Shown here: piece after piece, positions 1-64,000 of the stretch
Layout: every line of letters starts with the position of its first letter
How positions within the stretch are numbered: position 1 is the first letter of the stretch
Source: an uncultured Gammaproteobacteria bacterium
GTDB lineage: Bacteria; Patescibacteriota; Patescibacteriia; Magasanikbacterales; GWA2-37-8
Reading direction: 5' to 3'
Length of the DNA stretch: 64,000 bases
Assembly (NCBI GenBank): GCA_964482695.1
Contig: CAYZYP010000001.1
Span: forward strand, 68,143-132,142
Notes under the pieces: generated by a model
Database searches by the model: none
What the model saw: the letters and a program-made list of their open reading frames with translations, nothing else
Told to the model about the DNA's origin: nothing
Position numbers and translations under genes: made by a program

Positions 1-1419
1 CCTTTTGTTTACGAACGATTTACTGCCGGTCATATTGGCGTGCTTTTGAGTTACGCGTTACTGCCCTTGGTTATCAAGGCTATTTTTACAGCTTTTGAAG
101 AAAAAACTTGGCGACAAGCGATTTGGGCGGTTTTTTTGTGGACACTACAGATTATTTTTTCCGCGCATTATTTAGTAATAACAGGTGTGTGTGTTGGGGT
201 TATTTTTTTAGTTTATTTAATAGCTAGTTTGTTGTTACATTATAATTGTCATTCCGAGGAGGAGCATAGCGACGACGAGGAATCTCTGTCCAAATTGAGA
301 CAGAGATCCTTCGCTCCGCTCAGGATGACAGAGTCTAGGAGAGTTACTTTTAGCATTGGGATATTATCTATTTTTTTAAAACTTATTCTTTTACTCCTTA
401 TTTTTAACTCTTTTTGGCTTGTTCCCACTTTTTTACTACACCAAAATCCAACCACAGAATTTAGCAATTCTCATTTTACCGCCTATAAGTCATCACCAGA
501 CCAACATTATGGTTTGTTAACAAATTTAGCTGGCATGTATGGTTTTTGGCGCGAACGCACTTCGGAAGGGGAGTTTGTTTTAGCAAAAAATAATTTACCA
601 ATTTGGCCGTTGTTTTTTGTTATTTTTTTAATATCTATTTGTTTTGGTGTTAAGAATTTGCTTAAAGAAAAAAAATACGTTTACATGGGCTCATTGTTAG
701 TTATGGGCGCGTTAGCCGTGGTATTATCGGTGGGGTCGCAGAACGGTTTTGTCGGTTCTGTTAATAATTTTATTTTTACCTATATTCCAGCTTTTAGCGG
801 TTTGCGCGAAAGCCAAAAGTTTATTTCAATTTTAGTTTTTGTTTATTCAGTATTTATCGCTTATGGTTTGTATTGTTTTAGAAGCAATAAGTTGATGTAT
901 TATTTTTTTATCACTATTATTTTTGCCAATATTTTTATCTATAGTTATCCCTTATTTTGGGCCGCCAATAATCAAATTGTGTCTCAACCATATCCGGCTT
1001 CTTTCCAAAAAGCTAAAGAGGTCTTTGATCAAGATAAAAGCGACTACCAAATACTTATTTTGCCTTGGCATATGTATGTTATTGGCCATTCTTTAACTCC
1101 AAAATATACCATAGTTGACCCGGCGCCTAAATATTTTTATCCAAGCAAAATAATAGCTTGTCAAGACGAAGAAGCAGGGTATGTTAAAAATATTTCTCCT
1201 CAACAAACTGCCATTAGAAATTTACAAAACAGCACTAGTTCTACGGTTTGGCTATCATTTTTACGTGATGCCGGTATAAAATATATTTTTATTTCCAAAG
1301 TAACTGACACCATAAAGCATGGTTTTGATTACGATACCTTTTTAGAGGATAAAAATTTTAAGAAAATAGTGGAAGATAATTACGCTGTATTGTTTGTGAA
1401 CCACGAATTTTTACACTAA
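1..1419 (+). CDS. Polytopic membrane protein of unknown function, 5'-partial (the reading frame is open to the window start). It carries an in-frame palindromic element at 247-330.
   Basis: Frame 1 has no stop from nt 1. There are many hydrophobic segments. The peptide 'CHSEEEHSDDEESLSKLRQRSFAPLRMTE' is encoded by the repeat element. Confidence 0.5.
   Translation, partial: PFVYERFTAGHIGVLLSYALLPLVIKAIFTAFEEKTWRQAIWAVFLWTLQIIFSAHYLVITGVCVGVIFLVYLIASLLLHYNCHSEEEHSDDEESLSKLRQRSFAPLRMTESRRVTFSIGILSIFLKLILLLLIFNSFWLVPTFLLHQNPTTEFSNSHFTAYKSSPDQHYGLLTNLAGMYGFWRERTSEGEFVLAKNNLPIWPLFFVIFLISICFGVKNLLKEKKYVYMGSLLVMGALAVVLSVGSQNGFVGSVNNFIFTYIPAFSGLRESQKFISILVFVYSVFIAYGLYCFRSNKLMYYFFITIIFANIFIYSYPLFWAANNQIVSQPYPASFQKAKEVFDQDKSDYQILILPWHMYVIGHSLTPKYTIVDPAPKYFYPSKIIACQDEEAGYVKNISPQQTAIRNLQNSTSSTVWLSFLRDAGIKYIFISKVTDTIKHGFDYDTFLEDKNFKKIVEDNYAVLFVNHEFLH
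247..330. repeat. Nested palindromic element copy A. Termini are tgtcattccgagg...caggatgaca with an internal gaatctctgtc...gacagagatcc palindrome. It is inserted in frame in a CDS.
   Basis: Direct sequence comparison with copies at 21331-21415, 22282-22372 and 10079-10184. Confidence 0.8.
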
Positions 1420-1470
1420 TTTACACAAATATGGAATTTAATTTGTGATTAGTGTAAATTCGTGGTTCAG
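1396..1470. terminator. Long inverted repeat (gaaccacgaatttttacactaa / ttagtgtaaattcgtggttc) overlapping the stop of the first CDS. Putative terminator or structured element.
   Basis: Arms of ~22 bp seen in the sequence. Confidence 0.4.
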
Positions 1471-1571
1471 AGTTATCCACAGGGCTGTTTTTAGCAGGGT
1501 ATACATATATTTTAAAAAATGTTATAATAATTTTAGAAAAATTTTAATTATTTAATTTTAACTTCAAGAGT

Positions 1572-2627
1572 ATGAGAAAAATGTTCTTTGTTCTGTCTCT
1601 TCTAGTGCTTGGGTTACTAATCGTACCAAGTGCGACATACGCCCAATATGGCGGTGGTGGAGGCGGGGGAATTAATTCTACCCCACCAACTTTATCTGGC
1701 TCACTCCAAATCAACAGTGGAGCCGCAAGCACTGCTAATACAAGTGTAACTTTGACCATGCCAACCACCAATGCCGATCAAATGGCAATTTCAAATGATT
1801 CTAGTTTTTCCAATGTTTCTTGGGAGACATTTAGTTCTTCAAAATCTTGGACTTTGACCCCAAGTTATGGCACCAAGACTGTTTACACCATGTTTAGAAT
1901 AGCTAGCACTGGCGCTGCCACACAAATTACTAGCGCAACAATATCATTAACGGCTACTACTACTACCTCAACCACCCCGGCCACCCCGGCCACCCCGGCC
2001 ACCCCGGCCACACCGGCCACCCCGGCCACACCGGCCACCCCGGCCACACCGGCCACCCCGGCCACCCCGGCCACCCCGGCCACCCCGGCCACCCCGGCCA
2101 CACCGGCCACAACCGAAACTAAAACCGCTTATACCTTTACTAAATATCTAGCTGTTGGTTCTAGCGGCACAGAAGTAACAGAATTACAGAATTTATTAAA
2201 AAGTTTAGGCTATTTTAAAGACACAGCCACTGGTTATTATGGTAGTGTTACTCAAGCCGCTGTTGTGGCTTTTCAAAAAGCCAACAGTTTAGCTCCATAT
2301 CCAGGCTATGTCGGCCCAGCCACTAGATTAGCTTTAAGCAAAGTAAAATACAAAGTTACCACTACCCAGACAACAACAGCTACTACTGTTAAATCAACTA
2401 CCAAATATACCTTTAAAAATTATTTGGCCATTGGTTCATCTGGTGAAGAAGTAAAACAATTACAATTAAAACTCAAAGAACTAGGCTATTTCACTTACTC
2501 TGGCGGCGCTACTGGCTATTATGGTTCTGTTACAGCAGCAGCTGTCACAGCCTTTCAGAAAGCCAAAAATCTCGCTCCATATCCAGGTTATGTTGGCCCA
2601 GGTACAAGAACAGAGTTGAATAAGTAA
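1572..2627 (+). CDS. Secreted protein with an N-terminal signal peptide, a Gly run, a (PAT)n linker and two C-terminal peptidoglycan-binding (PG_binding_1-like) repeats.
   Basis: Hydrophobic N-terminus ending 'ATYAQ'. The module 'YLAVGSSGTEV..LQ..LK.LGYF....TGYYGSVT.AAV.AFQKA..LAPYPGYVGP.TR' occurs twice. No catalytic domain is recognisable. Confidence 0.6.
   Translation: MRKMFFVLSLLVLGLLIVPSATYAQYGGGGGGGINSTPPTLSGSLQINSGAASTANTSVTLTMPTTNADQMAISNDSSFSNVSWETFSSSKSWTLTPSYGTKTVYTMFRIASTGAATQITSATISLTATTTTSTTPATPATPATPATPATPATPATPATPATPATPATPATPATPATPATTETKTAYTFTKYLAVGSSGTEVTELQNLLKSLGYFKDTATGYYGSVTQAAVVAFQKANSLAPYPGYVGPATRLALSKVKYKVTTTQTTTATTVKSTTKYTFKNYLAIGSSGEEVKQLQLKLKELGYFTYSGGATGYYGSVTAAAVTAFQKAKNLAPYPGYVGPGTRTELNK
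1972..2110. repeat. Coding tandem repeat of ~15 copies of a 9-bp unit (ccaccccgg/ccacaccgg) encoding (PAT)n.
   Basis: Seen directly. It lies in frame within the 1572-2627 CDS. The antisense ORF 1883-2110 (MAGVAGV...) is an artifact of it. Confidence 0.9.
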
Positions 2628-2654
2628 AAAATACAATACAAATACAAAAAAACA

Positions 2655-2692
2655 CCTCGACTTTAATCGGGGTGTTTTAGTATCCCTTTAAC
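2655..2692 (+). terminator. Rho-independent terminator-like hairpin (cacctcga...tcggggtg followed by a T-run).
   Basis: Hairpin plus U-tract downstream of the stop at 2627. Confidence 0.45.
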
Positions 2693-2738
2693 TTATTTTT
2701 AATATCTGTTATAATATCAACGCTTTAATTATATTTTT

Positions 2739-3998
2739 ATGTTAAAAAAGATTATTTTTCTTTCTTGTTTTTTACTTCTATTATTTTTTGCTACTTCGGT
2801 TTCCGCCAGCGAAGCTTCGGTGCAAATTTCTCCATTACAGGGTACTTACAACGAAGATCAGACATTCACAGTTGATGTTTGGGTGAAAACCGGGGGCTAT
2901 TCTGTGGGGCAGGTAAGCGCTGATATTAGTTTTTCCGAAGATTTTTTACAGGTTGTTAGCATAAGTTTAGCCGATTATTTTAAATCAACAAATGAATATG
3001 GCGTTAATAATTTTGACAATGAAAAGGGTAATATCCACGTAGAAGGAGAAATAGAGAATGGTTTAAAAGAAGACGGCAGTTTGGCGACAATTACTTTTAA
3101 AGTTAAAAAAAGTGGCACTGCCAGAATAGATCTTTTTAAAACCACGCGTGTTCTTACTACCGATAATTTAACCATACCTTTACGCACAGCCGACAGTGTA
3201 TATCAATTAGAAAAAAAAGGCACAACTAGCGTGAATATCCAGCAAGTTAATATCACCGAAACAGACGAGGGTGGTTACAAAGGAATTTCTAATAGTATTA
3301 GCACTTCTTCTATTTTAATAGGCCAGCCACCACAGTTATTTGGCAAGACAGATACGCCAAATGCTTTAATAGAGTTTGATGTTGATCAAGGCCTGGCGAT
3401 AGGCAAAACAACCGCGGATCAACAGGGTGATTGGAATTGGTCTTTGTCCAGAAGATTATTGCCAGGTATATACGCGGTAAAAATTACAGCTACCAACCCG
3501 CAGGACAAAAAAAAGAAGGAAACAGACTGGCAAGAAGTAGAAATGAGAATTATGGATGTTTCGCGTCAGTTGTATAAAATTATAGTAGTTTCTTCTACAT
3601 TGCCAAAAAATGTTTATCCTAATTCTAAATTACCTATTAATTTTAAAATTATTAATTTAGGCAACGCTAGTAGTACTAACCAATTAAAAAATACTTTTAG
3701 AGTTTCTTATTACATAGAAGACCCCAGCAGAAGCCTTATTTACGATAATCAAGAAGATGTAGTATTTACCGGCCAAGACGTAACTTTAACCAGAGAGATA
3801 GAAATATCCAAAGAAGCGGTAAAAGGCAATTATACTATTTATGCCACTATGAAGTTGGATGATGAATTGGTCAGTATGGATTCAGCGACGTTTAAAGTGC
3901 GGGCAAGCACGTATAAGTATCTGATTATTGGCGTGGCGTTAGTAGCAGTATTTTTCGTGGGTTGGGCAGTGTTTAGAAAGTTAAAAACAAGAAAATAA
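2739..3998 (+). CDS. Cell-surface protein with a signal peptide, an N-terminal cohesin-like domain, an Ig-like middle region and a C-terminal transmembrane anchor.
   Basis: The signal peptide ends 'SVSASEA'. 'QISPLQGTY..FTVDVWV.TGGYSVGQVSADISF..DFLQVV' is a cohesin-like beta-sandwich motif. The C-terminus 'YLIIGVALVAVFFVGWAVFRKLK' is a TM helix followed by a basic tail. Confidence 0.5.
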   Translation: MLKKIIFLSCFLLLLFFATSVSASEASVQISPLQGTYNEDQTFTVDVWVKTGGYSVGQVSADISFSEDFLQVVSISLADYFKSTNEYGVNNFDNEKGNIHVEGEIENGLKEDGSLATITFKVKKSGTARIDLFKTTRVLTTDNLTIPLRTADSVYQLEKKGTTSVNIQQVNITETDEGGYKGISNSISTSSILIGQPPQLFGKTDTPNALIEFDVDQGLAIGKTTADQQGDWNWSLSRRLLPGIYAVKITATNPQDKKKKETDWQEVEMRIMDVSRQLYKIIVVSSTLPKNVYPNSKLPINFKIINLGNASSTNQLKNTFRVSYYIEDPSRSLIYDNQEDVVFTGQDVTLTREIEISKEAVKGNYTIYATMKLDDELVSMDSATFKVRASTYKYLIIGVALVAVFFVGWAVFRKLKTRK

Positions 3999-4016
3999 CA
4001 ATAATATTTAGCATAA

Positions 4017-4052
4017 ACGTCTGGTCTTGTGCCGGACGTTTTTTTTTGATAG
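4017..4052 (+). terminator. Rho-independent terminator (acgtctggtc..ccggacgt followed by T9).
   Basis: GC hairpin followed by nine T residues. Confidence 0.6.
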
Positions 4053-4081
4053 AATAAAGAGGATAATTAATTAAAATTTTT

Positions 4082-5083
4082 ATGTTGAATCTCGCCATCA
4101 ATGGTTTTGGCCGTATCGGCCGGCAAACTTTCAAAGCCGCGTTTGGTAGAAAAAATATTAAAATAGTTGGTATTAACGATTTAGCAGATACCAAGACTTT
4201 GGCGCATTTATTAAAATACGATACTGCTTATGGCAGTTATGACAAGCAGGTAACTTATGATGAGAAAAATATTATTGTCAATGGAGAAAAATTTCCAGTT
4301 TTTGCGGAAAAAGATCCTAGTAAATTATCTTGGAAAAAATTGTCAGTTGATGTGGTAGTAGAAAGTACAGGCAGGTTTAGGTCAAAAGAAGACGCTGGCT
4401 TGCATTTAAAAGCAGGAGCCAAAAAGGTAATTATCAGTGCCCCGGCCAAAGGTGGCGATGTGCCGACTTATGTTAGAGCGGTTAATTGTGGCAAAGTTAA
4501 AGATGAAAAAGAATTAATAATTAACAACGCTTCTTGTACTACCAATTGTATCGCGCCAATAATGGCGGTTTTAGAAGAAACTTTTGGCATAGAAAAGGCA
4601 ATGATGAGCACAGTCCACGGTTATACCTCTGACCAAAATTTACAGGATGGTCCGCACAAAGATTTGCGTCGGGCGCGCGCGGCCGCGGAAAATATCGTGC
4701 CCACTTCAACTGGCGCGGCCAAGGCAGTAGGCCTAGTGATGCCAAAATTACAGGGTATTTTTGATGGCGTTGCTTTTCGTGTGCCAGTGCCAACATGCTC
4801 ATTATCTGATATTGTGGTTGTTTTAAAGAAAGATGTTACTAAAGAAGAAATAAACAAAGCTTTAACAGACGCCTCTAAAACCGCTCGCTTTAAAGGTGTT
4901 TTAGCGGTAACCGAAGAGCCGCTTGTGTCAGCTGATTTTGTTGGTAATAGTTATTCTTCTACCGTAGATTTAGCGCTTACCAATGTTGTTGGCGGAAATT
5001 TGGTAAAAGTAGTTGCTTGGTATGACAACGAGGTTGGTTATGCACACCGGCTGGTGGAGATGACAGAGTTATTTGTCAAATAA
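4082..5083 (+). CDS. gap: Glyceraldehyde-3-phosphate dehydrogenase, type I.
   Basis: The N-terminus 'INGFGRIGR' is the NAD-binding motif. The active site 'ASCTTNCIAP' is present. The length is 333 aa. Confidence 0.9.
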   Translation: MLNLAINGFGRIGRQTFKAAFGRKNIKIVGINDLADTKTLAHLLKYDTAYGSYDKQVTYDEKNIIVNGEKFPVFAEKDPSKLSWKKLSVDVVVESTGRFRSKEDAGLHLKAGAKKVIISAPAKGGDVPTYVRAVNCGKVKDEKELIINNASCTTNCIAPIMAVLEETFGIEKAMMSTVHGYTSDQNLQDGPHKDLRRARAAAENIVPTSTGAAKAVGLVMPKLQGIFDGVAFRVPVPTCSLSDIVVVLKKDVTKEEINKALTDASKTARFKGVLAVTEEPLVSADFVGNSYSSTVDLALTNVVGGNLVKVVAWYDNEVGYAHRLVEMTELFVK

Positions 5084-5094
5084 AGTAAAAATTT

Positions 5095-6489
5095 ATGCGT
5101 ACATTATCAATAGAAACAACAAATAAAGTAGGGGCTGAGGTAATTCTAAAAGGTTGGGTAAACGCTCGCCGCAACATGGGCAAAGTGGTATTTTTAGATT
5201 TACGCGATAGAAGCGGAGTCGTGCAGGTGGTTGGAGTTCCAAGCGAATTGAATGAAAAATCTGTTGAAGAAATGAAAAAAATTAGACCGGAGTGGGTAGT
5301 GGAAATTAGTGGAATAGTAAACGAACGCGGCTCCAAACAAAAAAATCCACAGATGTCGACAGGTAATGTAGAAGTTTTGGCCAAAGAAATTAAGGTATTA
5401 AGCGAATCTTTCACGCCACCTTTTGAAATAGACAAAGATACAAAAATTATCGGCGAAGAATTGCGTTTAAAACATCGTTACTTAGATTTGCGTTCAGAAA
5501 GAATGAATAAAAATATTAAATCGCGACACGTTATAAACAAAACAATACGCGATTATTTATCAGAACATGGTTTTACAGAAGTTGAAACGCCGTGTTTGAC
5601 CAAAGGAACCCCCGAAGGCGCGCGTGAATATATTATTCCTTCGCGTCTTTATGCCGGTAAATTTTATGTTTTACCTCAATCGCCGCAACAATTCAAACAA
5701 TTACTGATGGTTGCCGGATTAGAAAGATATTATCAAATCGCTCGTTGTTTTAGAGACGAAGATCAGCGTGGCGATAGACAACCGGAATTTACGCAATTAG
5801 ATGTTGAATTATCATTTACCAACCAAGAAGAGGTTTTAAGTTTAATAGAAAAATTAATGATAGAATTAGTGACTAATTGTTTTTCAGGTTTAACAATCAA
5901 AGAAAAACCATTCCCGCGTTTAACCTACGCCGAAGCAACTCAAAAATACAATTCAGATAAACCGGATTTACGCGATGATAAAAAAAATAAAAATGAAATG
6001 GCCTTTTGTTGGATAACTGATTTTCCATTGTTAGAAAAAAGCGAATCAGAAAATAAATTAGTGGCTGTACACCACCCGTTTACCAGGCCAAGTAAAAATG
6101 ATGAAAATATATTACAGTCAGAACCGCTTAAAGCGCGCGCGATTGCTTATGATTTGGTGTTAAATGGATTTGAAATAGGCGGTGGTAGTATGAGAATTCA
6201 TGAACCAAAATTGCAACAGGAATTATTTGAAATTCTAGGTTTATCGGCAGAAGAAATTAAAACGCGTTTTGGGCACATGTTAGAGGCTTTTGGTTATGGC
6301 GTGCCGCCACACGGTGGAATCGCTTTGGGGCTAGATAGACTGGCGGCTATTTTGCAGAAAGAAGAAAATATTCGTGAAGTAATTGCTTTCCCGAAAACTA
6401 GCGATGCCAAAGATCTGCTAATGAATGCGCCGTGTGGGATGCCCGGTAGAGCGCTAGAAGATGTTCATATTAAATTAGCGAAAGAATAA
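5095..6489 (+). CDS. aspS: Aspartyl-tRNA synthetase, short (archaeal/eukaryal-type, likely non-discriminating) form.
   Basis: Class II motifs 'FRDEDQRGDRQPEFTQLDVE' and 'GGGSMRIHE', plus 'GLDRL' and an N-terminal OB fold. At 464 aa it lacks the bacterial GAD insertion. Confidence 0.8.
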   Translation: MRTLSIETTNKVGAEVILKGWVNARRNMGKVVFLDLRDRSGVVQVVGVPSELNEKSVEEMKKIRPEWVVEISGIVNERGSKQKNPQMSTGNVEVLAKEIKVLSESFTPPFEIDKDTKIIGEELRLKHRYLDLRSERMNKNIKSRHVINKTIRDYLSEHGFTEVETPCLTKGTPEGAREYIIPSRLYAGKFYVLPQSPQQFKQLLMVAGLERYYQIARCFRDEDQRGDRQPEFTQLDVELSFTNQEEVLSLIEKLMIELVTNCFSGLTIKEKPFPRLTYAEATQKYNSDKPDLRDDKKNKNEMAFCWITDFPLLEKSESENKLVAVHHPFTRPSKNDENILQSEPLKARAIAYDLVLNGFEIGGGSMRIHEPKLQQELFEILGLSAEEIKTRFGHMLEAFGYGVPPHGGIALGLDRLAAILQKEENIREVIAFPKTSDAKDLLMNAPCGMPGRALEDVHIKLAKE

Positions 6490-6497
6490 CAAATATC

Positions 6498-7193
6498 ATG
6501 CCCGCCGATTTTAAATTAGACAAATTCGCCGGTCCTTTGGATTTATTATTGCAATTGATTGAAAAAGAAGAATTAAATATCACGGAAATTGCTTTATCAC
6601 AAATAACCGAGCAGTATTTTGCTTATTTAGACAAATTAGAAAAAAATCGCTCAGAGAAATTAGCTGATTTTTTGGTTATTGCCGCTAAATTAGTTTATCT
6701 AAAATCAAGAAATTTATTGCCATACTTATATCCCGAGGAAGAAGAAGAGGGACTAAGTCTGGCCGATCAATTAAAAATGTATAAGGCATATATTGAGGCC
6801 AGTAAAATTTTAGATGATTTATGGGCAAAGAACAGGATTGCTTATGGCCATTTAGAACCGCTGGTAAAACTCACAGAGTTTGTTGTTCCGGCCAATGCTA
6901 ATTTAGAAAATTTGGCCATAAATTTTCAAACAGTTTTAAAACGTTTGTGTCCCATTTCTCCTTTGCCAAAAGTTACGGTAGATCATTCTATTTCTGTAAA
7001 ACAGACAATAGACAAAATTAGAGCTCTGATTAATTCTAAGAAGTATTTTAATTTTAGTAAATTGTTATCTAATAAAAATAATCGTACGGAAATAATTGTT
7101 AGCTTTTTAGCCTTATTGGAATTATTAAAGAACAAAGTAATAAATATCCAACAAAATTCTTCTTATGGAGAATTAGAAATAGTTAAGTTATAA
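6498..7193 (+). CDS. scpA: Segregation and condensation protein A.
   Basis: The N-terminus 'FAGPLDLLLQLIEKEELNITEIALSQITEQY' is a ScpA signature. It is adjacent to scpB. Confidence 0.8.
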   Translation: MPADFKLDKFAGPLDLLLQLIEKEELNITEIALSQITEQYFAYLDKLEKNRSEKLADFLVIAAKLVYLKSRNLLPYLYPEEEEEGLSLADQLKMYKAYIEASKILDDLWAKNRIAYGHLEPLVKLTEFVVPANANLENLAINFQTVLKRLCPISPLPKVTVDHSISVKQTIDKIRALINSKKYFNFSKLLSNKNNRTEIIVSFLALLELLKNKVINIQQNSSYGELEIVKL

Positions 7194-7229
7194 AGTAATT
7201 TTTAACTTTATAAATCTTATAACTTTAAT

Positions 7230-7766
7230 ATGTCAATTTTGTCAAAATTGGAGTCTATCTTGTTTGTCGCTTCTAAACCATTGTCAATTAAAAAAATCGT
7301 TGCTGTTCTAAAAGTAAGCAAAGAAGAGTCCGAGGCCGTGCTTAAAAATTTGCGAGAAAAATACAATCAGCCTGATTCTGGCGTAATATTAATGCAAAAC
7401 AACGATGATTGGCAATTAGTATCAAATCCAGATAATCGCGATGTGGCGGAAAACTTTTTAAAGGCAGAAGTTTCTGGCGAGCTCACTCGTCCGCAGCTAG
7501 AAACGTTGACCGTAATTTCTTATTGTGGGCCAATAACCAAACCAGAATTAGAACAGATCCGCGGAGTTAATTGTGGTATTATTTTACGCAATTTACTTTT
7601 ACGTGGTTTGATAAAAGAAGTAGAAAAACCAGAAAGTTTATTATCGGAATTTGAGGTGACTATGGATTACCTGCGCCATTTAGGAATTAGCAGTTTATCC
7701 GAGTTACCGGATTATGATAAATTACATAAACACCCATACATAGAAGAAATTAAAAAAGGTGATTAG
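7230..7766 (+). CDS. scpB: Segregation and condensation protein B.
   Basis: 'LESILFVASKPLSIKKI' and a winged-helix tandem architecture. It lies immediately downstream of scpA. Confidence 0.75.
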   Translation: MSILSKLESILFVASKPLSIKKIVAVLKVSKEESEAVLKNLREKYNQPDSGVILMQNNDDWQLVSNPDNRDVAENFLKAEVSGELTRPQLETLTVISYCGPITKPELEQIRGVNCGIILRNLLLRGLIKEVEKPESLLSEFEVTMDYLRHLGISSLSELPDYDKLHKHPYIEEIKKGD

Positions 7767-7771
7767 CTATT

Positions 7772-8797
7772 ATGTCTTATCTTTGGAGAATGATTAGCAA
7801 GGTTCTTCCTTACGCCTGTATTACAACTGGCGTGTTGTTGGTGTTGATCGCGCCCTTGTCTTTTTATTCTAATAAAAATTTAGTTGTACCCAATTTTCAC
7901 ATAGCGCCGATTGAAAAAGAAGCGCCAGTAGTTGGCGGCGATATTGCGATTAACAGTTCGGCAATAAATCGTCCTATGGCGCCAGTTTTAAAAAGTAAAA
8001 TCAGTTTTACAGACAAATTAACAGCCAAATCAGTTTTGGTTATTGATGATAAAACTAAGCATGTTTTGTATGAAAAAAATAGTTTTGAAGCGCGCCCATT
8101 GGCTAGTATTACCAAATTGATGACAGCGATGGTTTTGATGGATCTGCCAATTAATTGGTCAAACACTACCACCATAATAGAAACAGATGGCAATAGCGAT
8201 GAACTAGCCAACGAAGGAGAAATTTTTACTCTAGATGAATTGTGGCATTTAGCTCTTGTGGGGTCTTCTAATAAAGCCGTCAACGCTTTGGTAAGAGTGT
8301 CTGGTTTAACTAGTGGAGATTTTATAAAAAAAATGAATGTTAAGGCGCAGGATTTACATTTATCTTCGCTACGTTTTGTTGAGCCAACTGGTTTATCCGC
8401 TTATAATACGGGCAACGCTGTTGATATTGCCGAGCTTTTGCGAGAAGCTTTGCGGTTTGATAAAATTTATATTACCTTACGTATAGGCGAATATTATGCT
8501 AAACCGCTGAATAAAGAAAAGATGCGTCGTGTCTGGAGCACGGATTGGCTACTCACTAATTGGATTCCAAATGATTTTAACAAGAAAGATATTGCTGGTA
8601 AAACCGGCTATATATCTGAATCGCGTTATAATTTTGTAGTTAATTTAGCAGATAAAAGACAACATAAAATAATAGTTGCTGTTTTAGGCTCGGAATCAAA
8701 CGAAAGTCGTTTTAACGAGGCTCGCGATTTGGCTAAATGGATATTTGAAAATTATTTGTGGCCAGATGATGAGAGGTATAATGAACTAGTAGAATAA
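7772..8797 (+). CDS. Serine-type D-Ala-D-Ala carboxypeptidase (PBP5/6-like, peptidase S11).
   Basis: N-terminal TM. The SxxK motif is 'ASITKLMT', with 'SSN' and 'KTG' motifs downstream. Confidence 0.75.
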   Translation: MSYLWRMISKVLPYACITTGVLLVLIAPLSFYSNKNLVVPNFHIAPIEKEAPVVGGDIAINSSAINRPMAPVLKSKISFTDKLTAKSVLVIDDKTKHVLYEKNSFEARPLASITKLMTAMVLMDLPINWSNTTTIIETDGNSDELANEGEIFTLDELWHLALVGSSNKAVNALVRVSGLTSGDFIKKMNVKAQDLHLSSLRFVEPTGLSAYNTGNAVDIAELLREALRFDKIYITLRIGEYYAKPLNKEKMRRVWSTDWLLTNWIPNDFNKKDIAGKTGYISESRYNFVVNLADKRQHKIIVAVLGSESNESRFNEARDLAKWIFENYLWPDDERYNELVE

Positions 8798-8864
8798 AAA
8801 GAGCCTGGAAAGAGCGCAAAAATCGTGGTATAATTCAGTTATAAAGTTTATAACTTTTTAGTTT

Positions 8865-10043
8865 ATGCTTCGTACTATTAAGCAAATTAAAAATCTAAAA
8901 GGCAAACGTGTTTTATTGCGCGTTGATTTTAACGTGCCAATAAAAAATGGCCGAGTAAAAGATGACTTTAAAATTAAAAAGAGCTTGCCGACAATTGAAT
9001 ATCTTTTGGAAAAAGGCGCTAAGATTATTTTAATGAGCCATTTAGGACGTCCTAAGGGTAAGGTTGTGCCTGAACTTAGATTAACAGCGCCGGCAAAAAG
9101 ATTGTCAGAATTATTACATAGAAAAATAAAAAAATTACAAATATCAACAGGCAATGAAGTTGTCAAAAAAATAAATAAAATGAAACCAGCTGATATACTA
9201 TTTTTAGAGAATATTCAATTTGAACCAGGAGAGATTGCCAAAGATGAAAAGCTGGCTAAAGAGTTGGCATCTTATGGCGATTATTTTGTAAACGAGTGTT
9301 TTGCTCAATCGCATCGTGATTATGCTTCTATATCTAAAATCGCGCGATATATACCGGCTTGCGCGGGTTTGTTGTTAGCAGAAGAGGTCGCAGGGCTTAG
9401 TAAAGTTATTTCTAAACCTAAAAAACCGTTTGTGGTAGTTTTAGGCGGCGCCAAATTGGAAACAAAAATTCCGATTTTAGAGAAATTGTTACCAATGGCC
9501 GATCATATTTTGATTGGCGGAGAGATTTTTAATACTTATTTGTGGGCTAAAGGCAACCAAGTTGGTGCTTCCCTGATTGATAAGGAATTTAAAAAGCAAG
9601 TGTTATTATATGGTAGTAAAAAGAAAATAATTATGCCAGTTGATGTAATAGTTGGCAAAGAAGACGGCAAAGAAGCAAAAGCGCTAGCTATTACCGAAAT
9701 TAATAGATTAAAATCAAATATTGGTATATATGACATTGGTCCGATGACCATTAAGTTATTTGCTAAATATATTAAAAAAGCCAATACATTGATTTGGAAT
9801 GGGGCTATGGGATATTTTGAACAGCACCCTTATCAATATGGGACTAATTCTATCGCTCGGCTCGTAGCGTCGCGATCCAAAGGCAAGGCGTATGGCGTTT
9901 GTGGTGGCGGCGAAACAGTAGAAGTTTTGCGTAAATTAAATTTAATATCTGACATAGATTTAGTTTCAACCGGTGGTGGCGCGATGTTGGAATTTTTAAG
10001 CGGTAAGAAGTTGCCGGGTGTAGAGGCGGTTGTAAAATCATAA
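8865..10043 (+). CDS. pgk: Phosphoglycerate kinase.
   Basis: 'KRVLLRVDFNVP' and 'LMSHLGRPKG' motifs. The length is 392 aa. Confidence 0.9.
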   Translation: MLRTIKQIKNLKGKRVLLRVDFNVPIKNGRVKDDFKIKKSLPTIEYLLEKGAKIILMSHLGRPKGKVVPELRLTAPAKRLSELLHRKIKKLQISTGNEVVKKINKMKPADILFLENIQFEPGEIAKDEKLAKELASYGDYFVNECFAQSHRDYASISKIARYIPACAGLLLAEEVAGLSKVISKPKKPFVVVLGGAKLETKIPILEKLLPMADHILIGGEIFNTYLWAKGNQVGASLIDKEFKKQVLLYGSKKKIIMPVDVIVGKEDGKEAKALAITEINRLKSNIGIYDIGPMTIKLFAKYIKKANTLIWNGAMGYFEQHPYQYGTNSIARLVASRSKGKAYGVCGGGETVEVLRKLNLISDIDLVSTGGGAMLEFLSGKKLPGVEAVVKS

Positions 10044-10049
10044 AATTAT

Positions 10050-10218
10050 ACTAATTACCTTGAATTGCAAAACTCGTCTTGTCATCCTGAGTGTAGCGGA
10101 GCGAAACGAAGGATCTTTCTGTTAGAGCGCTTCTTAGCACGGAAAGATTCTTCCCCTTCGCTTCGCTCAGGGTCAGAATGACAGTAAAAATGATAGTTTC
10201 GTAATTCAAGGTAATTAT
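10050..10218. repeat. Intergenic nested palindrome. Outer arms are taattaccttgaattgcaaaac / gtttcgtaattcaaggtaatta. They enclose copy D (10079-10184) of the tgtcatcc...ggatgaca element family.
   Basis: Seen directly. The internal sequence gtcatcctgag..gcgaaacgaaggatctttctg...cagaatgacag is homologous to the in-frame copies. Confidence 0.75.
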
Positions 10219-10325
10219 TGATATTTTAGATCAATCCCGAAGTGATCCTCTAGGGATTAAAATAATTTTTAATTAATTAGAACAAACTTGCTAATTTACG
10301 CAAATTGTTCTTTAAGGGAGGTTTT

Positions 10326-11189
10326 ATGCCTTTAGCAAAAAATAACAATGGCAAATCAGTGTCTTTGCCAAAAGTTAGCGCAATAGATACAAAGTCGTGT
10401 TGCCAAAAAAATAATGATTGCTGTAAAAATAATTGTTGTGGTGATTTTGGTAAAAAAATAATAAAAACTTTGGCTGGAATTTTGTTGGTATATGTAATAT
10501 TTTATGTCGGCACTCTGGTTCATAATAATTTAAAAAAATATGAATATATAGGTAAAGCAGAAAAGGCCGAAAGAACAATGACCATTACCGGTTATGGCAA
10601 GGTAAATGGAACCAATGATATAGCAGTAACCACTATTGGCTATACTAATACCGATCAGGATGTTTCCAAGGCGCAGGTAGCTAACAAAAAAGTAATGGAT
10701 GCGGTAATTCAAGATTTAAAGGCAATGAGTATCGTTGATAAAGACATGCAAAGTGATTATTCTATTTATCCGGAATATACTTATACCTCGGCTAGCGGTA
10801 GCGTATTTAAAGGTTATAAAGTTACCAATCAGGTAACAATTAAAATAAGAGATCTTTCAAAAATTCAGAATGTGTTGTCTTTATCCAGTAAATATGGCGC
10901 TAACCAAATTAGCGGTTTAAGTTTTACTATTGACGATCCAGAAAATTTAAAAGAACAAGCCAGAACAAAAGCGCTAGCCGACGCTCAAAAGAAAGCCAAA
11001 ATAATAGCCCAATCTATGGGGACGCGTTTGGGTGGTGTAATTTCTTATAGTGAATATGAAACAAGCGCCGGTAATGTCTACCCGGTTAATTACGCCCGTG
11101 GTGGCTCATTGGGCGCGGAAACGAGCGCTATTGTAAGTGGTAGCAAGGACGTAGAAATGAGTGTTAGTATTACTTACGAACTTAAGTAG
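10326..11189 (+). CDS. SIMPL/DUF541-family (BP26/OMP28-like) protein with a Cys-rich N-terminal segment and one TM helix.
   Basis: 'ITGYGKV..TNDIAVTTIGY....QVTIKIRDLSKIQNVL......GANQISGLSFTIDDPE.L..QAR..A...A..KAK.IA' matches the SIMPL fold pattern. The start is chosen at 10326 because GGGAGG lies 5 nt upstream. Confidence 0.65.
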   Translation: MPLAKNNNGKSVSLPKVSAIDTKSCCQKNNDCCKNNCCGDFGKKIIKTLAGILLVYVIFYVGTLVHNNLKKYEYIGKAEKAERTMTITGYGKVNGTNDIAVTTIGYTNTDQDVSKAQVANKKVMDAVIQDLKAMSIVDKDMQSDYSIYPEYTYTSASGSVFKGYKVTNQVTIKIRDLSKIQNVLSLSSKYGANQISGLSFTIDDPENLKEQARTKALADAQKKAKIIAQSMGTRLGGVISYSEYETSAGNVYPVNYARGGSLGAETSAIVSGSKDVEMSVSITYELK

Positions 11190-11209
11190 ATCTCATAATT
11201 TTTGTATTT

Positions 11210-12457
11210 ATGAAAATTAAACAAGTGATTGGCCGTGAAATATTAGATTCGCGCGGCAACCCAACTGTTGAAGCCAAAGTAATATTGGAAAATGGTCTTT
11301 TTGCTGTGGCCTCGGTGCCGTCGGGCGCGTCTACTGGCACGCACGAAGCTTTGGAATTAAGAGATGGTGGCAAAAGATACGGCGGTAAAGGAGTTTTAAA
11401 GGCGGTGAAAAATATCAATACGATTATTAATCGATCGTTAGTTGGTAAAGAAATAACAGCTTTAAAAGAAATAGACGAAAAGATGATAAAGGTAGATGGG
11501 TCGGAAAATAAAAATAATTTAGGAGCTAACGCTATCTTGGCTGTTTCATTAGCGGCTACTCGAGCGGGTGCTTTGGCGATAAGAATGCCTTTGTATAAAT
11601 ATATACGCCAGGTGTATAATTTTAATGAAAAGAATTTCCGTTTGCCAGTGCCAACAATGAATATATTAAATGGTGGTCGGCACGCGGATAATGGTTTGAC
11701 AGTGCAAGAATTTATGATTATCCCGCGTAATAAATTATTTCGTGAGCGGGTGCGTATGGGGTCGCAGATTTTTCATAGTTTAGCCAATTTGCTTAGTCAA
11801 AAAGGATATTCTACGGGGGTGGGAGACGAAGGTGGCTTTGCGCCTGAATTATTAAATAACGAACGTGCTATTCAGCTTATAATAGAAGCGATTAAATTAA
11901 CCGGCTGGGAGCCTGGGCGGCATGTATTTTTGGGGTTAGATGTAGCGGCTTCGGAATTTTGCAGTCATGGTAAATATTATTTTATTAATAAAAAACAAGG
12001 CTGGCGAGCGGAAAAGATGATCGCTACTTACTCCAATTGGTTGAAAAAATATCCGATAATTTCCATAGAGGATGGTTTGGGCGAAGACGATTGGTCTAAC
12101 TGGCAAATTTTAACTAAGGAATTAGGGAAAAAAACTATTTTAGTAGGCGATGATTTATTTGTAACTAATACCAAACGTTTGCAGAAAGGTATTACAGAGA
12201 AAGTGGCTAACGCTATTTTGATAAAAGTTAATCAAATTGGCACTTTAAGTGAAACAATAGACGCCATTACATTAGCTAAAAAGAATGGTTACCAAATTAC
12301 TGTTTCCAATCGCAGCGGTGAAACCGAAGACACTTTTATTGCTGATTTGGCAGTGGCTGTTAATTCCGAGTTTATTAAAACCGGCTCTATGTCGCGGTCA
12401 GAGAGAATAGCAAAATATAATCGTCTGATGGAGATAGAAATGGAATTAGGGATATAG
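11210..12457 (+). CDS. eno: Enolase.
   Basis: 'IGREILDSRGNPTVE' and 'SGETEDTFIADLAV' motifs. The length is 415 aa. Confidence 0.92.
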   Translation: MKIKQVIGREILDSRGNPTVEAKVILENGLFAVASVPSGASTGTHEALELRDGGKRYGGKGVLKAVKNINTIINRSLVGKEITALKEIDEKMIKVDGSENKNNLGANAILAVSLAATRAGALAIRMPLYKYIRQVYNFNEKNFRLPVPTMNILNGGRHADNGLTVQEFMIIPRNKLFRERVRMGSQIFHSLANLLSQKGYSTGVGDEGGFAPELLNNERAIQLIIEAIKLTGWEPGRHVFLGLDVAASEFCSHGKYYFINKKQGWRAEKMIATYSNWLKKYPIISIEDGLGEDDWSNWQILTKELGKKTILVGDDLFVTNTKRLQKGITEKVANAILIKVNQIGTLSETIDAITLAKKNGYQITVSNRSGETEDTFIADLAVAVNSEFIKTGSMSRSERIAKYNRLMEIEMELGI

Positions 12458-12469
12458 ATTATCTAAATT

Positions 12470-14017
12470 ATGCAAAGAAATAAAACCACACTTTTAATAA
12501 TCATGGACGGTTGGGGTTTAACAAAACCAAATAAAGGCAATCCAATTACCCCGAAAACCGCGCCAAATTATTTTAATTGGTTAAAAAAATATCCAAATAC
12601 GAAATTAAAAGCCAGTGGCAAAGACGTTGGTTTGTTTACGGGTGAAGACGGAAACAGTGAAGCTGGTCATTTAAATTTAGGTGGAGGGAGAATCGTAAAA
12701 CAAGACGCGTTGTATATTTCTGATGCCATAAAAGACGGCACATTTTTTAAAAATAACGCTTTTAGCCAAGCTATTCATCATGTAAAAAAATATAATACCG
12801 CCGTTCATTTAATGGGGTTGTTATCAAATCATAACAGCGCGCATTCTTGTCCAGAGCACCTGTATGCTTTGTTGGATTTATTTCATAAAAATAATATAGT
12901 TCAGGTTTATTTACATCTTTTTACCGATGGCCGTGATTCTGGCCAGCATGACGCTACCAATCATTTAAAAAAATTAGAAAAACATTTGCGCGCTAATCAA
13001 GAGATCGCTACTGTCATGGGGCGGTTTTACGCCATGGACAGAAACAAACAATGGCGCAGAACTCAACAAGCGTACGAGGCCATGGTTAAAGGCTTAGGTT
13101 GTACTGCTACTAGCGCCGAAGAAGCTTTGGCGCAATCATACAATAGGAATACCACCGACGAATTTATCTGCCCAACCGTAATTATCAAAGACAACAAGCC
13201 GGTCGCGAAAATTAAAGATAATGACGCTATTTTCTTTTTTAACTTGCGCAGCGACAGGGCGCGGCAGTTAACCAAAGTATTTGTTCAGCCGAATTTTAAA
13301 AAAATGAATCAAGGCGCGTTTAACAGAATTCATTTACCAAAGAATACACGTTTTGTGGCCATGACTGATTTTGGCCCTGATTTGCCTGGTGTTTTAGCCG
13401 CTTTTCCTAGCCGTGATGTGGAAAATAGCTTAACACAGATATTATGTCCACGCCGTCAACTATATATTGCTGAATCCGAAAAATACGCTCATGTTACCTA
13501 CTTTTTTAATGGTGGTTATGCTCAGCATTTTTGTGATGAATCTTGGGTAAAAATTGAATCGCCAAACGTGGAAAGTTATGATCAGAAACCAGAAATGAGC
13601 GCTAAAAAAGTGGCTGATTATTTAATTGGCGCTATTGAATCACAAACTTATGATTTTATTTTAGCCAATTTCGCCAATCCGGATATGGTAGGGCACACAG
13701 GAAATTTTTCTGCCGGCGAAATAGCGGTAAATACGGTAGATAAAGAAATAGAAAGGGTAATCAAAAGCTTAGTTAATTGTAATGGTCAAGGTATAATAAC
13801 CGCGGATCATGGCAATATAGAAGAAATGATAAATCCTAGGACAGGAGAAATAGACACTGAACATTCGGCTAATCCAGTACCTTTTATTTTAATAAATTCA
13901 TCAGTTAAAACAAACAAGCATTTACCAACAGGTAAACTAGGAGATGTAGCCCCAACGATTTTGAAATTAATGGCGATAGAAAAGCCAAGAGAAATGAATG
14001 GGAGAGCGTTGGTGTAA
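12470..14017 (+). CDS. gpmI: 2,3-bisphosphoglycerate-independent phosphoglycerate mutase, paralog 1.
   Basis: 'LLIIMDGWG' and the catalytic Ser in 'GNSEAGHLNLG', plus 'ADHGN'. The length is 515 aa. Confidence 0.85.
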   Translation: MQRNKTTLLIIMDGWGLTKPNKGNPITPKTAPNYFNWLKKYPNTKLKASGKDVGLFTGEDGNSEAGHLNLGGGRIVKQDALYISDAIKDGTFFKNNAFSQAIHHVKKYNTAVHLMGLLSNHNSAHSCPEHLYALLDLFHKNNIVQVYLHLFTDGRDSGQHDATNHLKKLEKHLRANQEIATVMGRFYAMDRNKQWRRTQQAYEAMVKGLGCTATSAEEALAQSYNRNTTDEFICPTVIIKDNKPVAKIKDNDAIFFFNLRSDRARQLTKVFVQPNFKKMNQGAFNRIHLPKNTRFVAMTDFGPDLPGVLAAFPSRDVENSLTQILCPRRQLYIAESEKYAHVTYFFNGGYAQHFCDESWVKIESPNVESYDQKPEMSAKKVADYLIGAIESQTYDFILANFANPDMVGHTGNFSAGEIAVNTVDKEIERVIKSLVNCNGQGIITADHGNIEEMINPRTGEIDTEHSANPVPFILINSSVKTNKHLPTGKLGDVAPTILKLMAIEKPREMNGRALV

Positions 14018-14034
14018 AATTATAATTTTCAAAT

Positions 14035-15612
14035 ATGTCTTATCGCCCTGTAGTATTAATAATTTTAGATGGTTGGGGAATAGCGCCAGCTAGCGAAGGT
14101 AACGCCATAACCGAAGCAAGAACACCAAATTTTCTCAAGTATTTGCGCGATTATCCAACCATGACAATACACGCCTCTGGGAATGAGGTTGGTTTATTAT
14201 TCGGGGAAATGGGAAATTCAGAGGTAGGCCATTTAAATATTGGCGCCGGGCGTGTTTATTACCAAACTTGCCCGCGCATTAATAAAGAAATTAGTGATGG
14301 TACATTTTTCAAAAATGAAGCTCTGCTTAAGGCAGTTAATAAAGCAAAAGAAAACAAATCGCAATTACATTTAATTGGTTTATTAAGCTCTGGCAATGTT
14401 CATTCTAGCAATGATCATCTTTATGCTTTGCTAGAGTTGTGCAAACAACACAAATTAACTGATAATGTATTTATTCATGCTATTTTAGATGGCCGTGATT
14501 GTGTTTATAATTCTGGCAAGGAATTTATTAAAGATTTACAGGAAAAAATAAAGCAATTACGTATTGGCAAAATAGCCACCTTGTCTGGTCGCTATTATGC
14601 CATGGACAGAGATAATCGTTGGGAACGAACAGAAAAAGCTTATCAAGCGATTGCCGAGGGTAAGGCCGAAAGAACTGGTGAAAATCCGCTTAAAATTATA
14701 GAAGAATCATACAATAAAAAGAACTATGATGAAGAATTTATCCCTACGGTTATCACCAAAGATGGTGCTCCAATAACTACTATTAAAAATGGCGACGCGG
14801 CGATTTTTTTTAATTTTCGTCCCGATCGAGCGCGGCAATTAACAAAAGCTTTTGTTGTTCCTAGTTTTGAAAAATTTAATAAAAATTTCTTATCAGATTT
14901 AACCTTTGTTACTCTAAGTGAATATGAAAAACAATTACCCGCCACAGTCGCTTTCGCGCCAATGGTGGTGCATAATTGTTTGGCCGAAGTAATTAGTAAA
15001 GCCGGTAAGTGGCAATTACACATCGCAGAAACAGAAAAATACGCTCATGTCACTTTTTTCTTGAATGGCACTGTAGAGGAGCCATTTCGGGGCGAGGAAC
15101 GTTTACTGGTGCCATCACCAAGAGTTTCTAGCTATGATCAAAAGCCAGAGATGTCAGCATCGGAAGTAACTAAATTAGTTAATAAAGCTATTGACGATGG
15201 CAAATACGATTTTATAGTTGTAAATTTTGCTAATCCAGATATGGTTGGCCATACCGGGGTTTTGGAAGCTGGTATAAAGTCGTGCGAAGTAACAGATAAA
15301 TGTTTGGGAAATGTGGTAGAAAATGTCTTAGCTCACGGCGGTGTGGCTTTGGTAACAGCCGACCATGGCAACGCAGAAGAAATGGTTAATTTACAGACAG
15401 GCGAGATAGACAAAGAACATTCTACCAACCCAGTGCCATTTTTAGTAATAAGCAAAGATTATATGGGGCAGGCAGGGTCAGGTGGCGATGCTCCAGAAGG
15501 GGATTTAAGTCTATTGCAACCAGTAGGTATGTTAGCCGATGTGGCGCCGACTGTTTTAAAATTAATGGGTATTGATAAACCAGAAGAAATGACCGGGCAG
15601 GCGTTGATATAA
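14035..15612 (+). CDS. gpmI: 2,3-bisphosphoglycerate-independent phosphoglycerate mutase, paralog 2.
   Basis: 'VLIILDGWG', 'GNSEVGHLNIG' and 'ADHGN'. The length is 525 aa. Confidence 0.85.
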   Translation: MSYRPVVLIILDGWGIAPASEGNAITEARTPNFLKYLRDYPTMTIHASGNEVGLLFGEMGNSEVGHLNIGAGRVYYQTCPRINKEISDGTFFKNEALLKAVNKAKENKSQLHLIGLLSSGNVHSSNDHLYALLELCKQHKLTDNVFIHAILDGRDCVYNSGKEFIKDLQEKIKQLRIGKIATLSGRYYAMDRDNRWERTEKAYQAIAEGKAERTGENPLKIIEESYNKKNYDEEFIPTVITKDGAPITTIKNGDAAIFFNFRPDRARQLTKAFVVPSFEKFNKNFLSDLTFVTLSEYEKQLPATVAFAPMVVHNCLAEVISKAGKWQLHIAETEKYAHVTFFLNGTVEEPFRGEERLLVPSPRVSSYDQKPEMSASEVTKLVNKAIDDGKYDFIVVNFANPDMVGHTGVLEAGIKSCEVTDKCLGNVVENVLAHGGVALVTADHGNAEEMVNLQTGEIDKEHSTNPVPFLVISKDYMGQAGSGGDAPEGDLSLLQPVGMLADVAPTVLKLMGIDKPEEMTGQALI

Positions 15613-16758
15613 CTAATGAAGTTGTTTTTTAATATTTTCCACTACTTCTTTTTCTACATCCGCGAGCTTTTTATTTTCTATTGTAAAAGAAGCTCGTTTT
15701 TTATTACCAACAGGATTAAAAGGCAAAGCAAGCATTTTAGCGTCATAACGGTCCTCTACCGAGATTAGGCCGTTAATTTTGTTTGTCGTGGTTTGTGTCG
15801 TGTCTTCGTATAATAGTAAGGTAACTTTTGCTTCTGGTGAATTAATGATTAATTCATCAATAACTTCGTGCAGATCTTCTTCATTAGCTTGCGAGCGGGC
15901 AAAATCTTCACGAGTGATAGTTGTCCAAACCAAACCGGTTTGGCGATCACTTTGTAAATGGGTTAAAGCTTGCCCCCAAATTTTTAAAGAAGAAATAGAA
16001 CGGTTATGATAAAGGTGCTTAATTATTTTTTCTCTGTCAGCCCCCAGTTTCATTAGTTGGCTGGCGGTATTTAAAGTGTCAGGAGTGATATTAGTTGCTT
16101 TAAAACCGCGGGTTTGGCTGATGATTCCTGATAGTAAGGCAGTGGCGATATTTTCATCAATATTGGTTTCTTTGATTTGTAGCATGATCTTAAAAGAATT
16201 TTCCGCGGTAGAAGCAGAAGGCAAATCAATTAAATTAATTAGGCCGTAATGTTCATTGTTAACATTATGGTCCAGATTGATTATTGGTAGGCGATAGAAC
16301 AAGTCGGTGTTGTTGGTAAAAATTTCGCCCAAAGATTCTAGATCGGGCGTATTGATCGTCATTATGGTATCGTATTTAAAAGAAGATTGAGCGGTTCGCA
16401 GTTCATTTTTAGTGATTACTCCTTGTTTAGGGTTAATATGAATAGACAGCCAACCGTCTTTAATATCATAGCTTAAAGAATCTACTTTTGATTTGGAAAC
16501 ATCTACTTTAATGGTAAATTTTTGTAGGTGAGTGATTTCTGATTTTATTTCTTCATAACCGGTTAAGAATCTTAAATTTTTTGTCGCGCCAAAATTTTGC
16601 GAGACAATATCTACTTGTTTGTATTGTTTTTCTAAAAATATTTTCCAAGCCAAAGCGCAACCTATAGCGTCTAGATCATATTTTGGTTCAAAAACAATCA
16701 AAATATAGTGACTGTTTTCTAGTATCTTGGTTAGTTGTTGGATATCATTTAACGCCAT
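15613..16758 (-). CDS. DHH-family phosphoesterase (NrnA-like oligoribonuclease/pAp phosphatase).
   Basis: An N-terminal 'D..A..C' motif in 'DLDAIGCALAWK' and a DHH-like motif, here 'NLDHNVN'. The C-terminal half resembles DHHA1. Confidence 0.55.
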   Translation of the reverse strand: MALNDIQQLTKILENSHYILIVFEPKYDLDAIGCALAWKIFLEKQYKQVDIVSQNFGATKNLRFLTGYEEIKSEITHLQKFTIKVDVSKSKVDSLSYDIKDGWLSIHINPKQGVITKNELRTAQSSFKYDTIMTINTPDLESLGEIFTNNTDLFYRLPIINLDHNVNNEHYGLINLIDLPSASTAENSFKIMLQIKETNIDENIATALLSGIISQTRGFKATNITPDTLNTASQLMKLGADREKIIKHLYHNRSISSLKIWGQALTHLQSDRQTGLVWTTITREDFARSQANEEDLHEVIDELIINSPEAKVTLLLYEDTTQTTTNKINGLISVEDRYDAKMLALPFNPVGNKKRASFTIENKKLADVEKEVVENIKKQLH

Positions 16759-16815
16759 AATGAACTGGGCATTTTATCAATATTTGGCTAAACAGTCAAT
16801 AGATATAGGTGTGGA

Positions 16816-19587
16816 TTGATTTTTTGGAGTAAATCTAGTAAAATACAGCCATTGTCTATAGATATTATGCCAGAATTAGCCAAAGCTTACGAGCCGCAAA
16901 AATACGAAGATAGAATATATAAACGCTGGGAAGAAAGCGGGTTTTTTAATCCGGATGTTTGTGTTGAGCATGGTGTTTGTAAAAAAGACGCCAATTCTTT
17001 TACTATTATTTTGCCACCACCTAATGTTACCGGTACTTTGCATATGGGCCATGCCGCCATGTTGGCCATAGAAGATGTCATGGTTCGTTATCACCGTATG
17101 AAGGGCGAAAAAACACTGTGGCTCCCGGGCACGGATCACGCGGCTATTGCCACGCAAACCAAAGTAGAAAAACTTTTGATAGCTAAGGGGATGAAAGATC
17201 CGCGTCAAGAATTGGGCAGGGAAAAATTTTTGAGTGAAGTGGATAAATTTGCCAAAGAATCTCACGATATTATAGTTAATCAAACAAAAAAAATTGGTTC
17301 ATCTTTGGATTGGAGCAGGGAAGCGTTTACATTGGATGAAAAGAGAAATTTAGCGGTTAGAACTGTTTTTAAGAAAATGTATGATGATGGTTTGATTTAT
17401 CGCGGTTACCGGATTGTTAATTGGTGTCCACGGTGTCATTCTACTTTGGCTGATGACGAGGTGGAGTATAAACCTGCTAAAACAAAATTGTATTGGATAA
17501 AATACGGTCCTTTTATTTTGGCGACAACTCGTCCAGAAACAAAATTGGGCGATACGGCAGTCGCGGTGCATCCGAAAGATAAAAGATATAAAAATATGGT
17601 AGGTAAGAAGTATATGATACCTGGGGTGTTGGGTGAATTTGAAGTCATAGTGGTGGCCGACGAAGCAGTGGATATGGAATTTGGCACGGGAGTCATTAAA
17701 GTTACGCCATACCATAGTTTTGCTGATTACGATATAGCTCAGAGACAACATTTAGTAGGCAAACAGATTATTGATGAGGATGGTAAAATGATGGCCAATT
17801 GTGGCAAGTATGCTGGCATGAAAACTGAAGAGGCGCGTAAGGTGATCGCAGAAGATATGGAAAAAATGGGTTTAATAGATCGCGTAGATGAAAATTATGA
17901 AAACAGTTTATCTGTTTGTTATCGTTGTGGGCATACAATAGAGCCAATTCCTTCTCGTCAATGGTTTATAGATGTTAATAAAGAATTTAAAATAGCAGAT
18001 AGTAAACTGCAAAATATTAAAAAAGGGCAGAAAGTGACTTTGAAAAAGTTAATGCAAGTAGTGGTAAAAAGCAATCAGATAGAAATTATTCCAGATAGGT
18101 TTAATAAAACATATTTTAGTTGGATAAATAATTTACGCGATTGGTGTATATCTAGACAAATTTGGTATGGTCACAGAATCCCAGTGTGGTATAAAGATGA
18201 AGAAATTTTTGTTGGTACAGAAGCGCCCGCGGAAGATGGTTGGAAACAAGATCCAGATACTTTAGACACTTGGTTTAGCTCTGGGCTTTGGACTTTTTCT
18301 ACTCTTGGTTATCCGGATTTAAATTCAACAGATTTAAAAAATTATCACCCAACCTCGGTTTTAGAAACTGGTTATGACATCTTATTTTTCTGGGTGGCTA
18401 GAATGATACTCATGACAACTTACGTTTTAGGCGACATTCCTTTTAAAAAAGTATATTTGCATGGATTGGTTCGAGATGAAAAAGGGCAAAAAATGAGCAA
18501 GTCCTTGGGCAACGTGATTGACCCATTGGATATGATAAAAAAGTATGGCGCGGATGCCACCAGATTGTCATTACTTGTTGGTACCACGCCAGGCAATGAC
18601 ATGAAGCTATCCGAAGAAAAAATCGCTGGTTTTAGGAATTTTGCCAATAAGTTGTGGAATATTAGTAGATTTATTTTATTAAATATAGATAAGCCACAAA
18701 GTAAATTAGATAGCCCAATACCCAGAACTTTTTTTGATAGATGTATATTGCACCAATTAAACAAACAAGCATCATTTGTCACAAACGATATAGAAGAATT
18801 TAGGCTCTCCGCCGCGGGTGAAAGACTGAGAGCTTTTACTTGGAATATTTTAGCTGATTGGTATTTGGAGATAGCTAAGATAGAGGGAAATAAATCTGAA
18901 ATATTAAATTATATTTTAAATAGTCTGCTTAAATTATGGCATCCATTCATGCCTTTTGTAACCGAAGCGATTTGGCAAGAGATTTATGGGAAAGAAAATA
19001 TATTAATGATCCAGTCTTGGGTTGATGTATTTAATGTTGAAACTACTGTTAATAATAAAAATGAACCAATTGCAAGATGGCCGAAAGTTGGTAGCCAGCA
19101 GGCATTGGAGATGTTTGATTTGGATGAAGGGTGGAATATTATTATAGGAGTAATTGGACATATTAGAAAGTTGCGCGCTGATTATAAAATAGAGCCAGCC
19201 AAAAAATTAAACGTGGTAATTAACGCTGGCAAAAAGATCGGCTTATTAAAAGAAAACGAAGCAGTTATCAAAGGTTTGGCCAGATTAGAGAGTGTTAAGA
19301 TAGAAGAAAAAATAGCTAAGCCAAAAAATTCCATTGGCTTTGTTGAAAGTGGTATAGAGGTGTATATTGATCTAGAGGGGGTTGTTGATGCGGGAAAAGA
19401 ACAGAAAAGGTTAGAAAAAGAAATAGTGGAATTAAAAAAATATACTGGTAATTTAGAAAAAAAATTAACTAATAAAGAATTTATTAAAAACGCGCCAAAG
19501 GAAATTATAGAAAAAGAAAAACAAAAGTTAAGCGAAGCCCAAGAAAAGTTAGAAAAATTACAAAAACAATTAACAGATTTAAAATAG
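16816..19587 (+). CDS. valS: Valyl-tRNA synthetase. The true start is probably near 16867.
   Basis: HIGH motif 'PPNVTGTLHMGHA', 'KMSKSLGN' and a C-terminal coiled coil. The length is ~920 aa. Confidence 0.9.
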   Translation: MIFWSKSSKIQPLSIDIMPELAKAYEPQKYEDRIYKRWEESGFFNPDVCVEHGVCKKDANSFTIILPPPNVTGTLHMGHAAMLAIEDVMVRYHRMKGEKTLWLPGTDHAAIATQTKVEKLLIAKGMKDPRQELGREKFLSEVDKFAKESHDIIVNQTKKIGSSLDWSREAFTLDEKRNLAVRTVFKKMYDDGLIYRGYRIVNWCPRCHSTLADDEVEYKPAKTKLYWIKYGPFILATTRPETKLGDTAVAVHPKDKRYKNMVGKKYMIPGVLGEFEVIVVADEAVDMEFGTGVIKVTPYHSFADYDIAQRQHLVGKQIIDEDGKMMANCGKYAGMKTEEARKVIAEDMEKMGLIDRVDENYENSLSVCYRCGHTIEPIPSRQWFIDVNKEFKIADSKLQNIKKGQKVTLKKLMQVVVKSNQIEIIPDRFNKTYFSWINNLRDWCISRQIWYGHRIPVWYKDEEIFVGTEAPAEDGWKQDPDTLDTWFSSGLWTFSTLGYPDLNSTDLKNYHPTSVLETGYDILFFWVARMILMTTYVLGDIPFKKVYLHGLVRDEKGQKMSKSLGNVIDPLDMIKKYGADATRLSLLVGTTPGNDMKLSEEKIAGFRNFANKLWNISRFILLNIDKPQSKLDSPIPRTFFDRCILHQLNKQASFVTNDIEEFRLSAAGERLRAFTWNILADWYLEIAKIEGNKSEILNYILNSLLKLWHPFMPFVTEAIWQEIYGKENILMIQSWVDVFNVETTVNNKNEPIARWPKVGSQQALEMFDLDEGWNIIIGVIGHIRKLRADYKIEPAKKLNVVINAGKKIGLLKENEAVIKGLARLESVKIEEKIAKPKNSIGFVESGIEVYIDLEGVVDAGKEQKRLEKEIVELKKYTGNLEKKLTNKEFIKNAPKEIIEKEKQKLSEAQEKLEKLQKQLTDLK

Positions 19588-19590
19588 TAT

Positions 19591-20793
19591 ATGAAAATAA
19601 ATACCGACAATCAAAAAATAGAAGAAGTTTTAACTCGTTCAATTGACACAATTTATCCAAGTAAAAAAGATTTTACAGAGATGTTAAAATCCGGCAAACA
19701 GTTACGTGTATACATGGGTATAGATCCAACTGCTACTTATGCTCATTTGGGCCACGCTACTAACTATATTATTTTGCGTCGCCTCCATGAATTAGGGCAT
19801 AAAATAATTGTTTTAATAGGCGATTTTACCGCTATGATTGGCGACCCGAGCGATAAAAGTTCTCTGCGTCAACGCCTTACCAAAGAACAAGTTCAAGAAA
19901 ACATGAAAACATTTAAAGCGCAAATAGGAAAAATTTTAGATTTTAATAATAAAGAAAATCCAATTGAATTAGCGTTTAATTCTGATTGGTTGGCGAAATT
20001 AACTTTTAGTGACGCCGTTGAATTGGCTTCTCATTTCACTGTCCAACGCATGTTAGAAAGAGATAATTTTGAAAAAAGAATAAAAGAAGAAAAGCCTTTG
20101 TATGTTCATGAATTTTTTTATCCTTTAATGCAAGGTTATGATTCTGTGGCTCTAAATGCCGATGTAGAAATAGGTGGCACAGATCAGACTTTTAATATGT
20201 TAGCTGGCCGTACTTTGGTTAAGGCTTATCAAAACAGAGAGAAGGTGGTTATTACCACGACTCTTTTGGAAAACCCGGTTACTGGGGAAAAATTAATGAG
20301 TAAGAGTTTGGGTACTGGCATTGGTTTAGACGAAACGCCAAATGATATGTTTGGCAAAACAATGGCTTTGCCGGACGAAGCCATAATACAGGTATTTATA
20401 GATTGTACTTATTTAAAAATGACAGAAATTAAAGAAATGGAAAAAGCTTTAAAAAGTGGTGCCAATCCGCGTGATTTAAAATTAAAGTTGGCTTATGAAA
20501 TAGTGAAAATGTATCATTCGTCAGAAGACGCTGAAAAAGCTAAAGAATATTTTATTAGCACCTTTAGTAAAAAAGAAATACCAACAGAAATACCAGAAAT
20601 CAAGCCAACAAATTATGATATTATTACAGTGCTGACCGAAGCCAAAATTTGCGCCAGTAAAACCCAAGCACGACAGGTAATAGCGCAAGGCGGAGTAAAG
20701 ATAAATGATAAAAAGATAAATGATATCGCCACTAAAGTTAGCACTGGCGATGTGATACAAAAGGGGAGTAGATGGTTTGTAAAGGTAAAATAA
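19591..20793 (+). CDS. tyrS: Tyrosyl-tRNA synthetase with a C-terminal S4 domain.
   Basis: 'GIDPTATYAHLGH' is the HIGH-type motif. 'KMSKSLGT' and a C-terminal S4-like domain ('QARQVIAQGGVKINDKKI') are present. Confidence 0.8.
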   Translation: MKINTDNQKIEEVLTRSIDTIYPSKKDFTEMLKSGKQLRVYMGIDPTATYAHLGHATNYIILRRLHELGHKIIVLIGDFTAMIGDPSDKSSLRQRLTKEQVQENMKTFKAQIGKILDFNNKENPIELAFNSDWLAKLTFSDAVELASHFTVQRMLERDNFEKRIKEEKPLYVHEFFYPLMQGYDSVALNADVEIGGTDQTFNMLAGRTLVKAYQNREKVVITTTLLENPVTGEKLMSKSLGTGIGLDETPNDMFGKTMALPDEAIIQVFIDCTYLKMTEIKEMEKALKSGANPRDLKLKLAYEIVKMYHSSEDAEKAKEYFISTFSKKEIPTEIPEIKPTNYDIITVLTEAKICASKTQARQVIAQGGVKINDKKINDIATKVSTGDVIQKGSRWFVKVK

Positions 20794-20799
20794 TTTTCT

Positions 20800-22641
20800 A
20801 TGTCTCTAATTAAAGCAGAAATTATAAAAATATTAAACAAAGCTGGCGTAAAAGGCGAATTTGAATTAGTAGTTCCTCCAAAATCAGAGATGGGTGATTT
20901 TTCGTTTGCCTGTTTTGAACTAGCAAAAGCAGAGAAGAAAAATCCGGTAGAAGTGGCAAAAGAAATAGTAAAAACCGTAGGGGCAGGTCGTGACCTGCCC
21001 GTACAAATATTAGAAAAAATCACAGCCATTGGCCCATACGTCAATTTCTATTTAAACAGTGCCGCAATAGCCGAAGTGGTATTAAAAGAAGTTAAAGATA
21101 AAAATTTTGGTAAAAGTAAAATTGGCGATAAGAAGAAAATAATGGTGGAATTCGCGCATCCTAACACTCACAAAGCGTTTCATATTGGCCATTTACGCAA
21201 CGCGATTACTGGCGAAAGCATGGTGCGAATTTTGGAAAATGCCGGTTACAAAGTAGTTAGGGCAAATTATCAAGGCGACGTGGGAATGCATATCGCGAAA
21301 TGTTTGTGGGGAATTTGGCATAATAATTTTTGTCATTCCGAGGAGCGAAGCGACGAGGAATCTCTGTCTCAAAAAATGTTAAGACAGAGATCCCTCGCTG
21401 CGGCTCGGGATGACAAATTGGAAACCATTGACGACAAAGTAAAATTTTTGGGTGAAGCGTACGTGCGAGGGAGTACGGCATTTGAAGAAGATGAAAAAGT
21501 TAAAGAGGAAATTATAGAAATAAACGATAAAATATATTCACAAGATAAAAGTATTAAAGAATTATACAAAACAACTAGAAAATGGAGTTTGGCATATTTT
21601 GATAAAATATATAAGCGGTTGGGGACGCGTTTTGATCGTTTATATTTTGAATCAGAAACATTTAAAAAAGGCAAAGAAATTGTCTTAAAATTTTTATCCA
21701 AAGGCGTGTTTATTGTTGGTGAAGGCGGGGCAATTGTTTTTGAAGGTTCCAAATACGGCTTGCACGACCGAGTGTTTGTCAATAGCAAAGGTTTTCCAAC
21801 TTATGAAGCAAAAGATTTGGCTTTGGCGGAATTGCAATTTAAAGAATATAAGCCAGAGATGATTTTGCATTTGGTGGCCAAAGAGCAGACCGAATATTTT
21901 AAAGTAATGTTTAAGTCTTTGGAATTTACTTTCCCCAAAAGCAAAGAGCGAGAAAAACATTTAGAATATGGCTGGGTAAGTTTAAAAGAAGGCAAAATGA
22001 GTTCACGTACCGGGCAAGTGGTATTAGGAGAATGGTTGCTTGATGAAGTAAAAAATAAAATTGCTGAAATAATGAAAGATAATAAATTTTCTGATAAAGA
22101 AAAAGTGATAGAAAAAATAGCTATCGCGGCAGTAAAGTATTCCATGTTAAAAACTGGCGTTAGAAATGATATTAAATTTGATTTTAATGAATCAATTAGT
22201 TTAACAGGTGATTCCGGACCGTATCTACTGTATATCGTGGCGAGAATAAATAGCATTTTGGCAAAAAGTCAAAATGTGGATTGTCATTCCGAACCCCGAC
22301 TAAGTCGGGGTGAGGAAGCTCTGCCCCAAAAAACATTAAGACAGAGATCCCTCGCTGTGGCTCGGGATGACAAGAAAACATTGTTAGAAAAAAGTCTTTT
22401 GTTGCACTTGTCTGAATTTTCAACAATAACAAAATTAGCGGCCGAGAGTTTTGACCCATCTAAAATCGCTAAATACTTGTTGGATTTAGCGCAAAAATTT
22501 AATGAATTTTACAGCCAATGTCCAATACTCCAAGCCGAAGAAGAAACACAAAAGTTTCGGTTACGGTTAATTAAAGAGGTTAGGCAGGTAATGGAAAGGG
22601 GATTATATTTATTGGGGATAGAGACGGTAAAAGAAATGTAA
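20800..22641 (+). CDS. argS: Arginyl-tRNA synthetase containing two in-frame palindromic-element insertions.
   Basis: 'AHPNTHKAFHIGHLRNA' is the HIGH motif and there is a C-terminal DALR-like anticodon-binding region. Removing the two ~29-aa inserts (CHSEE...RDDK) gives a typical ~555 aa ArgRS. Confidence 0.85.
   Translation: MSLIKAEIIKILNKAGVKGEFELVVPPKSEMGDFSFACFELAKAEKKNPVEVAKEIVKTVGAGRDLPVQILEKITAIGPYVNFYLNSAAIAEVVLKEVKDKNFGKSKIGDKKKIMVEFAHPNTHKAFHIGHLRNAITGESMVRILENAGYKVVRANYQGDVGMHIAKCLWGIWHNNFCHSEERSDEESLSQKMLRQRSLAAARDDKLETIDDKVKFLGEAYVRGSTAFEEDEKVKEEIIEINDKIYSQDKSIKELYKTTRKWSLAYFDKIYKRLGTRFDRLYFESETFKKGKEIVLKFLSKGVFIVGEGGAIVFEGSKYGLHDRVFVNSKGFPTYEAKDLALAELQFKEYKPEMILHLVAKEQTEYFKVMFKSLEFTFPKSKEREKHLEYGWVSLKEGKMSSRTGQVVLGEWLLDEVKNKIAEIMKDNKFSDKEKVIEKIAIAAVKYSMLKTGVRNDIKFDFNESISLTGDSGPYLLYIVARINSILAKSQNVDCHSEPRLSRGEEALPQKTLRQRSLAVARDDKKTLLEKSLLLHLSEFSTITKLAAESFDPSKIAKYLLDLAQKFNEFYSQCPILQAEEETQKFRLRLIKEVRQVMERGLYLLGIETVKEM
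21331..21415. repeat. Nested palindromic element copy B, in frame within argS.
   Basis: tgtcattccgaggagcgaagcgacgaggaatctctgtct...agacagagatccctcgctgcggctcgggatgaca. Confidence 0.85.
22282..22372. repeat. Nested palindromic element copy C, in frame within argS, with an extra internal hairpin ccccgactaagtcgggg.
   Basis: tgtcattccgaaccccgac...gacagagatccctcgctgtggctcgggatgaca. Confidence 0.85.
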
Positions 22642-22642
22642 A

Positions 22643-22672
22643 ACCACGGATTTTTACGTGGTTTTTTTATCC
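22643..22672 (+). terminator. Rho-independent terminator after argS (aaccacg..cgtggtt followed by T7).
   Basis: Hairpin plus T-run. Confidence 0.6.
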
Positions 22673-22700
22673 ACAGAAGGTATACTTTACAGTGTAACTA

Positions 22701-22934
22701 ATGAGGTGTACTGTACCATTAAATGGATTGACCATAGATATGACCAAAGCAGACAGTATTGAACGTTTGGTGATAAAAATCCCCAAAAGCGTGGCGGATT
22801 ATTTTCGTAGTGCTTTTCCGCACGGCAAACGCAGTGAGTTTTTAGCCAAATGTATTTTGGATTATAAACACCAAGAGGAAATAAAACAGATGGAAGATGA
22901 TTTGCGAGAGGCGGCAAAAAATAGACAAGAATAG
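22701..22934 (+). CDS. Putative type II antitoxin (MazE/PemI-like small DNA-binding protein).
   Basis: It is a 77-aa acidic C-tailed protein sitting directly upstream of a MazF/PemK-like toxin, with a stop/start spacing of 1 nt. Confidence 0.45.
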   Translation: MRCTVPLNGLTIDMTKADSIERLVIKIPKSVADYFRSAFPHGKRSEFLAKCILDYKHQEEIKQMEDDLREAAKNRQE

Positions 22935-22935
22935 T

Positions 22936-23304
22936 ATGAATCATGATATAGAAAAAATGTATTGTGGAGTAATAAATCGCGGGGATATTTTTGTCTGTGA
23001 ATATGAGAAAAAACAATTAGAAGTAGTTGTTTTGCAAGATGGTATTTTAAATAGTAGTTTGCCAACCGTTGTCTGCGCTCTTGCTAGGTCTATTGCCAAA
23101 GATGAAAAATTTTTTCCTAACGAAGTTTTATTACAAGCCAAAGAAACATTATTTATCGCAGATTATATTTGTCAGTTGCACAAAATAATAACAATAGACA
23201 GAAGAGCGATGTTAAAAAAAATAGGCAAGGTAAGCGAAGAAAAGTTAAAAAGTATTTATAAAGCGTTGGATGTGAATTTGGGGAGGTTTCGGGATAGAAA
23301 TTAA
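22936..23304 (+). CDS. MazF/PemK-family toxin (putative mRNA interferase).
   Basis: 'RGDIFVCEY...QLEVVVLQDGILNSSLPTVVCALARS' and 'TIDRRAMLKKIGKVSEEKLKSIYKALDVNLG' fit the PemK/MazF SH3-barrel pattern. The start at 22936 follows the antitoxin stop. Confidence 0.55.
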   Translation: MNHDIEKMYCGVINRGDIFVCEYEKKQLEVVVLQDGILNSSLPTVVCALARSIAKDEKFFPNEVLLQAKETLFIADYICQLHKIITIDRRAMLKKIGKVSEEKLKSIYKALDVNLGRFRDRN

Positions 23305-23342
23305 TTTAAAAACACGCGCAAATGTTATTCATTGCGCCAGCG

Positions 23343-23452
23343 GTCAGTATATATTTTAAAAGAAAAAAACAGTTATCCGTTTGCCTTTTTGCCTTTCGGC
23401 AAAAAGTTTTCCGACTACTTTTTTCTTTTAAAATATATACTGACCGCTGGCG
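23343..23452. repeat. Long nested palindrome E with ~35-bp perfect arms (cgccagcggtcagtatatattttaaaagaaaaaa) around an inner hairpin.
   Basis: Seen directly. It shares the 'cattgcgccagcgg' terminus with the element at 43958-44030. Confidence 0.8.
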
Positions 23453-23654
23453 AATCGTAAAAAAGATAATATTTTTATTTGCTCTTTAAAATCAAAATAT
23501 ATTTTGGGCGAGTTGCCCTTGTTTTTGTTTGTTTTGACGTTTTTGGTAACGTCTTTTTTGTTGATGTGGGTTTTAAGCAGATAAAGACAAGGGTAATGGT
23601 GCCCTTTTTTATTTTTTTCCAAGAGCCCACCAAATGGGCGGAAGGAGTTGATTC

Positions 23655-24956
23655 ATGGACACCAACCATGGAAACCCCACCCGCCCGGGGAAATGGGCGA
23701 AAATTCCGCGTGTGGCCTTTGTGGCTCACGCGTTATTGCCCGGCTATAGCTCCACGGCGCTGATTGAACAGCGCTTGCATGAGCTTGGCCGGGACTGCTG
23801 GCCTGGATCTGGCGAGGATCCGGGTTGGATAAAATGGTTTAGTTTTCCTGTCTGCCCCCCGTCGCAGTCTAGCGGCCAGCCGATCTGGGTTGACTTTTAC
23901 GTCATCCCAGTGTTGGCGCCACGGTTTCTTAAAGCCGTGGTGGCTGGGCAGGCATACAATTGGGCCGAGGAAGTGGCACTCGCCGCCATTTCCGAAGCCC
24001 AAGCCGATGGAGTTGAACTGACCCTGGGTTGGGGTGCTCTGACCAAGTTGGCCACTAATCACGGCCAGCTGTTTCTGGAAAAGCACCCCGAACTTAGTGG
24101 GCAGTTTAATTCTACACACGGTGATGCCGGCACCGCCCTGTTGGTAACAGAGGGTTTGATGCGGGCGGGCGTGGAGCCCGGTTGTCGTGTTGCCGTGATG
24201 GGCGCCAATGGCGCCATCGGCGACGCGGTGAGCCGGGTAATCACCACAGTAATTCAGCCGGAGAGTATTCTCTTGGTCGGCAAGGCGGACCGACCGGGAG
24301 AGACAAAAAATCTCTCCAGGCTGGAGGAACTCAAGTCGCGGGTGCGAGGTCATGTCCGCGGTGGAGCCACTGAGGTGGCCATTCACCAGGATAAGACACG
24401 CGCTTGCCGCGATCATCGCAGCGATGTGGTGGTCGTGGCGACCACCGGCATGGATCTCTCTCCGAGAGAAGTGCCGGTGGGGGCGCTGGTTATGGATATG
24501 ACCACGCCCGCTGCTTGCCAGCTTGACCCGAGCTGGGGCGGTCATCTAGTTTTGACCGCCGGATGCGGGGAATTCTCTCCCGAGGTTCTGCCCTCGGGGT
24601 TTGGAAATATAGGCGGCCGCCGACTGATTGATGCCGGCGCCGGTGGTCCTCGAATCATCTGGGGCTGTACGGGCGAAACCATCGCCCGGGCGGTCTTCGG
24701 ATGGCGAGGCCATTTGGCCGGGACGGCGATTCCCATGGACGCTCTGGAGTGGTGTTCTGACCACTTCGAGCGTCTGGGATTAGTCTCCCAGCCGCCTCTG
24801 AGTTTTAACAACCCAATCAGTTGGTCGCGCGTGCGAGAATTTGTCCAATTCTCGCGGTCGGCGCGGCCGCTGAAGGGGTTGATGAGGCGTTCTCCTCCCG
24901 CCAAGGAGGCGCCTATGGATTTGGGCGGCGTTCGCGCCGTCCTGTATCCAAAATAA
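23655..24956 (+). CDS. GC-rich foreign gene encoding an acyl-ACP reductase-like / COG5322-family NAD(P)-binding oxidoreductase. The conserved core begins near the GTG at 23712.
   Basis: 'VAFVAHALLPGYSS..IEQ', 'TLGWGALTKL' and the Rossmann motif 'VAVMGANGAIGDAVSRVI' parallel the cyanobacterial acyl-ACP reductase architecture. GC is ~60% against ~33% background. GGAAGGAG lies 8 nt upstream of the ATG. Confidence 0.5.
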   Translation: MDTNHGNPTRPGKWAKIPRVAFVAHALLPGYSSTALIEQRLHELGRDCWPGSGEDPGWIKWFSFPVCPPSQSSGQPIWVDFYVIPVLAPRFLKAVVAGQAYNWAEEVALAAISEAQADGVELTLGWGALTKLATNHGQLFLEKHPELSGQFNSTHGDAGTALLVTEGLMRAGVEPGCRVAVMGANGAIGDAVSRVITTVIQPESILLVGKADRPGETKNLSRLEELKSRVRGHVRGGATEVAIHQDKTRACRDHRSDVVVVATTGMDLSPREVPVGALVMDMTTPAACQLDPSWGGHLVLTAGCGEFSPEVLPSGFGNIGGRRLIDAGAGGPRIIWGCTGETIARAVFGWRGHLAGTAIPMDALEWCSDHFERLGLVSQPPLSFNNPISWSRVREFVQFSRSARPLKGLMRRSPPAKEAPMDLGGVRAVLYPK

Positions 24957-24997
24957 CCGCCCCGCGTGTTCACACCGCGGGGCGTTCTCTTTTTGTT
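24957..24997 (+). terminator. Rho-independent terminator (ccccgcgtgttcacaccgcgggg followed by a T-run).
   Basis: Strong GC hairpin and a U-tract immediately after the stop. Confidence 0.7.
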
Positions 24998-25057
24998 AGT
25001 ATTTTTTTGTGGTATAATATTATTATCATTCTTCTTAACTTCGTAATTTTTATTTTC

Positions 25058-26665
25058 ATGTTTACAGAAGTTTTTACTATTTTACCATTAGCCTGTGCCA
25101 TATCAGTGGCATTATTTGGTTTTTTTATTTTGTCAAATAATTATAGATCAAGAATGAATCAATTGATGTTTGGTTTTTGTTTATCTATGTTTTTTTGGCA
25201 ATTTGGTACTTTTATGATGTTTGGCACCAGAGTAGACGACACGCATACAGCTGTTTTTTGGGATAGATTTGTTTATATAGGCGTGGTGTTTATGCCATCT
25301 TTAATGCATCATTTTAGTTTGATTTTTACTGATAATAAAAAACAGAGAAGTTTATTGGTTATAAATTATATTTTATCTTTTTTATTTTTAGTTGCTAGCC
25401 GTTCGGAATATTTTGTTAGTGATTTATTTATATACTCTTGGGGCGCTCATTCAAAAGCAAAAATTTTACACACAGTATTTTTAGGTTATTTTTTCTTGGG
25501 CACAGGTCTATTTTTCTTTAATGTTTATAGATATTACCGAGCGGCAAAAGAAAAAATAGTTAAAATACAATCTATCTATGTATTTTTGGCTTTTGCTATT
25601 GTTATTTTTATTGGTGGCTCGGCCTATTTATATGCTTATGGCATAGACACAAAATTTCCTTTTGCCTATTTTACTGGTTTAATTTTTCCTGTTTTACTTT
25701 TTTACGCGGTTACCAAACACCATTTATTAGGTGGTAAAATGATACTTATCGAAGTATTAGTTGGTTTGGCTTGTTTTGTTTTGTTAACAGAGATGTTTTT
25801 GGCGAGATCAACTAGCGAATTAATTATCAGAATATTGATTGCTTTGATTATAACAATGATTGGCGTGCTATTAGTTATTTCCGTACGCAAAGAAATCCAG
25901 CGTCGCGAAGAAATCACCCAACTAGCCCACTCGCTAGAAAAAGCCAATTTGCGGCTAAAAGAATTAGACCAGCAAAAAACAGAATTTTTATCCATTGCTT
26001 CACACCAATTGCGCACGCCATTGTCGGTTTTAAATGGTTATCTGGAACTGTTAAAAGATGGCGACTATGGCAAGCCCACCAAAGGCATGTTAGAAGTAAT
26101 AGACAATATGGAAATCAGTAATGGTCATTTGGTAAAATTAATAGATAACTTTTTAGATATTTCGCGCATAGAACAAGGCCGAACCAAATTTAATTTTATT
26201 CAAGTAGATTTGTGTAAATTAGTCGCTAGCGTGGTAGAAGAATTACGCCAGCGCGCTTTGGATAAAGGCTTAAAAATTATTTGGCAGACAGAAGCTTGTT
26301 CTACCACCAAAGTAGAAGTAGACGAAGAGAAGATTAGGCATGTGGTGTTTAATTTTATAGATAATGCTATTAAATATACCGACAGTGGCACAATTAAGGT
26401 TAAGATGGAGCCAGAAGATAATGGCTTCGCAATAATGATAAAAGACCATGGGCTTGGTTTTGGTAAAGTAGACGAAGCTAATTTTTTTCAGAAATTTTAT
26501 CGCGGTGAAAATGTTAAGGGCATTAATGTCAATGGCACCGGTTTGGGCCTTTATGTCTGTCGCAAGTTTATAGAAGCCCATAATGGCAAAATTTGGGGCC
26601 ATAGCCAGGGCAAAAATAAGGGCAGTGAATTTGGTTTTTGGATACCGGCGAAGAGAAATGGGTAA
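25058..26665 (+). CDS. Sensor histidine kinase with an N-terminal multi-TM sensing domain. No adjacent response regulator.
   Basis: H-box 'FLSIASHQLRTPLSVLNGYLELL' and HATPase_c G-boxes 'GLGFGK' and 'GTGLGLYVCRKFIEAHNG'. The start is moved to the ATG at 25058, where composition switches back to AT-rich. Confidence 0.75.
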   Translation: MFTEVFTILPLACAISVALFGFFILSNNYRSRMNQLMFGFCLSMFFWQFGTFMMFGTRVDDTHTAVFWDRFVYIGVVFMPSLMHHFSLIFTDNKKQRSLLVINYILSFLFLVASRSEYFVSDLFIYSWGAHSKAKILHTVFLGYFFLGTGLFFFNVYRYYRAAKEKIVKIQSIYVFLAFAIVIFIGGSAYLYAYGIDTKFPFAYFTGLIFPVLLFYAVTKHHLLGGKMILIEVLVGLACFVLLTEMFLARSTSELIIRILIALIITMIGVLLVISVRKEIQRREEITQLAHSLEKANLRLKELDQQKTEFLSIASHQLRTPLSVLNGYLELLKDGDYGKPTKGMLEVIDNMEISNGHLVKLIDNFLDISRIEQGRTKFNFIQVDLCKLVASVVEELRQRALDKGLKIIWQTEACSTTKVEVDEEKIRHVVFNFIDNAIKYTDSGTIKVKMEPEDNGFAIMIKDHGLGFGKVDEANFFQKFYRGENVKGINVNGTGLGLYVCRKFIEAHNGKIWGHSQGKNKGSEFGFWIPAKRNG

Positions 26666-26734
26666 CCCTTTCCTCATTCCTCAAAATATAGTATTATATA
26701 CCCACTAACTTAACTTAATTTAATTTTAACAAGT

Positions 26735-27220
26735 ATGATTTTTCAAAAGAAAACGACATTTTTAGAAGAAATGACAAATAATAACGCCAATTTAGTCACA
26801 CCTGCGCAATCCAGAGAAGATGATGACGTAGAGACAGTCGTTGGCCCATCTGTTCACGTAGAAGGGGATTTAAGCTCTTCTGGCAATATTCTGGTAAAAG
26901 GCATGGTATCCGGCAATGTAAATACTACCAAACATCTAACAGTAGAGCCAGGAGCCAAAATAGTAGCCAACGTACATGCCGGAAGTGCCAAGGTATCAGG
27001 TGAAATAAAAGGCAATGTTAAAATAAAAGATTCTTTAGAACTTACTTCTTCAGCGCGGATTTTGGGCGATATTTCGGTAAAAGTATTGACTGTTGAACCA
27101 GGCGCTGTTTTATACGGCAAAATTTCCATGCCAGGGATAGAAGCAACAGAAAAGCAAACACCAGGGAAAAGGATAATTAAGAAAAGCACTGGCGAGTCAA
27201 TGAATAATAACGAGGCATAA
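26735..27220 (+). CDS. Bactofilin (DUF583) family cytoskeletal protein.
   Basis: Repetitive beta-helical segment 'VHVEGDLSSSGNILVKGMVSGNV.....LTVEPGAKIVANVHAGSAKVSGEIKGNVKI' is typical of bactofilins. Confidence 0.6.
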   Translation: MIFQKKTTFLEEMTNNNANLVTPAQSREDDDVETVVGPSVHVEGDLSSSGNILVKGMVSGNVNTTKHLTVEPGAKIVANVHAGSAKVSGEIKGNVKIKDSLELTSSARILGDISVKVLTVEPGAVLYGKISMPGIEATEKQTPGKRIIKKSTGESMNNNEA

Positions 27221-27267
27221 ATCCTAAATTGACATAATGGGATTTTGGATTTCAGTTTTTTTAAGTT

Positions 27268-28032
27268 ATGTACGTCTATCTTTACGACAATTTTTTGCGT
27301 CATAAAAGTTTTTCTTCTACAATTAAAGCCATGGAAGTTAAATTAACAGACTATGGTATTGCCGGGAAAATTTTACGTTTGCATAATTATATTGACGTAA
27401 AACCGATAATTGATGATGAGATAAAAAAAGGCGCTAAAACCATTGTAATAGTGGGTAATGACGCCACCTTTGGCCAAGTATTATCGCGGGGAGCAACTTG
27501 TGATTGTGTTTTTGGTTTTTTGCCAGTAGGCCCGGATAATACCATTGCCGATGTGCTCGGTGTTTCAATTGGAGTTGATGCTTGTGACGTGTTATCACGT
27601 CGTCGCAAAGAAAAACTAGATGTAGGCTGGATGAACAATCGTTATTTTGTTTCCCAACTTAGAGTACCGCCAGCAAAAGTAGAAGTAATTTATGATGAAA
27701 AGTTTAAAGCTAGTTCTAGAGATAAAATGGAAGTTGTTGTCTGTAATTTACAGCCATTTTATTGGAAACGAGATAAAAAAGATTCCGAACAGCAAGTAGT
27801 TCATCCACAGGATGGAAAATTAGAAGCTTTTTTGCGGCCATTGACAAAAAAGCGTTGGTGGGGTTATAACTACGAAGAGCCGAGCGTCTTTCCGTTTGAA
27901 GAAATGGAAATAATCGGTGACGAGGCTTTTGCCGTAGAAGCAGATGGTAAATATTCAAAAGAAGTGCGGTTAAAAATACGTTTGGCGAGGAATAAGATAG
28001 AGATGATAGTAGGGAGAAATAGGAAGTTTTAG
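27268..28032 (+). CDS. Diacylglycerol-kinase-catalytic-domain (DAGK_cat/YegS/NAD-kinase-like) family protein with a degenerate GGDGT motif.
   Basis: 'TIVIVGNDATFGQVL' aligns to the GGDGT region but reads GNDAT. Overall size and layout are consistent with the family. Confidence 0.35.
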   Translation: MYVYLYDNFLRHKSFSSTIKAMEVKLTDYGIAGKILRLHNYIDVKPIIDDEIKKGAKTIVIVGNDATFGQVLSRGATCDCVFGFLPVGPDNTIADVLGVSIGVDACDVLSRRRKEKLDVGWMNNRYFVSQLRVPPAKVEVIYDEKFKASSRDKMEVVVCNLQPFYWKRDKKDSEQQVVHPQDGKLEAFLRPLTKKRWWGYNYEEPSVFPFEEMEIIGDEAFAVEADGKYSKEVRLKIRLARNKIEMIVGRNRKF

Positions 28033-28055
28033 TAAAAAACAAGTGTCATTCATTT

Positions 28056-28137
28056 GCCCGGGTGGTGAAATTGGTAAACACGCCATTTTGAGGTGATGGT
28101 GTCGCAAGGCTTGGAGGTTCGAGTCCTCTCCCGGGCA
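28056..28137 (+). tRNA. tRNA-Leu (anticodon GAG), type II with a long variable arm.
   Basis: Manual fold: acceptor gcccggg/cccgggc, D-arm gtg-aaattggtaaa-cac, anticodon stem ccatt/gatgg with loop ttGAGgt, 13-nt variable arm, T-arm ggagg-ttcgagt-cctct, discriminator A. CCA is not encoded. Confidence 0.8.
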
Positions 28138-28152
28138 CTAAAATTAATTTTT

Positions 28153-28395
28153 ATGCGTTATTTAATCGGCTTGGCAATGGTTGGTTTTGGTGTTATATTA
28201 ATAATAAAGACCAAGTGGTTTGTAGAGAATTTTGGCACCAGTGCTTGGGCCGAAGAAAAAATGGGCACTGCTGGCGGCACGCGTTTGATGTATAAATTAA
28301 TTGGTTTGGGCTTTATATTTTTCGGCATGATGGTAATAACCAATATGATCGGTGGATTTTTAATGGCAACGATTGGGAAATTATTTATGAGATAA
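28153..28395 (+). CDS. Small membrane protein (two TM helices), unknown function.
   Basis: Hydrophobic ORF. The start is moved to 28153 to avoid overlapping the tRNA. Confidence 0.35.
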   Translation: MRYLIGLAMVGFGVILIIKTKWFVENFGTSAWAEEKMGTAGGTRLMYKLIGLGFIFFGMMVITNMIGGFLMATIGKLFMR

Positions 28396-28406
28396 ATTTA
28401 ATTATT

Positions 28407-28952
28407 ATGTCTCACTCGGGCACCGCTTTAATTGATCCGTATAAAGTTTTTGAAAAAGTAGGCTTATCTCCTGGGATGCGGGTGGCTGATTTTGGTTGTG
28501 GCCGCACTGGTCATTTTGTTTTCCCTAGCGCCAAAATAGTAGGTGAAAAGGGGATAGTTTACGCCATAGATATTATTAAAAACATATTAGAAAGCATCAA
28601 GAGCTTGGCAAAAAGCGAAGGTTATGATAATGTGCAAGTGATTTGGTCTGATGTTGAGCTTGTTGGGAAAACACCAATACCGGAAAATAGCCTAAATGCC
28701 TGCTTTTTTATCAATTTATTGTCCCAAGTAAAAGAAAGAGAAGCTGTTATCAAAGAAGCTTCGCGCTTATTGAAAAACGATGGTTATTTGGCCGTAATAG
28801 ACTGGCATAAAAAATTAGGTCTTTTGGGGCCCAGTGAAGCACAAAAAGTTTTGCCGGAATTGGTAATTAATTTTGCTAAAGATAGTAATTTAAAATTACA
28901 AGAAAGCACCATGATGAGCGATTACCATTATTTGTTGATTTTTAGAAAATAA
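28407..28952 (+). CDS. Class I SAM-dependent methyltransferase.
   Basis: Motif I 'VADFGCGRTGHF' and an acidic residue after beta-2 in 'VYAIDI'. Confidence 0.55.
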   Translation: MSHSGTALIDPYKVFEKVGLSPGMRVADFGCGRTGHFVFPSAKIVGEKGIVYAIDIIKNILESIKSLAKSEGYDNVQVIWSDVELVGKTPIPENSLNACFFINLLSQVKEREAVIKEASRLLKNDGYLAVIDWHKKLGLLGPSEAQKVLPELVINFAKDSNLKLQESTMMSDYHYLLIFRK

Positions 28953-28958
28953 TATATT

Positions 28959-29351
28959 ATGAGTATACAAAATATTTTTATTATTAATTATTGGCTTAGC
29001 CAACCTTTGCCAGCTTATGGTTTTACACTATTATTATTAGTAGGCGGCTTTTTGTTTTTTATAATTGTTGGTTTAGTGCTAAGAATAGTGATACAGACTA
29101 AAAAAGACAAATCAATAAGAGTGGCTTTGAAACGTTTGAGTAATTTTTGTATGGTTATGGGGTTGCTTGGCCTGATGTGGATGTTTTTTCGTCAACAAAA
29201 CGTATTTTTTTTATCTTGGCGATTTTGGTTATTGATTTTGATAGGCATCGCCGCTTGGTGGTTAGTGCGTATTTTAGAATATGTTATTCGTCGCGTACCA
29301 GTAATTAAACAAGAGCAAGCTGAACGAGAGATAAAGGCTAGATATTTATAA
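28959..29351 (+). CDS. Membrane protein of unknown function.
   Basis: Three predicted TM segments and a basic C-terminus. Confidence 0.35.
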   Translation: MSIQNIFIINYWLSQPLPAYGFTLLLLVGGFLFFIIVGLVLRIVIQTKKDKSIRVALKRLSNFCMVMGLLGLMWMFFRQQNVFFLSWRFWLLILIGIAAWWLVRILEYVIRRVPVIKQEQAEREIKARYL

Positions 29352-29360
29352 CTATATATT

Positions 29361-29720
29361 ATGTCAAGGAGGGCAAAAAATATAGGCGACTGGGGTGAAA
29401 ATCAAGCCGTAGAATTTTTAAGACGGCATGGTTTTGAAGTAAGAGAACGCAATTATCATGCCACAGTCGGAGAAATAGATATAATCGCCGTCAAAGACGG
29501 TGATTTTTATTTTATTGAAGTAAAGACAAGGTGTGGTAGATCTGATTTGGCTAATGATTTAACTATTACTAAAAACAAGAAATTCCGCTTGTCTAAAACC
29601 GTTAGACATTATTGCTATCATCGCCAAATAGTTAATACATCTTTGATTTTGGCTGGTCTGGTAGTGGCGGTAGATAGATATATCAAGAGGGTAAAATTTC
29701 GATTTTGCGTATTCTATTGA
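29361..29720 (+). CDS. YraN/UPF0102-family endonuclease-like protein.
   Basis: 'GENQAVEFLRRHGFEVRERNYHATVGEIDIIAVKDGDFYFIEVKTR' matches the UPF0102 core (PD-(D/E)xK-like). Confidence 0.7.
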   Translation: MSRRAKNIGDWGENQAVEFLRRHGFEVRERNYHATVGEIDIIAVKDGDFYFIEVKTRCGRSDLANDLTITKNKKFRLSKTVRHYCYHRQIVNTSLILAGLVVAVDRYIKRVKFRFCVFY

Positions 29721-29778
29721 CTGTTATTAGTTTTTTTGTTAAAATGTTGTTAATTAATAAAATTTAATATAATTTAGT

Positions 29779-30357
29779 ATGAATTTCAAACAAGAACGCA
29801 CTTATGTTATGATAAAACCAGACGGTGTTAAAAAGGGTTTGATTGGCGAAATTATTCGTCGTTTTGAACAGCGTGATTTAAAGATTGTTGCTTTGGAAAT
29901 GTTTATGCCCACCAGAGAGCAAATTGACAATCACTATCCAAAAGATGAAAGTTGGATAAGGCGTTTGGGGCAAAAAACATTAACCACTTATGAAAAATAT
30001 AAACTAGATCCAATGAAAGAATTAGGTGTTAACGACGAGTTTGAAATAGGGAAAATGGTACGTGGTTGGTTGGTAGATTACATGGTTTCTGCTCCTTTGG
30101 TACGAATGGTAGTAGAAGGCGTGCACGCTGTTGATATGGTAAGAAAAATTTGCGGGAATACTCTGCCATATTTAGCTGATATGGGAACAATCAGAGGTGA
30201 TTATTCTGCCGATTCGCCAGCCGTGGCCAATATGGAAAAAAGAGCTGTGATGAATTTGGCGCACGCGTCGGAAACAGCCACCGAAGCAGAGCACGAAATT
30301 AAACACTGGTTTGGGGATAGAGAAGTAATTTTTAAATATTCACGATTTACGGATTAG
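29779..30357 (+). CDS. ndk: Nucleoside diphosphate kinase with a ~45-aa internal insertion.
   Basis: 'ERTYVMIKPDGVKKGLIGEIIRRFEQ', 'NLAHASETATEAEHEIKHWF' and the catalytic His in 'NLAHAS'. At 192 aa it exceeds the usual ~140 aa. Confidence 0.75.
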   Translation: MNFKQERTYVMIKPDGVKKGLIGEIIRRFEQRDLKIVALEMFMPTREQIDNHYPKDESWIRRLGQKTLTTYEKYKLDPMKELGVNDEFEIGKMVRGWLVDYMVSAPLVRMVVEGVHAVDMVRKICGNTLPYLADMGTIRGDYSADSPAVANMEKRAVMNLAHASETATEAEHEIKHWFGDREVIFKYSRFTD

Positions 30358-30394
30358 CAACCTTTATAGGTACGCCTTATAGGCACGCCTAAAT

Positions 30395-30480
30395 GTTACG
30401 CATGGCGCCAAGGGATATGACTTTTTGGATCACAGGCTTTCGCCTGATGCCCAAAAAGTAATATCCCTTGGCGTGACGCA
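30395..30480. repeat. Nested palindrome G. Outer arms are gcgccaagggatat.actttttgg. An inner hairpin is atcacaggctttcgcctgatg.
   Basis: Seen directly. The right terminus 'ggcgtgacgc' is shared with the element at 43958-44030. Confidence 0.7.
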
Positions 30481-30578
30481 TTAATGAATAATTAAGACGC
30501 TGAGAAGCGTCTTTTGGATTAAGTTGAATAATGGTATAATATAGGATATATTTTGGCTAAAATATAAATTTAATTTTT

Positions 30579-31583
30579 ATGTCTAATACAAAATTAGTTG
30601 TCGCGGTTTTAGGCGCTGGCAATATGGGTACGGCAATTTCCCAGGTAATTGCCCAAAATGGTTATCAGGTTAATCTTTGGAATCACGAAGGTGACAAAGA
30701 ACCACTAGAGCAAATAGAAAAATATAGTGAAAATAAAAAATATTTATTAGGCGTAAAATTATCTAAAAATATTTTTCCTCAGCCGGATATTGCCAAGGCA
30801 GTAGAAAAAGTAAAGATAGTATTTTTTGTGGTACCTAGTTTTTTTATGGAGGCGGTAGTGAAAAAAGCGAGTAAATATTTGCAACTACGAACAGTTTGCG
30901 TGGACGTGTCAAAAGGCTTGGATGAAAAATCTTTGGGGCTTATTCCTGATATAATAAAAAAGAATTTACCGGTTTTATCGCGCCCACTGGTAGCTACTAT
31001 TTCTGGTCCAGCCATAGCTGGCGATATGGCTCGTGGCGGTTTTACGGCTATGAACGTAGCCTCGGCCAGTATTGATAGTATAAAATTAATTAAACAAGTA
31101 TTGGAAAATAATAATCTTAAACTTTTTCCGTCCAAAGATATAATTGGCATAGAGGTCACTGGTTCGTTTAAAAATGTATATGCTATAGCGATGGGGCTTT
31201 GCGATGGTTTAAAACTACCCATGAACACCAAAGCAGCGTTGCTTGTCTTTGCTTTAAGAGAAATTAGCGCATTGGTTAAAAAAATGGGCGGTCAAGCCAG
31301 TACTGTTTATGATTTGGCTGGCTTAGGGGATTTGGTTGGTACTGGTTTATGTGTTAGCAGTCGCAATCGTCATTTTGGCGAATTAATAGCGCTTGGCAAT
31401 AATATTGAAACCGCGATAAAGCAAGTAGGTCAGGTTGTAGAAGGGGTAAAAGCAGCCAAGGTTTTGCATGAATTAGGTAAAAAATATAAAATAAAAACTC
31501 CATTCGCGGAAATGATTTTTCGTGTGAGTAGCGGCAAGTTAAAATCCAAAGAAGCCATGAATAGATTTTTGAGGAGTTTATAA
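30579..31583 (+). CDS. gpsA: NAD(P)H-dependent glycerol-3-phosphate dehydrogenase.
   Basis: 'KLVVAVLGAGNMGTAIS' is the Rossmann motif, with 'GPAIA' and 'KN.YAIA.G' motifs. The length is 334 aa. Confidence 0.8.
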   Translation: MSNTKLVVAVLGAGNMGTAISQVIAQNGYQVNLWNHEGDKEPLEQIEKYSENKKYLLGVKLSKNIFPQPDIAKAVEKVKIVFFVVPSFFMEAVVKKASKYLQLRTVCVDVSKGLDEKSLGLIPDIIKKNLPVLSRPLVATISGPAIAGDMARGGFTAMNVASASIDSIKLIKQVLENNNLKLFPSKDIIGIEVTGSFKNVYAIAMGLCDGLKLPMNTKAALLVFALREISALVKKMGGQASTVYDLAGLGDLVGTGLCVSSRNRHFGELIALGNNIETAIKQVGQVVEGVKAAKVLHELGKKYKIKTPFAEMIFRVSSGKLKSKEAMNRFLRSL

Positions 31584-31603
31584 AATTTAGGATTTGCCAA
31601 GTT

Positions 31604-33331
31604 ATGCATAAAAAATCTGAAATAGATACACCATTACGCGTTGTTTGCGTATTTTTATTATTAATAGTTTTAGCCATAATTGCTAAATTATTTATTTTGC
31701 AGGTGCTTGAAAATAAATATTATTCTGCTTTGGCCATGGATACCCAAGAAATATATAAACAGATAATTCCTCGTCGTGGTAATATTTATATTCAGGATAG
31801 CCGTGATAAAAAAGAATATCCAGCCGCTATTAATCGGCCGTATTATTTGGTTTATGCTGTTCCGCGGGATATTTTACCTAGTCAGCTGGTGTCAACCACT
31901 GATTTTATAGTTAAATTATTCAATTATGACGATCAAAAAAAACAAGAACTTTATAAAAGTTTTTCTAAGAAAGATGATCCATACGAACCAATAGCCAAAA
32001 AAGTATCCGAAGAAAATGTTAATAAAATTAAAGCCGCTCAATTAAAAGGTATTAGCTATGCTAGCCAGGAGTTTCGTTATTACCCCGAAGCCAATACAAT
32101 AGCGCACATAACTGGCTTTGTCGGCATGGAAAGAGACGGGCAAGCTATTGGTCGTTATGGATTAGAGGGGGCTTGGGAAAAAGAGTTGGCTGGGCGTAGT
32201 GGTTTTATGCTTGGAAAAAAGAGCGCGCTAGGAGGGCTAATTACTTTGGCCGGGCGTACTTTTAAACCATCAGAAAATGGCGCTGATTTAGTATTAACCA
32301 TTGATCGCGCTTTACAAAACAAAGCTTGCGTTACTTTAAAAAATGGCTATATTAGCTACAAAGCCAAGAGCGCGGCATTGGTAATGTTAGATCCTAACAC
32401 CGGAGCTATTTTAGCAATGTGCAGCCAGCCTGATTTTGATCCAAATGAATATAGCAAAGTGAGTGATATTAATGTTTATAATAATACCGCTATTTTTACC
32501 GCGTATGAACCTGGCTCTGTTTTTAAGCCAATAACCATGGCAATTGCTTTGGATTTAAATTTAGTTAATCCAACTACTTTATTTACTGATCCAGGCATGC
32601 GTTTAGTTAGTGGCTATAAAGTGTACAATGCTTTAAAAGCAACCTATGGCACAGTTAGCATGACAAAAGTGTTAGAGCAATCAATTAATACAGGCATGAT
32701 CTGGGTAGAAGAGAAAATAGGTATTAAGCGATTTAAAGAATATTTGAAAAATTTTGGTTTTGGACAAAAAATTGGAATAAAAATGGATACAGAAGTTGCT
32801 GGCGATATTTCTCCACTAGATCAACCAGCAGAAATTTATGGCGCTAACGCTTCTTTTGGACAAGGATTTAGCACGACCCCATTACAGTTGGCCATGGCAT
32901 ATGGCGCGTTAGCCAATGAAGGAAAATTATTAAAACCATATATAATAAAAGAAGTGCGATACGCGGATGGTCGGATAGAAAAAACCGAATCGCAAACTAT
33001 TGGAACAATTATTTCTAGCCGCGCTCAGAAATTAATTACCGGCATGTTAGTATCGGTAGTAGAAAATGGCGGCGGCATGTTTGCTAAACTAGAAGATTAT
33101 TATATAGCTGGCAAAACAGGCACGGCGCAAATAGCTAGCCCTACTGGCGGCTATAGCGAAGCTAGTAATCATACTTTTACTGGTTTTTTTCCTGCTAATA
33201 GCCCTAAATTTGTTTTAGTGGTAAAATACGAAGCGCCGCAACGTCAATGGGCAGAATCAACAGCTGCCATAACATTTAAAGAAATAGCTGATTTTGCTCT
33301 TAAATATTATGGTGTGAAAGGAGATAAATAA
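31604..33331 (+). CDS. Class B penicillin-binding protein (PBP2/FtsI-type transpeptidase).
   Basis: N-terminal TM and a dimerisation domain. The SxxK motif is 'PGSVFKPIT', with 'SIN' and 'KTGTAQ'. Confidence 0.8.
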   Translation: MHKKSEIDTPLRVVCVFLLLIVLAIIAKLFILQVLENKYYSALAMDTQEIYKQIIPRRGNIYIQDSRDKKEYPAAINRPYYLVYAVPRDILPSQLVSTTDFIVKLFNYDDQKKQELYKSFSKKDDPYEPIAKKVSEENVNKIKAAQLKGISYASQEFRYYPEANTIAHITGFVGMERDGQAIGRYGLEGAWEKELAGRSGFMLGKKSALGGLITLAGRTFKPSENGADLVLTIDRALQNKACVTLKNGYISYKAKSAALVMLDPNTGAILAMCSQPDFDPNEYSKVSDINVYNNTAIFTAYEPGSVFKPITMAIALDLNLVNPTTLFTDPGMRLVSGYKVYNALKATYGTVSMTKVLEQSINTGMIWVEEKIGIKRFKEYLKNFGFGQKIGIKMDTEVAGDISPLDQPAEIYGANASFGQGFSTTPLQLAMAYGALANEGKLLKPYIIKEVRYADGRIEKTESQTIGTIISSRAQKLITGMLVSVVENGGGMFAKLEDYYIAGKTGTAQIASPTGGYSEASNHTFTGFFPANSPKFVLVVKYEAPQRQWAESTAAITFKEIADFALKYYGVKGDK

Positions 33332-33357
33332 CTATTTTATAATATTTTTATTTTTTT

Positions 33358-34650
33358 ATGTTTAGATCTCTTGTTCAATATCTCTTGCGCGTGTTATCAA
33401 AAAAAATAATAAAGAAGTATAAGCCAGATGTAATTGGAATTACTGGTTCTATCGGCAAAACTTCGACCAAAGAAGCTATAACTGCTGTTTTGACCAAGAG
33501 TTTTTTTGTTCGTCGTAGTAATAAAAATTATAACAATGAATTTGGCTTGCCACTAGCTGTAATAGGCGTGGAAAAAAGCCCCAATAGTTCTGGTTTTGGT
33601 TGGTTGGGGGTTTTATTTAAGGCTATAAAATTGCTTTGCACGCGTGATAAGAATTACCCAGACATTCTAGTTTTAGAAATGGGCGCGGATAAACCGGGAG
33701 ATATCCAATATCTTACCGAAATAGCACCCTGTAAAATAGGTGTTTTAACTTTTATATCACACGCGCACACTGAATTTTTTAAGACAATTAAGAAAATAGC
33801 CCAAGAGAAACGAGTGATTGTTTCTCATTTACAGCGCGATGGTTTCGCGGTTTTAAATTATGACAATGAATTAGTTTTGCAATGCGCTCAAACCACCAAA
33901 GCCGAAGTAATAACCTATGGTTTTAAGCAAGGCGCTGATTTGCGAGCCTCTGATGTTAAAGTGATAAAAGACGAAACAACCGGTTGGCCAAAAGGTTTGA
34001 ATTTTAAAGTGATCTATAAGGGGAATATTATTCCGGTATTTTTGCCTGGAGTTATCGCTCAGCCACTGATAAACTCTGCTTTGGCCGCTTTAGCAGTAGG
34101 TATAATTTTGGGAGTAAATTTAATAGAAGGTGTTCAGGCTTTAAGAGAGCTGCCGGTTCTAGCTGGACATTTAACTATTGTGCCTGGCATCAAGAATACA
34201 TTAATTATAGATGATACTTGCAATTCTAGCCCAGAACCAACCAAAGCAGCTCTAACAGCCATAAAAGATATTGATATAAAACCAGGTGACAGAAGAATAG
34301 CTGTTTTAGCTGACATGTTAGAACTTGGCAAAGAAACTGAAAATGCTCATCGCGAGGTTGGTTTTAAGGTAGCCGAAGTTGGAATAGATTATTTAATAAC
34401 TGTTGGTGAAGCTGCCAAGCATATTGCTTTGGCCGCCAAAGAAGCTGGCTTAAACGAAGATAAAATTGCCAGTTTTAGCGACAGTGTTTCGGCTGGTAAA
34501 TTTTTACAAGAAAAACTAAAAGAAGGCGATGTGGTTTTGGTAAAAGGTTCACAGAGTATGCGAATGGAAAAAATAGTAAAAGAAGTTATGGCCGAACCGC
34601 TATTAGCGGAAAAGTTGTTGGTAAGACAGGGAGAAGAATGGATTTCATAA
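33358..34650 (+). CDS. murF: UDP-N-acetylmuramoyl-tripeptide--D-alanyl-D-alanine ligase.
   Basis: P-loop 'GITGSIGKTSTKE' and a Mur ligase middle and C-terminal domain layout. The length is 430 aa. Confidence 0.8.
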   Translation: MFRSLVQYLLRVLSKKIIKKYKPDVIGITGSIGKTSTKEAITAVLTKSFFVRRSNKNYNNEFGLPLAVIGVEKSPNSSGFGWLGVLFKAIKLLCTRDKNYPDILVLEMGADKPGDIQYLTEIAPCKIGVLTFISHAHTEFFKTIKKIAQEKRVIVSHLQRDGFAVLNYDNELVLQCAQTTKAEVITYGFKQGADLRASDVKVIKDETTGWPKGLNFKVIYKGNIIPVFLPGVIAQPLINSALAALAVGIILGVNLIEGVQALRELPVLAGHLTIVPGIKNTLIIDDTCNSSPEPTKAALTAIKDIDIKPGDRRIAVLADMLELGKETENAHREVGFKVAEVGIDYLITVGEAAKHIALAAKEAGLNEDKIASFSDSVSAGKFLQEKLKEGDVVLVKGSQSMRMEKIVKEVMAEPLLAEKLLVRQGEEWIS

Positions 34651-34925
34651 TTTTTTTAATATTGTTTTAATAAAACTTCATAATTTATCCCCAAAATTTA
34701 CTTGCCAAAAAAATTTTGATGATGTAAAAAATATTTAAGGAGGGGAAAATATATAGCAAGTGCTTTATATTTTTCTAAAAGTATTTTTTACATTGTCCTT
34801 AGTACCCCTCCAAATACCCGGCCGCTTATAGCGAGCAAGCAGCGGGCAGAAAAAGGAGGGTTTTTTGTTCTGCTTTGTTCGCTTAAGCGGCGGGAAAGGG
34901 CGAATTAATTTAATAATTAAGCAAT

Positions 34926-35375
34926 ATGCGTAGCAAATTTTTTTTAGTAGCACTTTTTATATTTTTAGTTTTATTTATTTTAATTATGGTTTTGTATTTT
35001 TGGTTCACAAACAAACAAGAAAGGCTGAACGAATCAAATAAAATGTTATCTACACAATATATAAACGAAAACGTAGCGACTTTGCAAACACCGGAACAAA
35101 CTTATGAAAAATTAAGAGAATATTTAAATCAAGGAGAAATAAACAAAGCAACCGATCTTTTTATAGGCAAGTACCAGAGTAGATATCAAGAAATTTTTTC
35201 TCAGGCTAAAAAAGAAAATAAATTAAAAGAATTAGCCGGCAAGTTAGATAGCAAGATAAAAAAGTCAGCTACTGATTGTTTGATTACTCATTGTACCTAC
35301 ATTATGGAAAACAGCAGAGTAGAGATTGATTTTATTAAGGATGAGAATGGAGTGTGGCGAGTAGAAGCCTTATAA
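34926..35375 (+). CDS. Small N-terminally anchored protein of unknown function.
   Basis: N-terminal TM helix followed by a soluble ~110-aa domain. No recognisable motif. Confidence 0.35.
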   Translation: MRSKFFLVALFIFLVLFILIMVLYFWFTNKQERLNESNKMLSTQYINENVATLQTPEQTYEKLREYLNQGEINKATDLFIGKYQSRYQEIFSQAKKENKLKELAGKLDSKIKKSATDCLITHCTYIMENSRVEIDFIKDENGVWRVEAL

Positions 35376-35427
35376 TTTAAGATTTGTCGTCTAAATCTAA
35401 AATCTTAAATCATAAATTTTAAATTAT

Positions 35428-38400
35428 ATGAGGAGGGATAAATTTAAAATATTTTTTGTTATTTTTAGTATTGTTTTAATCATAGTCGTGGGAGTAATTT
35501 ACGAGCGCGCTAGTAGTTATGATTCTGTTTTAACGCATCCTGGAATTGTTGTTCTGGCGGCTAAATTACATAATGACAAGGCGGAAAGAAAATTAACACT
35601 TCAAGAAATAAATTGGTTGGCCGAAGGAGCAGAGTTAGAAGATACACCTACTCGCTGGCTTAACCATTTTTATGATCCAGTAAGTAGCCGTGGCTTAAAA
35701 GGTATTTATTTGTCAGCCAAAAAATGGGCTAAAAACAGTGATAAACAGAAAAATTATGCCTTAGGCGACAATAGTTGGCTTAGAGCAATAGATGATTATA
35801 AAAAAGGGAATTATGAACAGGCTTTCAAAGCTTTAGGCCATGTTTTGCATTTAATAGCCGACGTATCTGTGCCGGCTCATACGCGCGACGATATTCATAT
35901 TTACAGCGATTCTTACGAAGAATTTGTAAAGCAGAATTGGCATGCTTTAAAATCGCGATTAGATCAAGAAAATTTAACTGTCAATAATTTGGAAAATATT
36001 TTTGATCAATTAGCTTTTTACAGCAATAATAATTTTTTTAGCGATGATACAATAGTAGATTCTAAGTATAAACTGCCAAGTTTAGAATTTTTAGATGTCC
36101 AAGGTGATTATTTAATCAGTAATTTAGACAATAAAGATTATAAGTTAGCTTACAAATTAGCGCGTTTTAGACAATCTATATTTGATCAGCGTTTTATTAT
36201 TTACAAACTAGACGCGTCTGTTTTGTCTGACTATGCCAGATTTCTTTTGCCAAAAGCCATCAGTTATAGCGCTAGTGTAATAAATTTATTTTTTGCTGAA
36301 ATACAAAATAATGTTCCACGAAATTTATCATCAGAGCGTGTTAATGTTTTGGGGCAAGTTAATCAGGCGGTTGGCGCTGTAGTTAGTAAAGGAGAAGAAA
36401 TAATAGAAAAAATTAGTTTATTAGAAGACCAAAAAGATGTTATTTACGAAAATGTTTTAAACCTAGGTGACAAATTAGACCCAAACGAAAGTATGGCAGA
36501 ATTTTTTGTAGTAGAAGATAAAGAAAAAAACGATGACGATATAAATAATATAGAAAACGTGCCAATTGAGACAAGTAAAGAAGAGGTAAAGTTAATAGAA
36601 TTGCCATCAATTATTTTGGAAAATAATGAAAATAATAGCTATGCTTATTTATTTACCGCGATAGCGGCCGATAGTGATAATTTAACAGCTTCAAATACAG
36701 TGGCGTCTGTTGTTGCTAGTAGTACGATAGTGGCGACATCTACTCTTTTTACTACAACAACAATATTTGTTACCTCTACTTTAGTTACTTCCACTACAGC
36801 TGTTACTTCTACTATTGTAATTTCTACCAGCAGTATTATTAACAGCTCTCTTGTTTTTGACGCAGCAACAACTACCGATGATTATTATGTCGCAACTTCT
36901 ACTAATCAATCTGGCGTTGTTTCTCCATCCTCAACAGTTAGCGATGATTTAAGTATGGAGGTAATAATAAATGAGATAGCTTGGGCAGGTGTATCTAGCG
37001 ATTTTCCCAAAGATGAGTGGTTTGAATTATATAATAATACCGATAAAGAGATAGATATTACTAATTGGAAAATTTTAGTGTCTGGCCGAGAAATTAAGTT
37101 AGAAAATATAAAAAATATTATAATAAAGCCTTACGGATATTATTTATTAGAAGCAAACAGAACAGAGCGGATGATCGGCCTAGAGCCGGATGCTTTGTAT
37201 GACCTAACTTACGGCATTAATAATCAAGGGGCTAAAATAGAATTATTTAATGAACAGGGTGTAAAGATAGATGAAGTAGATTGTTCTAATGGCTGGTTTT
37301 TTGGCGACAATGTTAAATATCGTTCTATGGAAAGATTAGATTCTTTGGCTGATGGTAATGATATAAATAATTGGCAGAGTAATTATGGTCCGCGGGCAGA
37401 GCCGCGCACTTATTTGGGCGGACCAATTTATGGCTCGCCAGGCATGCCTAATTTTGGTTTTATTTCTTTGCGTGGCGCGCAAGAAAACAATATTGTTGAT
37501 TTAACTTATGAAAATAATCCTTATGTGTTAGAAAATTACGAAATTCCCGTTGGAAAAATATTAAATATTCAGCCAGGAGTGATTGTTAAGGGTTATAGCC
37601 AGTTGGCTAGAATAGATGTTAAGGGGGAGTTAAATATAAACGGTACGATTGCCGAGCCAGTAGTTTTTACTTCTGGCCGGGATAATACTTTTGGCTACGA
37701 TTTGTATGATACAATGGTCGGCCAATGGAACAGTGAACTGGCTGTTGGCAAAGATTGGCAAGGATTTAGATTTTATCCAGAGTCAACAGGCAAAATAGAT
37801 TATTTAGAAATGCGTTATGCCGGAGCAGATTTTAAATTACTAGATAACGATGCTAATACAGTTTCCGAAGCAATTAGGGCGGATGGAGCCAATATTAATA
37901 TAAATAGCAGCACATTTTATTACAATGGGTCTAAAACAGTAGTTTTAGATAATACTTTTACTAGTATTAAAAATACCGCCTTTGTTGGCGGAGAAGTAGC
38001 AATAGAATCAAAAGACAGTAATTTGAATTTATTTAATCTTAACTTTGATTATTACAGCGCTATTGATGGCATTTTATCAATTAGCGGTGATTGGCCTAAA
38101 CTAGAAAATTTAGTAGCCGGAGAAGGAACAAATAATTTGTTTAAATTTGAAAAAATAGAAATGAAGCCAGATGATTTATTGAATATAGCGGCGGCGTTTA
38201 TTGGAGATGACGATTTAGATGGTGGCGTAGTTAACAATAGTAAAGTAATAACCCTGTTTAATGATTGGCAATATTTGTTTAGTGAATTATCGGTAGAAGC
38301 AGGTGTTACTTTGCGTATCAAAGAGGGAACTAATATTTATTTAAATAATCGTGGAGTTATTGATATCAAAGGCCAATTAGAGTCTTTGGGAACCGCAGAT

Positions 38401-38895
38401 AAGCCAATTAATATTTTACCTTTTTCTGGCTCGTGGGCTTATATAATATTTAATAATACTAGTTCAACTTTAAATTATACAAATATTATTAGTGGTGGCG
38501 CTTTTCCAGAAATTTATAACACAGCGTTACTAGTCAATAATTCTAATCTTAATTTAAATAATTGTTATTTGTGGAATCACCGCCAGCCAGGGAACGTGAT
38601 AAAAGCAACTAATTCAATTTTGAACTTAGTAGTTAGTGAAATTGGCGCGGACAATCGTTGGCCCAACCCGCTTTTCCCAGGTATGTCTTATTCTACTGGC
38701 ATTGATTTAACTGGTGGAGAAATTTATTTAGAGAGTACGAATTTTGAGAATTTAAATTTTGGTGTTTATTCTCATCAGTTAAATAATCAAATGCCAATAA
38801 TTAAAATTAAAGATATGTTTTTGGATAATTTTATCAATGTTTACAATCAATGGGAACCTTGGGTTGCTTGGCACTATGTGCCATTTGCTTCTTAA
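35428..38895 (+). CDS. Large (1155 aa) secreted/surface protein. It has an N-terminal zinc-phospholipase-C/P1-nuclease-like domain, a Ser/Thr-rich linker, a lamin-tail domain (LTD) and a C-terminal right-handed beta-helix region.
   Basis: N-terminal TM. 'HVLHLIADVSVPAHTRDD' is His/Asp-rich. The linker is 'ASSTIVATSTLFTTTTIFVTSTLVTSTT'. 'VIINEIAWAGVSSDFPKDEWFELYNNTDKEIDITNWKI' has the LTD motif pattern. Gly/Asn-rich repeats follow. Confidence 0.55.
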   Translation: MRRDKFKIFFVIFSIVLIIVVGVIYERASSYDSVLTHPGIVVLAAKLHNDKAERKLTLQEINWLAEGAELEDTPTRWLNHFYDPVSSRGLKGIYLSAKKWAKNSDKQKNYALGDNSWLRAIDDYKKGNYEQAFKALGHVLHLIADVSVPAHTRDDIHIYSDSYEEFVKQNWHALKSRLDQENLTVNNLENIFDQLAFYSNNNFFSDDTIVDSKYKLPSLEFLDVQGDYLISNLDNKDYKLAYKLARFRQSIFDQRFIIYKLDASVLSDYARFLLPKAISYSASVINLFFAEIQNNVPRNLSSERVNVLGQVNQAVGAVVSKGEEIIEKISLLEDQKDVIYENVLNLGDKLDPNESMAEFFVVEDKEKNDDDINNIENVPIETSKEEVKLIELPSIILENNENNSYAYLFTAIAADSDNLTASNTVASVVASSTIVATSTLFTTTTIFVTSTLVTSTTAVTSTIVISTSSIINSSLVFDAATTTDDYYVATSTNQSGVVSPSSTVSDDLSMEVIINEIAWAGVSSDFPKDEWFELYNNTDKEIDITNWKILVSGREIKLENIKNIIIKPYGYYLLEANRTERMIGLEPDALYDLTYGINNQGAKIELFNEQGVKIDEVDCSNGWFFGDNVKYRSMERLDSLADGNDINNWQSNYGPRAEPRTYLGGPIYGSPGMPNFGFISLRGAQENNIVDLTYENNPYVLENYEIPVGKILNIQPGVIVKGYSQLARIDVKGELNINGTIAEPVVFTSGRDNTFGYDLYDTMVGQWNSELAVGKDWQGFRFYPESTGKIDYLEMRYAGADFKLLDNDANTVSEAIRADGANININSSTFYYNGSKTVVLDNTFTSIKNTAFVGGEVAIESKDSNLNLFNLNFDYYSAIDGILSISGDWPKLENLVAGEGTNNLFKFEKIEMKPDDLLNIAAAFIGDDDLDGGVVNNSKVITLFNDWQYLFSELSVEAGVTLRIKEGTNIYLNNRGVIDIKGQLESLGTADKPINILPFSGSWAYIIFNNTSSTLNYTNIISGGAFPEIYNTALLVNNSNLNLNNCYLWNHRQPGNVIKATNSILNLVVSEIGADNRWPNPLFPGMSYSTGIDLTGGEIYLESTNFENLNFGVYSHQLNNQMPIIKIKDMFLDNFINVYNQWEPWVAWHYVPFAS

Positions 38896-38980
38896 AAGAG
38901 ATACTGAAGGCTCCGGCTGGCTTTTGAACAAGGCAAAATCGCCATTGTCTTGAGCCAGCCGGAACCCGGTTGTGGTGCTG

Positions 38981-39232
38981 TTAGTACTGAGCGTTGTACT
39001 CCTCCTGGCTCATCGAGAGAGCCTTCTTCAATTCGTTGTACATTTTTGTTGCTGCGCGATTCAGAGGCTCAGAGCCTCTTTTCCCCTCGATGTAGTTATC
39101 GAGGTGAGTCGCCGTCAGCAGTACCACACCTCCTTGGATTGATCCTCCTACTTCGGCCGGCTTGAGCCGGCTCAAAGCCTCCCTTACCAGTTTCAATGCT
39201 TCTGTTACTGTCGGTTTTTTGGCCGTTATCAT
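38981..39232 (-). CDS. Small (83 aa) hypothetical protein encoded by a locally GC-richer segment.
   Basis: AGGAGG lies 7 nt upstream of the ATG on the minus strand. A hairpin ccggctggct..agccagccgg follows its 3' end. No family was recognised. Confidence 0.4.
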   Translation of the reverse strand: MITAKKPTVTEALKLVREALSRLKPAEVGGSIQGGVVLLTATHLDNYIEGKRGSEPLNRAATKMYNELKKALSMSQEEYNAQY

Positions 39233-39371
39233 TTTACAACCTCCTGTGTTTGGGAGAACATAGCTACTTTATATTATATTTTAGCCAAAAAGTCAAGTTT
39301 GCTGTTTGACTTTTGGCGGTTTTAATATTAAAATATCCAGTATCTAATATTTTAATATCTAATATTTTGTT

Positions 39372-41453
39372 ATGAAAAAACATATTGAACTAGTTGTTAA
39401 GATTTTAATTTACGCCACTTTTCTTGTCCCTTTAATAGTTATACCCAGTTCTTTTATATTTCCCTTTATCGTGCCGAAAATATTAATTTTCCGTTCTTTG
39501 GTAACAGCCATGCTTGCTGGCTATATATTGCTTTTGATAATTAATTGGCAGGAATACAAGCCAAAACTAACAATTTTAAATATAGTTTTAGCCGCTTTTT
39601 TACTTAGTTTTGCTATTTCTACTTTTGTTGGCACAGACGCATACCACAGCTTTTGGGATAATCACGAACGCATGTTGGGTTTGTTTACTATTTTTCATTA
39701 TGTTGCCTATTATTTTGTCTGTACCGCGGTTTTTAAAAACTGGAAAGATTGGCAAATGGCTTTGCGCATTTTTTTAATTGCCGGCACTTTGGTAGCAATA
39801 ATTGGCTTGCTGCAAGTAGGTAATCCGTATTTATTGCTCAATCAGGGAGGCACTCGTGTTGCCAGCACATTAGGCAATTCTATTTATTTAGGCGGTTATG
39901 GATTATTTTTATCTTTTGTCGCTTTTTTATTAATTATCAGAGAAAAATACACTATTTGGCGTTTAGCAGAGGGATTTTTGGGATTATTAGCGGTTTTAGC
40001 CATGTTTTATAGTGGCACGCGCGGTTCTATGCTTGGCTTGGTAGCTGGTGTCGGCGTTTTGTTGGTTGGTTATGTCATTGTTTTAAGAGAACATCCCAAA
40101 ACACGTTTAATTATAGGCGGAATTATTTTGGCAGGAATAGTTTTATTGGGGATTCTTTATACTTATCGACAAACTAATTTTGTTAGCAGTATCCCAGCAG
40201 TTGGTCGTTCGCTTAACACCAGTTTGACCTCGTTAAAAAACAGCCCTCGTTGGATAGCTTGGGAAATAGCCATAGACAGCTTTAAGCAACGGCCAATATT
40301 TGGCTGGGGGCCAAATAACTTTTTTTACGCTTTTAACGATAATTACAATCCACGTTCTTTGGAATTTGGTTATGGTGAAACGTGGTTTGACAACGCACAC
40401 AATATTATTGTCAATACTTTGGCTGTACAAGGGATATTTGGTTTGGTTGTTTATTTATCTATTTTTGTCTTATCAATTTTAGTTTTGTGGAAAACCTTTT
40501 ATCATCAAGGAATTAATAAACATTTAGTTGTTGCTGGCGCTGCTTTTTTAGTGGCTCATTTAGTACAGAATGTTACAGTGTTTGAAAATCCAACTTCATA
40601 TCTTTATTTTATGTTTTGGTTGGCAATGATTAATCAATTAACAATTGCCAGTCCTAAATTTTTAGAAAAAAATAGTGGAGTAGACGAATACAAAACGGCC
40701 AACAGGGCAGATAATAAAAACGGCAGAAAAGACCAAGAGATTGGATATTGGGCGTTTTCTACAGTTAGCGCTTTAACTTTGCTCTTAATTTTTATTTTTA
40801 ATATCCAGCCAGCCAGAGCTAACATGAAAACCCTAGAGGCTTTAAGAATGATTTCTTCGGAATACCCATCTTTGGGTGTAGAGCCAATGAAAGAGGCTTT
40901 GGCTTTTAGCTCTCCGCATATAGATGATATTCGCGCTGATATAGGTCGTACAGTTGGGCAAATAATCAACAGTTCTTATCAAAAGTTAGGATTAGACAAG
41001 AGCAAAGAAATTTTAGATATTGCTTATAATGCTTTGTCGGAAAATTTAACTTTGCATCCTTTGGATATTCGTAATCAATTAACTATTGCTCAATTAGCAC
41101 AGACAAAAGCAATTTTAGAAAATAATGCCAACTATTTGTTAGAAGCGGAAAAATTTTTAGAAGACGCGTTAAAAAAATCTCCTAAACGCCAGCAGATTAT
41201 TTATAATTTATCAAGTATTAAACTACAAGTTAATAAACAAACAGAAGCGGTTCAATTGATGGAGCAGACTATTAAAGACAATTATAAAATAGCCGAAAGT
41301 TATTGGCGTTTGGCTTATACTTATAAAGCTATTGGCCAATCGCAAAAAGCCAAAGAAACTATAGATCTGGCTTATAAAAATAATATTCAATTTAGTGACA
41401 ATGAAAAAGAAATTATCAAACAAATTTTAACAACAGCGACAACAACAAAATAG
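39372..41453 (+). CDS. O-antigen ligase/polymerase-like (Wzy_C family) membrane protein with a C-terminal TPR-repeat domain.
   Basis: ~10 TM helices with 'YSGTRGSMLGLVAGVGV' typical of Wzy_C. The C-terminal 250 aa contain TPR-like helices ('AESYWRLAYTYKAIGQSQKAKE'). Confidence 0.6.
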   Translation: MKKHIELVVKILIYATFLVPLIVIPSSFIFPFIVPKILIFRSLVTAMLAGYILLLIINWQEYKPKLTILNIVLAAFLLSFAISTFVGTDAYHSFWDNHERMLGLFTIFHYVAYYFVCTAVFKNWKDWQMALRIFLIAGTLVAIIGLLQVGNPYLLLNQGGTRVASTLGNSIYLGGYGLFLSFVAFLLIIREKYTIWRLAEGFLGLLAVLAMFYSGTRGSMLGLVAGVGVLLVGYVIVLREHPKTRLIIGGIILAGIVLLGILYTYRQTNFVSSIPAVGRSLNTSLTSLKNSPRWIAWEIAIDSFKQRPIFGWGPNNFFYAFNDNYNPRSLEFGYGETWFDNAHNIIVNTLAVQGIFGLVVYLSIFVLSILVLWKTFYHQGINKHLVVAGAAFLVAHLVQNVTVFENPTSYLYFMFWLAMINQLTIASPKFLEKNSGVDEYKTANRADNKNGRKDQEIGYWAFSTVSALTLLLIFIFNIQPARANMKTLEALRMISSEYPSLGVEPMKEALAFSSPHIDDIRADIGRTVGQIINSSYQKLGLDKSKEILDIAYNALSENLTLHPLDIRNQLTIAQLAQTKAILENNANYLLEAEKFLEDALKKSPKRQQIIYNLSSIKLQVNKQTEAVQLMEQTIKDNYKIAESYWRLAYTYKAIGQSQKAKETIDLAYKNNIQFSDNEKEIIKQILTTATTTK

Positions 41454-41471
41454 AATATAACGTAATTTTTT

Positions 41472-42791
41472 ATGCCGCAGGATGATAAAATTATTCAGAA
41501 AATAAAAGAATTTCCTCGACAAAAAGTTCTGGTAGTTGGTGATATGATGTTGGATAAATTTACTTATGGTGATATTTCTCGTATTTCTCCAGAAGCGCCA
41601 GTACCAGTTTTAAAGAAAATAGCTGATAAATATATTTTGGGAGGAGCTGGAAATGTTGCCAGTAATATTAAAGCATTGGGCGCGCAGGTTTTTTTAGTTA
41701 GCATGGTAGGAGCGGATGAAGCAAAAATACGAGTTTTTTCTTTATTGAAAAAAGCAAAGTTATCTTCGCGTTCTGTTCTTGTTAGTAAAGATGGATCAAC
41801 AACCATAAAACAGAGATTTGTTGTTGGCTCAACACAACAGTTGTTGCGGTTAGACGAAGAAAGCACAGAAGAAATGAATTTAAAAGAAGAAACAGCATTT
41901 TTAAAACAGTTAAAAAAGGTAATACCAGAATGCGATATAATAATTGTGTCCGATTATTGCAAAGGTTGTATAACTTTTAATATAGCCAGAGAGTTGATAA
42001 AATTAGCGAAAAAACATAAAAAAAGGGTGATAGTAGACACCAAGCCAATGCACAGAGATTTTTTCTTAGGAGCGGACATATTTACACCTAATATTAAAGA
42101 AGCGCAAGAAATGTCTGGCGAAGAAAATGTAGAAGAAGCCGGTAAAAAATTAGCTAAATTATTAAAAGCGACGATTTTGTTAACCAGATCGTCGGAAGGC
42201 ATGACGATTTTTAATAAAGATAATTTGGTTCAACACGTGCCGGCAAAATCAGCGCACAGAGTATTTGACGTAACCGGGGCAGGTGATACGGTAGTAGCCA
42301 TTTTAGCTTTATCTTTGGCTAGTGGCCTTAATTTAAAGGAGTCAGCAGAATTGGCCAATAATGCCGGTAGCATAGTAGTACAAAAGCCCGGGACATCAGT
42401 GTTGTCGGCGGCAGAACTGATTTCTAGTTTGGCGGAAATTGATAATGTAGCCACTACGAAAATAGTGCCAAAAGTTTGGGGTTATGAAAAATGGTTGGAA
42501 AATAATGAAAAATATTGTTGTAAGATTTTAGTGATTAAAAAAGATTTCCAATGCAGTTTGCATTTTCATAAAATTAAAGACGAAACTTTTTTATTGGTTA
42601 AGGGTTATTTACAAATGGAAGTGAATAAAAAAACAATTTATTTAAAACCAGGAGATTATATACGCATAAAACCCGGCGACAAACATCGTTTTACTGGGCT
42701 AGAAGAATCAGAAATTTTAGAAATTAGCACTCATCACGAAGAAAAAGATTCTTATCGTTTAATAAAGAGCAGAAGAGTGTTAGTAAAATAA
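41472..42791 (+). CDS. D-glycero-beta-D-manno-heptose-7-phosphate kinase (HldE/RfaE domain I, PfkB family) fused to a C-terminal cupin domain.
   Basis: 'VLVVGDMMLDKFTYGD' and 'DVTGAGDTVVA' are the PfkB anion hole motif. The C-terminal ~115 aa 'KVWGYEKWL...HFHKIKDETFLLVKGYL.....PGDYIRIKPGDKHRF' is a cupin. Confidence 0.65.
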   Translation: MPQDDKIIQKIKEFPRQKVLVVGDMMLDKFTYGDISRISPEAPVPVLKKIADKYILGGAGNVASNIKALGAQVFLVSMVGADEAKIRVFSLLKKAKLSSRSVLVSKDGSTTIKQRFVVGSTQQLLRLDEESTEEMNLKEETAFLKQLKKVIPECDIIIVSDYCKGCITFNIARELIKLAKKHKKRVIVDTKPMHRDFFLGADIFTPNIKEAQEMSGEENVEEAGKKLAKLLKATILLTRSSEGMTIFNKDNLVQHVPAKSAHRVFDVTGAGDTVVAILALSLASGLNLKESAELANNAGSIVVQKPGTSVLSAAELISSLAEIDNVATTKIVPKVWGYEKWLENNEKYCCKILVIKKDFQCSLHFHKIKDETFLLVKGYLQMEVNKKTIYLKPGDYIRIKPGDKHRFTGLEESEILEISTHHEEKDSYRLIKSRRVLVK

Positions 42792-42807
42792 GAATTTACA
42801 AAAGTTT

Positions 42808-43389
42808 ATGAAAAGAGCTATCTTTTTGGACCGGGATGGCGTAATAAATAAAGATCGCGGTTATACTTTTAAAATATTTGATTACGAATTATTGCCCGGT
42901 GTTAAACAAGGATTACAAAAATTACAAAAAGCGGGCTTTGGCTTATATGTTTTAACTAATCAATCGGGGATAGGCCGCGGTTTTTACACAGAAAATGATT
43001 ATTATAAATTTACTAACTATCTATTATCCGATTTAAATTCAGCCGGCATAAAAATAGCAGGCTGTTATTTTTGTCCGCACCATCCAACAAATGGGCAAGG
43101 GGAGTATAAAAAAGATTGTCATTGCCGTAAGCCAAAATCAGGTTTGTTGTTGCAGGCAGAAAAAAAAGATGGGCCGTTTGATTATAGAAAAAGCTGGGTT
43201 ATAGGAGACAGTATCAGGGATATTGAAACAGTAAAAAATATCCATCCCGAAGCAAGAGGTATTCTGTTGCCTAAAAATTACGATACCAATGATGAACTGT
43301 CTATTGAAGCAAAAGAAAAAAATAATAAATCAGTTAATTATTTTGTTGAAAATTTTTTACAGGCTGTTGATTTTATTTTATCTGAATAG
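42808..43389 (+). CDS. gmhB: D,D-heptose 1,7-bisphosphate phosphatase (HAD-IIIA).
   Basis: 'AIFLDRDGVIN', the Zn-binding 'CYFCPHHP....C.CRKP' and 'GDS..D'. Confidence 0.7.
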   Translation: MKRAIFLDRDGVINKDRGYTFKIFDYELLPGVKQGLQKLQKAGFGLYVLTNQSGIGRGFYTENDYYKFTNYLLSDLNSAGIKIAGCYFCPHHPTNGQGEYKKDCHCRKPKSGLLLQAEKKDGPFDYRKSWVIGDSIRDIETVKNIHPEARGILLPKNYDTNDELSIEAKEKNNKSVNYFVENFLQAVDFILSE

Positions 43390-43453
43390 TCATACAACGA
43401 GTAAATATTCCTTGATGTTGACGCTTCGAAGACTATTATTTAATAATTTAGAT

Positions 43454-43936
43454 ATGACAAAGAACAAAATAAAAAAAATAAATGAATTAGTTAAAATCAG
43501 ACAGCAGTTAAGAAAGCAGGGGAAGAAAGTAGTTACCACCAATGGTTCTTATGACATTTTTCATGTTGGCCATGTTCGTAGTTTAGAAGAATCCAAAGCC
43601 CAAGGAGATATTTTAATAGTAGGGGTAAATAGCGATAGTTCGGTAAAAAAATACAAATCAAAAGAAAGGCCTATTGTGCCAGAAAAATTGCGAGCAGAAT
43701 TAGTGGCATCGCTCGCCTGCGTTGATTATGTTTTTATTTTTTCCGAAATTAACCCAATTAAATTTATTAAAAAGTTAAAGCCAGATGTCCATACCAATAG
43801 CGTTGATTATGGTGAAAATTGCGTTGAAAAAGAAACAGTGGAAAAAAATGGCGGTAAAATTTATCTTTTAAAAAAATACAGTGATATATCTAGTTCAGTA
43901 ATTATCAAAAAAATTTTAGCGATGAATCGTAAATAG
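43454..43936 (+). CDS. D-beta-D-heptose 1-phosphate adenylyltransferase (HldE/RfaE domain II, cytidylyltransferase-like), encoded separately.
   Basis: 'VVTTNGSYDIFHVGHVRSL' is the (H/T)xGH nucleotidyltransferase motif. 'ILIVGVNSDSSVKKYK' is present. Confidence 0.7.
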   Translation: MTKNKIKKINELVKIRQQLRKQGKKVVTTNGSYDIFHVGHVRSLEESKAQGDILIVGVNSDSSVKKYKSKERPIVPEKLRAELVASLACVDYVFIFSEINPIKFIKKLKPDVHTNSVDYGENCVEKETVEKNGGKIYLLKKYSDISSSVIIKKILAMNRK

Positions 43937-43957
43937 CAGAGTGTAAATTATATGCAT

Positions 43958-44030
43958 TGCGCCAGCGGAAAACACTTTTTAGAGCACTTGACGTAAGTCA
44001 AGTGGAGCTAAAAAGTGTTTTCCGCTGGCG
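43958..44030. repeat. Nested palindrome F. Outer arms are gcgccagcggaaaacactttttag. An inner hairpin is cacttgacgtaagtcaagtg.
   Basis: Seen directly. It shares termini with E (23343-23452) and G (30395-30480). Confidence 0.75.
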
Positions 44031-44058
44031 TGACGCGTGAAGTTAGACCTAAGAATTT

Positions 44059-45174
44059 ATGTTTTTTGTGAAATTGATATTGAAGAAGATAGTAATGAAT
44101 TTGAGTTATAGTTTTTTAGAATTGTGGGGGAAATTAAAGCAAAATCAGCTTAAAGATATAGAAAAAATTGGCATTTTATTTTTACCGCCATTAGGCATAG
44201 GCGATTTAGTAATGTTATCGCCAGCTACCCAAGAAATAAAAAATATTTTTCCTAAAGCAAAAATAAGTTTGATAACTTGGATACCAACTATTATCAATTT
44301 CAATGGAATAGAATTTGTACCTTATCAAAAAGAAAAAATTAAGCAGGAAAAATTTGATTTATTAATTTCGCCCACTTTGAATTTGCATCATTTACCTTTT
44401 ATTTTTTCTGCTAAATATTGGGTTGGTTACTTTGCCAAAGAAAGATTACAGGCGAATTTTAAAATTGAAAAATGCGATTATGATCCGCAAAATGAACATT
44501 ATTTTTGGCGATCCGTTTGTTTAATAAAATCTCTTAATAAAGAAAGCGGACAAAAGCTGCAAGAGCTAGCTCAAAAAAAGCGTCTGTCGTACCCAGAAAT
44601 AAAAGTTGGAGAACTAAAAGATTATCAAGAAAACGAATTGTTAAAAAGTCGCTATTTAGCAGTGGCTGTATTTTCTAAAATACCGGATAGATTGTGGCCA
44701 ATAGAAAAATACGCGCAAGTAATAGAGCAGGTTTATAATAATAAATATGTTGAAAAAATAGTTTTGCTTGGCGATGATAGTAAAAATAACGCCGCGACAG
44801 CGCGAAAATTAATTGATAATTTAACTTTGCCCAAAACAGCTATCTTAAATTTAACCGGTCAATGTAGTTTGTCCCAAGCAGCCTATATTATTAAAAATAG
44901 TTATTTATTTTTAGGTGCTGATTCCGGGCCGGCTCATTTGGCTTATTTTTTGGCTAAAAAGCCGGTAGCTATTTTTATCACTGTTGAACCCAATTTACGT
45001 TTGCCGTTGTTTATTGGTTTAGATAAAATTAAAACTGTTTATCCTTTTCCATCGCCACCATGTTCTTTGTATAATGGTTTAATGCCAGTGCCGGAAAAGG
45101 TGGTTAAGCAGTACAAAGAGAGGATTACAGTAGACGATGTTTTAAAAAAATTTGCTGAACTTGTAAAATTTTAA
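44059..45174 (+). CDS. Glycosyltransferase family 9 (ADP-heptose-dependent heptosyltransferase-like).
   Basis: 'GILFLPPLGIGDLVMLSPA' and 'FLGADSGPAHLA' are hallmark GT9 motifs. Confidence 0.65.
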   Translation: MFFVKLILKKIVMNLSYSFLELWGKLKQNQLKDIEKIGILFLPPLGIGDLVMLSPATQEIKNIFPKAKISLITWIPTIINFNGIEFVPYQKEKIKQEKFDLLISPTLNLHHLPFIFSAKYWVGYFAKERLQANFKIEKCDYDPQNEHYFWRSVCLIKSLNKESGQKLQELAQKKRLSYPEIKVGELKDYQENELLKSRYLAVAVFSKIPDRLWPIEKYAQVIEQVYNNKYVEKIVLLGDDSKNNAATARKLIDNLTLPKTAILNLTGQCSLSQAAYIIKNSYLFLGADSGPAHLAYFLAKKPVAIFITVEPNLRLPLFIGLDKIKTVYPFPSPPCSLYNGLMPVPEKVVKQYKERITVDDVLKKFAELVKF

Positions 45175-45176
45175 TT

Positions 45177-45767
45177 TTGATTATGAAATATTTACGTTAT
45201 TTATTTAATTATTTATTATCATTACTGTACGATGTTTATTATTTTTTCTTTGGCGATATTCGTTCGCGTGTACAAAACATAAAATATTATCAGACAAGCA
45301 AAGCTTATCCCGGTTATTTAAAAAAAGGAAACATGGCCGAAGCGGTTAAATCTTTGGCTTTGTTTTATTGCCAAGGCAAAGGCTTGGATATTGGCGCTGG
45401 TAAGTGGGCTTTGACAGGATCTAGACCAATAGAAAATAGCAAAGAAGAAAATGCTTACAAAATATCCGAGCCAGATAATAGTTGTAATTTTGTTTTTTCT
45501 TCTCATAGTTTAGAACATTTGTCAGATTGGGAAAACGCTCTGCAAGAATGGTTTAGAGTATTGAAAACAGACGGTGTTATCTTTTTATATCTACCGCATC
45601 CGGTTTGCGAAATGTGGCACGTTGGCGTAAATAAACAACATTTGTGGGCGCCAGACAGCGAATTATGCCAGAAATTTTTGGTTGATAAATTAAAGATGAA
45701 AATTGAATTAGCAACTACGTTACCAGATGGCTATTTAAGTTTTGTAGTAGTAGCTAGAAAGGTTTAA
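45177..45767 (+). CDS. Class I SAM-dependent methyltransferase.
   Basis: 'GKGLDIGAG' motif I and a downstream 'VIFLYLPHP' motif. Confidence 0.5.
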   Translation: MIMKYLRYLFNYLLSLLYDVYYFFFGDIRSRVQNIKYYQTSKAYPGYLKKGNMAEAVKSLALFYCQGKGLDIGAGKWALTGSRPIENSKEENAYKISEPDNSCNFVFSSHSLEHLSDWENALQEWFRVLKTDGVIFLYLPHPVCEMWHVGVNKQHLWAPDSELCQKFLVDKLKMKIELATTLPDGYLSFVVVARKV

Positions 45768-45769
45768 CT

Positions 45770-47047
45770 ATGTCGGAATTATTCTTTCACCAGTTAGATA
45801 TTACAAAATTAAATAATTATTTAATCCTGCTTGATATTGACGGCACAATTGTTTGTGATGGCAGTGAAAAAATAGAAGAGGACGCAGTTTTGAAGATAAA
45901 AGAATTAGCCAAAAATAACAAATTATATTTTTGTTCTAACAAAGGTGCTTGTAAACAAAGAGAAAATATTTTGAATTTAACAGGCGTGTCTTGTTTGGAC
46001 GCGCCACATCGCAAGCCAAGTAAAAAAATTTTACGATATATTGAAAACAAAGAATCACTGCCTTTGCTAATAATAGGCGATAAATATTTAACCGATGGCT
46101 TTTTCGCGAAAAATATCGGCGCGGAATTTATTAAAGTAAAAAGGTTAAAGTCTGCCAGTGATAGCTTGTTCGTTAAATTAACTTACTTGATAGATAATTT
46201 TGTCTATTTTGTGAAAGATTATTTTATATTATTGCGTCCTTGGCAATGGATAAAGAATTTTTTTGTTTTTGTACCGATATTTTTTGCCAAGGAAATTTTT
46301 TTGCCAACTAAATTATCAACGGCTTTTCTGGCGTTTATTGTTTTTTGTCTAACAGCCAGCGCCATGTATGTGATTAATGATATTTTTGATAAAAAAGCAG
46401 ATCAGGCTCATACCAAAAAGAACAAAAGGCCGATAGCGACAGGCAGGCTAAAGATTTGGCAGGCGATTATTATACTATTTTTGTTATTATTGTCGGCCGT
46501 GGCGATTATTTTTTATAAATTGCCGACTATTTGGCCGGTGATGGCTATTTATGTTATTTTAAATTTATTGTATTCTTCTTATTTTAAAAAGGTGGTTATT
46601 TTGGATCTTTTATTTATTTCCGTGTTTTATTTATTACGTGTTTTGGCCGGTGGCATCGCTACCAATACCTATATTTCACACTGGTTAATATTATGCGTAT
46701 TGTTCGTTACCTTGCTTATCATCATTGGTAAAAGAATAGCGGAATTTAAACAGCCTAACAAAAGGGAAGTCTTAAAATCATACAGTTTGAATTTTCTAGA
46801 ACATTTGCTTTCTGTTAGCGCTGGATTAACTCTGGTTTCTTATGGCCTGTATAGTTTTTTGGGCGTTAGTTCCCCCTGGATGGTTTATTCAACTTTGTTT
46901 ATAGTTTTAGGCGTTTTTCGTTTTCTTTTTTTAGTATATACTACCGACAAAACAGAATTTCCAGAAAAATTAATTTTGACTGACAGAGTATTATTGAGCT
47001 CTATTGTTTGTTGGCTATTGTATATGTATATAATTTTTTATCATTAA
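45770..47047 (+). CDS. Fusion protein with an N-terminal HAD-IIIA-like phosphatase domain and a C-terminal UbiA-family prenyltransferase (decaprenyl-phosphate phosphoribosyltransferase-like) domain.
   Basis: HAD motifs 'LLDIDGTIV', 'KPSKK' and 'IGDKYLTDG'. Then ~8 TM helices with the UbiA Asp-rich motif 'NDIFDKKADQAHTKKNKRPIATGRL'. Confidence 0.6.
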   Translation: MSELFFHQLDITKLNNYLILLDIDGTIVCDGSEKIEEDAVLKIKELAKNNKLYFCSNKGACKQRENILNLTGVSCLDAPHRKPSKKILRYIENKESLPLLIIGDKYLTDGFFAKNIGAEFIKVKRLKSASDSLFVKLTYLIDNFVYFVKDYFILLRPWQWIKNFFVFVPIFFAKEIFLPTKLSTAFLAFIVFCLTASAMYVINDIFDKKADQAHTKKNKRPIATGRLKIWQAIIILFLLLLSAVAIIFYKLPTIWPVMAIYVILNLLYSSYFKKVVILDLLFISVFYLLRVLAGGIATNTYISHWLILCVLFVTLLIIIGKRIAEFKQPNKREVLKSYSLNFLEHLLSVSAGLTLVSYGLYSFLGVSSPWMVYSTLFIVLGVFRFLFLVYTTDKTEFPEKLILTDRVLLSSIVCWLLYMYIIFYH

Positions 47048-47091
47048 CTTAAATTAAGCCAGAATAATATTGTTTTTAAAGTAAAAATTTT

Positions 47092-48129
47092 ATGTCACAT
47101 TTTTTAGTCACAGGAGGATCAGGTTTTTTGGGAATTAATTTAATCCGCCATTTGTTATCTCGCGGCCACAAAGTCCGTTCATTAGACATTGTGCCGTTTG
47201 ATTATCCGGAAAAAGATAAAGTAGAAACAATCTTGGGAGATATTAGAAATAAAGAAACAGTAGAAAGAAGTCTGGAAGGCATAGATATTGTGATACATTG
47301 TGCCGCCGCTTTGCCATTGTACAAAAAAGAAGATATTTTTTCTACTGATATAGAAGGCGCTAGAAACATGTTGCAAGCCGCGTATAAAAATAAAATTGAT
47401 CGCTTTATTCATATTTCTTCTACCGCTGTTTATGGCATTCCTGACCACCACCCATTGTGCGAAGAAGATAAGCTAGAAGGCGTTGGCCCTTATGGCCAAT
47501 CCAAAATAATGGCCGAATATCTTTGCCTAGAATACGCCCGCCGCGGCATGTGTGTGTCAATAATTCGCCCTAAATCATTCATTGGTCCAGAAAGATTAGG
47601 AGTATTTGCTTTATTGTATGATTGGGCTAAAGATGGTAAAAATTTCCCAATGATTGGCAGTGGCAACAATAGGTATCAGTTATTAGATGTAGAAGATTTG
47701 TGCGATGCGGTTTATTTGTGCGCCACCAAAGAAAAAAATATTGTTAATGATACTTTTAACATAGGCGCTAAAGAATTTACCACCATGAAAGAAGATTATC
47801 AAGCTGTTTTGGATAAGGCTGGCAAACACAAGAAAATAATTGGTTTCCCAGCCGGTCCGGCAATTTGGTTTTTGCGAGTTTTAGAAAAATTACATCTGTC
47901 ACCACTATATAAATGGGTATATGAAACAGCCAGCCACGACAGTTTTGTTTCTATAGAAAAAGCAGAAAAAAAATTAGGCTATTCGCCAAAATTTTCTAAT
48001 AAGCAAGCGCTTGTTAGAAATTATGATTGGTATTTGGCTAATTTAGAAAAATTTAAAGGTCAAAAAGGGGTATCTCATCGCGTGCCTTGGGGGCAGGGGG
48101 TATTGAAAATTGTTAAATTGTTTTTTTAA
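47092..48129 (+). CDS. NAD-dependent epimerase/dehydratase (extended SDR).
   Basis: 'LVTGGSGFLGINLIRHLL' is the Rossmann motif. The catalytic 'YGQSK' is present. Confidence 0.7.
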   Translation: MSHFLVTGGSGFLGINLIRHLLSRGHKVRSLDIVPFDYPEKDKVETILGDIRNKETVERSLEGIDIVIHCAAALPLYKKEDIFSTDIEGARNMLQAAYKNKIDRFIHISSTAVYGIPDHHPLCEEDKLEGVGPYGQSKIMAEYLCLEYARRGMCVSIIRPKSFIGPERLGVFALLYDWAKDGKNFPMIGSGNNRYQLLDVEDLCDAVYLCATKEKNIVNDTFNIGAKEFTTMKEDYQAVLDKAGKHKKIIGFPAGPAIWFLRVLEKLHLSPLYKWVYETASHDSFVSIEKAEKKLGYSPKFSNKQALVRNYDWYLANLEKFKGQKGVSHRVPWGQGVLKIVKLFF

Positions 48130-48135
48130 TGGCTT

Positions 48136-49839
48136 ATGAAATGGTTGAAAATAGACAATTTTATCTTTAATCGTTGGCAAGGCACGGTAATGGTGATATT
48201 AGTTTTTGTTATTGCTTCGGTATTTGGCGTTAATCAATATAGATATGGTTGGAGCGACCAAACGATAACTATCCCTTTTATCAAATTTTTTCTAAATCCA
48301 GAATTATTTTCTGGTGATTATTTATTAACGCAAATCCCGTATTATTATACTTTTTTGTGGTTTGGCTTGGCTGTTATAATCAAATATCTGCATCTTAGTA
48401 CCCCTGTTATTTTTTTTATCACTTATTTTTTATTAGTGGTTGCTTTATATTCAGCTATTTATTTAATTGCTCGGGAAATTTTTAAGAAAAAGGAAGTGGC
48501 TTTTTTATCGTTATTTTTTCTTTTGTTTGCCAATACTACTTTAGCTGGAGCAAATATTTTGGATGACATGTTGGTTACTAGAACAGCTGTTTTGCCATTT
48601 TTACTTTTTGCCCTTTATTTTTTTCTTAAAGAAAAGTATTTTATTACCTATTTACTTTTGGGTATTGGCTTTTTGATTCATCCTTTAACTGCTTTATACG
48701 TTTTTGCAATGATTTTTGTAGCTTCAATAGTAAATATTAAAAAAATAGGAGCTAAAAAATTATTTTCTGCCGGTGGATTTTTTTTAATTACAATACTGCC
48801 ATTAATAGTTTGGAAAACAGTATATTCACCGCAGTCATTTGGTTTGCTTCATGTAGATGCCAGTTGGTTGGAACTATTACGTTTACGTTCTAGTCATCAT
48901 ATTTTTCCATTTTCATGGAATTTAGATATTTTTTTAAAAGCAGTTTTAACAGCTGTATTATTTTTTTTCTCTTTCAGACGTGTGCCCTTTGGTAGCAGGA
49001 AGCGGGCAACCAGTATGTTTGTTGTCGCGATTGCCACTATGATGATAATTGGTATAATTTTTACCGAAATTTGGCCAGCTTCTTTCGCGTTGGAATTACA
49101 GTTTTTGAGGAGTTGGCAATTTTTTGTTTATCTAACAATAATTTATTTTTCTAATTATTTTGTTAATCAGTTAGAAGAAGGGAAAAAGATATTACCATGG
49201 TTATTATTGGTTATTGGCTCAATCGCTTTTTTCTATAATACCTCGGAAAAACGTTTAACTGATTATTCCTTATTTATTTACGCCGGATTTATAGGAGGTT
49301 TTATTTTGTTGTTTTTATTTTTAAAATTCTTAAAAAGAAAAGAATTACTATTAAAAGGTTTTATTTATTTTATTGTTTGTTTTTCTTTGGCGGTTGGTGG
49401 CGTAGCCTATGCTATGCAGAAAAATTTTACTATTTACAACGCTCAAGATAAATTATGGTTAGATGTTCAGTATTGGGCCAACAAAAATACCAGCTCAACC
49501 GCTATGTTTATTGTTCCGCCCAGCATAGAAGGTTTTAGAGTAGAATCAGAAAGAACAATATATGCTGACTGGAAGGATGGCACATTACTTAATTTTAATC
49601 CTCAGTTTGGCACAGAATGGCTTAGAAGGATGAAAAAATTAGGTTATAAAAAAGGGGATAGGGATTCTTTGGAGCGTGGCTACATGAGTTTAGCTGAAAA
49701 GGATTTTATAGGAATAATCAAAGAACAGTCTTTGGACAAAGGGCCTTGGTATGTGGTAATGTATAAGGAACGCGGAGATTTAAACTTGCCTATTGTATAT
49801 CAAAATGGTAAGTTTATTGTTTACAGGACAACTAAATAG
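48136..49839 (+). CDS. Large polytopic membrane protein with a C-terminal soluble domain. Putative GT-C-fold glycosyltransferase using polyprenyl-phospho-sugar.
   Basis: ~12 TM helices over ~430 aa, then a ~140-aa soluble tail. It sits next to the UbiA-fusion and epimerase genes. No family was firmly recognised. Confidence 0.35.
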   Translation: MKWLKIDNFIFNRWQGTVMVILVFVIASVFGVNQYRYGWSDQTITIPFIKFFLNPELFSGDYLLTQIPYYYTFLWFGLAVIIKYLHLSTPVIFFITYFLLVVALYSAIYLIAREIFKKKEVAFLSLFFLLFANTTLAGANILDDMLVTRTAVLPFLLFALYFFLKEKYFITYLLLGIGFLIHPLTALYVFAMIFVASIVNIKKIGAKKLFSAGGFFLITILPLIVWKTVYSPQSFGLLHVDASWLELLRLRSSHHIFPFSWNLDIFLKAVLTAVLFFFSFRRVPFGSRKRATSMFVVAIATMMIIGIIFTEIWPASFALELQFLRSWQFFVYLTIIYFSNYFVNQLEEGKKILPWLLLVIGSIAFFYNTSEKRLTDYSLFIYAGFIGGFILLFLFLKFLKRKELLLKGFIYFIVCFSLAVGGVAYAMQKNFTIYNAQDKLWLDVQYWANKNTSSTAMFIVPPSIEGFRVESERTIYADWKDGTLLNFNPQFGTEWLRRMKKLGYKKGDRDSLERGYMSLAEKDFIGIIKEQSLDKGPWYVVMYKERGDLNLPIVYQNGKFIVYRTTK

Positions 49840-49845
49840 GGTTTT

Positions 49846-50838
49846 ATGTATTATACTGATAAAATTAACTCACTAAAAAGGATTTTTGGCACAGAAAATA
49901 TTGTTTTAGAAGAGCAGTCCTTGCGAGTTGATAATAAAAACTATCCTATTATAGACGATGTTATTATACTTTCTGATCAGACTAAATACACTGATTTTGT
50001 TAGAAAAAAGTTGGTTATTAAAGCTGATTTTAGTCAGCAAGAAAAAGATTTTTCCAAAGACATTCAATACACATTTGGCAGTGAATGGGAAGAATATAGC
50101 AAGATTTTGCCAGAACACCAGAAAGAATTTTTGCAATATTTTGACATCGTGGATTTAAAAGAATTACAAAATAGCGCGATTTGTGATTTGGGTTGCGGTA
50201 ATGGACGCTGGAGTTATTTTTTGAGAGAACAGTGTCAAGAGATAATATTGGTAGATTTTTCTGATGCCATATTTATTGCTAGAAAGAATTTAACAACAGT
50301 GAACAATTGTTTGTTTTTTATGTGTGATTTAAAGTCGTTGCCTTTTAAAAATAATTTTGTGAATTTCTTGTTTAGTATTGGCGTGTTGCATCATTTACCA
50401 ACCCCTTGTTTAGACGAGGTGCGTGTTTTGCGCAAGTATTCCCCAAAGTTGCTTGTTTATCTTTATTACGCGCTTGACAATCGGCCAATATATTTTCGTA
50501 TTTTATTAAAGTTAGTTACCAAGGCGCGTGTTATTGCTAGCAAGGTAAAAAGTAAATTTTTCCGCAAAATTTTTTGTTTTTTTGTCGCCTATCTAATTTA
50601 TGCGCCGCTTATTATTTTAGGACGGTTTTTAAACTTAATTAAATTAGGCAAATTTGTTCCTTTATATGAATTTTATAATAAAAAAAGCATGTTAAGAATA
50701 AAGCAAGATGTTTATGACAGGTTTTTTACTGGCATAGAACAAAGAGTGGCGCGTTTGGATATTTTAAAATTAAAAGATACTTTTAATGAAGTTATTATTT
50801 CTGATAATAAGCCTTACTGGCATTTTTTATGTAAGTAA
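49846..50838 (+). CDS. SAM-dependent methyltransferase domain with a C-terminal membrane segment.
   Basis: Motif I 'ICDLGCGNGRWSYFL'. C-terminal hydrophobic helices 'FFVAYLIYAPLIILGRFL'. Confidence 0.45.
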   Translation: MYYTDKINSLKRIFGTENIVLEEQSLRVDNKNYPIIDDVIILSDQTKYTDFVRKKLVIKADFSQQEKDFSKDIQYTFGSEWEEYSKILPEHQKEFLQYFDIVDLKELQNSAICDLGCGNGRWSYFLREQCQEIILVDFSDAIFIARKNLTTVNNCLFFMCDLKSLPFKNNFVNFLFSIGVLHHLPTPCLDEVRVLRKYSPKLLVYLYYALDNRPIYFRILLKLVTKARVIASKVKSKFFRKIFCFFVAYLIYAPLIILGRFLNLIKLGKFVPLYEFYNKKSMLRIKQDVYDRFFTGIEQRVARLDILKLKDTFNEVIISDNKPYWHFLCK

Positions 50839-50866
50839 TAATTTATAACAAGTTAGGATAAAATGT

Positions 50867-51799
50867 ATGTTTAATTCAATTAAAAATTTCGCTGTTATCG
50901 GTGTGGCTGGTTATATAGCCCCCAGACATTTGGAAGCTATTAAGGCTACAGGCAACAGGTTGGTTGCCGCTTATGATCCGCATGATTCCGTTGGTGTATT
51001 GGATAAATATGGTGATGATATAGATTTTTTTACTGAATTTGAGAGATTTGATCGTTATGTTGAAAAACACAAAAGGGATCCAAAGAGCGCGAAAAAAATA
51101 GATTATGTTTCAATCTGTTCGCCAAATTATCTGCATGACGCACATATACGATTTGGTTTGCGTATAGCCGCTAATGTTATTTGTGAAAAGCCTTTGGTAT
51201 TAAATCCATGGAATATTGATCCACTTATTGAATTAGAAAAAGAAAGTGGCAAAAAAGTTTTTACCATATTACAACTACGTCTGCACCCGTCTATTATCGC
51301 GCTTAAGGAAAAGATTCAAAACTCGCCAGCCGACCACAAGTATGATATCCGATTAATTTACATTACACCCAGAGGAAAGTGGTATCATAATTCTTGGAAA
51401 GGCAAACTTGATAAATCCGGTGGCGTGGCTACTAATATCGGCATTCATTTTTTTGATATGTTGATTTGGATTTTTGGTGAAGTATCAGGTCAAGAAGTTC
51501 ATGAGCGTAACGACAAGAAGGTAGCCGGGGTCATCAAGCTAAAGAGAGCTACTGTTAAATGGTTTTTATCTATTGATAAGAGTGATTTATCGGAAGTACA
51601 AAGAGAAAGAGGCGGGGCGTATCGTTCCATCACTGTTGACGGCCAGGAGATTGTTTTTTCTGACGGTTTCACTGACTTGCATACTAAGGTATATGAGAAT
51701 GTGCTTCGCGGAAAAGGTTACGGACTTGAAGACGTGCGACCTTCAATTCAGTTGGCACATGATATAAGAAACTCTGTAATAACGAAAGGATTCTTTTAA
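50867..51799 (+). CDS. Gfo/Idh/MocA-family NAD(P)-dependent sugar oxidoreductase (WbpB-like).
   Basis: 'NFAVIGVAGYIAPRHLEAI' and 'EKPL' motifs. It lies in the context of DegT and acetyltransferase genes. Confidence 0.65.
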   Translation: MFNSIKNFAVIGVAGYIAPRHLEAIKATGNRLVAAYDPHDSVGVLDKYGDDIDFFTEFERFDRYVEKHKRDPKSAKKIDYVSICSPNYLHDAHIRFGLRIAANVICEKPLVLNPWNIDPLIELEKESGKKVFTILQLRLHPSIIALKEKIQNSPADHKYDIRLIYITPRGKWYHNSWKGKLDKSGGVATNIGIHFFDMLIWIFGEVSGQEVHERNDKKVAGVIKLKRATVKWFLSIDKSDLSEVQRERGGAYRSITVDGQEIVFSDGFTDLHTKVYENVLRGKGYGLEDVRPSIQLAHDIRNSVITKGFF

Positions 51800-51851
51800 A
51801 AGATTTATCACATGTCAGAATCGTCTTCTCAAGCAATTTAAAGACAAAAAT

Positions 51852-52637
51852 ATGAATAAGTCACATCGGTCGGTTTGTAATTTTACATTGGAACATTATA
51901 ATGATATTTTAAAATTGCTTAAGAAACACAATTACCGTTTTAGCTTCTTTACTGATAGACAGGATAGTAAAGAGAGGCAGGTGTATATAAGGCATGATGT
52001 GGACTATTCACCACGAGTCGCTTTAAAAATGGCAGAGGCGGAGAAAGGACATGAAGTTAAATCTACGTATTTTTTCAGGTTACGAGCACCATTTTATAAT
52101 GTATTTGATTCAACGAATGCAGAGGCTATTAAAGAAATCGAGGAAATGGGTCATTGTGTAGGGTTGCACTACGAAGGACAAATGACAAGTCAATCAGTTA
52201 GTCTAGGGACTGTTGAAAAAGAGATAAAAAAGCAAATTAAGATATTTAATGATCTGGGTATTTACATGAAACAGGTTGTTTCTTTTCATAGACCAAGGCA
52301 AATCAAACCGTTGGTGGTTGGCTGCACATTGAGGGGGGGGGTATTGAGTGCGTATGATCCAAAATTTTTTTCCACTGATGAAGAATATGCCAAAGATCCT
52401 GTCAATAAAACAAAATATATTTCTGATTCAAGAGGGAAATGGCATGGTGATGAGTGTGTATGTCAAATTAACGCAACAGATATTAAAAAAATACAAATGC
52501 TTGTCCATCCAATTTGGTGGGTGGAGAGGATTGAAAACGCTAATATTCATTTGCAGAAATTCTTAAATGATGAATTTAGATACTTGGACGAATCCATGCG
52601 TTTGGATAGCAATATTTACGTTAATAAAATTTTTTAA
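51852..52637 (+). CDS. Polysaccharide deacetylase-like (CE4/NodB-related) protein. It contains a G9 homopolymer at 52332-52340.
   Basis: The 'IRHDVDYSP' His/Asp motif and size are consistent with divergent deacetylases. Confidence 0.45.
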   Translation: MNKSHRSVCNFTLEHYNDILKLLKKHNYRFSFFTDRQDSKERQVYIRHDVDYSPRVALKMAEAEKGHEVKSTYFFRLRAPFYNVFDSTNAEAIKEIEEMGHCVGLHYEGQMTSQSVSLGTVEKEIKKQIKIFNDLGIYMKQVVSFHRPRQIKPLVVGCTLRGGVLSAYDPKFFSTDEEYAKDPVNKTKYISDSRGKWHGDECVCQINATDIKKIQMLVHPIWWVERIENANIHLQKFLNDEFRYLDESMRLDSNIYVNKIF

Positions 52638-52802
52638 CCATGAAATCGATAATCGTGTTGAAAATAGGTGTAAGCGCGCCCGGTATTATTAAAAGCCCGA
52701 GGCTTGTAAAAGAGCGCGTGGCTGAATGTCCGCTTTTTCTTGTGGTCTTGCCGTGAGTAAATTTTTTAAATATAATATAGTCTTAAACATTAAACACTAC
52801 AT

Positions 52803-53753
52803 ATGAAGAATAAATTAAAAATTCTAGTTACAGGTGGTGGGGGTTTCATAGGCAGTGCTTTTCTGGTAAATAGCACAAAAGAAATGGAAGTAATATCGTT
52901 AGACCATGGTACAAACTATCCGAAATTGAAGAGTATTGTACCTTCAAATGTAGAACTTGTTCAAGGTAGCTTAAATAATGAAGATTTATTAGATGAAATT
53001 TTAAGAGGGGTTGAAGTAATTATTCATTTTGCAGGAGGAGGAGGCAACCGAGCTTGTTTGGAAGATCCGACAAAATCTTTGCTGAATAATGTATTAGGTA
53101 CAAGATTATTACTCAAAAAGGCTCTCCAATATAAAATAAAAAGATTTTTTTTTGCGTCAACTCAGTCGGTATACGGAACATTTTCAGAACGAGAGATGCC
53201 TTTAGTAGAAAAAAAATTACAGGAACCCGACGATTTTTATGCGGCTTTAAAAACATGTGCTGAAGCGACAATTATGGATCTGTTTAATAATTATGTTATA
53301 TTCCGCTTTGCTAATGTATATGGTTATGGAAGTGGATTGGGCGCTCAGTGGGGTGGTGTTATAGGCAAATTCATTAAATCTGGTTGTGATAATGCTGAAA
53401 TTTCTGTCTTTGGTACGGGTGAACAGAAAATTGATTTCGTTCATATAAATGATGTTGTTAAAGTTTTATTATTAACTTTAGGAAATCAAACAATTAAGAG
53501 CGAAATAATAAATGTAGGAAGCGGCAAAGGGACATCGATTAAAGAAGTCGGATTAACTGTAGCTCATGTCGCTCAAAGGAATTATAATCGATCCGTCAAT
53601 ATAAATTATAAACCAGCTCCTCCGGATAAAATTTGGCCTGATCGATGGCTATCAATCAATAAGGCAAAAGAACTCCTTCACTGGCAACCGCAAGTCTCTC
53701 TTGAAGAAGGTGTTAATGAAATGATGAATAAATATTTAAATGCATCAAAATAA
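52803..53753 (+). CDS. NAD-dependent epimerase/dehydratase (extended SDR).
   Basis: 'ILVTGGGGFIGSAF' and the catalytic 'YAALK'. Confidence 0.7.
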   Translation: MKNKLKILVTGGGGFIGSAFLVNSTKEMEVISLDHGTNYPKLKSIVPSNVELVQGSLNNEDLLDEILRGVEVIIHFAGGGGNRACLEDPTKSLLNNVLGTRLLLKKALQYKIKRFFFASTQSVYGTFSEREMPLVEKKLQEPDDFYAALKTCAEATIMDLFNNYVIFRFANVYGYGSGLGAQWGGVIGKFIKSGCDNAEISVFGTGEQKIDFVHINDVVKVLLLTLGNQTIKSEIINVGSGKGTSIKEVGLTVAHVAQRNYNRSVNINYKPAPPDKIWPDRWLSINKAKELLHWQPQVSLEEGVNEMMNKYLNASK

Positions 53754-53761
53754 ATATAAAT

Positions 53762-54883
53762 ATGAATATAAATTCAACAAAACCTTATTTCCCTGCTGAA
53801 GATATTGAAAATATTATTCTCGATATTCGAGAAATGTTTCGGACAGGCATGCTCGCTCAATCAATAAATGTAAAACAATTTGAAGATGAGTTTGCTAAAT
53901 ATGTTGGCACAAAATTCGCCATTGCTACTAATTCGGGCACCTCTACTTTAGAAATAATATTGCGATATTTTAATGTTAAAGATAAAGAAGTTATAGTACC
54001 GACGAATACTTTTATTGCTTCATCGAATGCTGTTATATTTGCAGGTGGCAAACCTGTTTTAGCCGATATAAAGGCAGATTCTTTATGTATAAATCCCAAA
54101 GATATTGAAAATAAACTTACTGACAAGACCTGTGGAATTATGATTGTTCATTTGGCAGGTCTGATTTGTCCTGACTTGGAGGAAATAAAGACGATATGTA
54201 ATAAGAACAATTTGTTTTTAATTGAGGATGCTGCCCATGCACATGGTGCGTCAGTGAGAGGTGTAAAAGCTGGGAATTTAAGTGATGCCGGTTCTTTCTC
54301 CTTCTTCCCATCGAAAGTAATGACGACTGGGGAAGGGGGAATGATAACTACTAATAACAAGGAACTTGCTGAATTGGCTCGTAGCATGCGTCATCATGGT
54401 ATTGGTGATGCACGAGGTGAGCTTGTTCGTCTTGGGTATAATTGGAGAATGAGCGAAATTAATGCTATTTTAGGAAAATATCAGTTAAGGAGATTAGATC
54501 AGTTTATTGATAAAAGAATTCATATTGCAGAAATATATAATTCGCAATTCAAACATTGTGAACGCGTTCATACAATTTCAGTTCCACCAGACGTTAGACA
54601 CAGTTATTATAAATTTCCGCTCATATTAAACAAGGGAATTGATAGGGAGTTTGTTAGTATTAAATTAAAGCAGGATTATAATATAGGTGTTGGTTCTATT
54701 TACTGGCCTCCTTGTCACCTTCAACCTGTTTATCTAGATCTTTTTAAATTTAAAAAAGGTATGCTTCCTGTAGCCGAGGATATATTAAATAGGACGATCG
54801 CCCTTCCAATATTTATTGAAATGACAGACCTAGAAATTGAATATGTGGTTGATAGCGTAATAAAAATAATAAAGAATTATTGA
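53762..54883 (+). CDS. DegT/DnrJ/EryC1/StrS-family PLP-dependent sugar aminotransferase.
   Basis: 'ATNSGTSTLEI', 'DAAHAHG' and the lysine in 'FSFFPSKVMTTGEGGMI'. Confidence 0.8.
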   Translation: MNINSTKPYFPAEDIENIILDIREMFRTGMLAQSINVKQFEDEFAKYVGTKFAIATNSGTSTLEIILRYFNVKDKEVIVPTNTFIASSNAVIFAGGKPVLADIKADSLCINPKDIENKLTDKTCGIMIVHLAGLICPDLEEIKTICNKNNLFLIEDAAHAHGASVRGVKAGNLSDAGSFSFFPSKVMTTGEGGMITTNNKELAELARSMRHHGIGDARGELVRLGYNWRMSEINAILGKYQLRRLDQFIDKRIHIAEIYNSQFKHCERVHTISVPPDVRHSYYKFPLILNKGIDREFVSIKLKQDYNIGVGSIYWPPCHLQPVYLDLFKFKKGMLPVAEDILNRTIALPIFIEMTDLEIEYVVDSVIKIIKNY

Positions 54884-55599
54884 AAGACAATTGTATGATC
54901 ATTGGAATTCATCAACCGAATTTCTTACCGTGGATTAGTTATTTTCATAAAATTAAATCAGTAGATAAGTTTGTTTTTTTAGATGATGTCCAAATTCCCC
55001 GAGGTAAAAGTTATTGCTCAAGAACTAAAATTTTAATACAAAATTCTGAAGCATGGTTAACCATACCTATCTTAAATAAATCAGAGATGTTGTTAATTAA
55101 AGATGTGAAGGTAAATAATAATTTAAATTGGAAAAAAAAACATCTTAGAACTTTGGAATTAAATTACCGCAAAAGTCTATTTTTCCATGAAGTTATAGAT
55201 ATTATAAATAATGTTTATGAGGATGATTCCGAGTATTTGATTGATTATAATATGCCATTAATAACAAAAATTTCTCAATATTTGGATTTAAAAACGGAAT
55301 TTATAAAATCATCTGAAATTTCATTAAATAGGGAAATAACTGGTTTGGAAAAAATACTTGAGATAAATAAAATTCTAAAATCTGATAGCTATCTTTCTGG
55401 TTCTGGAAGGGGTTCACAAAGATATATCGACGAAGCTCGATTTAAACCTGAAAATATAAACTTGATCTGGCAAGAATTTGTTCATTCAACTTATCCTCAA
55501 CTTTCAAAAAATTTTATTCGTAATCTTTCAATTATTGATTTACTTTTTAATTGTGGTAAAAACAGCAGCCAGATATTAAATGGTATCTCGTTAAGTTAA
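54880..55599 (+). CDS. WbqC-like family protein.
   Basis: 'IIGIHQPNFLPWISYFHKI...KFVFLDDVQ' is the WbqC-family N-terminal signature. Confidence 0.65.
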   Translation: MKDNCMIIGIHQPNFLPWISYFHKIKSVDKFVFLDDVQIPRGKSYCSRTKILIQNSEAWLTIPILNKSEMLLIKDVKVNNNLNWKKKHLRTLELNYRKSLFFHEVIDIINNVYEDDSEYLIDYNMPLITKISQYLDLKTEFIKSSEISLNREITGLEKILEINKILKSDSYLSGSGRGSQRYIDEARFKPENINLIWQEFVHSTYPQLSKNFIRNLSIIDLLFNCGKNSSQILNGISLS

Positions 55600-55684
55600 T
55601 AGTGAACAACCCTGTGGGTGCCTGTGAGGGCACACCACAGGGTGTGCTAATTATAAAATCAATTTATTTATTAAACAACGTAGT

Positions 55685-56440
55685 ATGAAAAATTTGATTC
55701 AAATGAAACGCAACTTAATGGATTTTTTTAGAAAAATATTTTTATTGAGCGTCGCATTAAAACCGAAAGATCCCGAGGCCTACCGTATAGGTAAATGGAG
55801 TCACGGCAGCCTGAAGCGTAAACGCTTAGATATTATTTTTCCGCATATAAAGGATATTGTAGACGAAATAAAAATTTTAAATCCGTTTGATCGTATGATA
55901 GGAACGTCATTAGATACTTTAGAGATGGTGATACTTGCAAGTATTGTAAAATATACCAATTCCAATAATATTTTAGAAATAGGAACTTATGATGGCAACA
56001 CTGCTTTAAATATCGCGGCAAATTCTTCATCTGATGCCAAAATTTTCACGGTAGATTTGCCGCTTGAATGGGATGGATTGCCAAAGATAAAAGTGCCGGA
56101 GAATTATTTCCATATACCCGATAGATCTATTACTGGACGCCAATTCAAGAATACTATTTATGAAAAAAAAATAACACAAATTTTGTGTGATTCAGCCGCG
56201 TTAGATTATGACGCCTTACCCCTTTTTGATCTCATATTTATTGACGGCTGTCATTTTTATGAATATGTAAAAAATGATACGTTCAATGCTATGAAGCATG
56301 TTAAAAAAGGAGGAAGCATAATTTGGCATGATTATGGTCAGATAAGGCATGTTTCGAAAGCCGTGGATGAAGTTAAACAGGAGATGAGTGATATATGCGC
56401 TATCTCCGGCACTAGATTTGCCGTAGGTATAAAGAAATAA
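55685..56440 (+). CDS. Class I SAM-dependent methyltransferase (Methyltransf_24/TylF-like sugar O-methyltransferase).
   Basis: 'ILEIGTYDGNTALNIAAN' and 'LIFIDGCHFYEYVKND'. Confidence 0.5.
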   Translation: MKNLIQMKRNLMDFFRKIFLLSVALKPKDPEAYRIGKWSHGSLKRKRLDIIFPHIKDIVDEIKILNPFDRMIGTSLDTLEMVILASIVKYTNSNNILEIGTYDGNTALNIAANSSSDAKIFTVDLPLEWDGLPKIKVPENYFHIPDRSITGRQFKNTIYEKKITQILCDSAALDYDALPLFDLIFIDGCHFYEYVKNDTFNAMKHVKKGGSIIWHDYGQIRHVSKAVDEVKQEMSDICAISGTRFAVGIKK

Positions 56441-56488
56441 TATATAGTAGCATCAAATCTATTATCACACGCAACTTAATCTAGATAT

Positions 56489-57190
56489 ATGAAGTCAAAA
56501 ATAAGTACAAAGATCAGGAAGAATGTGCATACAGGTCAAAATATTTCTATCGGCAATAATGTTATTGTCTACGAAGGGGTTGTTGTCAGAGATAATGTTC
56601 GGATTGATGACAACGTTATCCTTGGTAAATCGCCATTGGTATCTAAAAATTCCGCCACCACAAAAGAAAAAAAATTATCGACATTAATTATTGGTGATGG
56701 CACATTGATTGGTTCCGGAGTAACTATTTATGCTGGTGCGAAAATTGGAAACAATTGTTTGATAGCGGATAATGCCACGGTTCGTGAGGATGTTGTTGTC
56801 GGAGATAACACTATAATCGGTAGCAGGGCTTTGATAGAAAATCAAGTCGAGATAGGAAGTCGCTGTAAAATTCAATCAAATGTTCACATTGTTCCGTATT
56901 CAAAAATAGAAGATTTCGTTTTCATTGCGCCGGGCGTGCTAACCTCTAACGACGTGTATGTGGGCAGGACAAAGGAAAGATTGACGAAGTTCAAAGGGGT
57001 CCATATAAAGAAAGGCGCGCGTATTGGAGTGGGCGTGGTGCTATTGCCAGGAATCACAATTAATGAAGACGCGTTAGTTGGTGCTGGCTCTGTGGTAACA
57101 AAAGACGTTCCGGCGAGAACAGTAGTTGTGGGCGTGCCCGCGAAATATTTGAAAGATGTTCCTAATGAACAGTTATTGGAAAATCAATAG
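56489..57190 (+). CDS. Hexapeptide-repeat (left-handed beta-helix) sugar N-acetyltransferase (WbpD/PglD-like).
   Basis: Repeated [LIV]-G-x-x-x-x hexapeptides throughout ('IGDGTLIGSGVTIYAGAKIGNNCLIADNATV'). Confidence 0.7.
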   Translation: MKSKISTKIRKNVHTGQNISIGNNVIVYEGVVVRDNVRIDDNVILGKSPLVSKNSATTKEKKLSTLIIGDGTLIGSGVTIYAGAKIGNNCLIADNATVREDVVVGDNTIIGSRALIENQVEIGSRCKIQSNVHIVPYSKIEDFVFIAPGVLTSNDVYVGRTKERLTKFKGVHIKKGARIGVGVVLLPGITINEDALVGAGSVVTKDVPARTVVVGVPAKYLKDVPNEQLLENQ

Positions 57191-57206
57191 ATTGAATTTA
57201 GTTTTT

Positions 57207-58304
57207 ATGCAAACTATTCCCTTTATCGATCTGAAAAAGCAGTATCAGAATCTAAAATCAGAGATCACACCTAGAGTTGAGAAAGTTCTTGAAGAGAGCT
57301 CTTTTATTTTGGGAGAGGTAGTGGAAAATTTTGAAAAAAATGTTTCTGATTATTTAGGCCAAAAATCTTTAGGCTGCGCTTCTGGTAGCGATGCTTTGCT
57401 GTTGTCTTTGATGGCTATTGGAATTAAGATGGGTGATGAGGTGATTACCACACCCTTTACCTTTTTTGCCACCGCTGGCGCTGTCGCGCGTTTGGGAGTC
57501 AAGCCGGTATTTGTGGATATAAATGAAAATGATTTTAATATTGATGTTTCTAAAATAGAAGCAGTTATAACCAAAAAAACCAAAGCAATTTTGATTGTTC
57601 ATCTTTTTGGCCAGGCAGTTGACATGGATAGCATTATGTCATTGGCTAAAAAACATAATTTAAAAGTAATAGAAGACGCCTGTCAGGCATTTGGCGCGGA
57701 GTATAAAGGTAAAAAAGTTGGCACGATAGGTGATTTTGGCTGTTTTTCTTTTTTCCCTACCAAAAATTTAGGCGGTGCTGGCGATGGTGGTTTGATTACT
57801 TGTAAGTCATTAATTGATTATGAATTAATTAAAAAGTTGCGAGTTCATGGTTCTAAAAATAAATATTTTCATGAATATATTGGTATAAATTCTCGTTTGG
57901 ACGCCATTCAGGCGGCTATTCTAGATGTAAAATTAGCGTATGTTGATAATTGGAATGAGAAAAGAAGGGAAATAGCCAGTAAATATTCAAAAGAATTAAG
58001 CGATTTTGTGCGAACACCCCAGAGAAATGATTATGCAAAACATATTTATCATCAGTACGCGGTTTTAACAGACAGACGAGACGAATCATTGTCTCGTTTA
58101 CAGGAAAATGGCGTGGCTGCCGGTGTTTATTATCCACTGCCACTGCACTTGCAGGATTGTTTTAAATATCTGAATTACGCGCAAGGAGATTTTCCTATTA
58201 CCGAAGAGGTGAGCAAACAAATTTTAAGTTTGCCAATTTACCCAGAAATGACAGGCGCGCAGATAGATTACGTAATAAAATCCATGAAGTCATTTTTTGT
58301 ATGA
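57207..58304 (+). CDS. DegT/DnrJ/EryC1/StrS-family PLP-dependent sugar aminotransferase, second copy.
   Basis: 'CASGSDALLLSL', 'DACQAFGA' and the lysine in 'FSFFPTKNLGGAGDGGLI'. The start is set at the ATG at 57207. Confidence 0.8.
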   Translation: MQTIPFIDLKKQYQNLKSEITPRVEKVLEESSFILGEVVENFEKNVSDYLGQKSLGCASGSDALLLSLMAIGIKMGDEVITTPFTFFATAGAVARLGVKPVFVDINENDFNIDVSKIEAVITKKTKAILIVHLFGQAVDMDSIMSLAKKHNLKVIEDACQAFGAEYKGKKVGTIGDFGCFSFFPTKNLGGAGDGGLITCKSLIDYELIKKLRVHGSKNKYFHEYIGINSRLDAIQAAILDVKLAYVDNWNEKRREIASKYSKELSDFVRTPQRNDYAKHIYHQYAVLTDRRDESLSRLQENGVAAGVYYPLPLHLQDCFKYLNYAQGDFPITEEVSKQILSLPIYPEMTGAQIDYVIKSMKSFFV

Positions 58305-60472
58305 AACAAATTTATTTTCTTTCCGCCTTTTTCCCTTCTTTTGCTGGCGGAGCGGAAAAATCTATTTTAGAGGAGTTTAAATTATATACAACAAAAGGTT
58401 ATGGAATAACTGGTTTAACTTTTGATAATTTGTTTAAAAGCAATTCTTACGACTTTGGCTGTATTCAAGGTAAAAATTTTCATTTATCTTTTTCTTTTTT
58501 GCTTCGCCATTCTCGCTTGGCTTATTTATTTTTTAATCGTTCGCGAGTTAATAGAATTTTAGAAAAAGAAAAGCAAAATATTAAACAGGCGGAGTTTGTT
58601 ATTTTACAAGGACTATACACGCCGTATATTGCTAAATGGTGTTTTAATAACGGTATTAAATACCATTATTATTTAAGAGACGGAGCTAGTATCAACTTTT
58701 TTTTAAATCAGGCGCGTGGGCTTAGACGACTGCGTAAGTACTTAAAGTTATTCATAGAGATGCCTTTTATAATTGATTTTCGCGTTGGCAATAGGAATGC
58801 CTTAAAAAGAGCATCTAAAATTATAGCTAACTCTGATAAAATGGCTGAACTATTATTCCAACGTTTTGACTTAAAGGCAACCGAAGTGGTTTATCCGAAG
58901 GTTTGCATTAATAAAATAACAAATTTTGTTTTAGACTCGGCTAAACAGGAATTTATTACGTTGATTGGAGGCAGAGACTCAGACAAGGCGTATGAAATTT
59001 TTCTTCGCACTGCCAAAAAAATGCCAGAGCATGAATTTATGGTCGTTGAAAAAAGAAATGGTTCGTATAAAAAAGGAAACATTACCTTTGCTCCGAGGCA
59101 GGATGACGTTCGAAAGATATATGAAAAAACAAAGGTGGCTATTAGTATCTCCAGATGGAATAACGCATTTTCTGGACGAGTAGGCATGGAGGCTGGACGT
59201 CTGGGTATACCTGTTATCTCTAGCTCGTCGATTCCAGACGCTCAAGTCGATAGCCGGAAAATTTATATTTTGAAAGACATTGATGATGTGGATGAATGGA
59301 TTGAGGCGATCAGATCATTTGAGACAAAAAGAGGTATTTTTATTTTTAATTCCGATTTTGGAGTTAGAAATACTATTGGGGCAAGGGCTCATCAAATTTG
59401 GAAAAGATTGACTTATAAAAACGGTGTGAACGTTTTTTGTCGAAATTACCGTAGAAGCACTTTGCCGAGCTCGCTTGTAAAAAAGGTTGTACCAGGGGGA
59501 GCCGTTTTAATGAAATTTATCAACGCGCTCCATATTTATTTTCCATTGGTCAATAGAATTGACCTTAATAAATTAAAGGTTGATATTTTCCAATATTTCC
59601 TTTTAAAGAAATTGAAAAAAGTAAATTTACGGAACATTGATTTTGTCCATTCTTGGGATTTTTTGCCAAAAACATATGCTTGGCTGAAAAAAAATAATCC
59701 ACAAATTAAAATTTTTCAAGATGTGCCAATGGCGTTTAGTTCTATTTTGGAGCGTGTTTTAAAAACAGAAGAAGTTTATGACAAAATAGATCTATCTATT
59801 CCCGCTTACATAAAAGAAACGTTTAAATATGTAGATAAATATATTGTACCGTCTGCCTTTGTTAAAGATTCTTTGTTAAATGAAAACATTGATCAAAATA
59901 AAATTGCGGTAGTTCCTTTTGGCGTTGACGCCACTGTCTTTCAACCAAAAGAAAAAGTTCAAGACGAAATTTTCCGCGTTGCTTTTTCTGGGGCAGTAAA
60001 TAATCGTAAAGGGGCAAGTTATCTTGTAGAGGCATGGAAACAACTTAAATTAGAAAAAGCGGAATTACATTTATATGGCAGAGTTTACCCCGAAGCTTTT
60101 GCGTATTTGTCGGAATTAAAAGAAAATAGTATTTTTATTCATGGTTTTGTAAATATTGTAGAGGAATTGCCCAAAAACGACATTTTCGTCTTTCCGTCTC
60201 TACTAGAAGGCTCTTCCAAAGCTGTTTACGAGGCCTTGGCCTGTGGTTTGCCGGTTGTTACCACTTATAACGCCGGATCTATTATTAAAGACGGCGTAGA
60301 GGGTTTTATTGTGCCTACTCAAGACGTTAATTCGCTTAAAAATAAGATATTATTTTTTTATCAGAATAGAGAAGCGGTTATGGAATTTGGGCAACGAGCT
60401 CGCAAATTAGCATTGGAATATAGTTGGCAAAAATATGGCAAGCAAGTGGCTAAAGAGTATATAAATCTATGA
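58301..60472 (+). CDS. Two-domain glycosyltransferase. The C-terminal half is GT4 (glycosyl transferase group 1). The N-terminal half is GT4-like.
   Basis: C-terminal half has 'FSGAVNNRKGASYLVEAW' and 'FPSLLEGSSKAVYEALACGLPVVTT'. N-terminal half has 'ISISRWNNAFSGRVGMEAGRLGIPVISS'. Confidence 0.65.
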   Translation: MKQIYFLSAFFPSFAGGAEKSILEEFKLYTTKGYGITGLTFDNLFKSNSYDFGCIQGKNFHLSFSFLLRHSRLAYLFFNRSRVNRILEKEKQNIKQAEFVILQGLYTPYIAKWCFNNGIKYHYYLRDGASINFFLNQARGLRRLRKYLKLFIEMPFIIDFRVGNRNALKRASKIIANSDKMAELLFQRFDLKATEVVYPKVCINKITNFVLDSAKQEFITLIGGRDSDKAYEIFLRTAKKMPEHEFMVVEKRNGSYKKGNITFAPRQDDVRKIYEKTKVAISISRWNNAFSGRVGMEAGRLGIPVISSSSIPDAQVDSRKIYILKDIDDVDEWIEAIRSFETKRGIFIFNSDFGVRNTIGARAHQIWKRLTYKNGVNVFCRNYRRSTLPSSLVKKVVPGGAVLMKFINALHIYFPLVNRIDLNKLKVDIFQYFLLKKLKKVNLRNIDFVHSWDFLPKTYAWLKKNNPQIKIFQDVPMAFSSILERVLKTEEVYDKIDLSIPAYIKETFKYVDKYIVPSAFVKDSLLNENIDQNKIAVVPFGVDATVFQPKEKVQDEIFRVAFSGAVNNRKGASYLVEAWKQLKLEKAELHLYGRVYPEAFAYLSELKENSIFIHGFVNIVEELPKNDIFVFPSLLEGSSKAVYEALACGLPVVTTYNAGSIIKDGVEGFIVPTQDVNSLKNKILFFYQNREAVMEFGQRARKLALEYSWQKYGKQVAKEYINL

Positions 60473-61545
60473 AACTAGCTTATATCACCAACATTAAAAC
60501 ACCAGCCGGAGACGCACAGTCTATTCAGGTGCAAGCAATGAGCCGTACCTTTTTTAAAGTGTTGGGCGATGATTTTTTGTTTATTTCTCCGTTAGATGAA
60601 AAAAATAAAGAATTTAGAAGCGCGTACCAGTGGGTAAAAATTAAATCTCCTTTTTCCGAACGTCGGTCCATAAGATATTTTTGGCTGACTCTTTTATCTT
60701 GGAAAATGGTAAGAAAATTTAAGCCAGATTATATTTATAGCCGGGATATTGGAGTTATCTTTTTTTATCATTTATTAGGTTGCAAGGTAATTTACGAAAT
60801 TCACAAACCATTTGAAACTAAGATAGGTTATAGATTATTTTCATTTTTAGCTTCAAAAATAAAGGTAGTAGCCATTTCGCAAGCTTTAAGTAATTTTGTG
60901 ATAGAGAAATATAAAATAAAGTCGGATAAAATTTTGGTGGCTCATGACGGGGTATTTTTGGAGGATTTTATAAATTTAAATAAACAAAAATGTCGTCAAG
61001 AACTTTTATTAGAAACTAATTTACCACTGCCTGCCTTTGTTGTTTTATATAGCGGCAACTTATACATTGGTAAAGGATTAGAAATAATAATAAATACAGC
61101 CAAGCAATTACCGGAAATATTTTTTGTTATTGTTGGCACTGTGGCAGATAAGGTTAACCATGATATCCCCAAAAATATAATATTTTTAGGGCGTAAGACA
61201 AGTAAACAAATCCCAACTTATTTAGCAGGCGCGAACTTGCTTATTTTACCATTTACAAAAAATTTAAAAACATGGCAATATCATTCGGCTTTAAAAATGT
61301 TTGAATACATGGCTTCTAAAACACCTATTCTAGCCTCTGGCATAGGTTCTGTACTTGAAATTTATAACACAGAAAATGCTTACTTATTTTCCCCAGACTT
61401 AAAAGAAGACAGTGTGATAAAAATCAAAGAAATCAAAGAAAATTATAAAAAAGCGCGAGAAAAAGCCGATCTGGCATTTTCGCAAGTTAAGCAGTATACT
61501 TGGTGTGGCCGCGCTGATAATATTTTAAATTTTTTAAAAAAGTAA
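60469..61545 (+). CDS. Glycosyltransferase family 4.
   Basis: 'LYSGNLYIGKGLEIII' and 'LKMFEYMASKTPILASGIGSVLEI' (E-x7-E-like region). Confidence 0.65.
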   Translation: MKLAYITNIKTPAGDAQSIQVQAMSRTFFKVLGDDFLFISPLDEKNKEFRSAYQWVKIKSPFSERRSIRYFWLTLLSWKMVRKFKPDYIYSRDIGVIFFYHLLGCKVIYEIHKPFETKIGYRLFSFLASKIKVVAISQALSNFVIEKYKIKSDKILVAHDGVFLEDFINLNKQKCRQELLLETNLPLPAFVVLYSGNLYIGKGLEIIINTAKQLPEIFFVIVGTVADKVNHDIPKNIIFLGRKTSKQIPTYLAGANLLILPFTKNLKTWQYHSALKMFEYMASKTPILASGIGSVLEIYNTENAYLFSPDLKEDSVIKIKEIKENYKKAREKADLAFSQVKQYTWCGRADNILNFLKK

Positions 61546-61551
61546 AGTAAT

Positions 61552-63465
61552 ATGTGCGGTATTGTTGGTGGTATCAGCAAAACAATTAAAAAAGATGAGA
61601 TTGAAAAAATAGTTTCTAGCTTAAAGCATCGCGGGCCAGATGGTAGCGGCAGTTTTTATAATAAAGAAAATAATATTTTTTTAGGCCACACTAGGCTATC
61701 TATTATAGATTTATCGTCTAGAGGCAGTCAGCCAATGAAGAGCGTTAAAGAAGGCGGCGAGACGTGGATTAGTTTTAATGGCGAAATATATAATTATAAA
61801 GAGATAAAGGAAGATTTGTCTTTGAAAGGTTATGTTTTTACTAGTGATTCTGATACTGAAGTAGTTTTAAAATCATACATAGAATGGGGGGTAGAATGTG
61901 TCAAAAAATTTCGCGGCATGTTTGCTTTTGCTATTTGGGATGATAGAAAAAAGAAATTATTTTTGTTTCGCGACCGTTTTGGCGTTAAGCCTTTGTATTA
62001 TTATAAAAACGAAGCGTCTTTTGTCTTTGCTTCAGAATTAAAGGCAATTTACAGTTTTCCCGGTTACCAGAAAGAATTAAATTATTTAGCTTTAGGTCAA
62101 TATTTACAGTTTGGCTATATACCGGCGCCACTAACTATTTTTAAAAATACCTTTAAAATAAAGCCAGGGAGTTATTTAGAGGTTGATTTAGCAGGTAATT
62201 ATAAGGAATATAATTATTGGCAGCCAATGGATAGTATTAAAGAAAGGAATATAAAAGACAAAACAGTAGACGAAATAACTATTGAGCTGGAGAAAATTTT
62301 AGAAACCAGTTTTCAATATCGCATGGTAGCAGATGTTGATGTTGGTATTTTTTTGAGCAGTGGCGTTGATTCTTCTTTGGTAGCGGCTTTATTACAGAAA
62401 GATAACAACAAAAAGATAAAAACTTTTACCATTGGTTTTAAGGAAAAGGAATATAACGAAGCAGAAATTGCTAAAAAAATAGCTAATAATCTTGGTACCG
62501 ACCACCATGAGTATTATCTTTCGGCTAATGATGTTAAAGATTCACTAAATGAATACGTAGAAATTTTTGATGAGCCGTTTGGCGATAGTTCGGCTTTGGT
62601 CACCTATTTGCTAGCTAAAAATACCAGACAACAAGTAAAAGTGGCTTTGTCTGGCGATGGCGGCGATGAATTATTCGCTGGTTATAGCAAATACGAAGCG
62701 TTAGATTTTATTAAACATCGCAGCCGAGTTGGCCGTATTTCAGCTTTTTCATTACTATATTTCAGTCCAATAATTATTGATTCTATTTATAAAAATTTGG
62801 CCCCATTATTTGGTTTGCCAAAATATACTAATTTTAGAGAAAAAATAAATAAGTTGAGGAATGTTTTATCAGCTAGGAATTTTTCAGAAATGTTTACAAA
62901 CAGCAGTTCTTATCATCTGCCAAACGAAATTACAAGTTTATTGTCTAATAGCAATAATATAATTAGCCAAGAAAATTTTGTATCGCAGATTGTTGATCCT
63001 CGCGAACAAATGCAGGTATGGGATTTACAGCAATACTTGCCAGATGATATTTTGGTTAAAACCGACAGAACAACAATGGCAGTTGGCCTAGAAGCCCGCG
63101 AGCCATTTTTAGATCAATCAATTTGGAATTTTATTACAGAATTGCCATTAGAAATACGTTATAAAAATATCGGCTCTAAATATTTATTAAAGAAAATTTT
63201 GGCTAAGTATTTGCCAGAAGAATTATTAGACAGACCAAAAACAGGTTTTAAACCGCCAATATATGAATGGTTAAAAAGAGATTGGGCTGATTTAATAGAT
63301 AAATATTTATCAGTAGATTATATTAAAAAACAAAATATATTTAATATAGATTATATACAAATTTTAGTAACGCGCTGGCAAAAGGGTAAATATGTTAATC
63401 CGGATAAATTGTGGCTACTTATAGCTTTTCAATTATGGTATGAGAGGTGGTTGAGGATTGGTTAA
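61552..63465 (+). CDS. Asparagine synthase (glutamine-hydrolysing)-family amidotransferase (AsnB/WbpS-like).
   Basis: N-terminal nucleophile 'MCGIVGG' and PP-loop 'SGGVDSS'. The length is 637 aa. Confidence 0.8.
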   Translation: MCGIVGGISKTIKKDEIEKIVSSLKHRGPDGSGSFYNKENNIFLGHTRLSIIDLSSRGSQPMKSVKEGGETWISFNGEIYNYKEIKEDLSLKGYVFTSDSDTEVVLKSYIEWGVECVKKFRGMFAFAIWDDRKKKLFLFRDRFGVKPLYYYKNEASFVFASELKAIYSFPGYQKELNYLALGQYLQFGYIPAPLTIFKNTFKIKPGSYLEVDLAGNYKEYNYWQPMDSIKERNIKDKTVDEITIELEKILETSFQYRMVADVDVGIFLSSGVDSSLVAALLQKDNNKKIKTFTIGFKEKEYNEAEIAKKIANNLGTDHHEYYLSANDVKDSLNEYVEIFDEPFGDSSALVTYLLAKNTRQQVKVALSGDGGDELFAGYSKYEALDFIKHRSRVGRISAFSLLYFSPIIIDSIYKNLAPLFGLPKYTNFREKINKLRNVLSARNFSEMFTNSSSYHLPNEITSLLSNSNNIISQENFVSQIVDPREQMQVWDLQQYLPDDILVKTDRTTMAVGLEAREPFLDQSIWNFITELPLEIRYKNIGSKYLLKKILAKYLPEELLDRPKTGFKPPIYEWLKRDWADLIDKYLSVDYIKKQNIFNIDYIQILVTRWQKGKYVNPDKLWLLIAFQLWYERWLRIG

Positions 63466-63632
63466 TAATTAATTTTATTTTCGAGCGTAGCGAGTGAAGA
63501 GAAAAATATAAATATTTTTCTCTTCCGAGCAAGCGAAGATAAATACACCGCGGCTTGCCGCTATGCATATGCGAGCGAAAGCGAGCTTGGGTGCAGGGCT
63601 TGCCCTGCGGATTAATACCATTTATTTTAGTT

Positions 63633-64000
63633 ATGTTAAAAAGTTTAGTAAAAAATTTAAAATTAACACTATTATTGTGCTGCGTGGTATTTAGACGTGT
63701 AGTTTACGGTAAGGCCACCAGGAGTGTTGGCGTGCCGCGTAAGATTGTTATAGCTCAATTTTCTAAATTGGGAGATATGGTGTGCACTACCCCCATGTTC
63801 AGAGCAGTTAAAGAACATTTTCCAGAAGTTAAGTTGTATGTTATCGGCAATGCCACTAACAAGTTTATTCTAGATGAAAATAAAGATGTAGATCACTATT
63901 TTATTTATAATCATAATTTTTTTAGATTATTATTAAAATTAAAAACAGAACAGGCCGATTTTGCCTGCATGTGTGCGCCGAATTTTATCGGCTTGGCATT
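63633..64000 (+). CDS. Glycosyltransferase family 9 (heptosyltransferase-like), 3'-partial at the window end.
   Basis: 'KIVIAQFSKLGDMVCTTPMFRAVKEHFPEVKLYVIGN' is the GT9 N-terminal motif. The ORF runs off the window. Confidence 0.55.
   Translation, partial: MLKSLVKNLKLTLLLCCVVFRRVVYGKATRSVGVPRKIVIAQFSKLGDMVCTTPMFRAVKEHFPEVKLYVIGNATNKFILDENKDVDHYFIYNHNFFRLLLKLKTEQADFACMCAPNFIGLA

Follow-up and report, generated by a model that had tools for sequence, protein, structure and literature searches.

What is a palindromic repeat of 84-104 bp that occurs four times within 64 kb, three times in frame within genes and once between genes, and what could have brought it there? The repeat lies in a stretch of 64,000 nt (the window) from a groundwater CPR bacterium that is Magasanikbacteria-like. 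We think it likely that the four copies, A, B, C and D, represent a non-autonomous REP-type mobile palindrome, a TGTC-tagged inverted dimer of the superfamily that includes RPE-6 and RPE-4.

Four copies and the genes that carry them

The copies, their arms and the genes around them map to the window as follows:

1-1419 (+ strand; ORF 40-1419), multi-pass membrane protein with no Pfam match, host of copy A
247-330, copy A, 84 bp, in frame in a short loop between two hydrophobic helices, peptide CHSEEEHSDDEESLSKLRQRSFAPLRMT
252-282 and 307-325, left (TTCC..GGAA) and right (TCCT..AGGA) arm hairpins of copy A, with the central stem-loop CTCTGTCC/GAGACAGAG between them
10041-10228, AT-rich outer inverted repeat, unrelated to the element, with arms 10041-10074 and 10195-10228 (34 nt, 82% complementary)
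10080-10183, copy D, 104 bp, between genes, 36 nt past the stop codon of pgk
10085-10113 and 10148-10178, arms of copy D
20800-22641 (+ strand), argS, the essential arginyl-tRNA synthetase (ArgRS), 613 aa with all three Pfam domains, host of copies B and C
21331-21415, copy B, 85 bp tag to tag, 87 bp with the flanking T and A, in argS
21336-21360 and 21391-21410, arms of copy B
22282-22372, copy C, 91 bp (93 bp if the T and A on either side are counted), in argS
22287-22317, left arm of copy C, bearing a longer tip hairpin, ACCCCGAC-TAA-GTCGGGGT
22348-22367, right arm of copy C

All four copies were located where the original prediction had put them, with a small refinement of the limits of copy D, and the termini that it described as shared are indeed so: the terminus TGTCATYCYGAG, with at most one mismatch, occurs eight times in the window, once at each end of every copy and nowhere else, compared with an expectation of 0.29 in shuffled sequence (0/100 shuffles reached eight). 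The inner gaatctctgtc/gacagagatcc palindrome, proposed for every copy, is present in A and B but is degraded on the left of C and replaced by a different sequence in D, whose central stem is unlike that of A-C. Copies B and C share 90% identity over 62 nt in their right halves. A structure-aware scan of the 64 kb for the arm motif recovered 8/8 arms plus one other match, which is probably due to chance (shuffle mean 0.64); the window therefore holds four copies of the family and no more. Folded as RNA, the four copies reach -37.6 to -52.1 kcal/mol (z of -5.4 to -7.1 versus shuffles), while copies B and D, the two that were folded as DNA, gave z of -6.0 and -5.4. At the gathering threshold, Rfam returned one tRNA only from the window and nothing from four copy-bearing loci.

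The AT-rich outer inverted repeat begins at the pgk stop codon and holds copy D in its loop; its flank-joined fold was -26.4 kcal/mol, compared with -9 and -12 kcal/mol in controls.

As had been noticed, three copies lie within ORFs, two in argS and one in the membrane protein, and read in the same element frame as similar peptides, CHSEEEHSDDEESLSKLRQRSFAPLRMT, CHSEERSDEESLSQKMLRQRSLAAARDDK and CHSEPRLSRGEEALPQKTLRQRSLAVARDDK for A, B and C, with no stop codon in any of them. Copy B corresponds to ArgRS residues 178-206 in the catalytic domain, after the HIGH-region helix, and copy C to residues 495-525, where the catalytic domain meets the DALR anticodon-binding domain. Taking out both inserts leaves ~553 aa rather than the ~555 aa first given, which is nonetheless the normal length expected (homologues have 550-600 aa). 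Alignment to orthologues, a check suggested at the outset, found both inserts in 0/119 ArgRS homologues and that of copy A in 0/37 homologues of the membrane protein, and hence the inserts in both proteins are lineage-specific. The frame of the membrane protein is open back to window base 1, so its N-terminus may lie outside the window; its homologues align from their own residue ~113-116. Comparison with homologues places the argS and membrane-protein inserts in length-variable loops, and in an AF2 model of ArgRS (mean pLDDT 87.7) long segments below 50 were seen only at residues 178-188 and 494-521, so that the two inserts are the sole long low-confidence stretches in an otherwise confident model, in keeping with the view that they are tolerated as surface loops. 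Other orthologues carry other REP-type peptides in the same loops (VIPAKAGI.. in P0009, ..ARLRMT in P0118 and ..PAVARNDN in P0021).

The peptides are similar to each other and of low complexity, and the source is a metagenome assembly, as might be expected of an ancestral protein module or an assembly artefact rather than inserted DNA. We regard this explanation as ruled out: homologues lack the peptides, the same DNA is found between genes (copy D) and in three reading frames elsewhere, and argS shows 0 mismatches across three independent assemblies (JGI 3300009296, ERZ909578 and ERZ909575), which means that the inserts did not arise in assembly.

The frame also bears on whether the element might be cut out of the transcript in the manner of an intron or of the intervening sequences of rRNA, with the long hairpin as processing signal and the peptides absent from ArgRS. 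Other bacteria are known to have intervening sequences near 16S helix 6 that RNase III excises, and insertions are a known feature of the rRNA genes of CPR bacteria. Consistent with such removal, the RNA hairpins are very stable (-37 to -52 kcal/mol), and one copy of the family sits at the tip of 16S rRNA helix 6 in place of its 3-nt loop. On the other hand, all three intragenic window copies keep the frame free of stop codons, a constraint that splicing would not impose, and frame-breaking intragenic copies must be rare more widely, since the long-ORF share of copies in CPR-like contigs equals that of random windows (see below). Moreover, RNase III cutting without ligation would destroy the mRNA, and no Rfam intron family matched. 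Removal from RNA is thus highly improbable, and the conserved frame suggests that the inserts are putatively read into protein.

An inverted dimer of a tagged stem-loop

Two TGTC-tagged stem-loop units in inverted orientation make up the element: TGTC is followed by ATYCY-GA-GCGNAGC-GA-RGRAT, a variable central stem and the mirror unit, and the whole is closed by a stem of 4-5 bp, TGTC(A)/(T)GACA, with perfect terminal inverted repeats of 12 nt. The left arm reads ATYCY-GA, then GC-GNA-GC or a longer GC hairpin, then GA-RGRAT, and the right arm is its mirror image. The unit stem has nine positions, A-T-Y-C-Y-G-A-G-C / G-C-G-A-R-G-R-A-T, and the C-T-N after RGRAT pairs into the central stem (C26:G37 in 36/36 copies). 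Across 259 distinct copies the arms are conserved and the centre is not, the sequence of the central stem-loop being lineage-specific. The canonical loop is the 3-nt GNA, with an unconstrained N (C 19, A 16, T 9, G 8), and some copies, such as copy C, have 10-25 nt of extra hairpin there. What had been taken for an additional hairpin in copy C is merely a longer version of the small hairpin found in every arm at that position.

Pairing within each arm is supported by covariation. Each terminus has two polymorphic Y positions, which form Watson-Crick pairs with the inner half of their own arm in 207/211 copies, on both sides, while the two termini match each other at both Y positions in only 89/211, and the arms of one copy differ at Y positions in ~58% of copies. 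Across 36 canonical copies, pairing is ~96.5% complete in both the three-armed structure and the long hairpin (96.6% in the latter), with compensatory changes, and 0/500 shuffles reached the observed values for either structure. The arm pairs T6:A24, C8:G22, G12:C18 and C13:G17 are conserved and Y7:R23 and Y9:R21 covary; positions 6-7 of the nine-position unit stem form non-Watson-Crick G.A/A.G, and A5:Y25 is unpaired in 9/36 copies. At the same time, nearest-neighbour energies of isolated canonical arms are weak (-1.5 to -4.2 kcal/mol, no better than shuffles) and energy minimisation returns the long hairpin. The argument for the three-armed fold is the covariation together with the unusual stability of GCGNAGC minihairpins and tandem G.A pairs.

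Tag-to-tag lengths of intragenic copies fall into all three classes modulo 3 (84, 85 and 91 here; 88, 89, 94, 97 and others elsewhere), which suggests that the inserted unit does not simply run from tag to tag, or that small indels followed insertion. The family length of 79-109 bp tag to tag is the range permitted by the search pattern, and TGTC was built into that pattern, so that the presence of the tag in copies from outside the window is uninformative.

Distribution and putative mobility

The behaviour of the element had been called unusual for this lineage, and it is indeed not known for CPR bacteria, but identical termini and arms are found in at least 13 phyla as well as in viral contigs (the 259 distinct copies). 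Long ORFs contain 38-46% of copies and 38-58% of random windows in CPR-like contigs, a sample that was chosen with one subfamily pattern and includes near-duplicate contigs from replicate samples. The corresponding values for other phyla are 4.5-12.5% and 45-69%; outside Magasanikbacteria-like groundwater contigs the element is strongly extragenic in most phyla. Pfam-confirmed hosts comprise LeuRS (3 copies), a UvrD-like helicase, a class I tRNA synthetase (IleRS/ValRS type), PGM, QueA (2 copies), KsgA, ThiI, RsmH, TruB and Wzy_C. Internal inserts of >=12 aa were seen in 43/120 QueA homologues, at 4-5 hot spots, and the QueA of the window organism, encoded outside the window, has a CGTC-1-like insert, CHPRESGDP..LDSRLRGDD. 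CPR-like copies have 2.31 stop-free frames of 6, versus 1.42 with a shuffled interior, and a stop-free frame is missing altogether from 1/58 of them, versus 18/134 copies elsewhere. Depending on frame, the ends encode CHSE.., VIP.. or LSFR.. and ..ARDDK or ..LGMT.

Several of these features would also suit a structured motif selected by the host, with incidental intragenic copies, rather than a selfish element: arm conservation, with compensatory changes, extends over at least 13 phyla, most of which keep the element out of genes, copy D lies just past pgk, and pairs of copies bracket ordinary genes, for example metK and a tape-measure-like gene. In RNA, such a motif could stabilise 3' ends, serve as a terminator-like hairpin or be cut by RNase III; in DNA, it could bind gyrase, IHF or polymerase, which has been suggested for the REPs of E. 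coli. REPs are located mostly downstream of ORFs according to Di Nocera et al. (PMC3733652). Against this, the same element sits in loops of unrelated proteins and at the tip of a 16S rRNA helix, close orthologues differ in whether they carry it, and a given loop may hold different REP families or be read in different frames, no T-run follows it in the window copies, and neither its copy number nor its position is conserved. We therefore consider host selection unlikely.

An ordinary MITE, that is, a deleted form of a DDE-type insertion sequence, mobilised by the transposase of that IS acting on the terminal inverted repeats, could share the perfect 12-nt ends, the ~85-105 bp size and the dispersal of the element, yet appears quite improbable. 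Counts of target-site duplications, for k = 2-8, were at chance level in 246 copies, and at 13 loci with paired copies we found neither a transposase ORF between the copies nor a parent IS with the same ends. In addition, arm-local internal pairing is not a property of terminal inverted repeats, and identical ends in at least 13 phyla are unlike those of lineage-specific MITEs. A low-power search of ~1.9 Mb of loci and the window yielded no RayT-like ORF flanked by the element; of four RayT-like ORFs in the loci, the two in L197 and L027 have other REPs on their flanks and the two in L177 and L182 have no element copy within ~600 nt, and none lies in the window or in CPR-like loci. Neither a transposition event nor an empty/filled site pair at nucleotide resolution was found.

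For the mobile palindrome that we favor, the mobility, the single-stranded DNA intermediate and the mobilising enzyme are each putative. Most likely, an enzyme supplied in trans would recognise the tagged arm hairpins in single-stranded DNA and copy the element to new sites, leaving no target duplication. Insertions would land anywhere, and an intragenic copy would survive only if its length keeps the frame, that frame avoids the TGA within ATGACA and the site is a permissive surface loop; the ribosome would then read it as a hydrophilic peptide of 28-31 residues, as at ArgRS 178-206 and 495-525. Selection would exclude the element from genes in most phyla, while the occurrence of Magasanikbacteria-like copies in genes at the random-window rate may be attributed to small, gene-dense genomes and probably weak selection, as in Rickettsia. 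That the mover is an unrecognised enzyme, neither RAYT nor DDE transposase and possibly a host or phage function in many phyla, is a rather doubtful suggestion; such a widespread enzyme would explain why arms are identical across viral contigs and at least 13 phyla. On that suggestion, the element would be a major, ongoing source of expansion segments in the proteins and rRNA of CPR bacteria, whose ~1 Mb genomes, with very few nucleases and recombinases, would be a place to find the long-missing machinery that mobilises CGTC-REPs and RPEs.

Relation to known repeat families

The first comparison is with RPE-1 (Ogata et al. 2000, 2002), which, according to a review (PMC10969869), is ~150 bp long and confined to Rickettsia. 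Like RPE-1 as described there, the window element is a palindromic repeat that a bacterium with a reduced genome carries in frame in housekeeping genes unrelated to one another; about half of its copies lie in ORFs, the inserts are predicted to fit the protein fold, and no transposase is known. It differs in size (84-104 bp, family 79-109 bp), in its CPR host and in its presence in many phyla, and the likeness drawn here is one of behaviour.

As in REPINs (Bertels & Rainey 2011, PMC3116915), two short inverted palindromic units and a spacer form a ~100-nt hairpin, which in REPINs is the replicative unit, and the element shares with them the lack of a target duplication and an extragenic location in most genomes. 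However, the tag is TGTC rather than GTAG or GTGG, no RAYT gene flanked by the element was found in the loci and window searched, and REPINs are lineage-specific and vertically inherited, whereas the arms of the window family are identical across phyla. Classical bacterial MITEs (Correia/NEMIS, ERIC, Nezha and others; reviewed in PMC10969869) are likewise small, palindromic and dispersed and sometimes fuse in frame with host ORFs; the element differs from them, and from DDE-derived MITEs, in having no target-site duplication and no parent IS that we could find.

The closest match is the superfamily of CGTC/TGTC-tagged REPs, as defined by Di Nocera, De Gregorio & Rocco 2013 (PMC3733652), in which CGTC-1 includes Rickettsia conorii RPE-6 and Neisseria dRS3 and CGTC-4 includes RPE-4. 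There, an unpaired terminal CGTC, 'changed to TGTC' in many repeats (a CCTC variant also exists), precedes a stem of 8-9 bp that opens with A-T and T-A pairs, a loop of 4-5 nt and a 3' tail that is mostly CCA. The units are mostly inverted dimers, often heterodimers, with a 20-100 bp spacer, and fold separately or as one large hairpin. They are mostly intergenic, with intragenic copies encoding 20-30 aa in, among others, tRNA synthetases, TruB and UvrD-type helicases; they are reported from 5 phyla and have no associated transposase. Against this definition, TGTC precedes 8/8 window arms; the stem has nine positions and starts with A-T/T-A, but is broken by tandem G.A; all copies are inverted dimers, frequently heterodimers, that can form one long hairpin; and our low-power search (~1.9 Mb of loci plus the window) found no associated transposase. 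The loop, on the other hand, is a 3-nt GNA or a long extra hairpin, the tail is CT and paired into the central stem rather than an unpaired CCA, and the spacer always makes its own stem-loop. The window family also occurs in at least 13 phyla, compared with 5 for the whole superfamily, is undepleted from genes in CPR-like bacteria and is found in a 16S rRNA gene.

Our comparison with CGTC-1 to CGTC-4 was made through the published encoded peptides, and the end codons agree in all three frames (for R. conorii, CHSRESGDP / VIPAKAGI / SFPRKRES and ..DSRFRGND; for S. wittichii, ..PAFAGMT). Given that this superfamily already has RPE-6, RPE-4 and copies in tRNA-synthetase, TruB and UvrD genes, the behaviour of the element is known, though not for CPR bacteria. 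The original prediction of Rickettsia-like behaviour was thus borne out, and the relation is closer than the analogy that it drew, with the unit itself matching the published superfamily: the element is probably a new family within the CGTC/TGTC-tagged REPs, a known kind of repeat with a new member.

The window and its host proteins

Eight matches to the 12-nt terminus TGTCATYCYGAG (at most one mismatch) were found in the window, namely both ends of each of four copies of the TGTC-tagged palindromic element and nothing else, while shuffled windows are expected to contain 0.29 and none of 100 shuffles gave eight. The copies are located where the original prediction had put them:

247-330, copy A, inside a membrane-protein ORF
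10080-10183, copy D, intergenic, 36 nt 3' of the pgk stop codon
21331-21415, copy B, inside argS
22282-22372, copy C, inside argS

Each copy is an inverted dimer of two arms (TGTC-tagged stem-loop units) around a variable central stem. A structure-aware scan for the arm motif recovered all eight arms and one probable chance match at 6731 (shuffle mean 0.64), which again gives four copies. As RNA, all four fold at -37.6 to -52.1 kcal/mol (z of -5.4 to -7.1 against shuffles); copies B and D, the only two folded as DNA, gave z of -6.0 and -5.4. Copies A, B and C lie within ORFs and, as had been anticipated, are read in a common element frame. If the T and A on either side are counted, B measures 87 nt and C 93 nt; A comes to 84 nt when they are not. 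The tag-to-tag lengths of intragenic copies fall in every class modulo 3. The additional internal hairpin ascribed to copy C turned out to be a substitution: ACCCCGAC-TAA-GTCGGGGT (-11.4 kcal/mol, z -4.6) merely replaces the GCGNAGC tip of the left arm. Copy D is nested in the loop of an unrelated outer repeat with arms at 10041-10074 and 10195-10228.

The window holds other repeats as well. An unrelated long intergenic palindrome (23335-23452; 39-nt arms, 95% complementary, 40-nt loop) lies 3' of a PemK-like ORF (22897-23304), and there is another palindrome at 30406-30473. The ORF at 1572-2627 contains a tandem 9-nt repeat, CCGGCCACC, of about 16 or more units (1924-2138), and internal repeats at 2226-2348 and 2508-2630 are 73% identical. 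Two adjacent paralogous ORFs, 12470-14017 and 14035-15612 (515 and 525 aa), share DNA stretches of 71-77% identity, which suggests a tandem gene duplication.

The argS gene follows valS-like (16816-19587) and tyrS-like (19591-20793) ORFs and is succeeded by a PemK toxin gene; G+C in the window is 33-42%, and the named ArgRS homologues, at most 66% identical, belong to Candidatus Magasanikbacteria, Patescibacteria or Parcubacteria, which makes the organism a member of the CPR. All 1,842 nt of argS, both inserts included, are base-for-base identical in three independent assemblies (JGI 3300009296, ENA ERZ909578 and ENA ERZ909575, the last two from different runs of groundwater project PRJNA292723), which excludes the assembly artefact that the original prediction had asked about. 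In the alignment, the insert peptides of copies B and C were found in none of 119 ArgRS homologues. At site 1 the window ArgRS has 30 residues versus 7-8 in most homologues, and at site 2 it has 32 residues versus 7-35. In an AlphaFold2 model built from 52 sequences (mean pLDDT 87.7, pTM 0.88), the only long segments with pLDDT below 50, residues 178-188 and 494-521, are the inserts; with the comparison of homologues, this bore out the expectation of lineage-specific insertion into loops. Without them ArgRS would measure about 553 aa, close to the predicted 555 and within the 550-600 aa of its homologues. Copy A sits in a short loop between two hydrophobic helices of its membrane protein, and its insert is absent from all 37 aligned homologues. 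In the closest of these (P0121, 53% identical), the residues aligned to 83-110 of the window protein include SHPDQVSANDWEYKKNNYRI where copy A is inserted; speculatively, an older insert of a related element might have decayed there.

Further repeat-type peptides occur in other ArgRS orthologues, both at the same loops as the window inserts (VIPAKAGI.. in P0009; P0118 ends in ARLRMT, which is the right end of the window's element family in another frame) and at a third site (..PAVARNDN in P0021); a few permissive loops have thus been struck repeatedly and independently. QueA homologues, which name Magasanikbacteria or Patescibacteria too, have internal inserts of at least 12 aa in 43 of 120 cases (about a third), with hot spots near core positions 130, 180, 292 and 343, and different elements and frames are seen at one and the same site. 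The QueA of the window's own genome (P0276, on the 203,376-nt source contig outside the window) carries two in-frame inserts: VIPRRRNDDEGSLSGQLRQRSLTSFGMT, of the window's element family, and CHPRESGDP..LDSRLRGDD, a sequence resembling Rickettsia RPE-6 / CGTC-1. Yet another REP-type dimer, the third, was seen in the QueA gene of another locus (L148, 8080-9525, minus strand), where AGTCATCCTGAATTTATTTCAGGATC..GATTCCGAAACAAGTTTGGAATGAC adds exactly 24 codons between AFASD and RKF compared with empty orthologues; its peptide, SHPEFISGSKRKIPKQVWNDSIDG, is like the CGTC-2 peptide RHSELVSGS of Sulfurovum listed in a table of PMC3733652.

Anatomy and distribution of the family

When a single genome per species was searched with the two termini, at least 120 loci turned up, where we estimate about one by chance, from Acidobacteriota, Bacteroidota, Chloroflexota, Planctomycetota, Gemmatimonadota, Verrucomicrobiota, Pseudomonadota, Desulfobacterota, Bacillota, Actinomycetota, Synergistota, Nitrospirota and Patescibacteria; viral contigs with copies added 56 more. 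Among 259 distinct copies the similarity extends well past the termini that the search demanded. The left half reads TGTC, then ATYCY-GA-(GC-GNA-GC or a longer GC hairpin)-GA-RGRAT; the middle is CT, a variable central stem-loop and AG; and the right half reads ATYCY-TC-...-TC-RGRAT, then GACA. In the window and in four loci with copies, no Rfam family matched the element.

The two Y positions of each terminus were left unconstrained in the search, and they are Watson-Crick complementary to the R of their own arm in 207 of 211 left and 207 of 211 right arms, while both Y positions agree between the two termini in just 89 of 211. All four arm variants are seen, and the two arms of one element are unlike in about 58% of copies. 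Arm-local pairs are thus better kept than those of the alternative, a single long hairpin. Among 36 canonical-arm copies, pairing reaches 96.5% in the three-armed fold, which consists of a closing stem, the two arm hairpins and a central stem, and 10 of its pairs show changes at both partners; pairing in the long hairpin reaches 96.6%, and there the loop N is complementary between arms in 30 of the 36. None of 500 shuffles scored as high as observed for either fold, so both are compatible with the sequences. The N of GCGNAGC varies freely, being C in 19, A in 16, T in 9 and G in 8 cases. In DNA, unusual stability is a property of d(GCGNAGC) minihairpins, which have a GNA triloop, and also of tandem sheared G.A pairs. 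A nearest-neighbour DNA model gives isolated canonical arms only -1.5 to -4.2 kcal/mol and favours the long hairpin, and this model misses the extra stability of GNA minihairpins and sheared G.A pairs; the three-armed anatomy therefore rests on covariation.

Placement relative to genes differs between lineages. In 112 genome loci from multiple phyla (mean G+C 0.58), 4.5-12.5% of copies fall in long stop-free frames versus 45-69% of random 90-nt windows from the same loci, and copies on viral contigs are placed similarly. Searching metagenomes for the inner palindrome seen in the window led to 54 loci, the majority from Hainich groundwater (0.1-0.2 µm filter fractions); on these CPR-like contigs long frames contain 38-46% of copies (n = 39) versus 38-58% of random windows, and the element is essentially undepleted from genes. 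It is, then, strongly extragenic in most phyla and near-random in Magasanikbacteria-like CPR. CPR-like copies keep 2.31 of six frames open, compared with 1.42 when their interior is shuffled, and copies without any open frame number 1 of 58 there versus 18 of 134 in other phyla. At the left end each of the three frames is in use (CHSE, VIP, LSFR), at the right end only two (..RDDK, ..LGMT), because the third runs into the TGA inside ATGACA. Hosts confirmed by Pfam are LeuRS (three copies), a UvrD/PD-(D/E)XK helicase-nuclease, a class I tRNA synthetase of the IleRS/ValRS type, phosphoglucomutase, QueA (two copies), KsgA, ThiI, RsmH (MraW), TruB and a Wzy_C membrane protein, and two or three copies per single enzyme occur. 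One LeuRS of 1,252 aa (L141, 5069-8824), with three copies, also has an unusual domain architecture, with Pfam matches to NUDIX (421-533) and alpha/beta-hydrolase (632-785) between the editing (268-429) and anticodon-binding (1100-1215) domains. On another groundwater contig (L160), a copy at 3817-3917 lies in a 16S rRNA gene (3720-4273; Rfam SSU_rRNA_bacteria, 362 bits), as a 140-nt insertion in place of the 3-nt tip of helix 6 (V1).

Candidate routes of mobility

Target duplications of 2-8 nt were not above chance among 246 copies; the only flank signal was Y at -1 and R at +1, and no target motif was found beyond it. A parent IS lying between paired copies was not seen, as the 13 such pairs enclose ordinary genes (metK, tape-measure-like, thiolase, aldehyde dehydrogenase) and no transposase. 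For a RAYT partner, 10,753 ORFs of the loci and the window were searched by phmmer with E. coli RayT and an IS608 TnpA sequence. The E. coli query found four RayT-like ORFs, all of them outside the window and the CPR-like loci and without the element at their flanks, a comparison of low power that leaves this partner unsupported. Two RayT-like genes at non-CPR loci have different REPs of their own (GGGTGCCCCATCCTCCCCGAC..GTCGGGGAGGGTGGG at L197, 3640-4860; CCCACCCGTG..CACGGGTGGG at L027, 3300-3860) and are ordinary REP-RAYT units that share their genomes with the TGTC family.

A general preference for the loops of other hairpins was not apparent, mean flank complementarity being that of controls (Wilcoxon p = 0.43), with a tail of about a dozen clear cases, copy D and the 16S copy among them, in loops of unrelated palindromes. 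Exact placement in the loop of an unrelated palindrome family was seen at L035, L097 and L111 (flanks aacaggctgcggaaaaa..), at L227 and L048 (cagctnt heptad arrays), and at L103 and L066. Plasmids do not look like a reservoir: no record matched copy B, and 2 of 72,556 matched a canonical copy. A concatenated 88-aa peptide query against 5.8 billion proteins returned nothing at E of 1 or below, a database size at which such short modules cannot reach significance.

The analysis shows a real repeat of four copies, with a three-armed anatomy backed by covariation, that has entered loops of ArgRS and of a membrane protein in frame and in this lineage specifically. As a whole, we consider it probable that this is a REP-type family whose copies would be moved by a trans-acting enzyme recognising single-stranded hairpins and translated as part of their host proteins, and which may be common in genes as a consequence of weak selection in small CPR genomes.

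Relation to known repeat systems

These observations add the Candidate Phyla Radiation to the bacteria with Rickettsia-style palindromic DNA in protein genes, and the phenomenon looks more pervasive there. Such inserts lengthen CPR proteins and add spurious "novel" segments, and they can disturb 16S V1 analyses and cause homology-based annotation or structure prediction to fail. The finding also bears on the mobilisation of CGTC-type REPs and RPEs, for which no transposase is known, and offers a defined, covariation-supported recognition structure, in very small genomes, for an enzyme search. It is worth following for how far it extends in CPR, for the copy in rRNA, for arms that are identical across phyla and for the enzyme that is still missing.

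The original prediction had called the behaviour RPE-like and unusual in this lineage. The likeness stands, in the in-frame loop inserts and the resemblance to a superfamily that includes RPE-6 and RPE-4, and such behaviour is already established for Rickettsia (summarised for RPEs in PMC10969869) and for REPs generally. We found no paper on such palindromic elements in CPR/Patescibacteria, and literature searches by element sequence returned primers only. The same arms occur in multiple phyla and on viral contigs. The window's element works like a REPIN but lacks the GTAG tag of one, and no RAYT association was seen among the ORFs searched; it differs from a MITE in that neither target duplication above chance nor a parent IS between paired copies was found.

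The closest relatives are the REPs of Di Nocera et al. 2013 (PMC3733652), who defined GTAG- and CGTC-tagged superfamilies. In their account, CGTC units often bear TGTC as their tag and have 8-9 bp stems starting A-T then T-A, loops of 4-5 nt and a 3-nt tail; they have no associated transposase and occur mainly as inverted dimers whose units, separated by spacers of 20-100 bp, may form one hairpin or fold individually, and which are frequently heterodimers. Intragenic copies there encode 20-30 aa, in tRNA synthetases, TruB and UvrD helicases among others, and CGTC-1 comprises R. conorii RPE-6 and Neisseria dRS3, while CGTC-4 is RPE-4. Its supplementary table lists R. conorii peptides (CHSRESGDP, VIPAKAGI, SFPRKRES, DSRFRGND) and a Sphingomonas wittichii dimer (VIPAKAGIS..EIPAFAGMT) whose end codons are those of the window's element family. 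The window's unit agrees with the superfamily in tag, stem, dimeric arrangement, intragenic copies and absence of a transposase, and departs from it in loop length and tail. On these grounds we place it in the CGTC superfamily as a probable new family distinct from CGTC-1.

Follow-up and report, generated by a model that had tools for sequence, protein, structure and literature searches.

The window (the whole stretch of DNA analysed here, 64,000 nt) contains a single block of about 60% GC, at 23620-24997, in sequence that elsewhere is 35% GC. The block holds one gene, for a putative thioester reductase, and lies between a toxin-antitoxin (TA) pair and a histidine kinase gene. The features of the locus are listed below.

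22701-22934, plus strand: small ORF of 77 aa from the ORF list, directly upstream of the toxin and its presumed antitoxin in the PemK pair
22897-23304, plus strand: PemK/MazF-type toxin of an endoribonuclease family (Pfam PF02452)
23335-23452, no strand: AT-rich palindrome of 118 nt found by arm complementarity, lineage-specific and outside the conserved unit
23506-23616, plus strand: three consecutive terminator-like hairpins with T-runs, dividing the TA pair from the reductase gene
23625-23647, plus strand: short stem GCCCA..TGGGC (23625-23639), then the SD GGAAGGAG (23640-23647), read from the sequence
23655-24956, plus strand: coding sequence (CDS) of a putative 433-aa AAR/TAD/PigE-N-type Cys-dependent NAD(P)H thioester reductase, the GC-rich, hairpin-folded transcript body (ORF, fold, profile and composition)
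24008-24114 (30 bp), 24171-24244 (23 bp), 24340-24405 (26 bp) and 24731-24779 (20 bp), plus strand: further large CDS hairpins predicted in the MFE structure
24201-24221, plus strand: codons of the Rossmann dinucleotide-binding motif, G183-A-N-G-A-I-G189 (A1 alignment)
24639-24718, plus strand: largest single CDS hairpin (34 bp, 5-nt loop) predicted in the MFE structure
24666-24668, plus strand: codon of the invariant Cys338, presumed acyl-accepting nucleophile (alignment)
24958-24997, plus strand: intrinsic terminator of the reductase gene with a 9-bp GC stem and a T-run, read from the sequence
25010-25018, plus strand: extended -10 element TGGTATAAT, end mark of the GC-rich unit
25058-26665, plus strand: AT-rich HisKA_7TM histidine kinase, the invariable downstream neighbour (Pfam and synteny)

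The GC-rich block and the abrupt return to AT-rich sequence reported in the preliminary description were evident at both scales examined. In 200-nt windows, GC was 0.555-0.645 across 23600-24999, 0.29-0.45 upstream and 0.24-0.33 downstream, and all remaining 1-kb bins had a GC of 0.42 or less. The reductase gene itself is 60.3% GC, compared with 35.2% for the remainder of the window. Compared with 46 other long ORFs, its GC3 was 0.647 against 0.300 +- 0.034 (z = 10.3) and its GC1+2 0.581 against 0.383 (z = 4.9). Codon usage was likewise atypical relative to the host genes, with CTG making up 41% of Leu codons in the reductase gene and 4% in the comparison. In composition and codon usage the gene thus deviates as a genomic island does.

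The block coincides with a single-gene unit bounded by an SD and a terminator, as had been proposed. The SD GGAAGGAG is spaced 7 nt from the ATG; the same layout of stem and SD recurs in L008, L037 and L039 (orthologous loci are numbered L), and a GGAGG-type SD precedes most of the orthologs with a reliable start call. The terminator stem is formed by CGCCCCGCG and CGCGGGGCG, pairing over 9 bp around a 9-nt loop; it was read by eye, as our scanner, limited to 8-nt loops, missed it. Most orthologs have a GC-rich hairpin and T-run after the stop codon. The terminator-like hairpins on the upstream side lie at 23506-23528, 23536-23563 and 23589-23616, the first and third being recognisable in L008. 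The transcript ends of the reductase unit are predicted positions. Downstream of the terminator, TGGTATAAT is likely the promoter of the histidine kinase gene; at least 11 loci have tgtggtataat or tgtgatataat beyond the terminator (in full in the window, L008, L009, L011, L016, L033, L038 and L040; in part in L010, L012 and L013).

The MazEF-like module described upstream is a type II TA pair of the PemK/MazF class. The toxin ORF matched PF02452 (PemK_toxin) at E 2.3e-11 and 44.3 bits (cut-off 23.1), and gene callers on L001 and L005 placed its start at approximately 22936, giving 122 aa. The 77-aa ORF ends at the toxin start and is syntenic in 12 of 17 genome loci at 41-68% identity; searches of Pfam, NCBIfam and PADLOC gave no family match for it. 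The palindrome is also real, with 39-nt arms (23335-23373 and 23414-23452) that are 95% complementary, and it begins slightly earlier than the 23343 first given. It has no second copy in the window and could not be aligned in L008. Rfam 15 gave no match within the island at the gathering threshold; at E <= 1, only generic long-hairpin microRNA models were matched, on the palindrome. The kinase matched HATPase_c (8.5e-23), HisKA (3.9e-16) and HisKA_7TM (2.4e-9). Consistent with the preliminary description, no integrase or transposase gene was present among the gene calls within about 10 kb. A search for direct repeats flanking the island found none, and the only tRNA lies 3 kb downstream. The locus therefore lacks the mobility genes, direct repeats and border tRNA of a genomic island.

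The product had been likened to cyanobacterial AAR and COG5322 dehydrogenases, and our searches confirmed this homology at the level of profile and fold, with weak direct matches to AAR. The AAR equivalog itself (TIGR04058 of NCBIfam, long-chain acyl-ACP reductase) was rejected, as the model matched only residues 91-214 (E 0.0016) at 17.8 bits against a cut-off of 449.7; the direct sequence match to PDB 6jzu was weak (E 0.07). The AF2 model (pLDDT 90.4) has the two-domain fold of the superfamily, an N-terminal domain and a Rossmann-type dinucleotide-binding domain. A Foldseek search with this model returned 6jzu at E 1.7e-16 and the carmabin TAD 9e56 at E 1.5e-16; the best 15 matches were AAR or TAD chains only (E 1e-13 to 1e-16; TM 0.65-0.76 on target), and those ranked below were Rossmann-only. 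The hhalign comparison of the family profile (A1) with AAR/PigE-N-like relatives (A2) extended over the whole catalytic region (probability 100%, E 4.4e-43, 346 columns), with the catalytic-Cys motif aligned; the best E values of the A2 relatives were 1.8e-21 with the AcACP_reductase model and 5.6e-44 with that of PigE. Among sequences of solved structures, PigE (4PPM) was the best profile-to-sequence match, again over the whole catalytic region (E 4e-6).

In the A1 alignment, G183, A184 and G186 of the Rossmann motif are invariant and A187 and G189 nearly so (at least 90%); the motif aligned with GATGDIG of AAR and GAxGxIG of the A2 relatives. Cys338 does not vary among 30 sequences; it aligns with the Cys of 'LNGCMAETIV' in PigE and of 'YGCLAET' in the AAR-like relatives, and it opens helix 337-347 of the AF2 model. 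Alignment and model together place an invariant Cys at a helix start, as expected of the nucleophile that faces the nicotinamide in this superfamily. Its equivalence to Cys294 of AAR and Cys2238 of TAD rests on the published description of those residues as helix-start Cys (bioRxiv 10.1101/2024.10.28.620694 for TAD). These results identify the protein as a member of the AAR / CarI-TAD / PigE-N (COG5322-type) thioester-reductase superfamily. A preference for NADPH may be guessed from the Lys/Arg that follows strand beta2.

The substitution pattern is that of a real protein (dN/dS 0.14 against L008, at a dS of 0.78, close to the kinase dS of 0.92). Its family comprises 55 cluster representatives among 1.84 billion proteins and is largely confined to Patescibacteria. 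The JGI annotation of two members reads 'predicted amino acid dehydrogenase', which we take to be the COG5322 label. No carrier-protein or partner gene was found near the reductase gene, and no aldehyde-deformylating oxygenase (ADO) gene among the genes adjoining it at the loci examined. One member (P0049) is fused to a haem-oxygenase-like domain, which hints, by analogy with the AAR-ADO pair, at an aldehyde-consuming partner. Patescibacteria, the host organisms, are thought to be without fatty-acid synthesis.

The same locus was found in 30 other Magasanikbacteria/Patescibacteria loci from separate assemblies, which refutes the earlier view that such a gene is not expected in this genome. The shared gene order, ArgRS-(TA)-gene-histidine kinase-bactofilin-DAGK, is kept in 17 genome loci; another 11 loci from metagenomes show it, as do deep orthologs that are 36% and 34% identical. 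The reductase gene occupied this site in 31 of 31 loci, and neither the patchy presence nor the discordant phylogeny of a genomic island was observed: pairwise identities of the reductase tracked those of the kinase (Pearson 0.88), compared with 0.77 for kinase and DAGK. Phylogenetic placement to identify a donor had been suggested at the outset; in a neighbour-joining (NJ) tree with a weak backbone and no support values, the two members from high-GC contigs (59% and 73% GC) were nested in the family, not basal. The reductase gene is thus old and vertically inherited in Magasanikbacteria-type bacteria, and is neither foreign DNA nor an assembly error.

In all 31 loci the reductase gene was GC-richer than its flanks, by +0.049 to +0.262. 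Equilibrium values (GC3*) were derived from polarised synonymous changes in seven trio comparisons from five groups of related loci; they were 0.54-0.67 for the reductase gene and 0.26-0.48 for neighbouring genes, with the caveat that majority-rule polarisation biases GC3* towards 0.5. The exception was one trio (L020/L021/L023), in which kinase GC3* was 0.54 and genome GC3 about 0.50. S>W and W>S counts in the reductase gene were roughly balanced in the trios. Synonymous sites were saturated between most orthologs, and GC3 was still 0.45-0.80 in most. These results show that the composition is maintained near equilibrium and is not fading. In two marine lineages (L024/L046/L047 and L029) and in L042 (GC3 0.301), GC3 was at the genome level, indicating that the GC-rich trait can be lost.

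The reductase message is predicted to be exceptionally structured, all RNA structures described here being predictions. The folding energy of the CDS was -713.9 kcal/mol, compared with -563.5 +- 9.6 in synonymous shuffles (z = -15.7); against dinucleotide shuffles, the sense strand scored z = -19.7 and the antisense strand z = -9.8. The z value was negative in 19 of 19 CPR orthologs tested (-1.1 to -15.7) and ranged from -3.5 to +3.0 in eight control genes of the window, and a 64-kb scan found the island to be the sole long run of strongly folding windows. In the predicted fold, pairing involves 73% of the bases at a median span of 28 nt, G-U accounts for 14% of the pairs, and the large helices were recovered in both the MFE fold and a second fold. 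Since a single exact inverted repeat of at least 12 nt was present in the island DNA, the helices are of RNA type and not DNA palindromes. However, GC excess and extra structure were loosely coupled (L015 has a GC3 of 0.745 yet a z of -4.2, and L020 a GC3 of 0.69 yet a z of -1.1), so structure beyond composition cannot fully explain the GC content.

In the clade L010-L014, 51 pairs were changed on both sides, compared with 27.6 +- 3.6 after shuffling (reached in 0 of 500) and 10-19 in slid controls, the structure having been derived from the same sequences on which it was tested. In the comparison of the window with L008, both bases had changed in 27 pairs, of which 18 can still form, against about 35% in slid controls. 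Single mismatches in Watson-Crick helices favoured G/T over A/C by 61:23, where about 1.3:1 is expected from composition; this excess could have arisen from strand-biased deamination instead of selection. No consensus structure was found in a codon alignment of 31 family members, and no specific RNA element is therefore conserved, a result that fits selection for generic foldedness and also fits a non-adaptive process. The predicted hairpins thus show compensatory changes within clades and turnover between clades.

Several other explanations of the GC-rich block must be weighed. That a GC-rich block was wrongly joined to an AT-rich contig, one of two alternatives raised initially, could be suspected from the three assemblies that end inside the upstream palindrome and from L001, a contig of another sample that departs from the window directly after the terminator, from 25001. 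However, L001 is identical to the window over 13655-25000 and so covers the upstream junction, and contigs of three further assemblies (L002-L004) are identical over 23419-29745 and so cover the downstream junction; the GC-rich gene and its AT-rich flanks also share one contig in L008, which is 78% identical at the nt level, and in some 25 loci of greater distance. A chimera has next to no probability. The other initial alternative, a recent and unameliorated acquisition from a high-GC donor beside the TA module, would account for the sharp compositional break and the foreign codon usage, and the members on high-GC contigs show that such sequences exist. It is refuted by the 30 syntenic loci, reaching down to 34% identity with divergence that tracks the neighbours, by GC3 that persists although synonymous sites are saturated, and by polarised changes that are balanced instead of GC>AT-dominated; the lack of mobility genes and the nested position of the high-GC members also oppose it, and we regard it as extremely improbable. 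A single ancient transfer from a GC-rich donor into the ancestor of the clade, followed by slow neutral amelioration with the hairpins as a side effect, is compatible with the wide distribution of related COG5322 proteins, the three lineages with genome-level GC3 and the weak NJ backbone. It is nevertheless very unlikely, as the two closest genomes already have a dS of 0.78, orthologs at 34-58% identity are still up to 26 points off their flanks, the GC3* of the gene is 0.54-0.67, and folding lies up to 15-20 sd beyond composition-matched shuffles and is accompanied by compensatory changes.

A local non-adaptive bias might hold the block at high GC and self-complementarity with no advantage to the RNA; the candidates are template-switch 'quasi-palindrome correction' and, at a recombination hot spot, GC-biased gene conversion. 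Template switching would yield double changes that look compensatory, the hairpins are replaced from clade to clade with no family-wide structure, and the antisense strand also beats its shuffles. Against this, the boundaries of the block are the SD and terminator in every lineage, unlike those of recombination tracts, the helices are broken by G-U pairs and bulges and include the one exact inverted repeat only, the gain in stability is larger on the sense strand, and the window holds no second copy to serve conversion; such a bias is distinctly unlikely. Selection for a message that survives the neighbouring PemK/MazF toxin, which cuts single-stranded RNA, so that the enzyme is still made while the toxin is active, is a specific version of the explanation that we favour below. 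Unusually for a TA, the pair keeps its syntenic position beside the gene across most lineages, and GC excess was larger with PemK upstream (+0.183, n = 17) than without (+0.115, n = 10; p = 0.005 by Mann-Whitney test, with no correction for phylogeny). The TA-containing window also has the most extreme structure, the second, L008, having too little upstream sequence to show whether the pair is present. However, ten loci without the pair still have a GC-rich gene, among them L031 (+0.18, GC3 0.80, z = -6.3) and L014 (+0.20, z = -6.3), no 3- to 5-mer is depleted from the CDS beyond composition, and PADLOC gave no match. We consider this specific version unlikely.

The probable explanation, in our judgement, is a vertically kept single-gene unit for an AAR-like enzyme, whose GC-rich and hairpin-rich mRNA is held near equilibrium by selection at the RNA level. 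The transcription unit would have occupied one chromosomal site from a time that predates the divergence of the sampled lineages, with the ArgRS gene (followed or not by the PemK TA pair) on one side and the 7TM histidine kinase on the other. By analogy with its relatives, the enzyme may transfer an acyl group from a thioester carrier (ACP, PCP or CoA) to Cys338, where Rossmann-bound NAD(P)H would reduce it to a free aldehyde. GC-richness would belong to the transcribed unit as such, beginning at the SD and ending at the terminator, in genomes whose own GC is 29-47%, and the transcript is predicted to fold into a near-continuous array of local hairpins beyond the expectation from protein, codons or dinucleotides. 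Selection for a heavily base-paired message may have raised GC at all three codon positions, and such a message could be long-lived or endonuclease-resistant because it is so heavily paired. Candidate reasons are that the message outlasts general decay or attack by the neighbouring PemK endoribonuclease, or that a marginally stable enzyme is translated more slowly. The fuller claim, that RNA-structure selection and not protein or mutation bias sets the base composition and has long kept this one message GC-rich and fully folded in a lineage of AT-rich bacteria with small genomes, and that an aldehyde-forming reductase is made under harsh RNA decay, possibly with PemK active, is tentative, and we give it somewhat less than an even chance.

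The locus is a clear counter-example to the routine practice of reading atypical GC as misassembly or recent horizontal transfer; pipelines for island calling or MAG decontamination would flag or drop a core, vertically inherited gene. It offers a rare natural case of a block 5-26 GC points above its genome with normal synonymous turnover, a folding excess and compensatory changes, and it raises the question of mRNA-structure selection as a driver of gene-level base composition. It also defines a small, largely Patescibacteria family of AAR-like thioester reductases. If RNA-level selection is the correct reading, the unit, with its 5' stem, SD, CDS hairpin array and terminator, would be a natural counterpart of engineered 'stabilised' mRNAs.

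Comparison with known systems places these features in context. Horizontally acquired genes reportedly follow the amelioration model of Lawrence and Ochman (1997). The locus resembles genomic islands in its sharp compositional break, atypical codon usage and adjoining TA module; it differs in having no mobility genes, no patchy distribution, a phylogeny that agrees with the flanks and a composition at equilibrium. With AAR (TIGR04058; PDB 6JZU/6JZQ) the protein shares the two-domain fold (TM 0.76 on target, at the Foldseek E of 1.7e-16), the (V/F)xxxxH N-terminal motif, GWGALTK, THGDAGT and the GAxGxIG Rossmann loop, with a helix-start Cys in place of the catalytic Cys294 and, by analogy, a probable ping-pong chemistry in which Cys takes up the acyl group and NAD(P)H then reduces it to an aldehyde. 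In contrast to AAR, to which it is about 16-17% identical, it is about 90 residues longer, has no nearby ADO gene, belongs to a non-photosynthetic CPR lineage, and carries nearly invariant Cys 288 and 304 and several invariant Trp/His for which an AAR counterpart is not established. The N-terminal reductase-like domain of PigE, from the MAP pathway of prodigiosin (NF053554; 4PPM), has NGCMAETI where our family has WGCxxETI; however, PigE is fused to an aminotransferase and the window protein is unfused. The TAD of CarI from the carmabin system (PDB 9E4S-9E56) is as good a fold match (E 1.5e-16) and likewise has an invariant Cys beside the nicotinamide, reached through an NAD tunnel; TAD closes an NRPS module, owes a preference for NAD(H) to an Asp and catalyses a reaction that is as yet unproven (bioRxiv 10.1101/2024.10.28.620694), whereas the window protein is free-standing and has neither a PCP nor an NRPS in its vicinity. 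At the RNA level, the nearest parallels are genome-scale ordered RNA structure (GORS) in some RNA viruses and designed, highly structured mRNAs, which have been linked to RNA persistence or half-life (PMC10499610; bioRxiv 10.1101/549022). Our case differs in being a single chromosomal gene of an otherwise ordinary AT-rich bacterial genome, for which a link to half-life would be an analogy; it shares with them base pairing throughout the coding sequence and an excess of folding energy over shuffles that is independent of any one conserved element.

Over 200-nt windows, the GC content rose from 0.31 (23400-23599) to 0.555-0.645 (23600-24999) and fell to 0.24 by 25000-25199, and it was 0.42 or less in every other 1-kb bin of the 64-kb window. 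The reductase ORF at 23655-24956 had a GC content of 60.3%, compared with 35.2% for the remaining window. Its GC3 was 0.647 versus 0.300 +- 0.034 in the 46 other long ORFs (z = 10.3), and its GC content at codon positions 1 and 2 was 0.581 versus 0.383 in the same ORFs. These profiles and codon statistics bear out the preliminary description of a block of about 60% GC that returns abruptly to AT-rich sequence. The comparison with host codon usage that it had proposed showed an inverted codon choice: CTG accounted for 41% of Leu codons in the gene and 4% in host genes, and AGA for 3% and 31% of Arg codons, respectively. The encoded protein is enriched in Gly, Ala, Arg, Pro, and Trp and poor in Lys, Asn, Ile, and Tyr. 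The sole tRNA in the window, Leu-GAG, leaves the codon shift unexplained. A small local GC peak at 1951-2138 consists of about 16 tandem copies of the 9-nt unit CCGGCCACC, which, if translated, would give a Pro/Ala/Thr-type repeat.

The gene unit and its neighbours comprise the following features.

22936-23304, upstream of the gene and behind a 77-aa ORF, plus strand: PemK/MazF-family toxin (Pfam E 2.3e-11)
23335-23452: AT-rich palindrome of 118 nt with 39-nt arms and an inner stem, unique in the window
23506-23616: three terminator-like hairpins in tandem, with T-runs, between the toxin-antitoxin (TA) pair and the gene, two of them recognisable in L008, the closest relative (78% nucleotide identity)
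7 nt upstream of the ATG of the gene, plus strand: Shine-Dalgarno (SD) sequence GGAAGGAG
23655-24956, plus strand: CDS of the reductase (433 aa), the only ORF of the GC-rich block
24958-24997, plus strand: terminator after the stop codon, a 9-bp GC stem with a T-run
25010-25018: extended -10 element, TGTGGTATAAT or TGTGATATAAT, immediately past the reductase terminator (at least 11 loci)
25058 (start), downstream of the gene: HisKA_7TM histidine kinase

A strong SD and a strong terminator, both noted in the preliminary description, delimit the gene as a stable single-gene unit, which is followed by the conserved extended -10 element, presumably the promoter of the histidine kinase. A promoter belonging to the gene itself was not found; the tandem hairpins at 23506-23616 may serve to insulate it or to reduce read-through. 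The MazEF-like neighbour was confirmed by the Pfam match of the toxin, and the large palindrome is present with slightly wider limits than described (23343-23452). The palindrome is missing from L008, and three independent assemblies end within it, which makes it an assembly breakpoint. The antitoxin-PemK pair (22701-23304) occupies the same site across clades at 41-68% identity; it is of an ordinary type in a position that is unusually stable for a TA module. PADLOC matched neither the reductase, the toxin, nor the antitoxin, and membership of a defence system was ruled out on this result. A 270-aa antisense ORF and its counterparts in nine orthologs were no longer than in synonymous shuffles, and an overlapping antisense gene was set aside.

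The preliminary description had proposed that the island was either a recent horizontal acquisition or a chimeric assembly join. L001, a contig from a different sample, was identical to the window at 13655-25000 and crossed the upstream junction, and three other assemblies were identical from 23419 to at least 28138 (29745 in the longest) and crossed the downstream junction. This independent coverage of both junctions contradicts a chimeric join. Past window position 25000, the terminator end, L001 carries a different sequence with a MetRS-like fragment (11349-12248 of L001), a sign either that the strain is rearranged or that the contig end is chimeric at the shared terminator/promoter. The case from phylogeny is even stronger. 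With one genome scanned per species, 17 loci with the gene came to light, a metagenome scan yielded 11 further new loci, and two deep orthologs (36% and 34% identity) were retrieved separately. Where flanking sequence sufficed, the order was ArgRS, antitoxin-PemK (in about two-thirds of loci), the gene, and the HisKA_7TM kinase, with a bactofilin gene and a DAGK-like gene after the kinase in most loci. The pairwise identities of the gene and the kinase were correlated (Pearson 0.88; kinase versus DAGK, 0.77), and between the window and L008 the gene had a dN/dS of 0.14 and a dS of 0.78, close to the dS of the kinase (0.92), which indicates that the gene encodes a functional protein and has diverged in step with its neighbours. 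This co-divergence, together with a gene order maintained down to 34% identity, argues against recent horizontal acquisition. A high-GC donor was also discarded; family members from contigs of 73% and 59% GC were nested rather than basal in an NJ tree, which, as it has no support values, speaks only weakly against such a donor. We reject both readings of the island.

Several records of these genomes (L008, L013, and L015-L019) are titled 'uncultured Gammaproteobacteria' despite a Patescibacteria-type locus, probably a labelling artefact. The ArgRS proteins of the syntenic loci L009-L024 form two classes, one with 34-36% and the other with 55-59% identity to that of the window; L024 lies in between (45%). 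Unlike ArgRS, the neighbouring genes of these loci diverge smoothly, which suggests that ArgRS was swapped for a distant version in some lineages. The ArgRS gene of the window (20800-22641) contains two in-frame repeat copies (21355-21416 and 22312-22373; 90% identical, 62-76 nt) that encode '...EESLSQKMLRQRSLAAARDDK'-like inserts; at 568 aa, ArgRS orthologs fall about 45 aa short of the window protein. Near 246-330, close to the window start, there is a third copy, which has diverged; the repeat looks like a small element tolerated within an essential gene.

The GC content of the gene exceeded that of its flanks in all 31 loci (+0.049 to +0.262, median +0.144), and in every profile examined the rise was limited to the gene. 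Its GC3 was 0.75 in L015, on a contig of 37% GC, and 0.80 in L031, the ortholog with 34% identity, on a contig of 46% GC; in two marine lineages and in L042 (GC3 0.301), it was at the genome level. For seven trios of related loci, taken from five groups, synonymous changes at third codon positions were given a direction by majority rule. In the gene, GC-to-AT and AT-to-GC changes were roughly even (e.g., 50 vs 40, 55 vs 62, and 35 vs 33), and the implied equilibrium GC3 was 0.54-0.67, compared with 0.26-0.48 for the genes beside it in these genomes; the exception was the trio L020/L021/L023, in which the kinase equilibrium was 0.54 at a genome GC3 of about 0.50. Since majority-rule polarisation pulls these equilibria towards 0.5 from both sides, the true contrast between gene and neighbours is, if anything, larger. 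The GC-rich composition is near equilibrium, a balance of changes at odds with a single old transfer followed by simple amelioration.

The predicted folding of the mRNA was far above expectation. The minimum for the CDS was -713.9 kcal/mol, compared with -563.5 +- 9.6 kcal/mol in 14 shuffled versions with the same protein and the gene's own codon usage (z = -15.7). Eight other genes of the window, used as controls, gave z values of -3.5 to +3.0. Against synonymous shuffles, L008 and L010 reached -11.3 and -9.5, and z was negative in all 19 CPR orthologs tested (weakest, -1.1); the family members from contigs of 73% and 59% GC gave -0.8 (no excess) and -4.4 (some excess), respectively. Relative to dinucleotide shuffles, the first 1000 nt had z = -19.7 on the sense strand, and the antisense z was -9.8. 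When all 64 kb were scanned in 300-nt windows (mean z -0.76, sd 1.94), the island alone produced a long strong run, 11 consecutive windows at 23551-25200 with z values of -4.5 to -9.2. Other short stretches fold far beyond shuffles (z -5.7 to -9.7) at 10041-10228, 30406-30473, 38701-39150, and 43801-44250, two of which coincide with inverted repeats. The predicted structure of the CDS is a chain of local hairpins with 73% of bases paired, a median span of 28 nt, stems of up to 34 bp (at 24639-24718), and G-U as 14% of pairs. When helices were computed without G-U, single mismatches of the G/T and A/C types stood at 61:23, whereas base composition predicts about 1.3:1. In the island, a search for exact DNA inverted repeats of at least 12 nt detected only one; the predicted helices are therefore of the RNA type rather than DNA palindromes. 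An Rfam search matched no known ncRNA in the island. Pairing probabilities near the start codon were only slightly below those in the body of the gene, and the SD was not consistently occluded, which argues against a sequestered ribosome-binding site or riboswitch-like control.

Conservation of the predicted hairpins was assessed by comparative counts. The window and L008 had 50% of predicted base pairs in common, compared with 1-3% in controls, and clade members had 25-38% in common. In L008, 27 window pairs differ at both positions, and 18 of them could still pair, compared with about 35% in slid controls. For the five-sequence clade L010-L014, RNAalifold predicted 383 pairs at -366.9 kcal/mol, with 51 pairs changed on both sides versus 27.6 +- 3.6 in shuffles (0/500 reached 51) and 10-19 when partners were slid; the covariation score was 0.229 versus 0.056-0.087 in controls. 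These values are somewhat favourably biased, as the structure was derived from the same five sequences on which it was scored. Over the 31-sequence codon alignment, the consensus (19 pairs, -1.6 kcal/mol) was equal to that of shuffled alignments, which excludes a family-wide conserved RNA structure. The hairpins are conserved within clades only: they persist at short evolutionary distances and give way to others at long ones.

The preliminary description had called the product acyl-ACP-reductase-like. Direct sequence searches were nearly silent: Pfam returned DapB_N alone (E 0.0065), the NCBIfam model AcACP_reductase matched at E 0.0016 with 17.8 bits against a cut-off of 449.7, and the cyanobacterial acyl-ACP reductase (AAR) in the PDB matched at E 0.07. 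Among 5.8 billion proteins, the family had 48 cluster representatives (39-81% identity), the named ones being Magasanikbacteria or Patescibacteria, and a HMMER search through all 1.84 billion representatives found just 55 members. An AlphaFold2 model built on 30 family members (pLDDT 90.4, pTM 0.89) was compared with the PDB by Foldseek. The top 15 matches were chains of two proteins, AAR (6jzu; E 1.7e-16, TM 0.76 on the target) and the carmabin terminal amidation domain, TAD (9e56; E 1.5e-16), and the matches beneath them covered the Rossmann half only. The family profile aligned with the PigE N-terminal domain, placing WGCxxETI over NGCMAETI, and with a profile of more distant relatives (100% probability, E 4e-43, 346 columns), which themselves match the AAR model at up to 1e-21 and the PigE-N model at up to 6e-44. 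The Rossmann motif GAxGxIG, GWGALTK, THGDAGT, and a Cys were in line throughout. This Cys338 is invariant in the family and in the model begins helix 337-347; the same helix-starting position has been described for Cys2238 of TAD and for the catalytic Cys294 of AAR (bioRxiv 10.1101/2024.10.28.620694). Because fold matches, profile alignments, shared motifs, and the position of Cys338 agree, the earlier assignment holds at the level of the superfamily and not for AAR itself: the conserved enzyme is a new, separate subfamily of the AAR/TAD/PigE-N superfamily, whose enzymes are Cys- and nicotinamide-dependent and act on thioesters. By analogy with AAR, the reaction would proceed by acyl transfer to Cys338, hydride transfer, and aldehyde release. 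In one member, P0049 (L025 402-2687, on a contig of 72.6% GC), the reductase is fused C-terminally to a haem-oxygenase-like 'iron-containing redox enzyme' domain (PF14518, E 1e-5, just below the cut-off). Such a domain may be likened to ADO, the aldehyde-deformylating oxygenase that acts on the product of AAR, and the fusion hints at a partner acting on or using the aldehyde.

From the predicted folds and comparative counts, we suggest that the transcript itself is the target of selection. Heavy pairing would need G-C pairs and would pull up GC at synonymous and, more slowly, at replacement sites. A short stem lies immediately 5' of the strong SD and a strong hairpin at the 3' end of the unit, a layout linked to long-lived bacterial and designed stable mRNAs (PMC10499610; bioRxiv 10.1101/549022). 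Gene conversion, template switching, or another non-adaptive process may be the cause instead, but would sit poorly with a GC-rich block whose limits coincide with those of the transcript in every lineage and with helices that are G-U-rich and interrupted. The ultimate reason for selection on the transcript may be, in order of preference, resistance to endonucleolytic decay, including that by the neighbouring PemK; slowed translation of an aggregation-prone enzyme type; or something not yet imagined.

PemK, like other MazF-type toxins, cuts single-stranded RNA. Resistance of the message to this toxin is weakly favoured by the GC excess of the gene, which was +0.183 at loci with the TA pair and +0.115 at those without it (p = 0.005, uncorrected for phylogeny). 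However, ten loci without the pair keep a GC-rich gene, strongly structured in some (L031 and L014), and no specific short motif is avoided: among 3- to 5-mers in 18 orthologs, none was selectively absent relative to synonymous shuffles, and the strongest depletions (CCC, CCCT, GGGTC, and TTA) were all partial, so toxin-site avoidance was set aside. As for slowed translation, one study reports enzymes of this type to be marginally stable and aggregation-prone (PMC8187606).

The finding exceeds an ordinary island in interest, for a reason absent from the preliminary description. Our searches, which covered open-access papers and so yield only absence of evidence, turned up no report of a gene on a bacterial chromosome whose GC content remains 5-26 points above that of its genome across deep vertical descent and whose coding region folds along its whole length. 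For the predicted folding, the closest counterparts are engineered mRNAs and the genome-scale ordered RNA structure known from some RNA viruses.

Follow-up and report, generated by a model that had tools for sequence, protein, structure and literature searches.

Correia elements of Neisseria, ERIC of the enterobacteria, RPE of Rickettsia and RUP of pneumococci are MITEs or long palindromic interspersed repeats of bacteria. Within one MITE family, the copies are usually alike over their entire length. REP palindromes are about 20–40 nt, commonly occur as inverted pairs or clusters, have a high copy number and have a cognate RAYT (TnpA_REP). Interspersed repeats have hardly been described in bacteria of the Candidate Phyla Radiation, whose genomes are small and tightly packed; a literature search found nothing on such repeats in these bacteria.

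Three palindromes, termed E, G and F, are described here from a 64-kb stretch of DNA (the window) in the groundwater genome of an uncultivated, Magasanikbacteria-like member of the Patescibacteria. The window is part of a 203-kb contig, with source data in project PRJNA292723 (runs SRR2177951 and SRR2177954). The analysis confirms that the three belong to one small family of non-coding palindromic repeats that had not been described before. The family adds to a known class of elements and does not represent a new kind of biology. E, G and F are probably copies of a lineage-restricted, non-coding and non-autonomous repeat of the MITE/REP type.

The E/G/F family resembles the MITEs and the Correia, ERIC, RPE and RUP elements in its length (~100–150 nt), in being non-coding and nearly one long imperfect palindrome, in its intergenic location near gene ends, in being present or absent at orthologous sites, and in having no enzyme of its own. 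The known elements are transcribed together with adjacent genes and form stable hairpins. The same probably applies to the E/G/F copies, as very stable 3′-UTR or intercistronic hairpins, because all lie directly after or between co-directional genes. As with MITEs, the elements are small (within 50–500 nt) and non-coding, their arms are 23–39 nt with 84%–100% complementarity, and they occur as dispersed copies that show presence or absence. Unlike in MITEs, only the hairpin foot and the flanks are common to the copies and the stem interior differs by module. No target-site duplication was detected at the precision to which the insertion boundaries can be placed, and the proteins encoded in the window include no transposase of a parent insertion sequence. 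The elements have no detectable sequence similarity in Rfam, phage or plasmid collections.

There are also similarities to the REP/BIME/REPIN elements, which RAYT mobilises, and to IS200/IS605 palindromes: the hairpin foot is conserved, with short conserved flanks in single-stranded form on both sides, as used by HUH enzymes, the orientation on one replication strand is uniform, and complementarity is strictly of the DNA type. IS200/IS605 palindromes move without target duplication, and none was detected for E/G/F at the precision of the insertion boundaries. However, the E/G/F hairpins are 68–118 nt and not 20–40 nt, and they occur singly, not in inverted pairs or clusters, with only three copies in 64 kb. 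A GTAG-type tetranucleotide was not identified, and the window encodes neither RAYT nor TnpA.

Elements E, G and F and their relatives

A repeat finder places the inverted-repeat arms of E at positions 23335–23373/23414–23452 (39 nt, 95% complementary), those of G at 30406–30437/30442–30473 (32 nt, 84%) and those of F at 43960–43982/44008–44030 (23 nt, 100%). These rank first, third and fourth, respectively, among the inverted repeats within 150 nt in the whole window. The predicted folds show a separate apical hairpin inside each element: GCCTTTTTGCC-TTTC-GGCAAAAAG in E, CAGGC-TTTC-GCCTG in G and CACTTGAC-GTAA-GTCAAGTG in F. The architecture in the original prediction, an outer repeat enclosing an inner hairpin, is borne out for all three. 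E had been proposed to start at 23343, but its repeat begins at 23335. The conserved unit is wider than the stems, by ~22 nt to the left and 6–13 nt to the right of each.

The folds are far better than those of shuffled sequences (0 of 200 shuffles as good), with z-scores of −8.6 to −14.6 for RNA, either strand, and −7.0 to −13.5 for DNA. Folded as RNA, the elements give −50 to −71 kcal/mol, and E as DNA gives −47.8 kcal/mol (z = −13.5). The predicted fold of E has ~34 base pairs without interruption, and F and G display a 2×2 internal loop between a short outer helix and the main stem. Table 1 lists the parts of each element.

Table 1. Positions in the window of the parts of E, G and F, and of two associated sites.
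Feature	Position	Strand	Sequence or remark
E conserved 5′ flank, unpaired	23313–23334	+	CACGCGCAAATGTTATTCATTG; aligned with the 22-nt flank of G, F, L120 and L129
E hairpin, 118 nt	23335–23452	+	conserved 9-bp foot CGCCAGCGG/CCGCTGGCG
E 3′ flank, type 2	23453–23465	+	AATCGTAAAAAAG; L120 counterpart AATTGTAAAAAAG, 14/18 positions matching
Empty site, 11-nt junction	28396–28406	+	membrane-protein gene (ends 28395) to methyltransferase gene (starts 28407)
G conserved 5′ flank	30384–30405	+	CACGCCTAAATGTTACGCATGG; five-copy alignment
G hairpin, 68 nt	30406–30473	+	foot CGCCAAGGG/CCCTTGGCG
G 3′ flank, type 1	30474–30486	+	TGACGCATTAATG; TGACGC common to G, F and L129
Canonical ndk terminator, outside the element	30488–30513	+	AAGACGCTGAGAAGCGTCTTTT
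F conserved 5′ flank	43938–43959	+	AGAGTGTAAATTATATGCATTG; five-copy alignment
F hairpin, 71 nt	43960–44030	+	perfect 23-bp outer stem, foot CGCCAGCGG
F 3′ flank, type 1	44031–44043	+	TGACGCGTGAAGT

A 24-nt degenerate motif, CCSYTGGCGCMATGMRTAWMATTT, is present on the minus strand in E, G and F (3 found, 0.02 expected), and the shorter strings previously said to be shared by E and F and by F and G are in the sequence. A five-copy alignment, which includes two copies from outside the window (L120 and L129, named after their contigs), shows a layout of a ~22-nt 5′ flank, one long hairpin and one of two 3′ flanks. The conserved unit is ~105–155 nt and lies in intergenic DNA between called genes. 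The 5′ flank, consensus GYSYAAATRWTAYNCMWK, is unpaired, and the two 3′ flank types begin with TGACGC or read AATYGTAAAAAAG; outside the arms, the left and right flanks are not inverted repeats of one another. At the base of the hairpin is a conserved foot of 9 bp, CGCCARSGG/CCSYTGGCG; above it, the stem and the apical hairpin differ between copies, with complementarity kept. Beyond the conserved 22 and 13 nt, the outer flanks show no similarity except between the orthologous copies G and L129. The left-flank motif is not enriched as a free-standing signal.

A covariance model of the family, R1, gives E 101 bits, G 111 bits and F 106 bits, with all copies between 101 and 111 bits. No other match above 15 bits was found in ~240 kb (the window, the loci of relatives and viral contigs), and within the window R1 finds no further copy beyond E, G and F. 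A palindrome after asnB (positions 63480–63620) had been suggested as a degenerate relative, but it lacks the 24-nt motif even with three mismatches allowed and has no covariance-model score at E ≤ 10 with filters off. The window copies are spaced 7 and 13.5 kb apart, as singletons among housekeeping genes.

The L120 copy was the single match of a metagenome-contig scan with the 24-nt motif, a count that is a lower bound because the exact motif is narrow. The L129 copy is located downstream of an NDK gene that is 90% identical to the NDK of the window. L120 comes from the sample of Ga0172379 and L129 from run SRR22387810. In all, five copies are known, at four independent loci and in at least three related genomes, and it is shown that the copies occupy unrelated intergenic positions in these genomes. 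A scan of genome contigs with CGCCARSGGN{40,70}CCSYTGGCGCMATG showed no low-GC hairpin of the family among the 118 matches listed; these are chance matches in G+C-rich genomes and give no measure of copy number. Three scans of viral contigs gave chance matches only, with no hairpin or R1 match, and blastn searches of phages and plasmids gave no match to the elements. Contig L128 continues ~4 kb beyond the window and has no copy there; its first 520 nt are a G+C-rich chimera.

Filled and empty orthologous sites

Two sites will be used to show the presence and absence of the repeat in related genomes. The first is the 3′ side of ndk, which is filled in the window (G) and in L129 and is empty in eight other related contigs. 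When filled, the stretch from stop codon to terminator is longer by ~120 nt. Alignment shows the site to be empty in L136 and in L121–L123 (NDK 88% identical), a direct reading of L138 (NDK 87%) shows no element, and L124, L126, L140 and L141 give no R1 match.

The second site is the junction between a membrane-protein gene and a methyltransferase gene, which is empty in the window (Table 1). In the orthologous contig L120 this junction is 157 nt long and contains a family member. By blastn, L120 and the window are 84%–85% identical on both sides of the junction. The junction is also empty in three further relatives, L121, L124 and L126, where alignment gives 8–13 nt.

The filled sites have ~120–150 nt of extra DNA, which is longer than the conserved unit by ~30 nt at either end. 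The exact insertion boundaries are not fixed because the relatives with empty sites are 12%–16% diverged; with boundaries of this precision, flanking direct repeats that could represent a target-site duplication are no better than those in shuffled flanks. The empty sites are without the flank motifs, thus the flanks travel with the hairpin. The two filled/empty pairs show that the elements are gained or lost as units. Most relatives are empty, and it is by parsimony only that gain by insertion can be told apart from loss by deletion. The comparison of insertion sites in relatives, which had been put forward as a check, yields a filled/empty difference at two orthologous sites. With these two pairs and the copies L120 and L129 outside the window, the proposed REP/MITE-like mobile palindrome family fits the data.

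At the F site, the closest heptosyltransferase is only 53% identical, and the one identical contig (L137), from a second sample, carries an identical F. The E site has no usable orthologue since the closest ArgRS is only 61% identical.

Stem pairing and reassortment of hairpins and flanks

The G and L120 copies are at different loci and in different species. Their foot and arms are identical at 46 of 46 positions; the flanks match at 15/22 and 5/18. The converse is seen with E and L120, where the flanks match at 18/22 and 14/18 and the arms at only 5/14 and 6/14. G and L129, which occupy the same site, share 16/18 positions of the right flank, with arms at 11/14 and 10/14, and L129 has arms closer to those of F (12/14 and 12/14). 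In the aligned sequences, hairpin modules and flank modules are thus shown to reassort between copies.

There are 23 aligned stem pairs, and 96.5% of the cells are paired. Eleven pairs have changed on both sides and none on one side only, values that 0 of 500 shuffles reach. Wherever the stem has changed, both bases have been replaced to give another Watson-Crick pair, and G·U pairs are absent, although these data represent only about three independent stem types. The mismatches seen are G·A, A·G and C·A; they are at paired positions in G, L120 and L129 and are not bulges.

Covariation of this kind, which keeps the helix intact, could also be expected of structured RNA modules, i.e. 3′-UTR or intercistronic stabilisers, RNase III sites or small RNAs that are under selection for the fold of the transcript and spread by duplication. 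The stability of the RNA folds and the gene context are consistent with this. Every copy is directly downstream of a co-directional gene and in the same orientation. The 5′ flanks begin 9 nt past the stop codon of a mazF-like gene (23304) in E, 27 nt past that of ndk (30357) in G and 2 nt past that of a cytidylyltransferase-like gene (43936) in F. A convergent gene context had been proposed, but all neighbouring genes are on the + strand, co-directional with the elements. Relative to transcription, the four independent copies all point the same way; four out of four is not significant. Selection on a transcript is nevertheless an unlikely explanation. None of the 23 pairs shows the one-sided (G·U) change, the mismatches are G·A, A·G and C·A, and both strands of the elements fold about equally well. 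Where the plus strand of G and F has A·C mismatches outside the main stem, RNA of the minus strand forms G·U pairs instead, but this sole hint of strand-specific pairing favours the strand that is antisense to every neighbouring gene. There is no match to an Rfam family: in the window only a tRNA-Leu is above the gathering threshold, and permissive searches give only sub-threshold matches of the elements to eukaryotic miRNA-hairpin models. The insertion polymorphism and the conserved unpaired flanks would also be left unexplained.

Since stem changes always replace one Watson-Crick pair by another and pairs of the G·U type do not occur, the palindrome of the proposed MITE/REP-like repeat would be preserved through its DNA form, either a single-strand hairpin or a cruciform. 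The element may be moved or copied in trans by an enzyme that is encoded elsewhere and recognises the foot and flanks; none of the proteins of the window has a transposase, integrase or HUH domain. A candidate, from the geometry of the element alone, is an HUH single-strand transposase (IS200/IS605 TnpA, or RAYT), the likeness being in the conserved single-stranded flanks on either side of the hairpin foot. The hairpins may be shuffled by recombination or gene conversion at the conserved foot.

There is a slim chance that Patescibacteria have an undescribed structure-specific DNA system that acts on these hairpins, in which an enzyme would recognise the foot and the single-stranded flanks of the folded strand, carry out insertion of the unit and also swap hairpin “cassettes” among the copies. 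An exchange of this type would account for identical stems in different flanks and for different stems at the same site. It would represent attC-like or HUH-like logic acting on gene-free hairpins.

A mobile hairpin family would mean that the compact genomes of Candidate Phyla Radiation bacteria still tolerate selfish or co-opted palindromes. The modular pattern of foot, flank and stem may lead to the enzyme that moves the elements, and the family can serve as a marker for strain-level comparison and for breaks in metagenome assemblies. In annotation, the hairpins should not be labelled as terminators or small RNAs.

Less likely readings: recognition sites, gene cassettes and terminators

Palindromes could also carry host DNA-protein recognition sites, such as pairs of uptake signals or sites for nucleoid or replication proteins. 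Uptake sequences in Neisseria are often found as inverted pairs at gene ends, and the E/G/F foot is a conserved 9–10-bp sequence in an inverted pair. GC skew is positive throughout, and all copies are in one orientation on the leading strand, as such sites might be. A very low probability is given to this explanation. GCGCCARSGG, with one mismatch allowed, has 13 matches, six of which are the arms of the elements, and the ~7 that are left compare with 5.2 expected, which is no enrichment outside the three elements. Recognition of the foot also does not explain a wholly palindromic interior or the conserved unpaired flanks.

Integron attC sites, like the E/G/F family, have a conserved base and a palindromic interior of very varied length and are found at gene 3′ ends. 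E, G and F could accordingly be structure-specific recombination sites that mark gene cassettes; the length of 68–118 nt and the 2×2 internal loop in F and G would agree with this. E directly follows a mazEF toxin-antitoxin module, which relatives lack in the interval from argS to the next conserved gene, as if the module and E were a cassette. Such an assignment is highly improbable. The RYYYAAC/GTTRRRY boxes are absent from either strand; the nearest sequences, GCGTAAC, GAATAAC and GTTACGC, break the consensus and are at one end only. Unlike attC, the family has no R/L box consensus, extrahelical bases (the 23-bp stem of F is perfect), array or integrase. Housekeeping genes separate the copies, over distances of 7 and 13.5 kb, no integrase or recombinase domain is encoded in the 64-kb window, and the filled and empty sites differ by the element only and not by a gene plus the element, i.e. 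the element moves without a gene.

It is scarcely credible that the three elements are intrinsic terminators of an unusual type, or hairpins that are unrelated and alike by chance or convergence, in spite of their position at gene 3′ ends and their G+C-rich feet. The shared 24-nt motif and R1 scores above 100 bits rule out chance, and two species carry the same 46 nt of stem module at separate loci. A terminator role, which had been allowed for originally, is contradicted by several observations. None of the three elements has a U-tract, as the original prediction had noted, and a terminator scan reports neighbouring canonical sites but not E, G or F. The L120 copy lies inside a gene junction that is otherwise 11 nt. 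The hairpins, which are probably transcribed, are not terminators, but could protect upstream mRNA. Terminator-like hairpins are found downstream of E at 23506–23606. G is preceded by the stop codon of ndk and followed by a canonical terminator (Table 1) that is conserved in relatives without the element; the orthologous terminator is directly after the ndk stop codon in L136, which has no element, and after the element in L129.

Structure and segment make-up of the elements

E, G and F, three hairpin elements of the window, are real elements. Each has a separate apical hairpin, and their fold energies are 7 to 14.6 standard deviations below those of shuffled sequence, whether folded as RNA of either strand or as DNA. 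They also share a 24-nt degenerate motif (the stem foot plus the left flank), of which 0.02 matches are expected; the similarity extends past the short strings quoted in the original prediction. E begins at position 23335, not at 23343 as first assigned, and the neighbouring genes are in tandem and not convergent.

Features of the window and their coordinates
Feature	Position	Description
E	23335-23452	arms 39 nt, 95% complementary; 1st among short-range inverted repeats of the window
G	30406-30473	arms 32 nt, 84% complementary; 3rd
F	43960-44030	arms 23 nt, 100% complementary; 4th
Nested palindrome	10041-10228	~190 nt, between pgk and a SIMPL-domain gene; outer arms 34 nt
iPGM duplication	12470-15612	genes at 12470-14017 and 14035-15612
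mazEF-like module	22687-23304	PemK/MazF domain, E = 2e-11
Terminator-like hairpins	23506-23606	downstream of E
Site 2 region	28150-28708
ndk	29779-30357	192 aa
Hairpin	34815-34900	G+C-rich, in AT-rich spacer
Spacer	38895-39372	477 nt, 44% G+C (window 36%)
ORF in spacer	38981-39232	minus strand, 83 aa
Hairpin	63480-63620	G+C-rich, in AT-rich spacer

Two further copies are present in related metagenomic contigs: L120, the single match of a metagenome motif scan, and L129, found via the ndk loci of relatives (NDK 90% identical), whose element is placed as G is. The matches listed from a genome-collection scan are chance matches in G+C-rich genomes. A covariance model made from the five copies scores them at 101–111 bits, with no other match above 15 bits in ~240 kb (the window with filters off, ~20 loci of relatives and five viral contigs).

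The five-copy alignment shows a 5′ part of ~22 conserved nt with no consistent pairing partner and an invariant foot (CGCCA-RS-GG paired with CC-SY-TGGCG). The 14 bp above the foot (the arms) form discrete types: A (F, L129), B (G, L120) and C (E). The apical hairpin varies, and the 3′ flank is either TGACGC (G, F, L129) or AATYGTAAAAAAG (E, L120).

Identities between copies by segment
Copies	Foot	Arms	Flanks
G and L120 (different loci, different species)	46/46 (foot and arms)		15/22, 5/18
E and L120	7/9, 7/9	5/14, 6/14	18/22, 14/18
G and L129 (same site)	7/9, 7/9	11/14, 10/14	right 16/18
L129 and F	9/9, 9/9	12/14, 12/14	13/22, 10/18

The stem nearest to that of L129 is therefore that of F, not of G. 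The difference between the L129 and G stems may reflect an exchange of hairpins between copies, with the conserved foot as the place of recombination or conversion; alternatively, separate family members may have inserted independently at the ndk site. Reassortment of hairpin and flank modules is the one unusual trait of the family that merits further study.

Filled and empty sites

At site 1, the ndk 3′ end, the window and L129 carry the element after the ndk stop codon and ahead of a canonical terminator, with ~30 nt of extra DNA to the left of the element. The site is empty in the related loci L136 and L121–L123 (NDK 88%), with ~25 nt from stop codon to terminator. The element is also absent from the ndk site of L138, and L124, L126, L140 and L141 give no covariance-model match. 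Site 2 is a membrane-protein/methyltransferase junction, where L120 is 84%–85% identical to the window on both sides; the junction is 157 nt including the element in L120 vs. 11 nt in the window and 8–13 nt in three other relatives. The flank motifs are absent from the empty sites, thus the flanks are part of the element and not a pre-existing target. Because most relatives are empty, the filled state appears by parsimony to be a gain at both sites. The extra copies and the two sites agree with the REP/MITE-like mobile family originally proposed, and it is likely that E, G, F and the copies in relatives form one family and that it is mobile.

The mazEF-like toxin-antitoxin module, flanked by argS and by the next conserved gene, looks like an insertion itself, since L121, L124 and L126 have different genes there. 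E is located directly 3′ of this module.

Pairing, function and known systems

A role as terminators, also suggested originally, does not hold: G is upstream of the conserved ndk terminator, the L120 copy is within an operon-like junction, and terminator-like hairpins follow E. E, G and F have no U-tract, as had been noted, and no terminator-like score.

In the alignment of 23 pairs, pairing is kept in 96.5% of cells; changes affect both sides of 11 pairs and a single side of none, so there are no G·U pairs. Mismatches are few (G·A, A·G and C·A), and the plus and minus strands fold equally well. This pattern, from only ~3 independent stem types, is as expected for a DNA palindrome and not an RNA helix. 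Such a palindrome would act as a hairpin or cruciform, or would arise by arm-to-arm copying. Orientation relative to transcription and the leading strand is identical in all four independent copies, too few for significance. This is compatible with strand-specific single-strand insertion and also with selection acting on the transcript. The elements probably give rise to very stable hairpins in transcripts, in 3′ or intercistronic position. E. coli REP elements retard 3′ exonucleases, and by analogy these hairpins could do the same.

No Rfam family reaches threshold, phage and plasmid collections yield no match to the elements, and a literature search returned nothing on such repeats in these bacteria. 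The elements differ in at least one tested feature from attC sites, from REP/RAYT systems and from terminators, and resemble MITEs in their size, in having inverted repeats, and in being dispersed and polymorphic for insertion; direct repeats beside the elements do not exceed those of shuffled flanks. The family is genuine, not described before and modest, i.e. mobile palindromic repeats of a familiar kind. From their geometry, an HUH-type mechanism may move them; no transposase, integrase or HUH domain is found among proteins of the 64-kb window.

Genomic setting and other palindromes

The window has a G+C content of 35.7%, positive GC skew throughout and all real genes but one on the plus strand. 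Homologues of NDK and ArgRS bear names such as Candidatus Magasanikbacteria and Patescibacteria, and groundwater metagenome contigs of project PRJNA292723 hold identical genes. Gene content includes glycolysis enzymes, tRNA synthetases, cell-wall genes, the mazEF-like module and a large glycosylation cluster. The two tandem iPGM genes (cofactor-independent phosphoglycerate mutase) both have iPGM_N plus Metalloenzyme domains, a duplication unexpected for a small genome. The Pfam match of NDK is split into two stretches, which points to an insertion or extension whose length is kept across >100 Magasanikbacteria-like homologues. The G+C-richer spacer, with its ORF on a strand that has very few genes, may be foreign DNA. 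Positions 1–520 of L128 (JGI contig Ga0103681_1003224) are G+C-rich and unlike the window, where a DegT-family gene continues instead; this contig is probably an assembly chimera.

The nested palindrome has an inner stem GAGCGAAACGAAGG/CCTTCGCTTCGCTC, and the fold energy of its 263-nt spacer is -92 kcal/mol. Neither the motif nor the model relates this palindrome to E, G and F, and it is probably the "first family" of the original prediction. The hairpins in AT-rich spacers contain strings like GAGCGNAGCGA or GCGAGCAAGC, e.g. GAAGAGAAAAATAT/ATATTTTTCTCTTC at 63496-63525, and resemble each other and the nested palindrome more than the E/G/F family. The relationship to that family once suggested for the palindrome following asnB was not supported by motif and covariance-model comparison. 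Upstream of ndk, at positions 560–650, L136 (empty at site 1) bears a long palindrome of a different kind, made of ACGAAAGTACGAAAATATACGAAAGTAC repeats together with the complement of these. It seems that related genomes have palindrome families of their own elsewhere.
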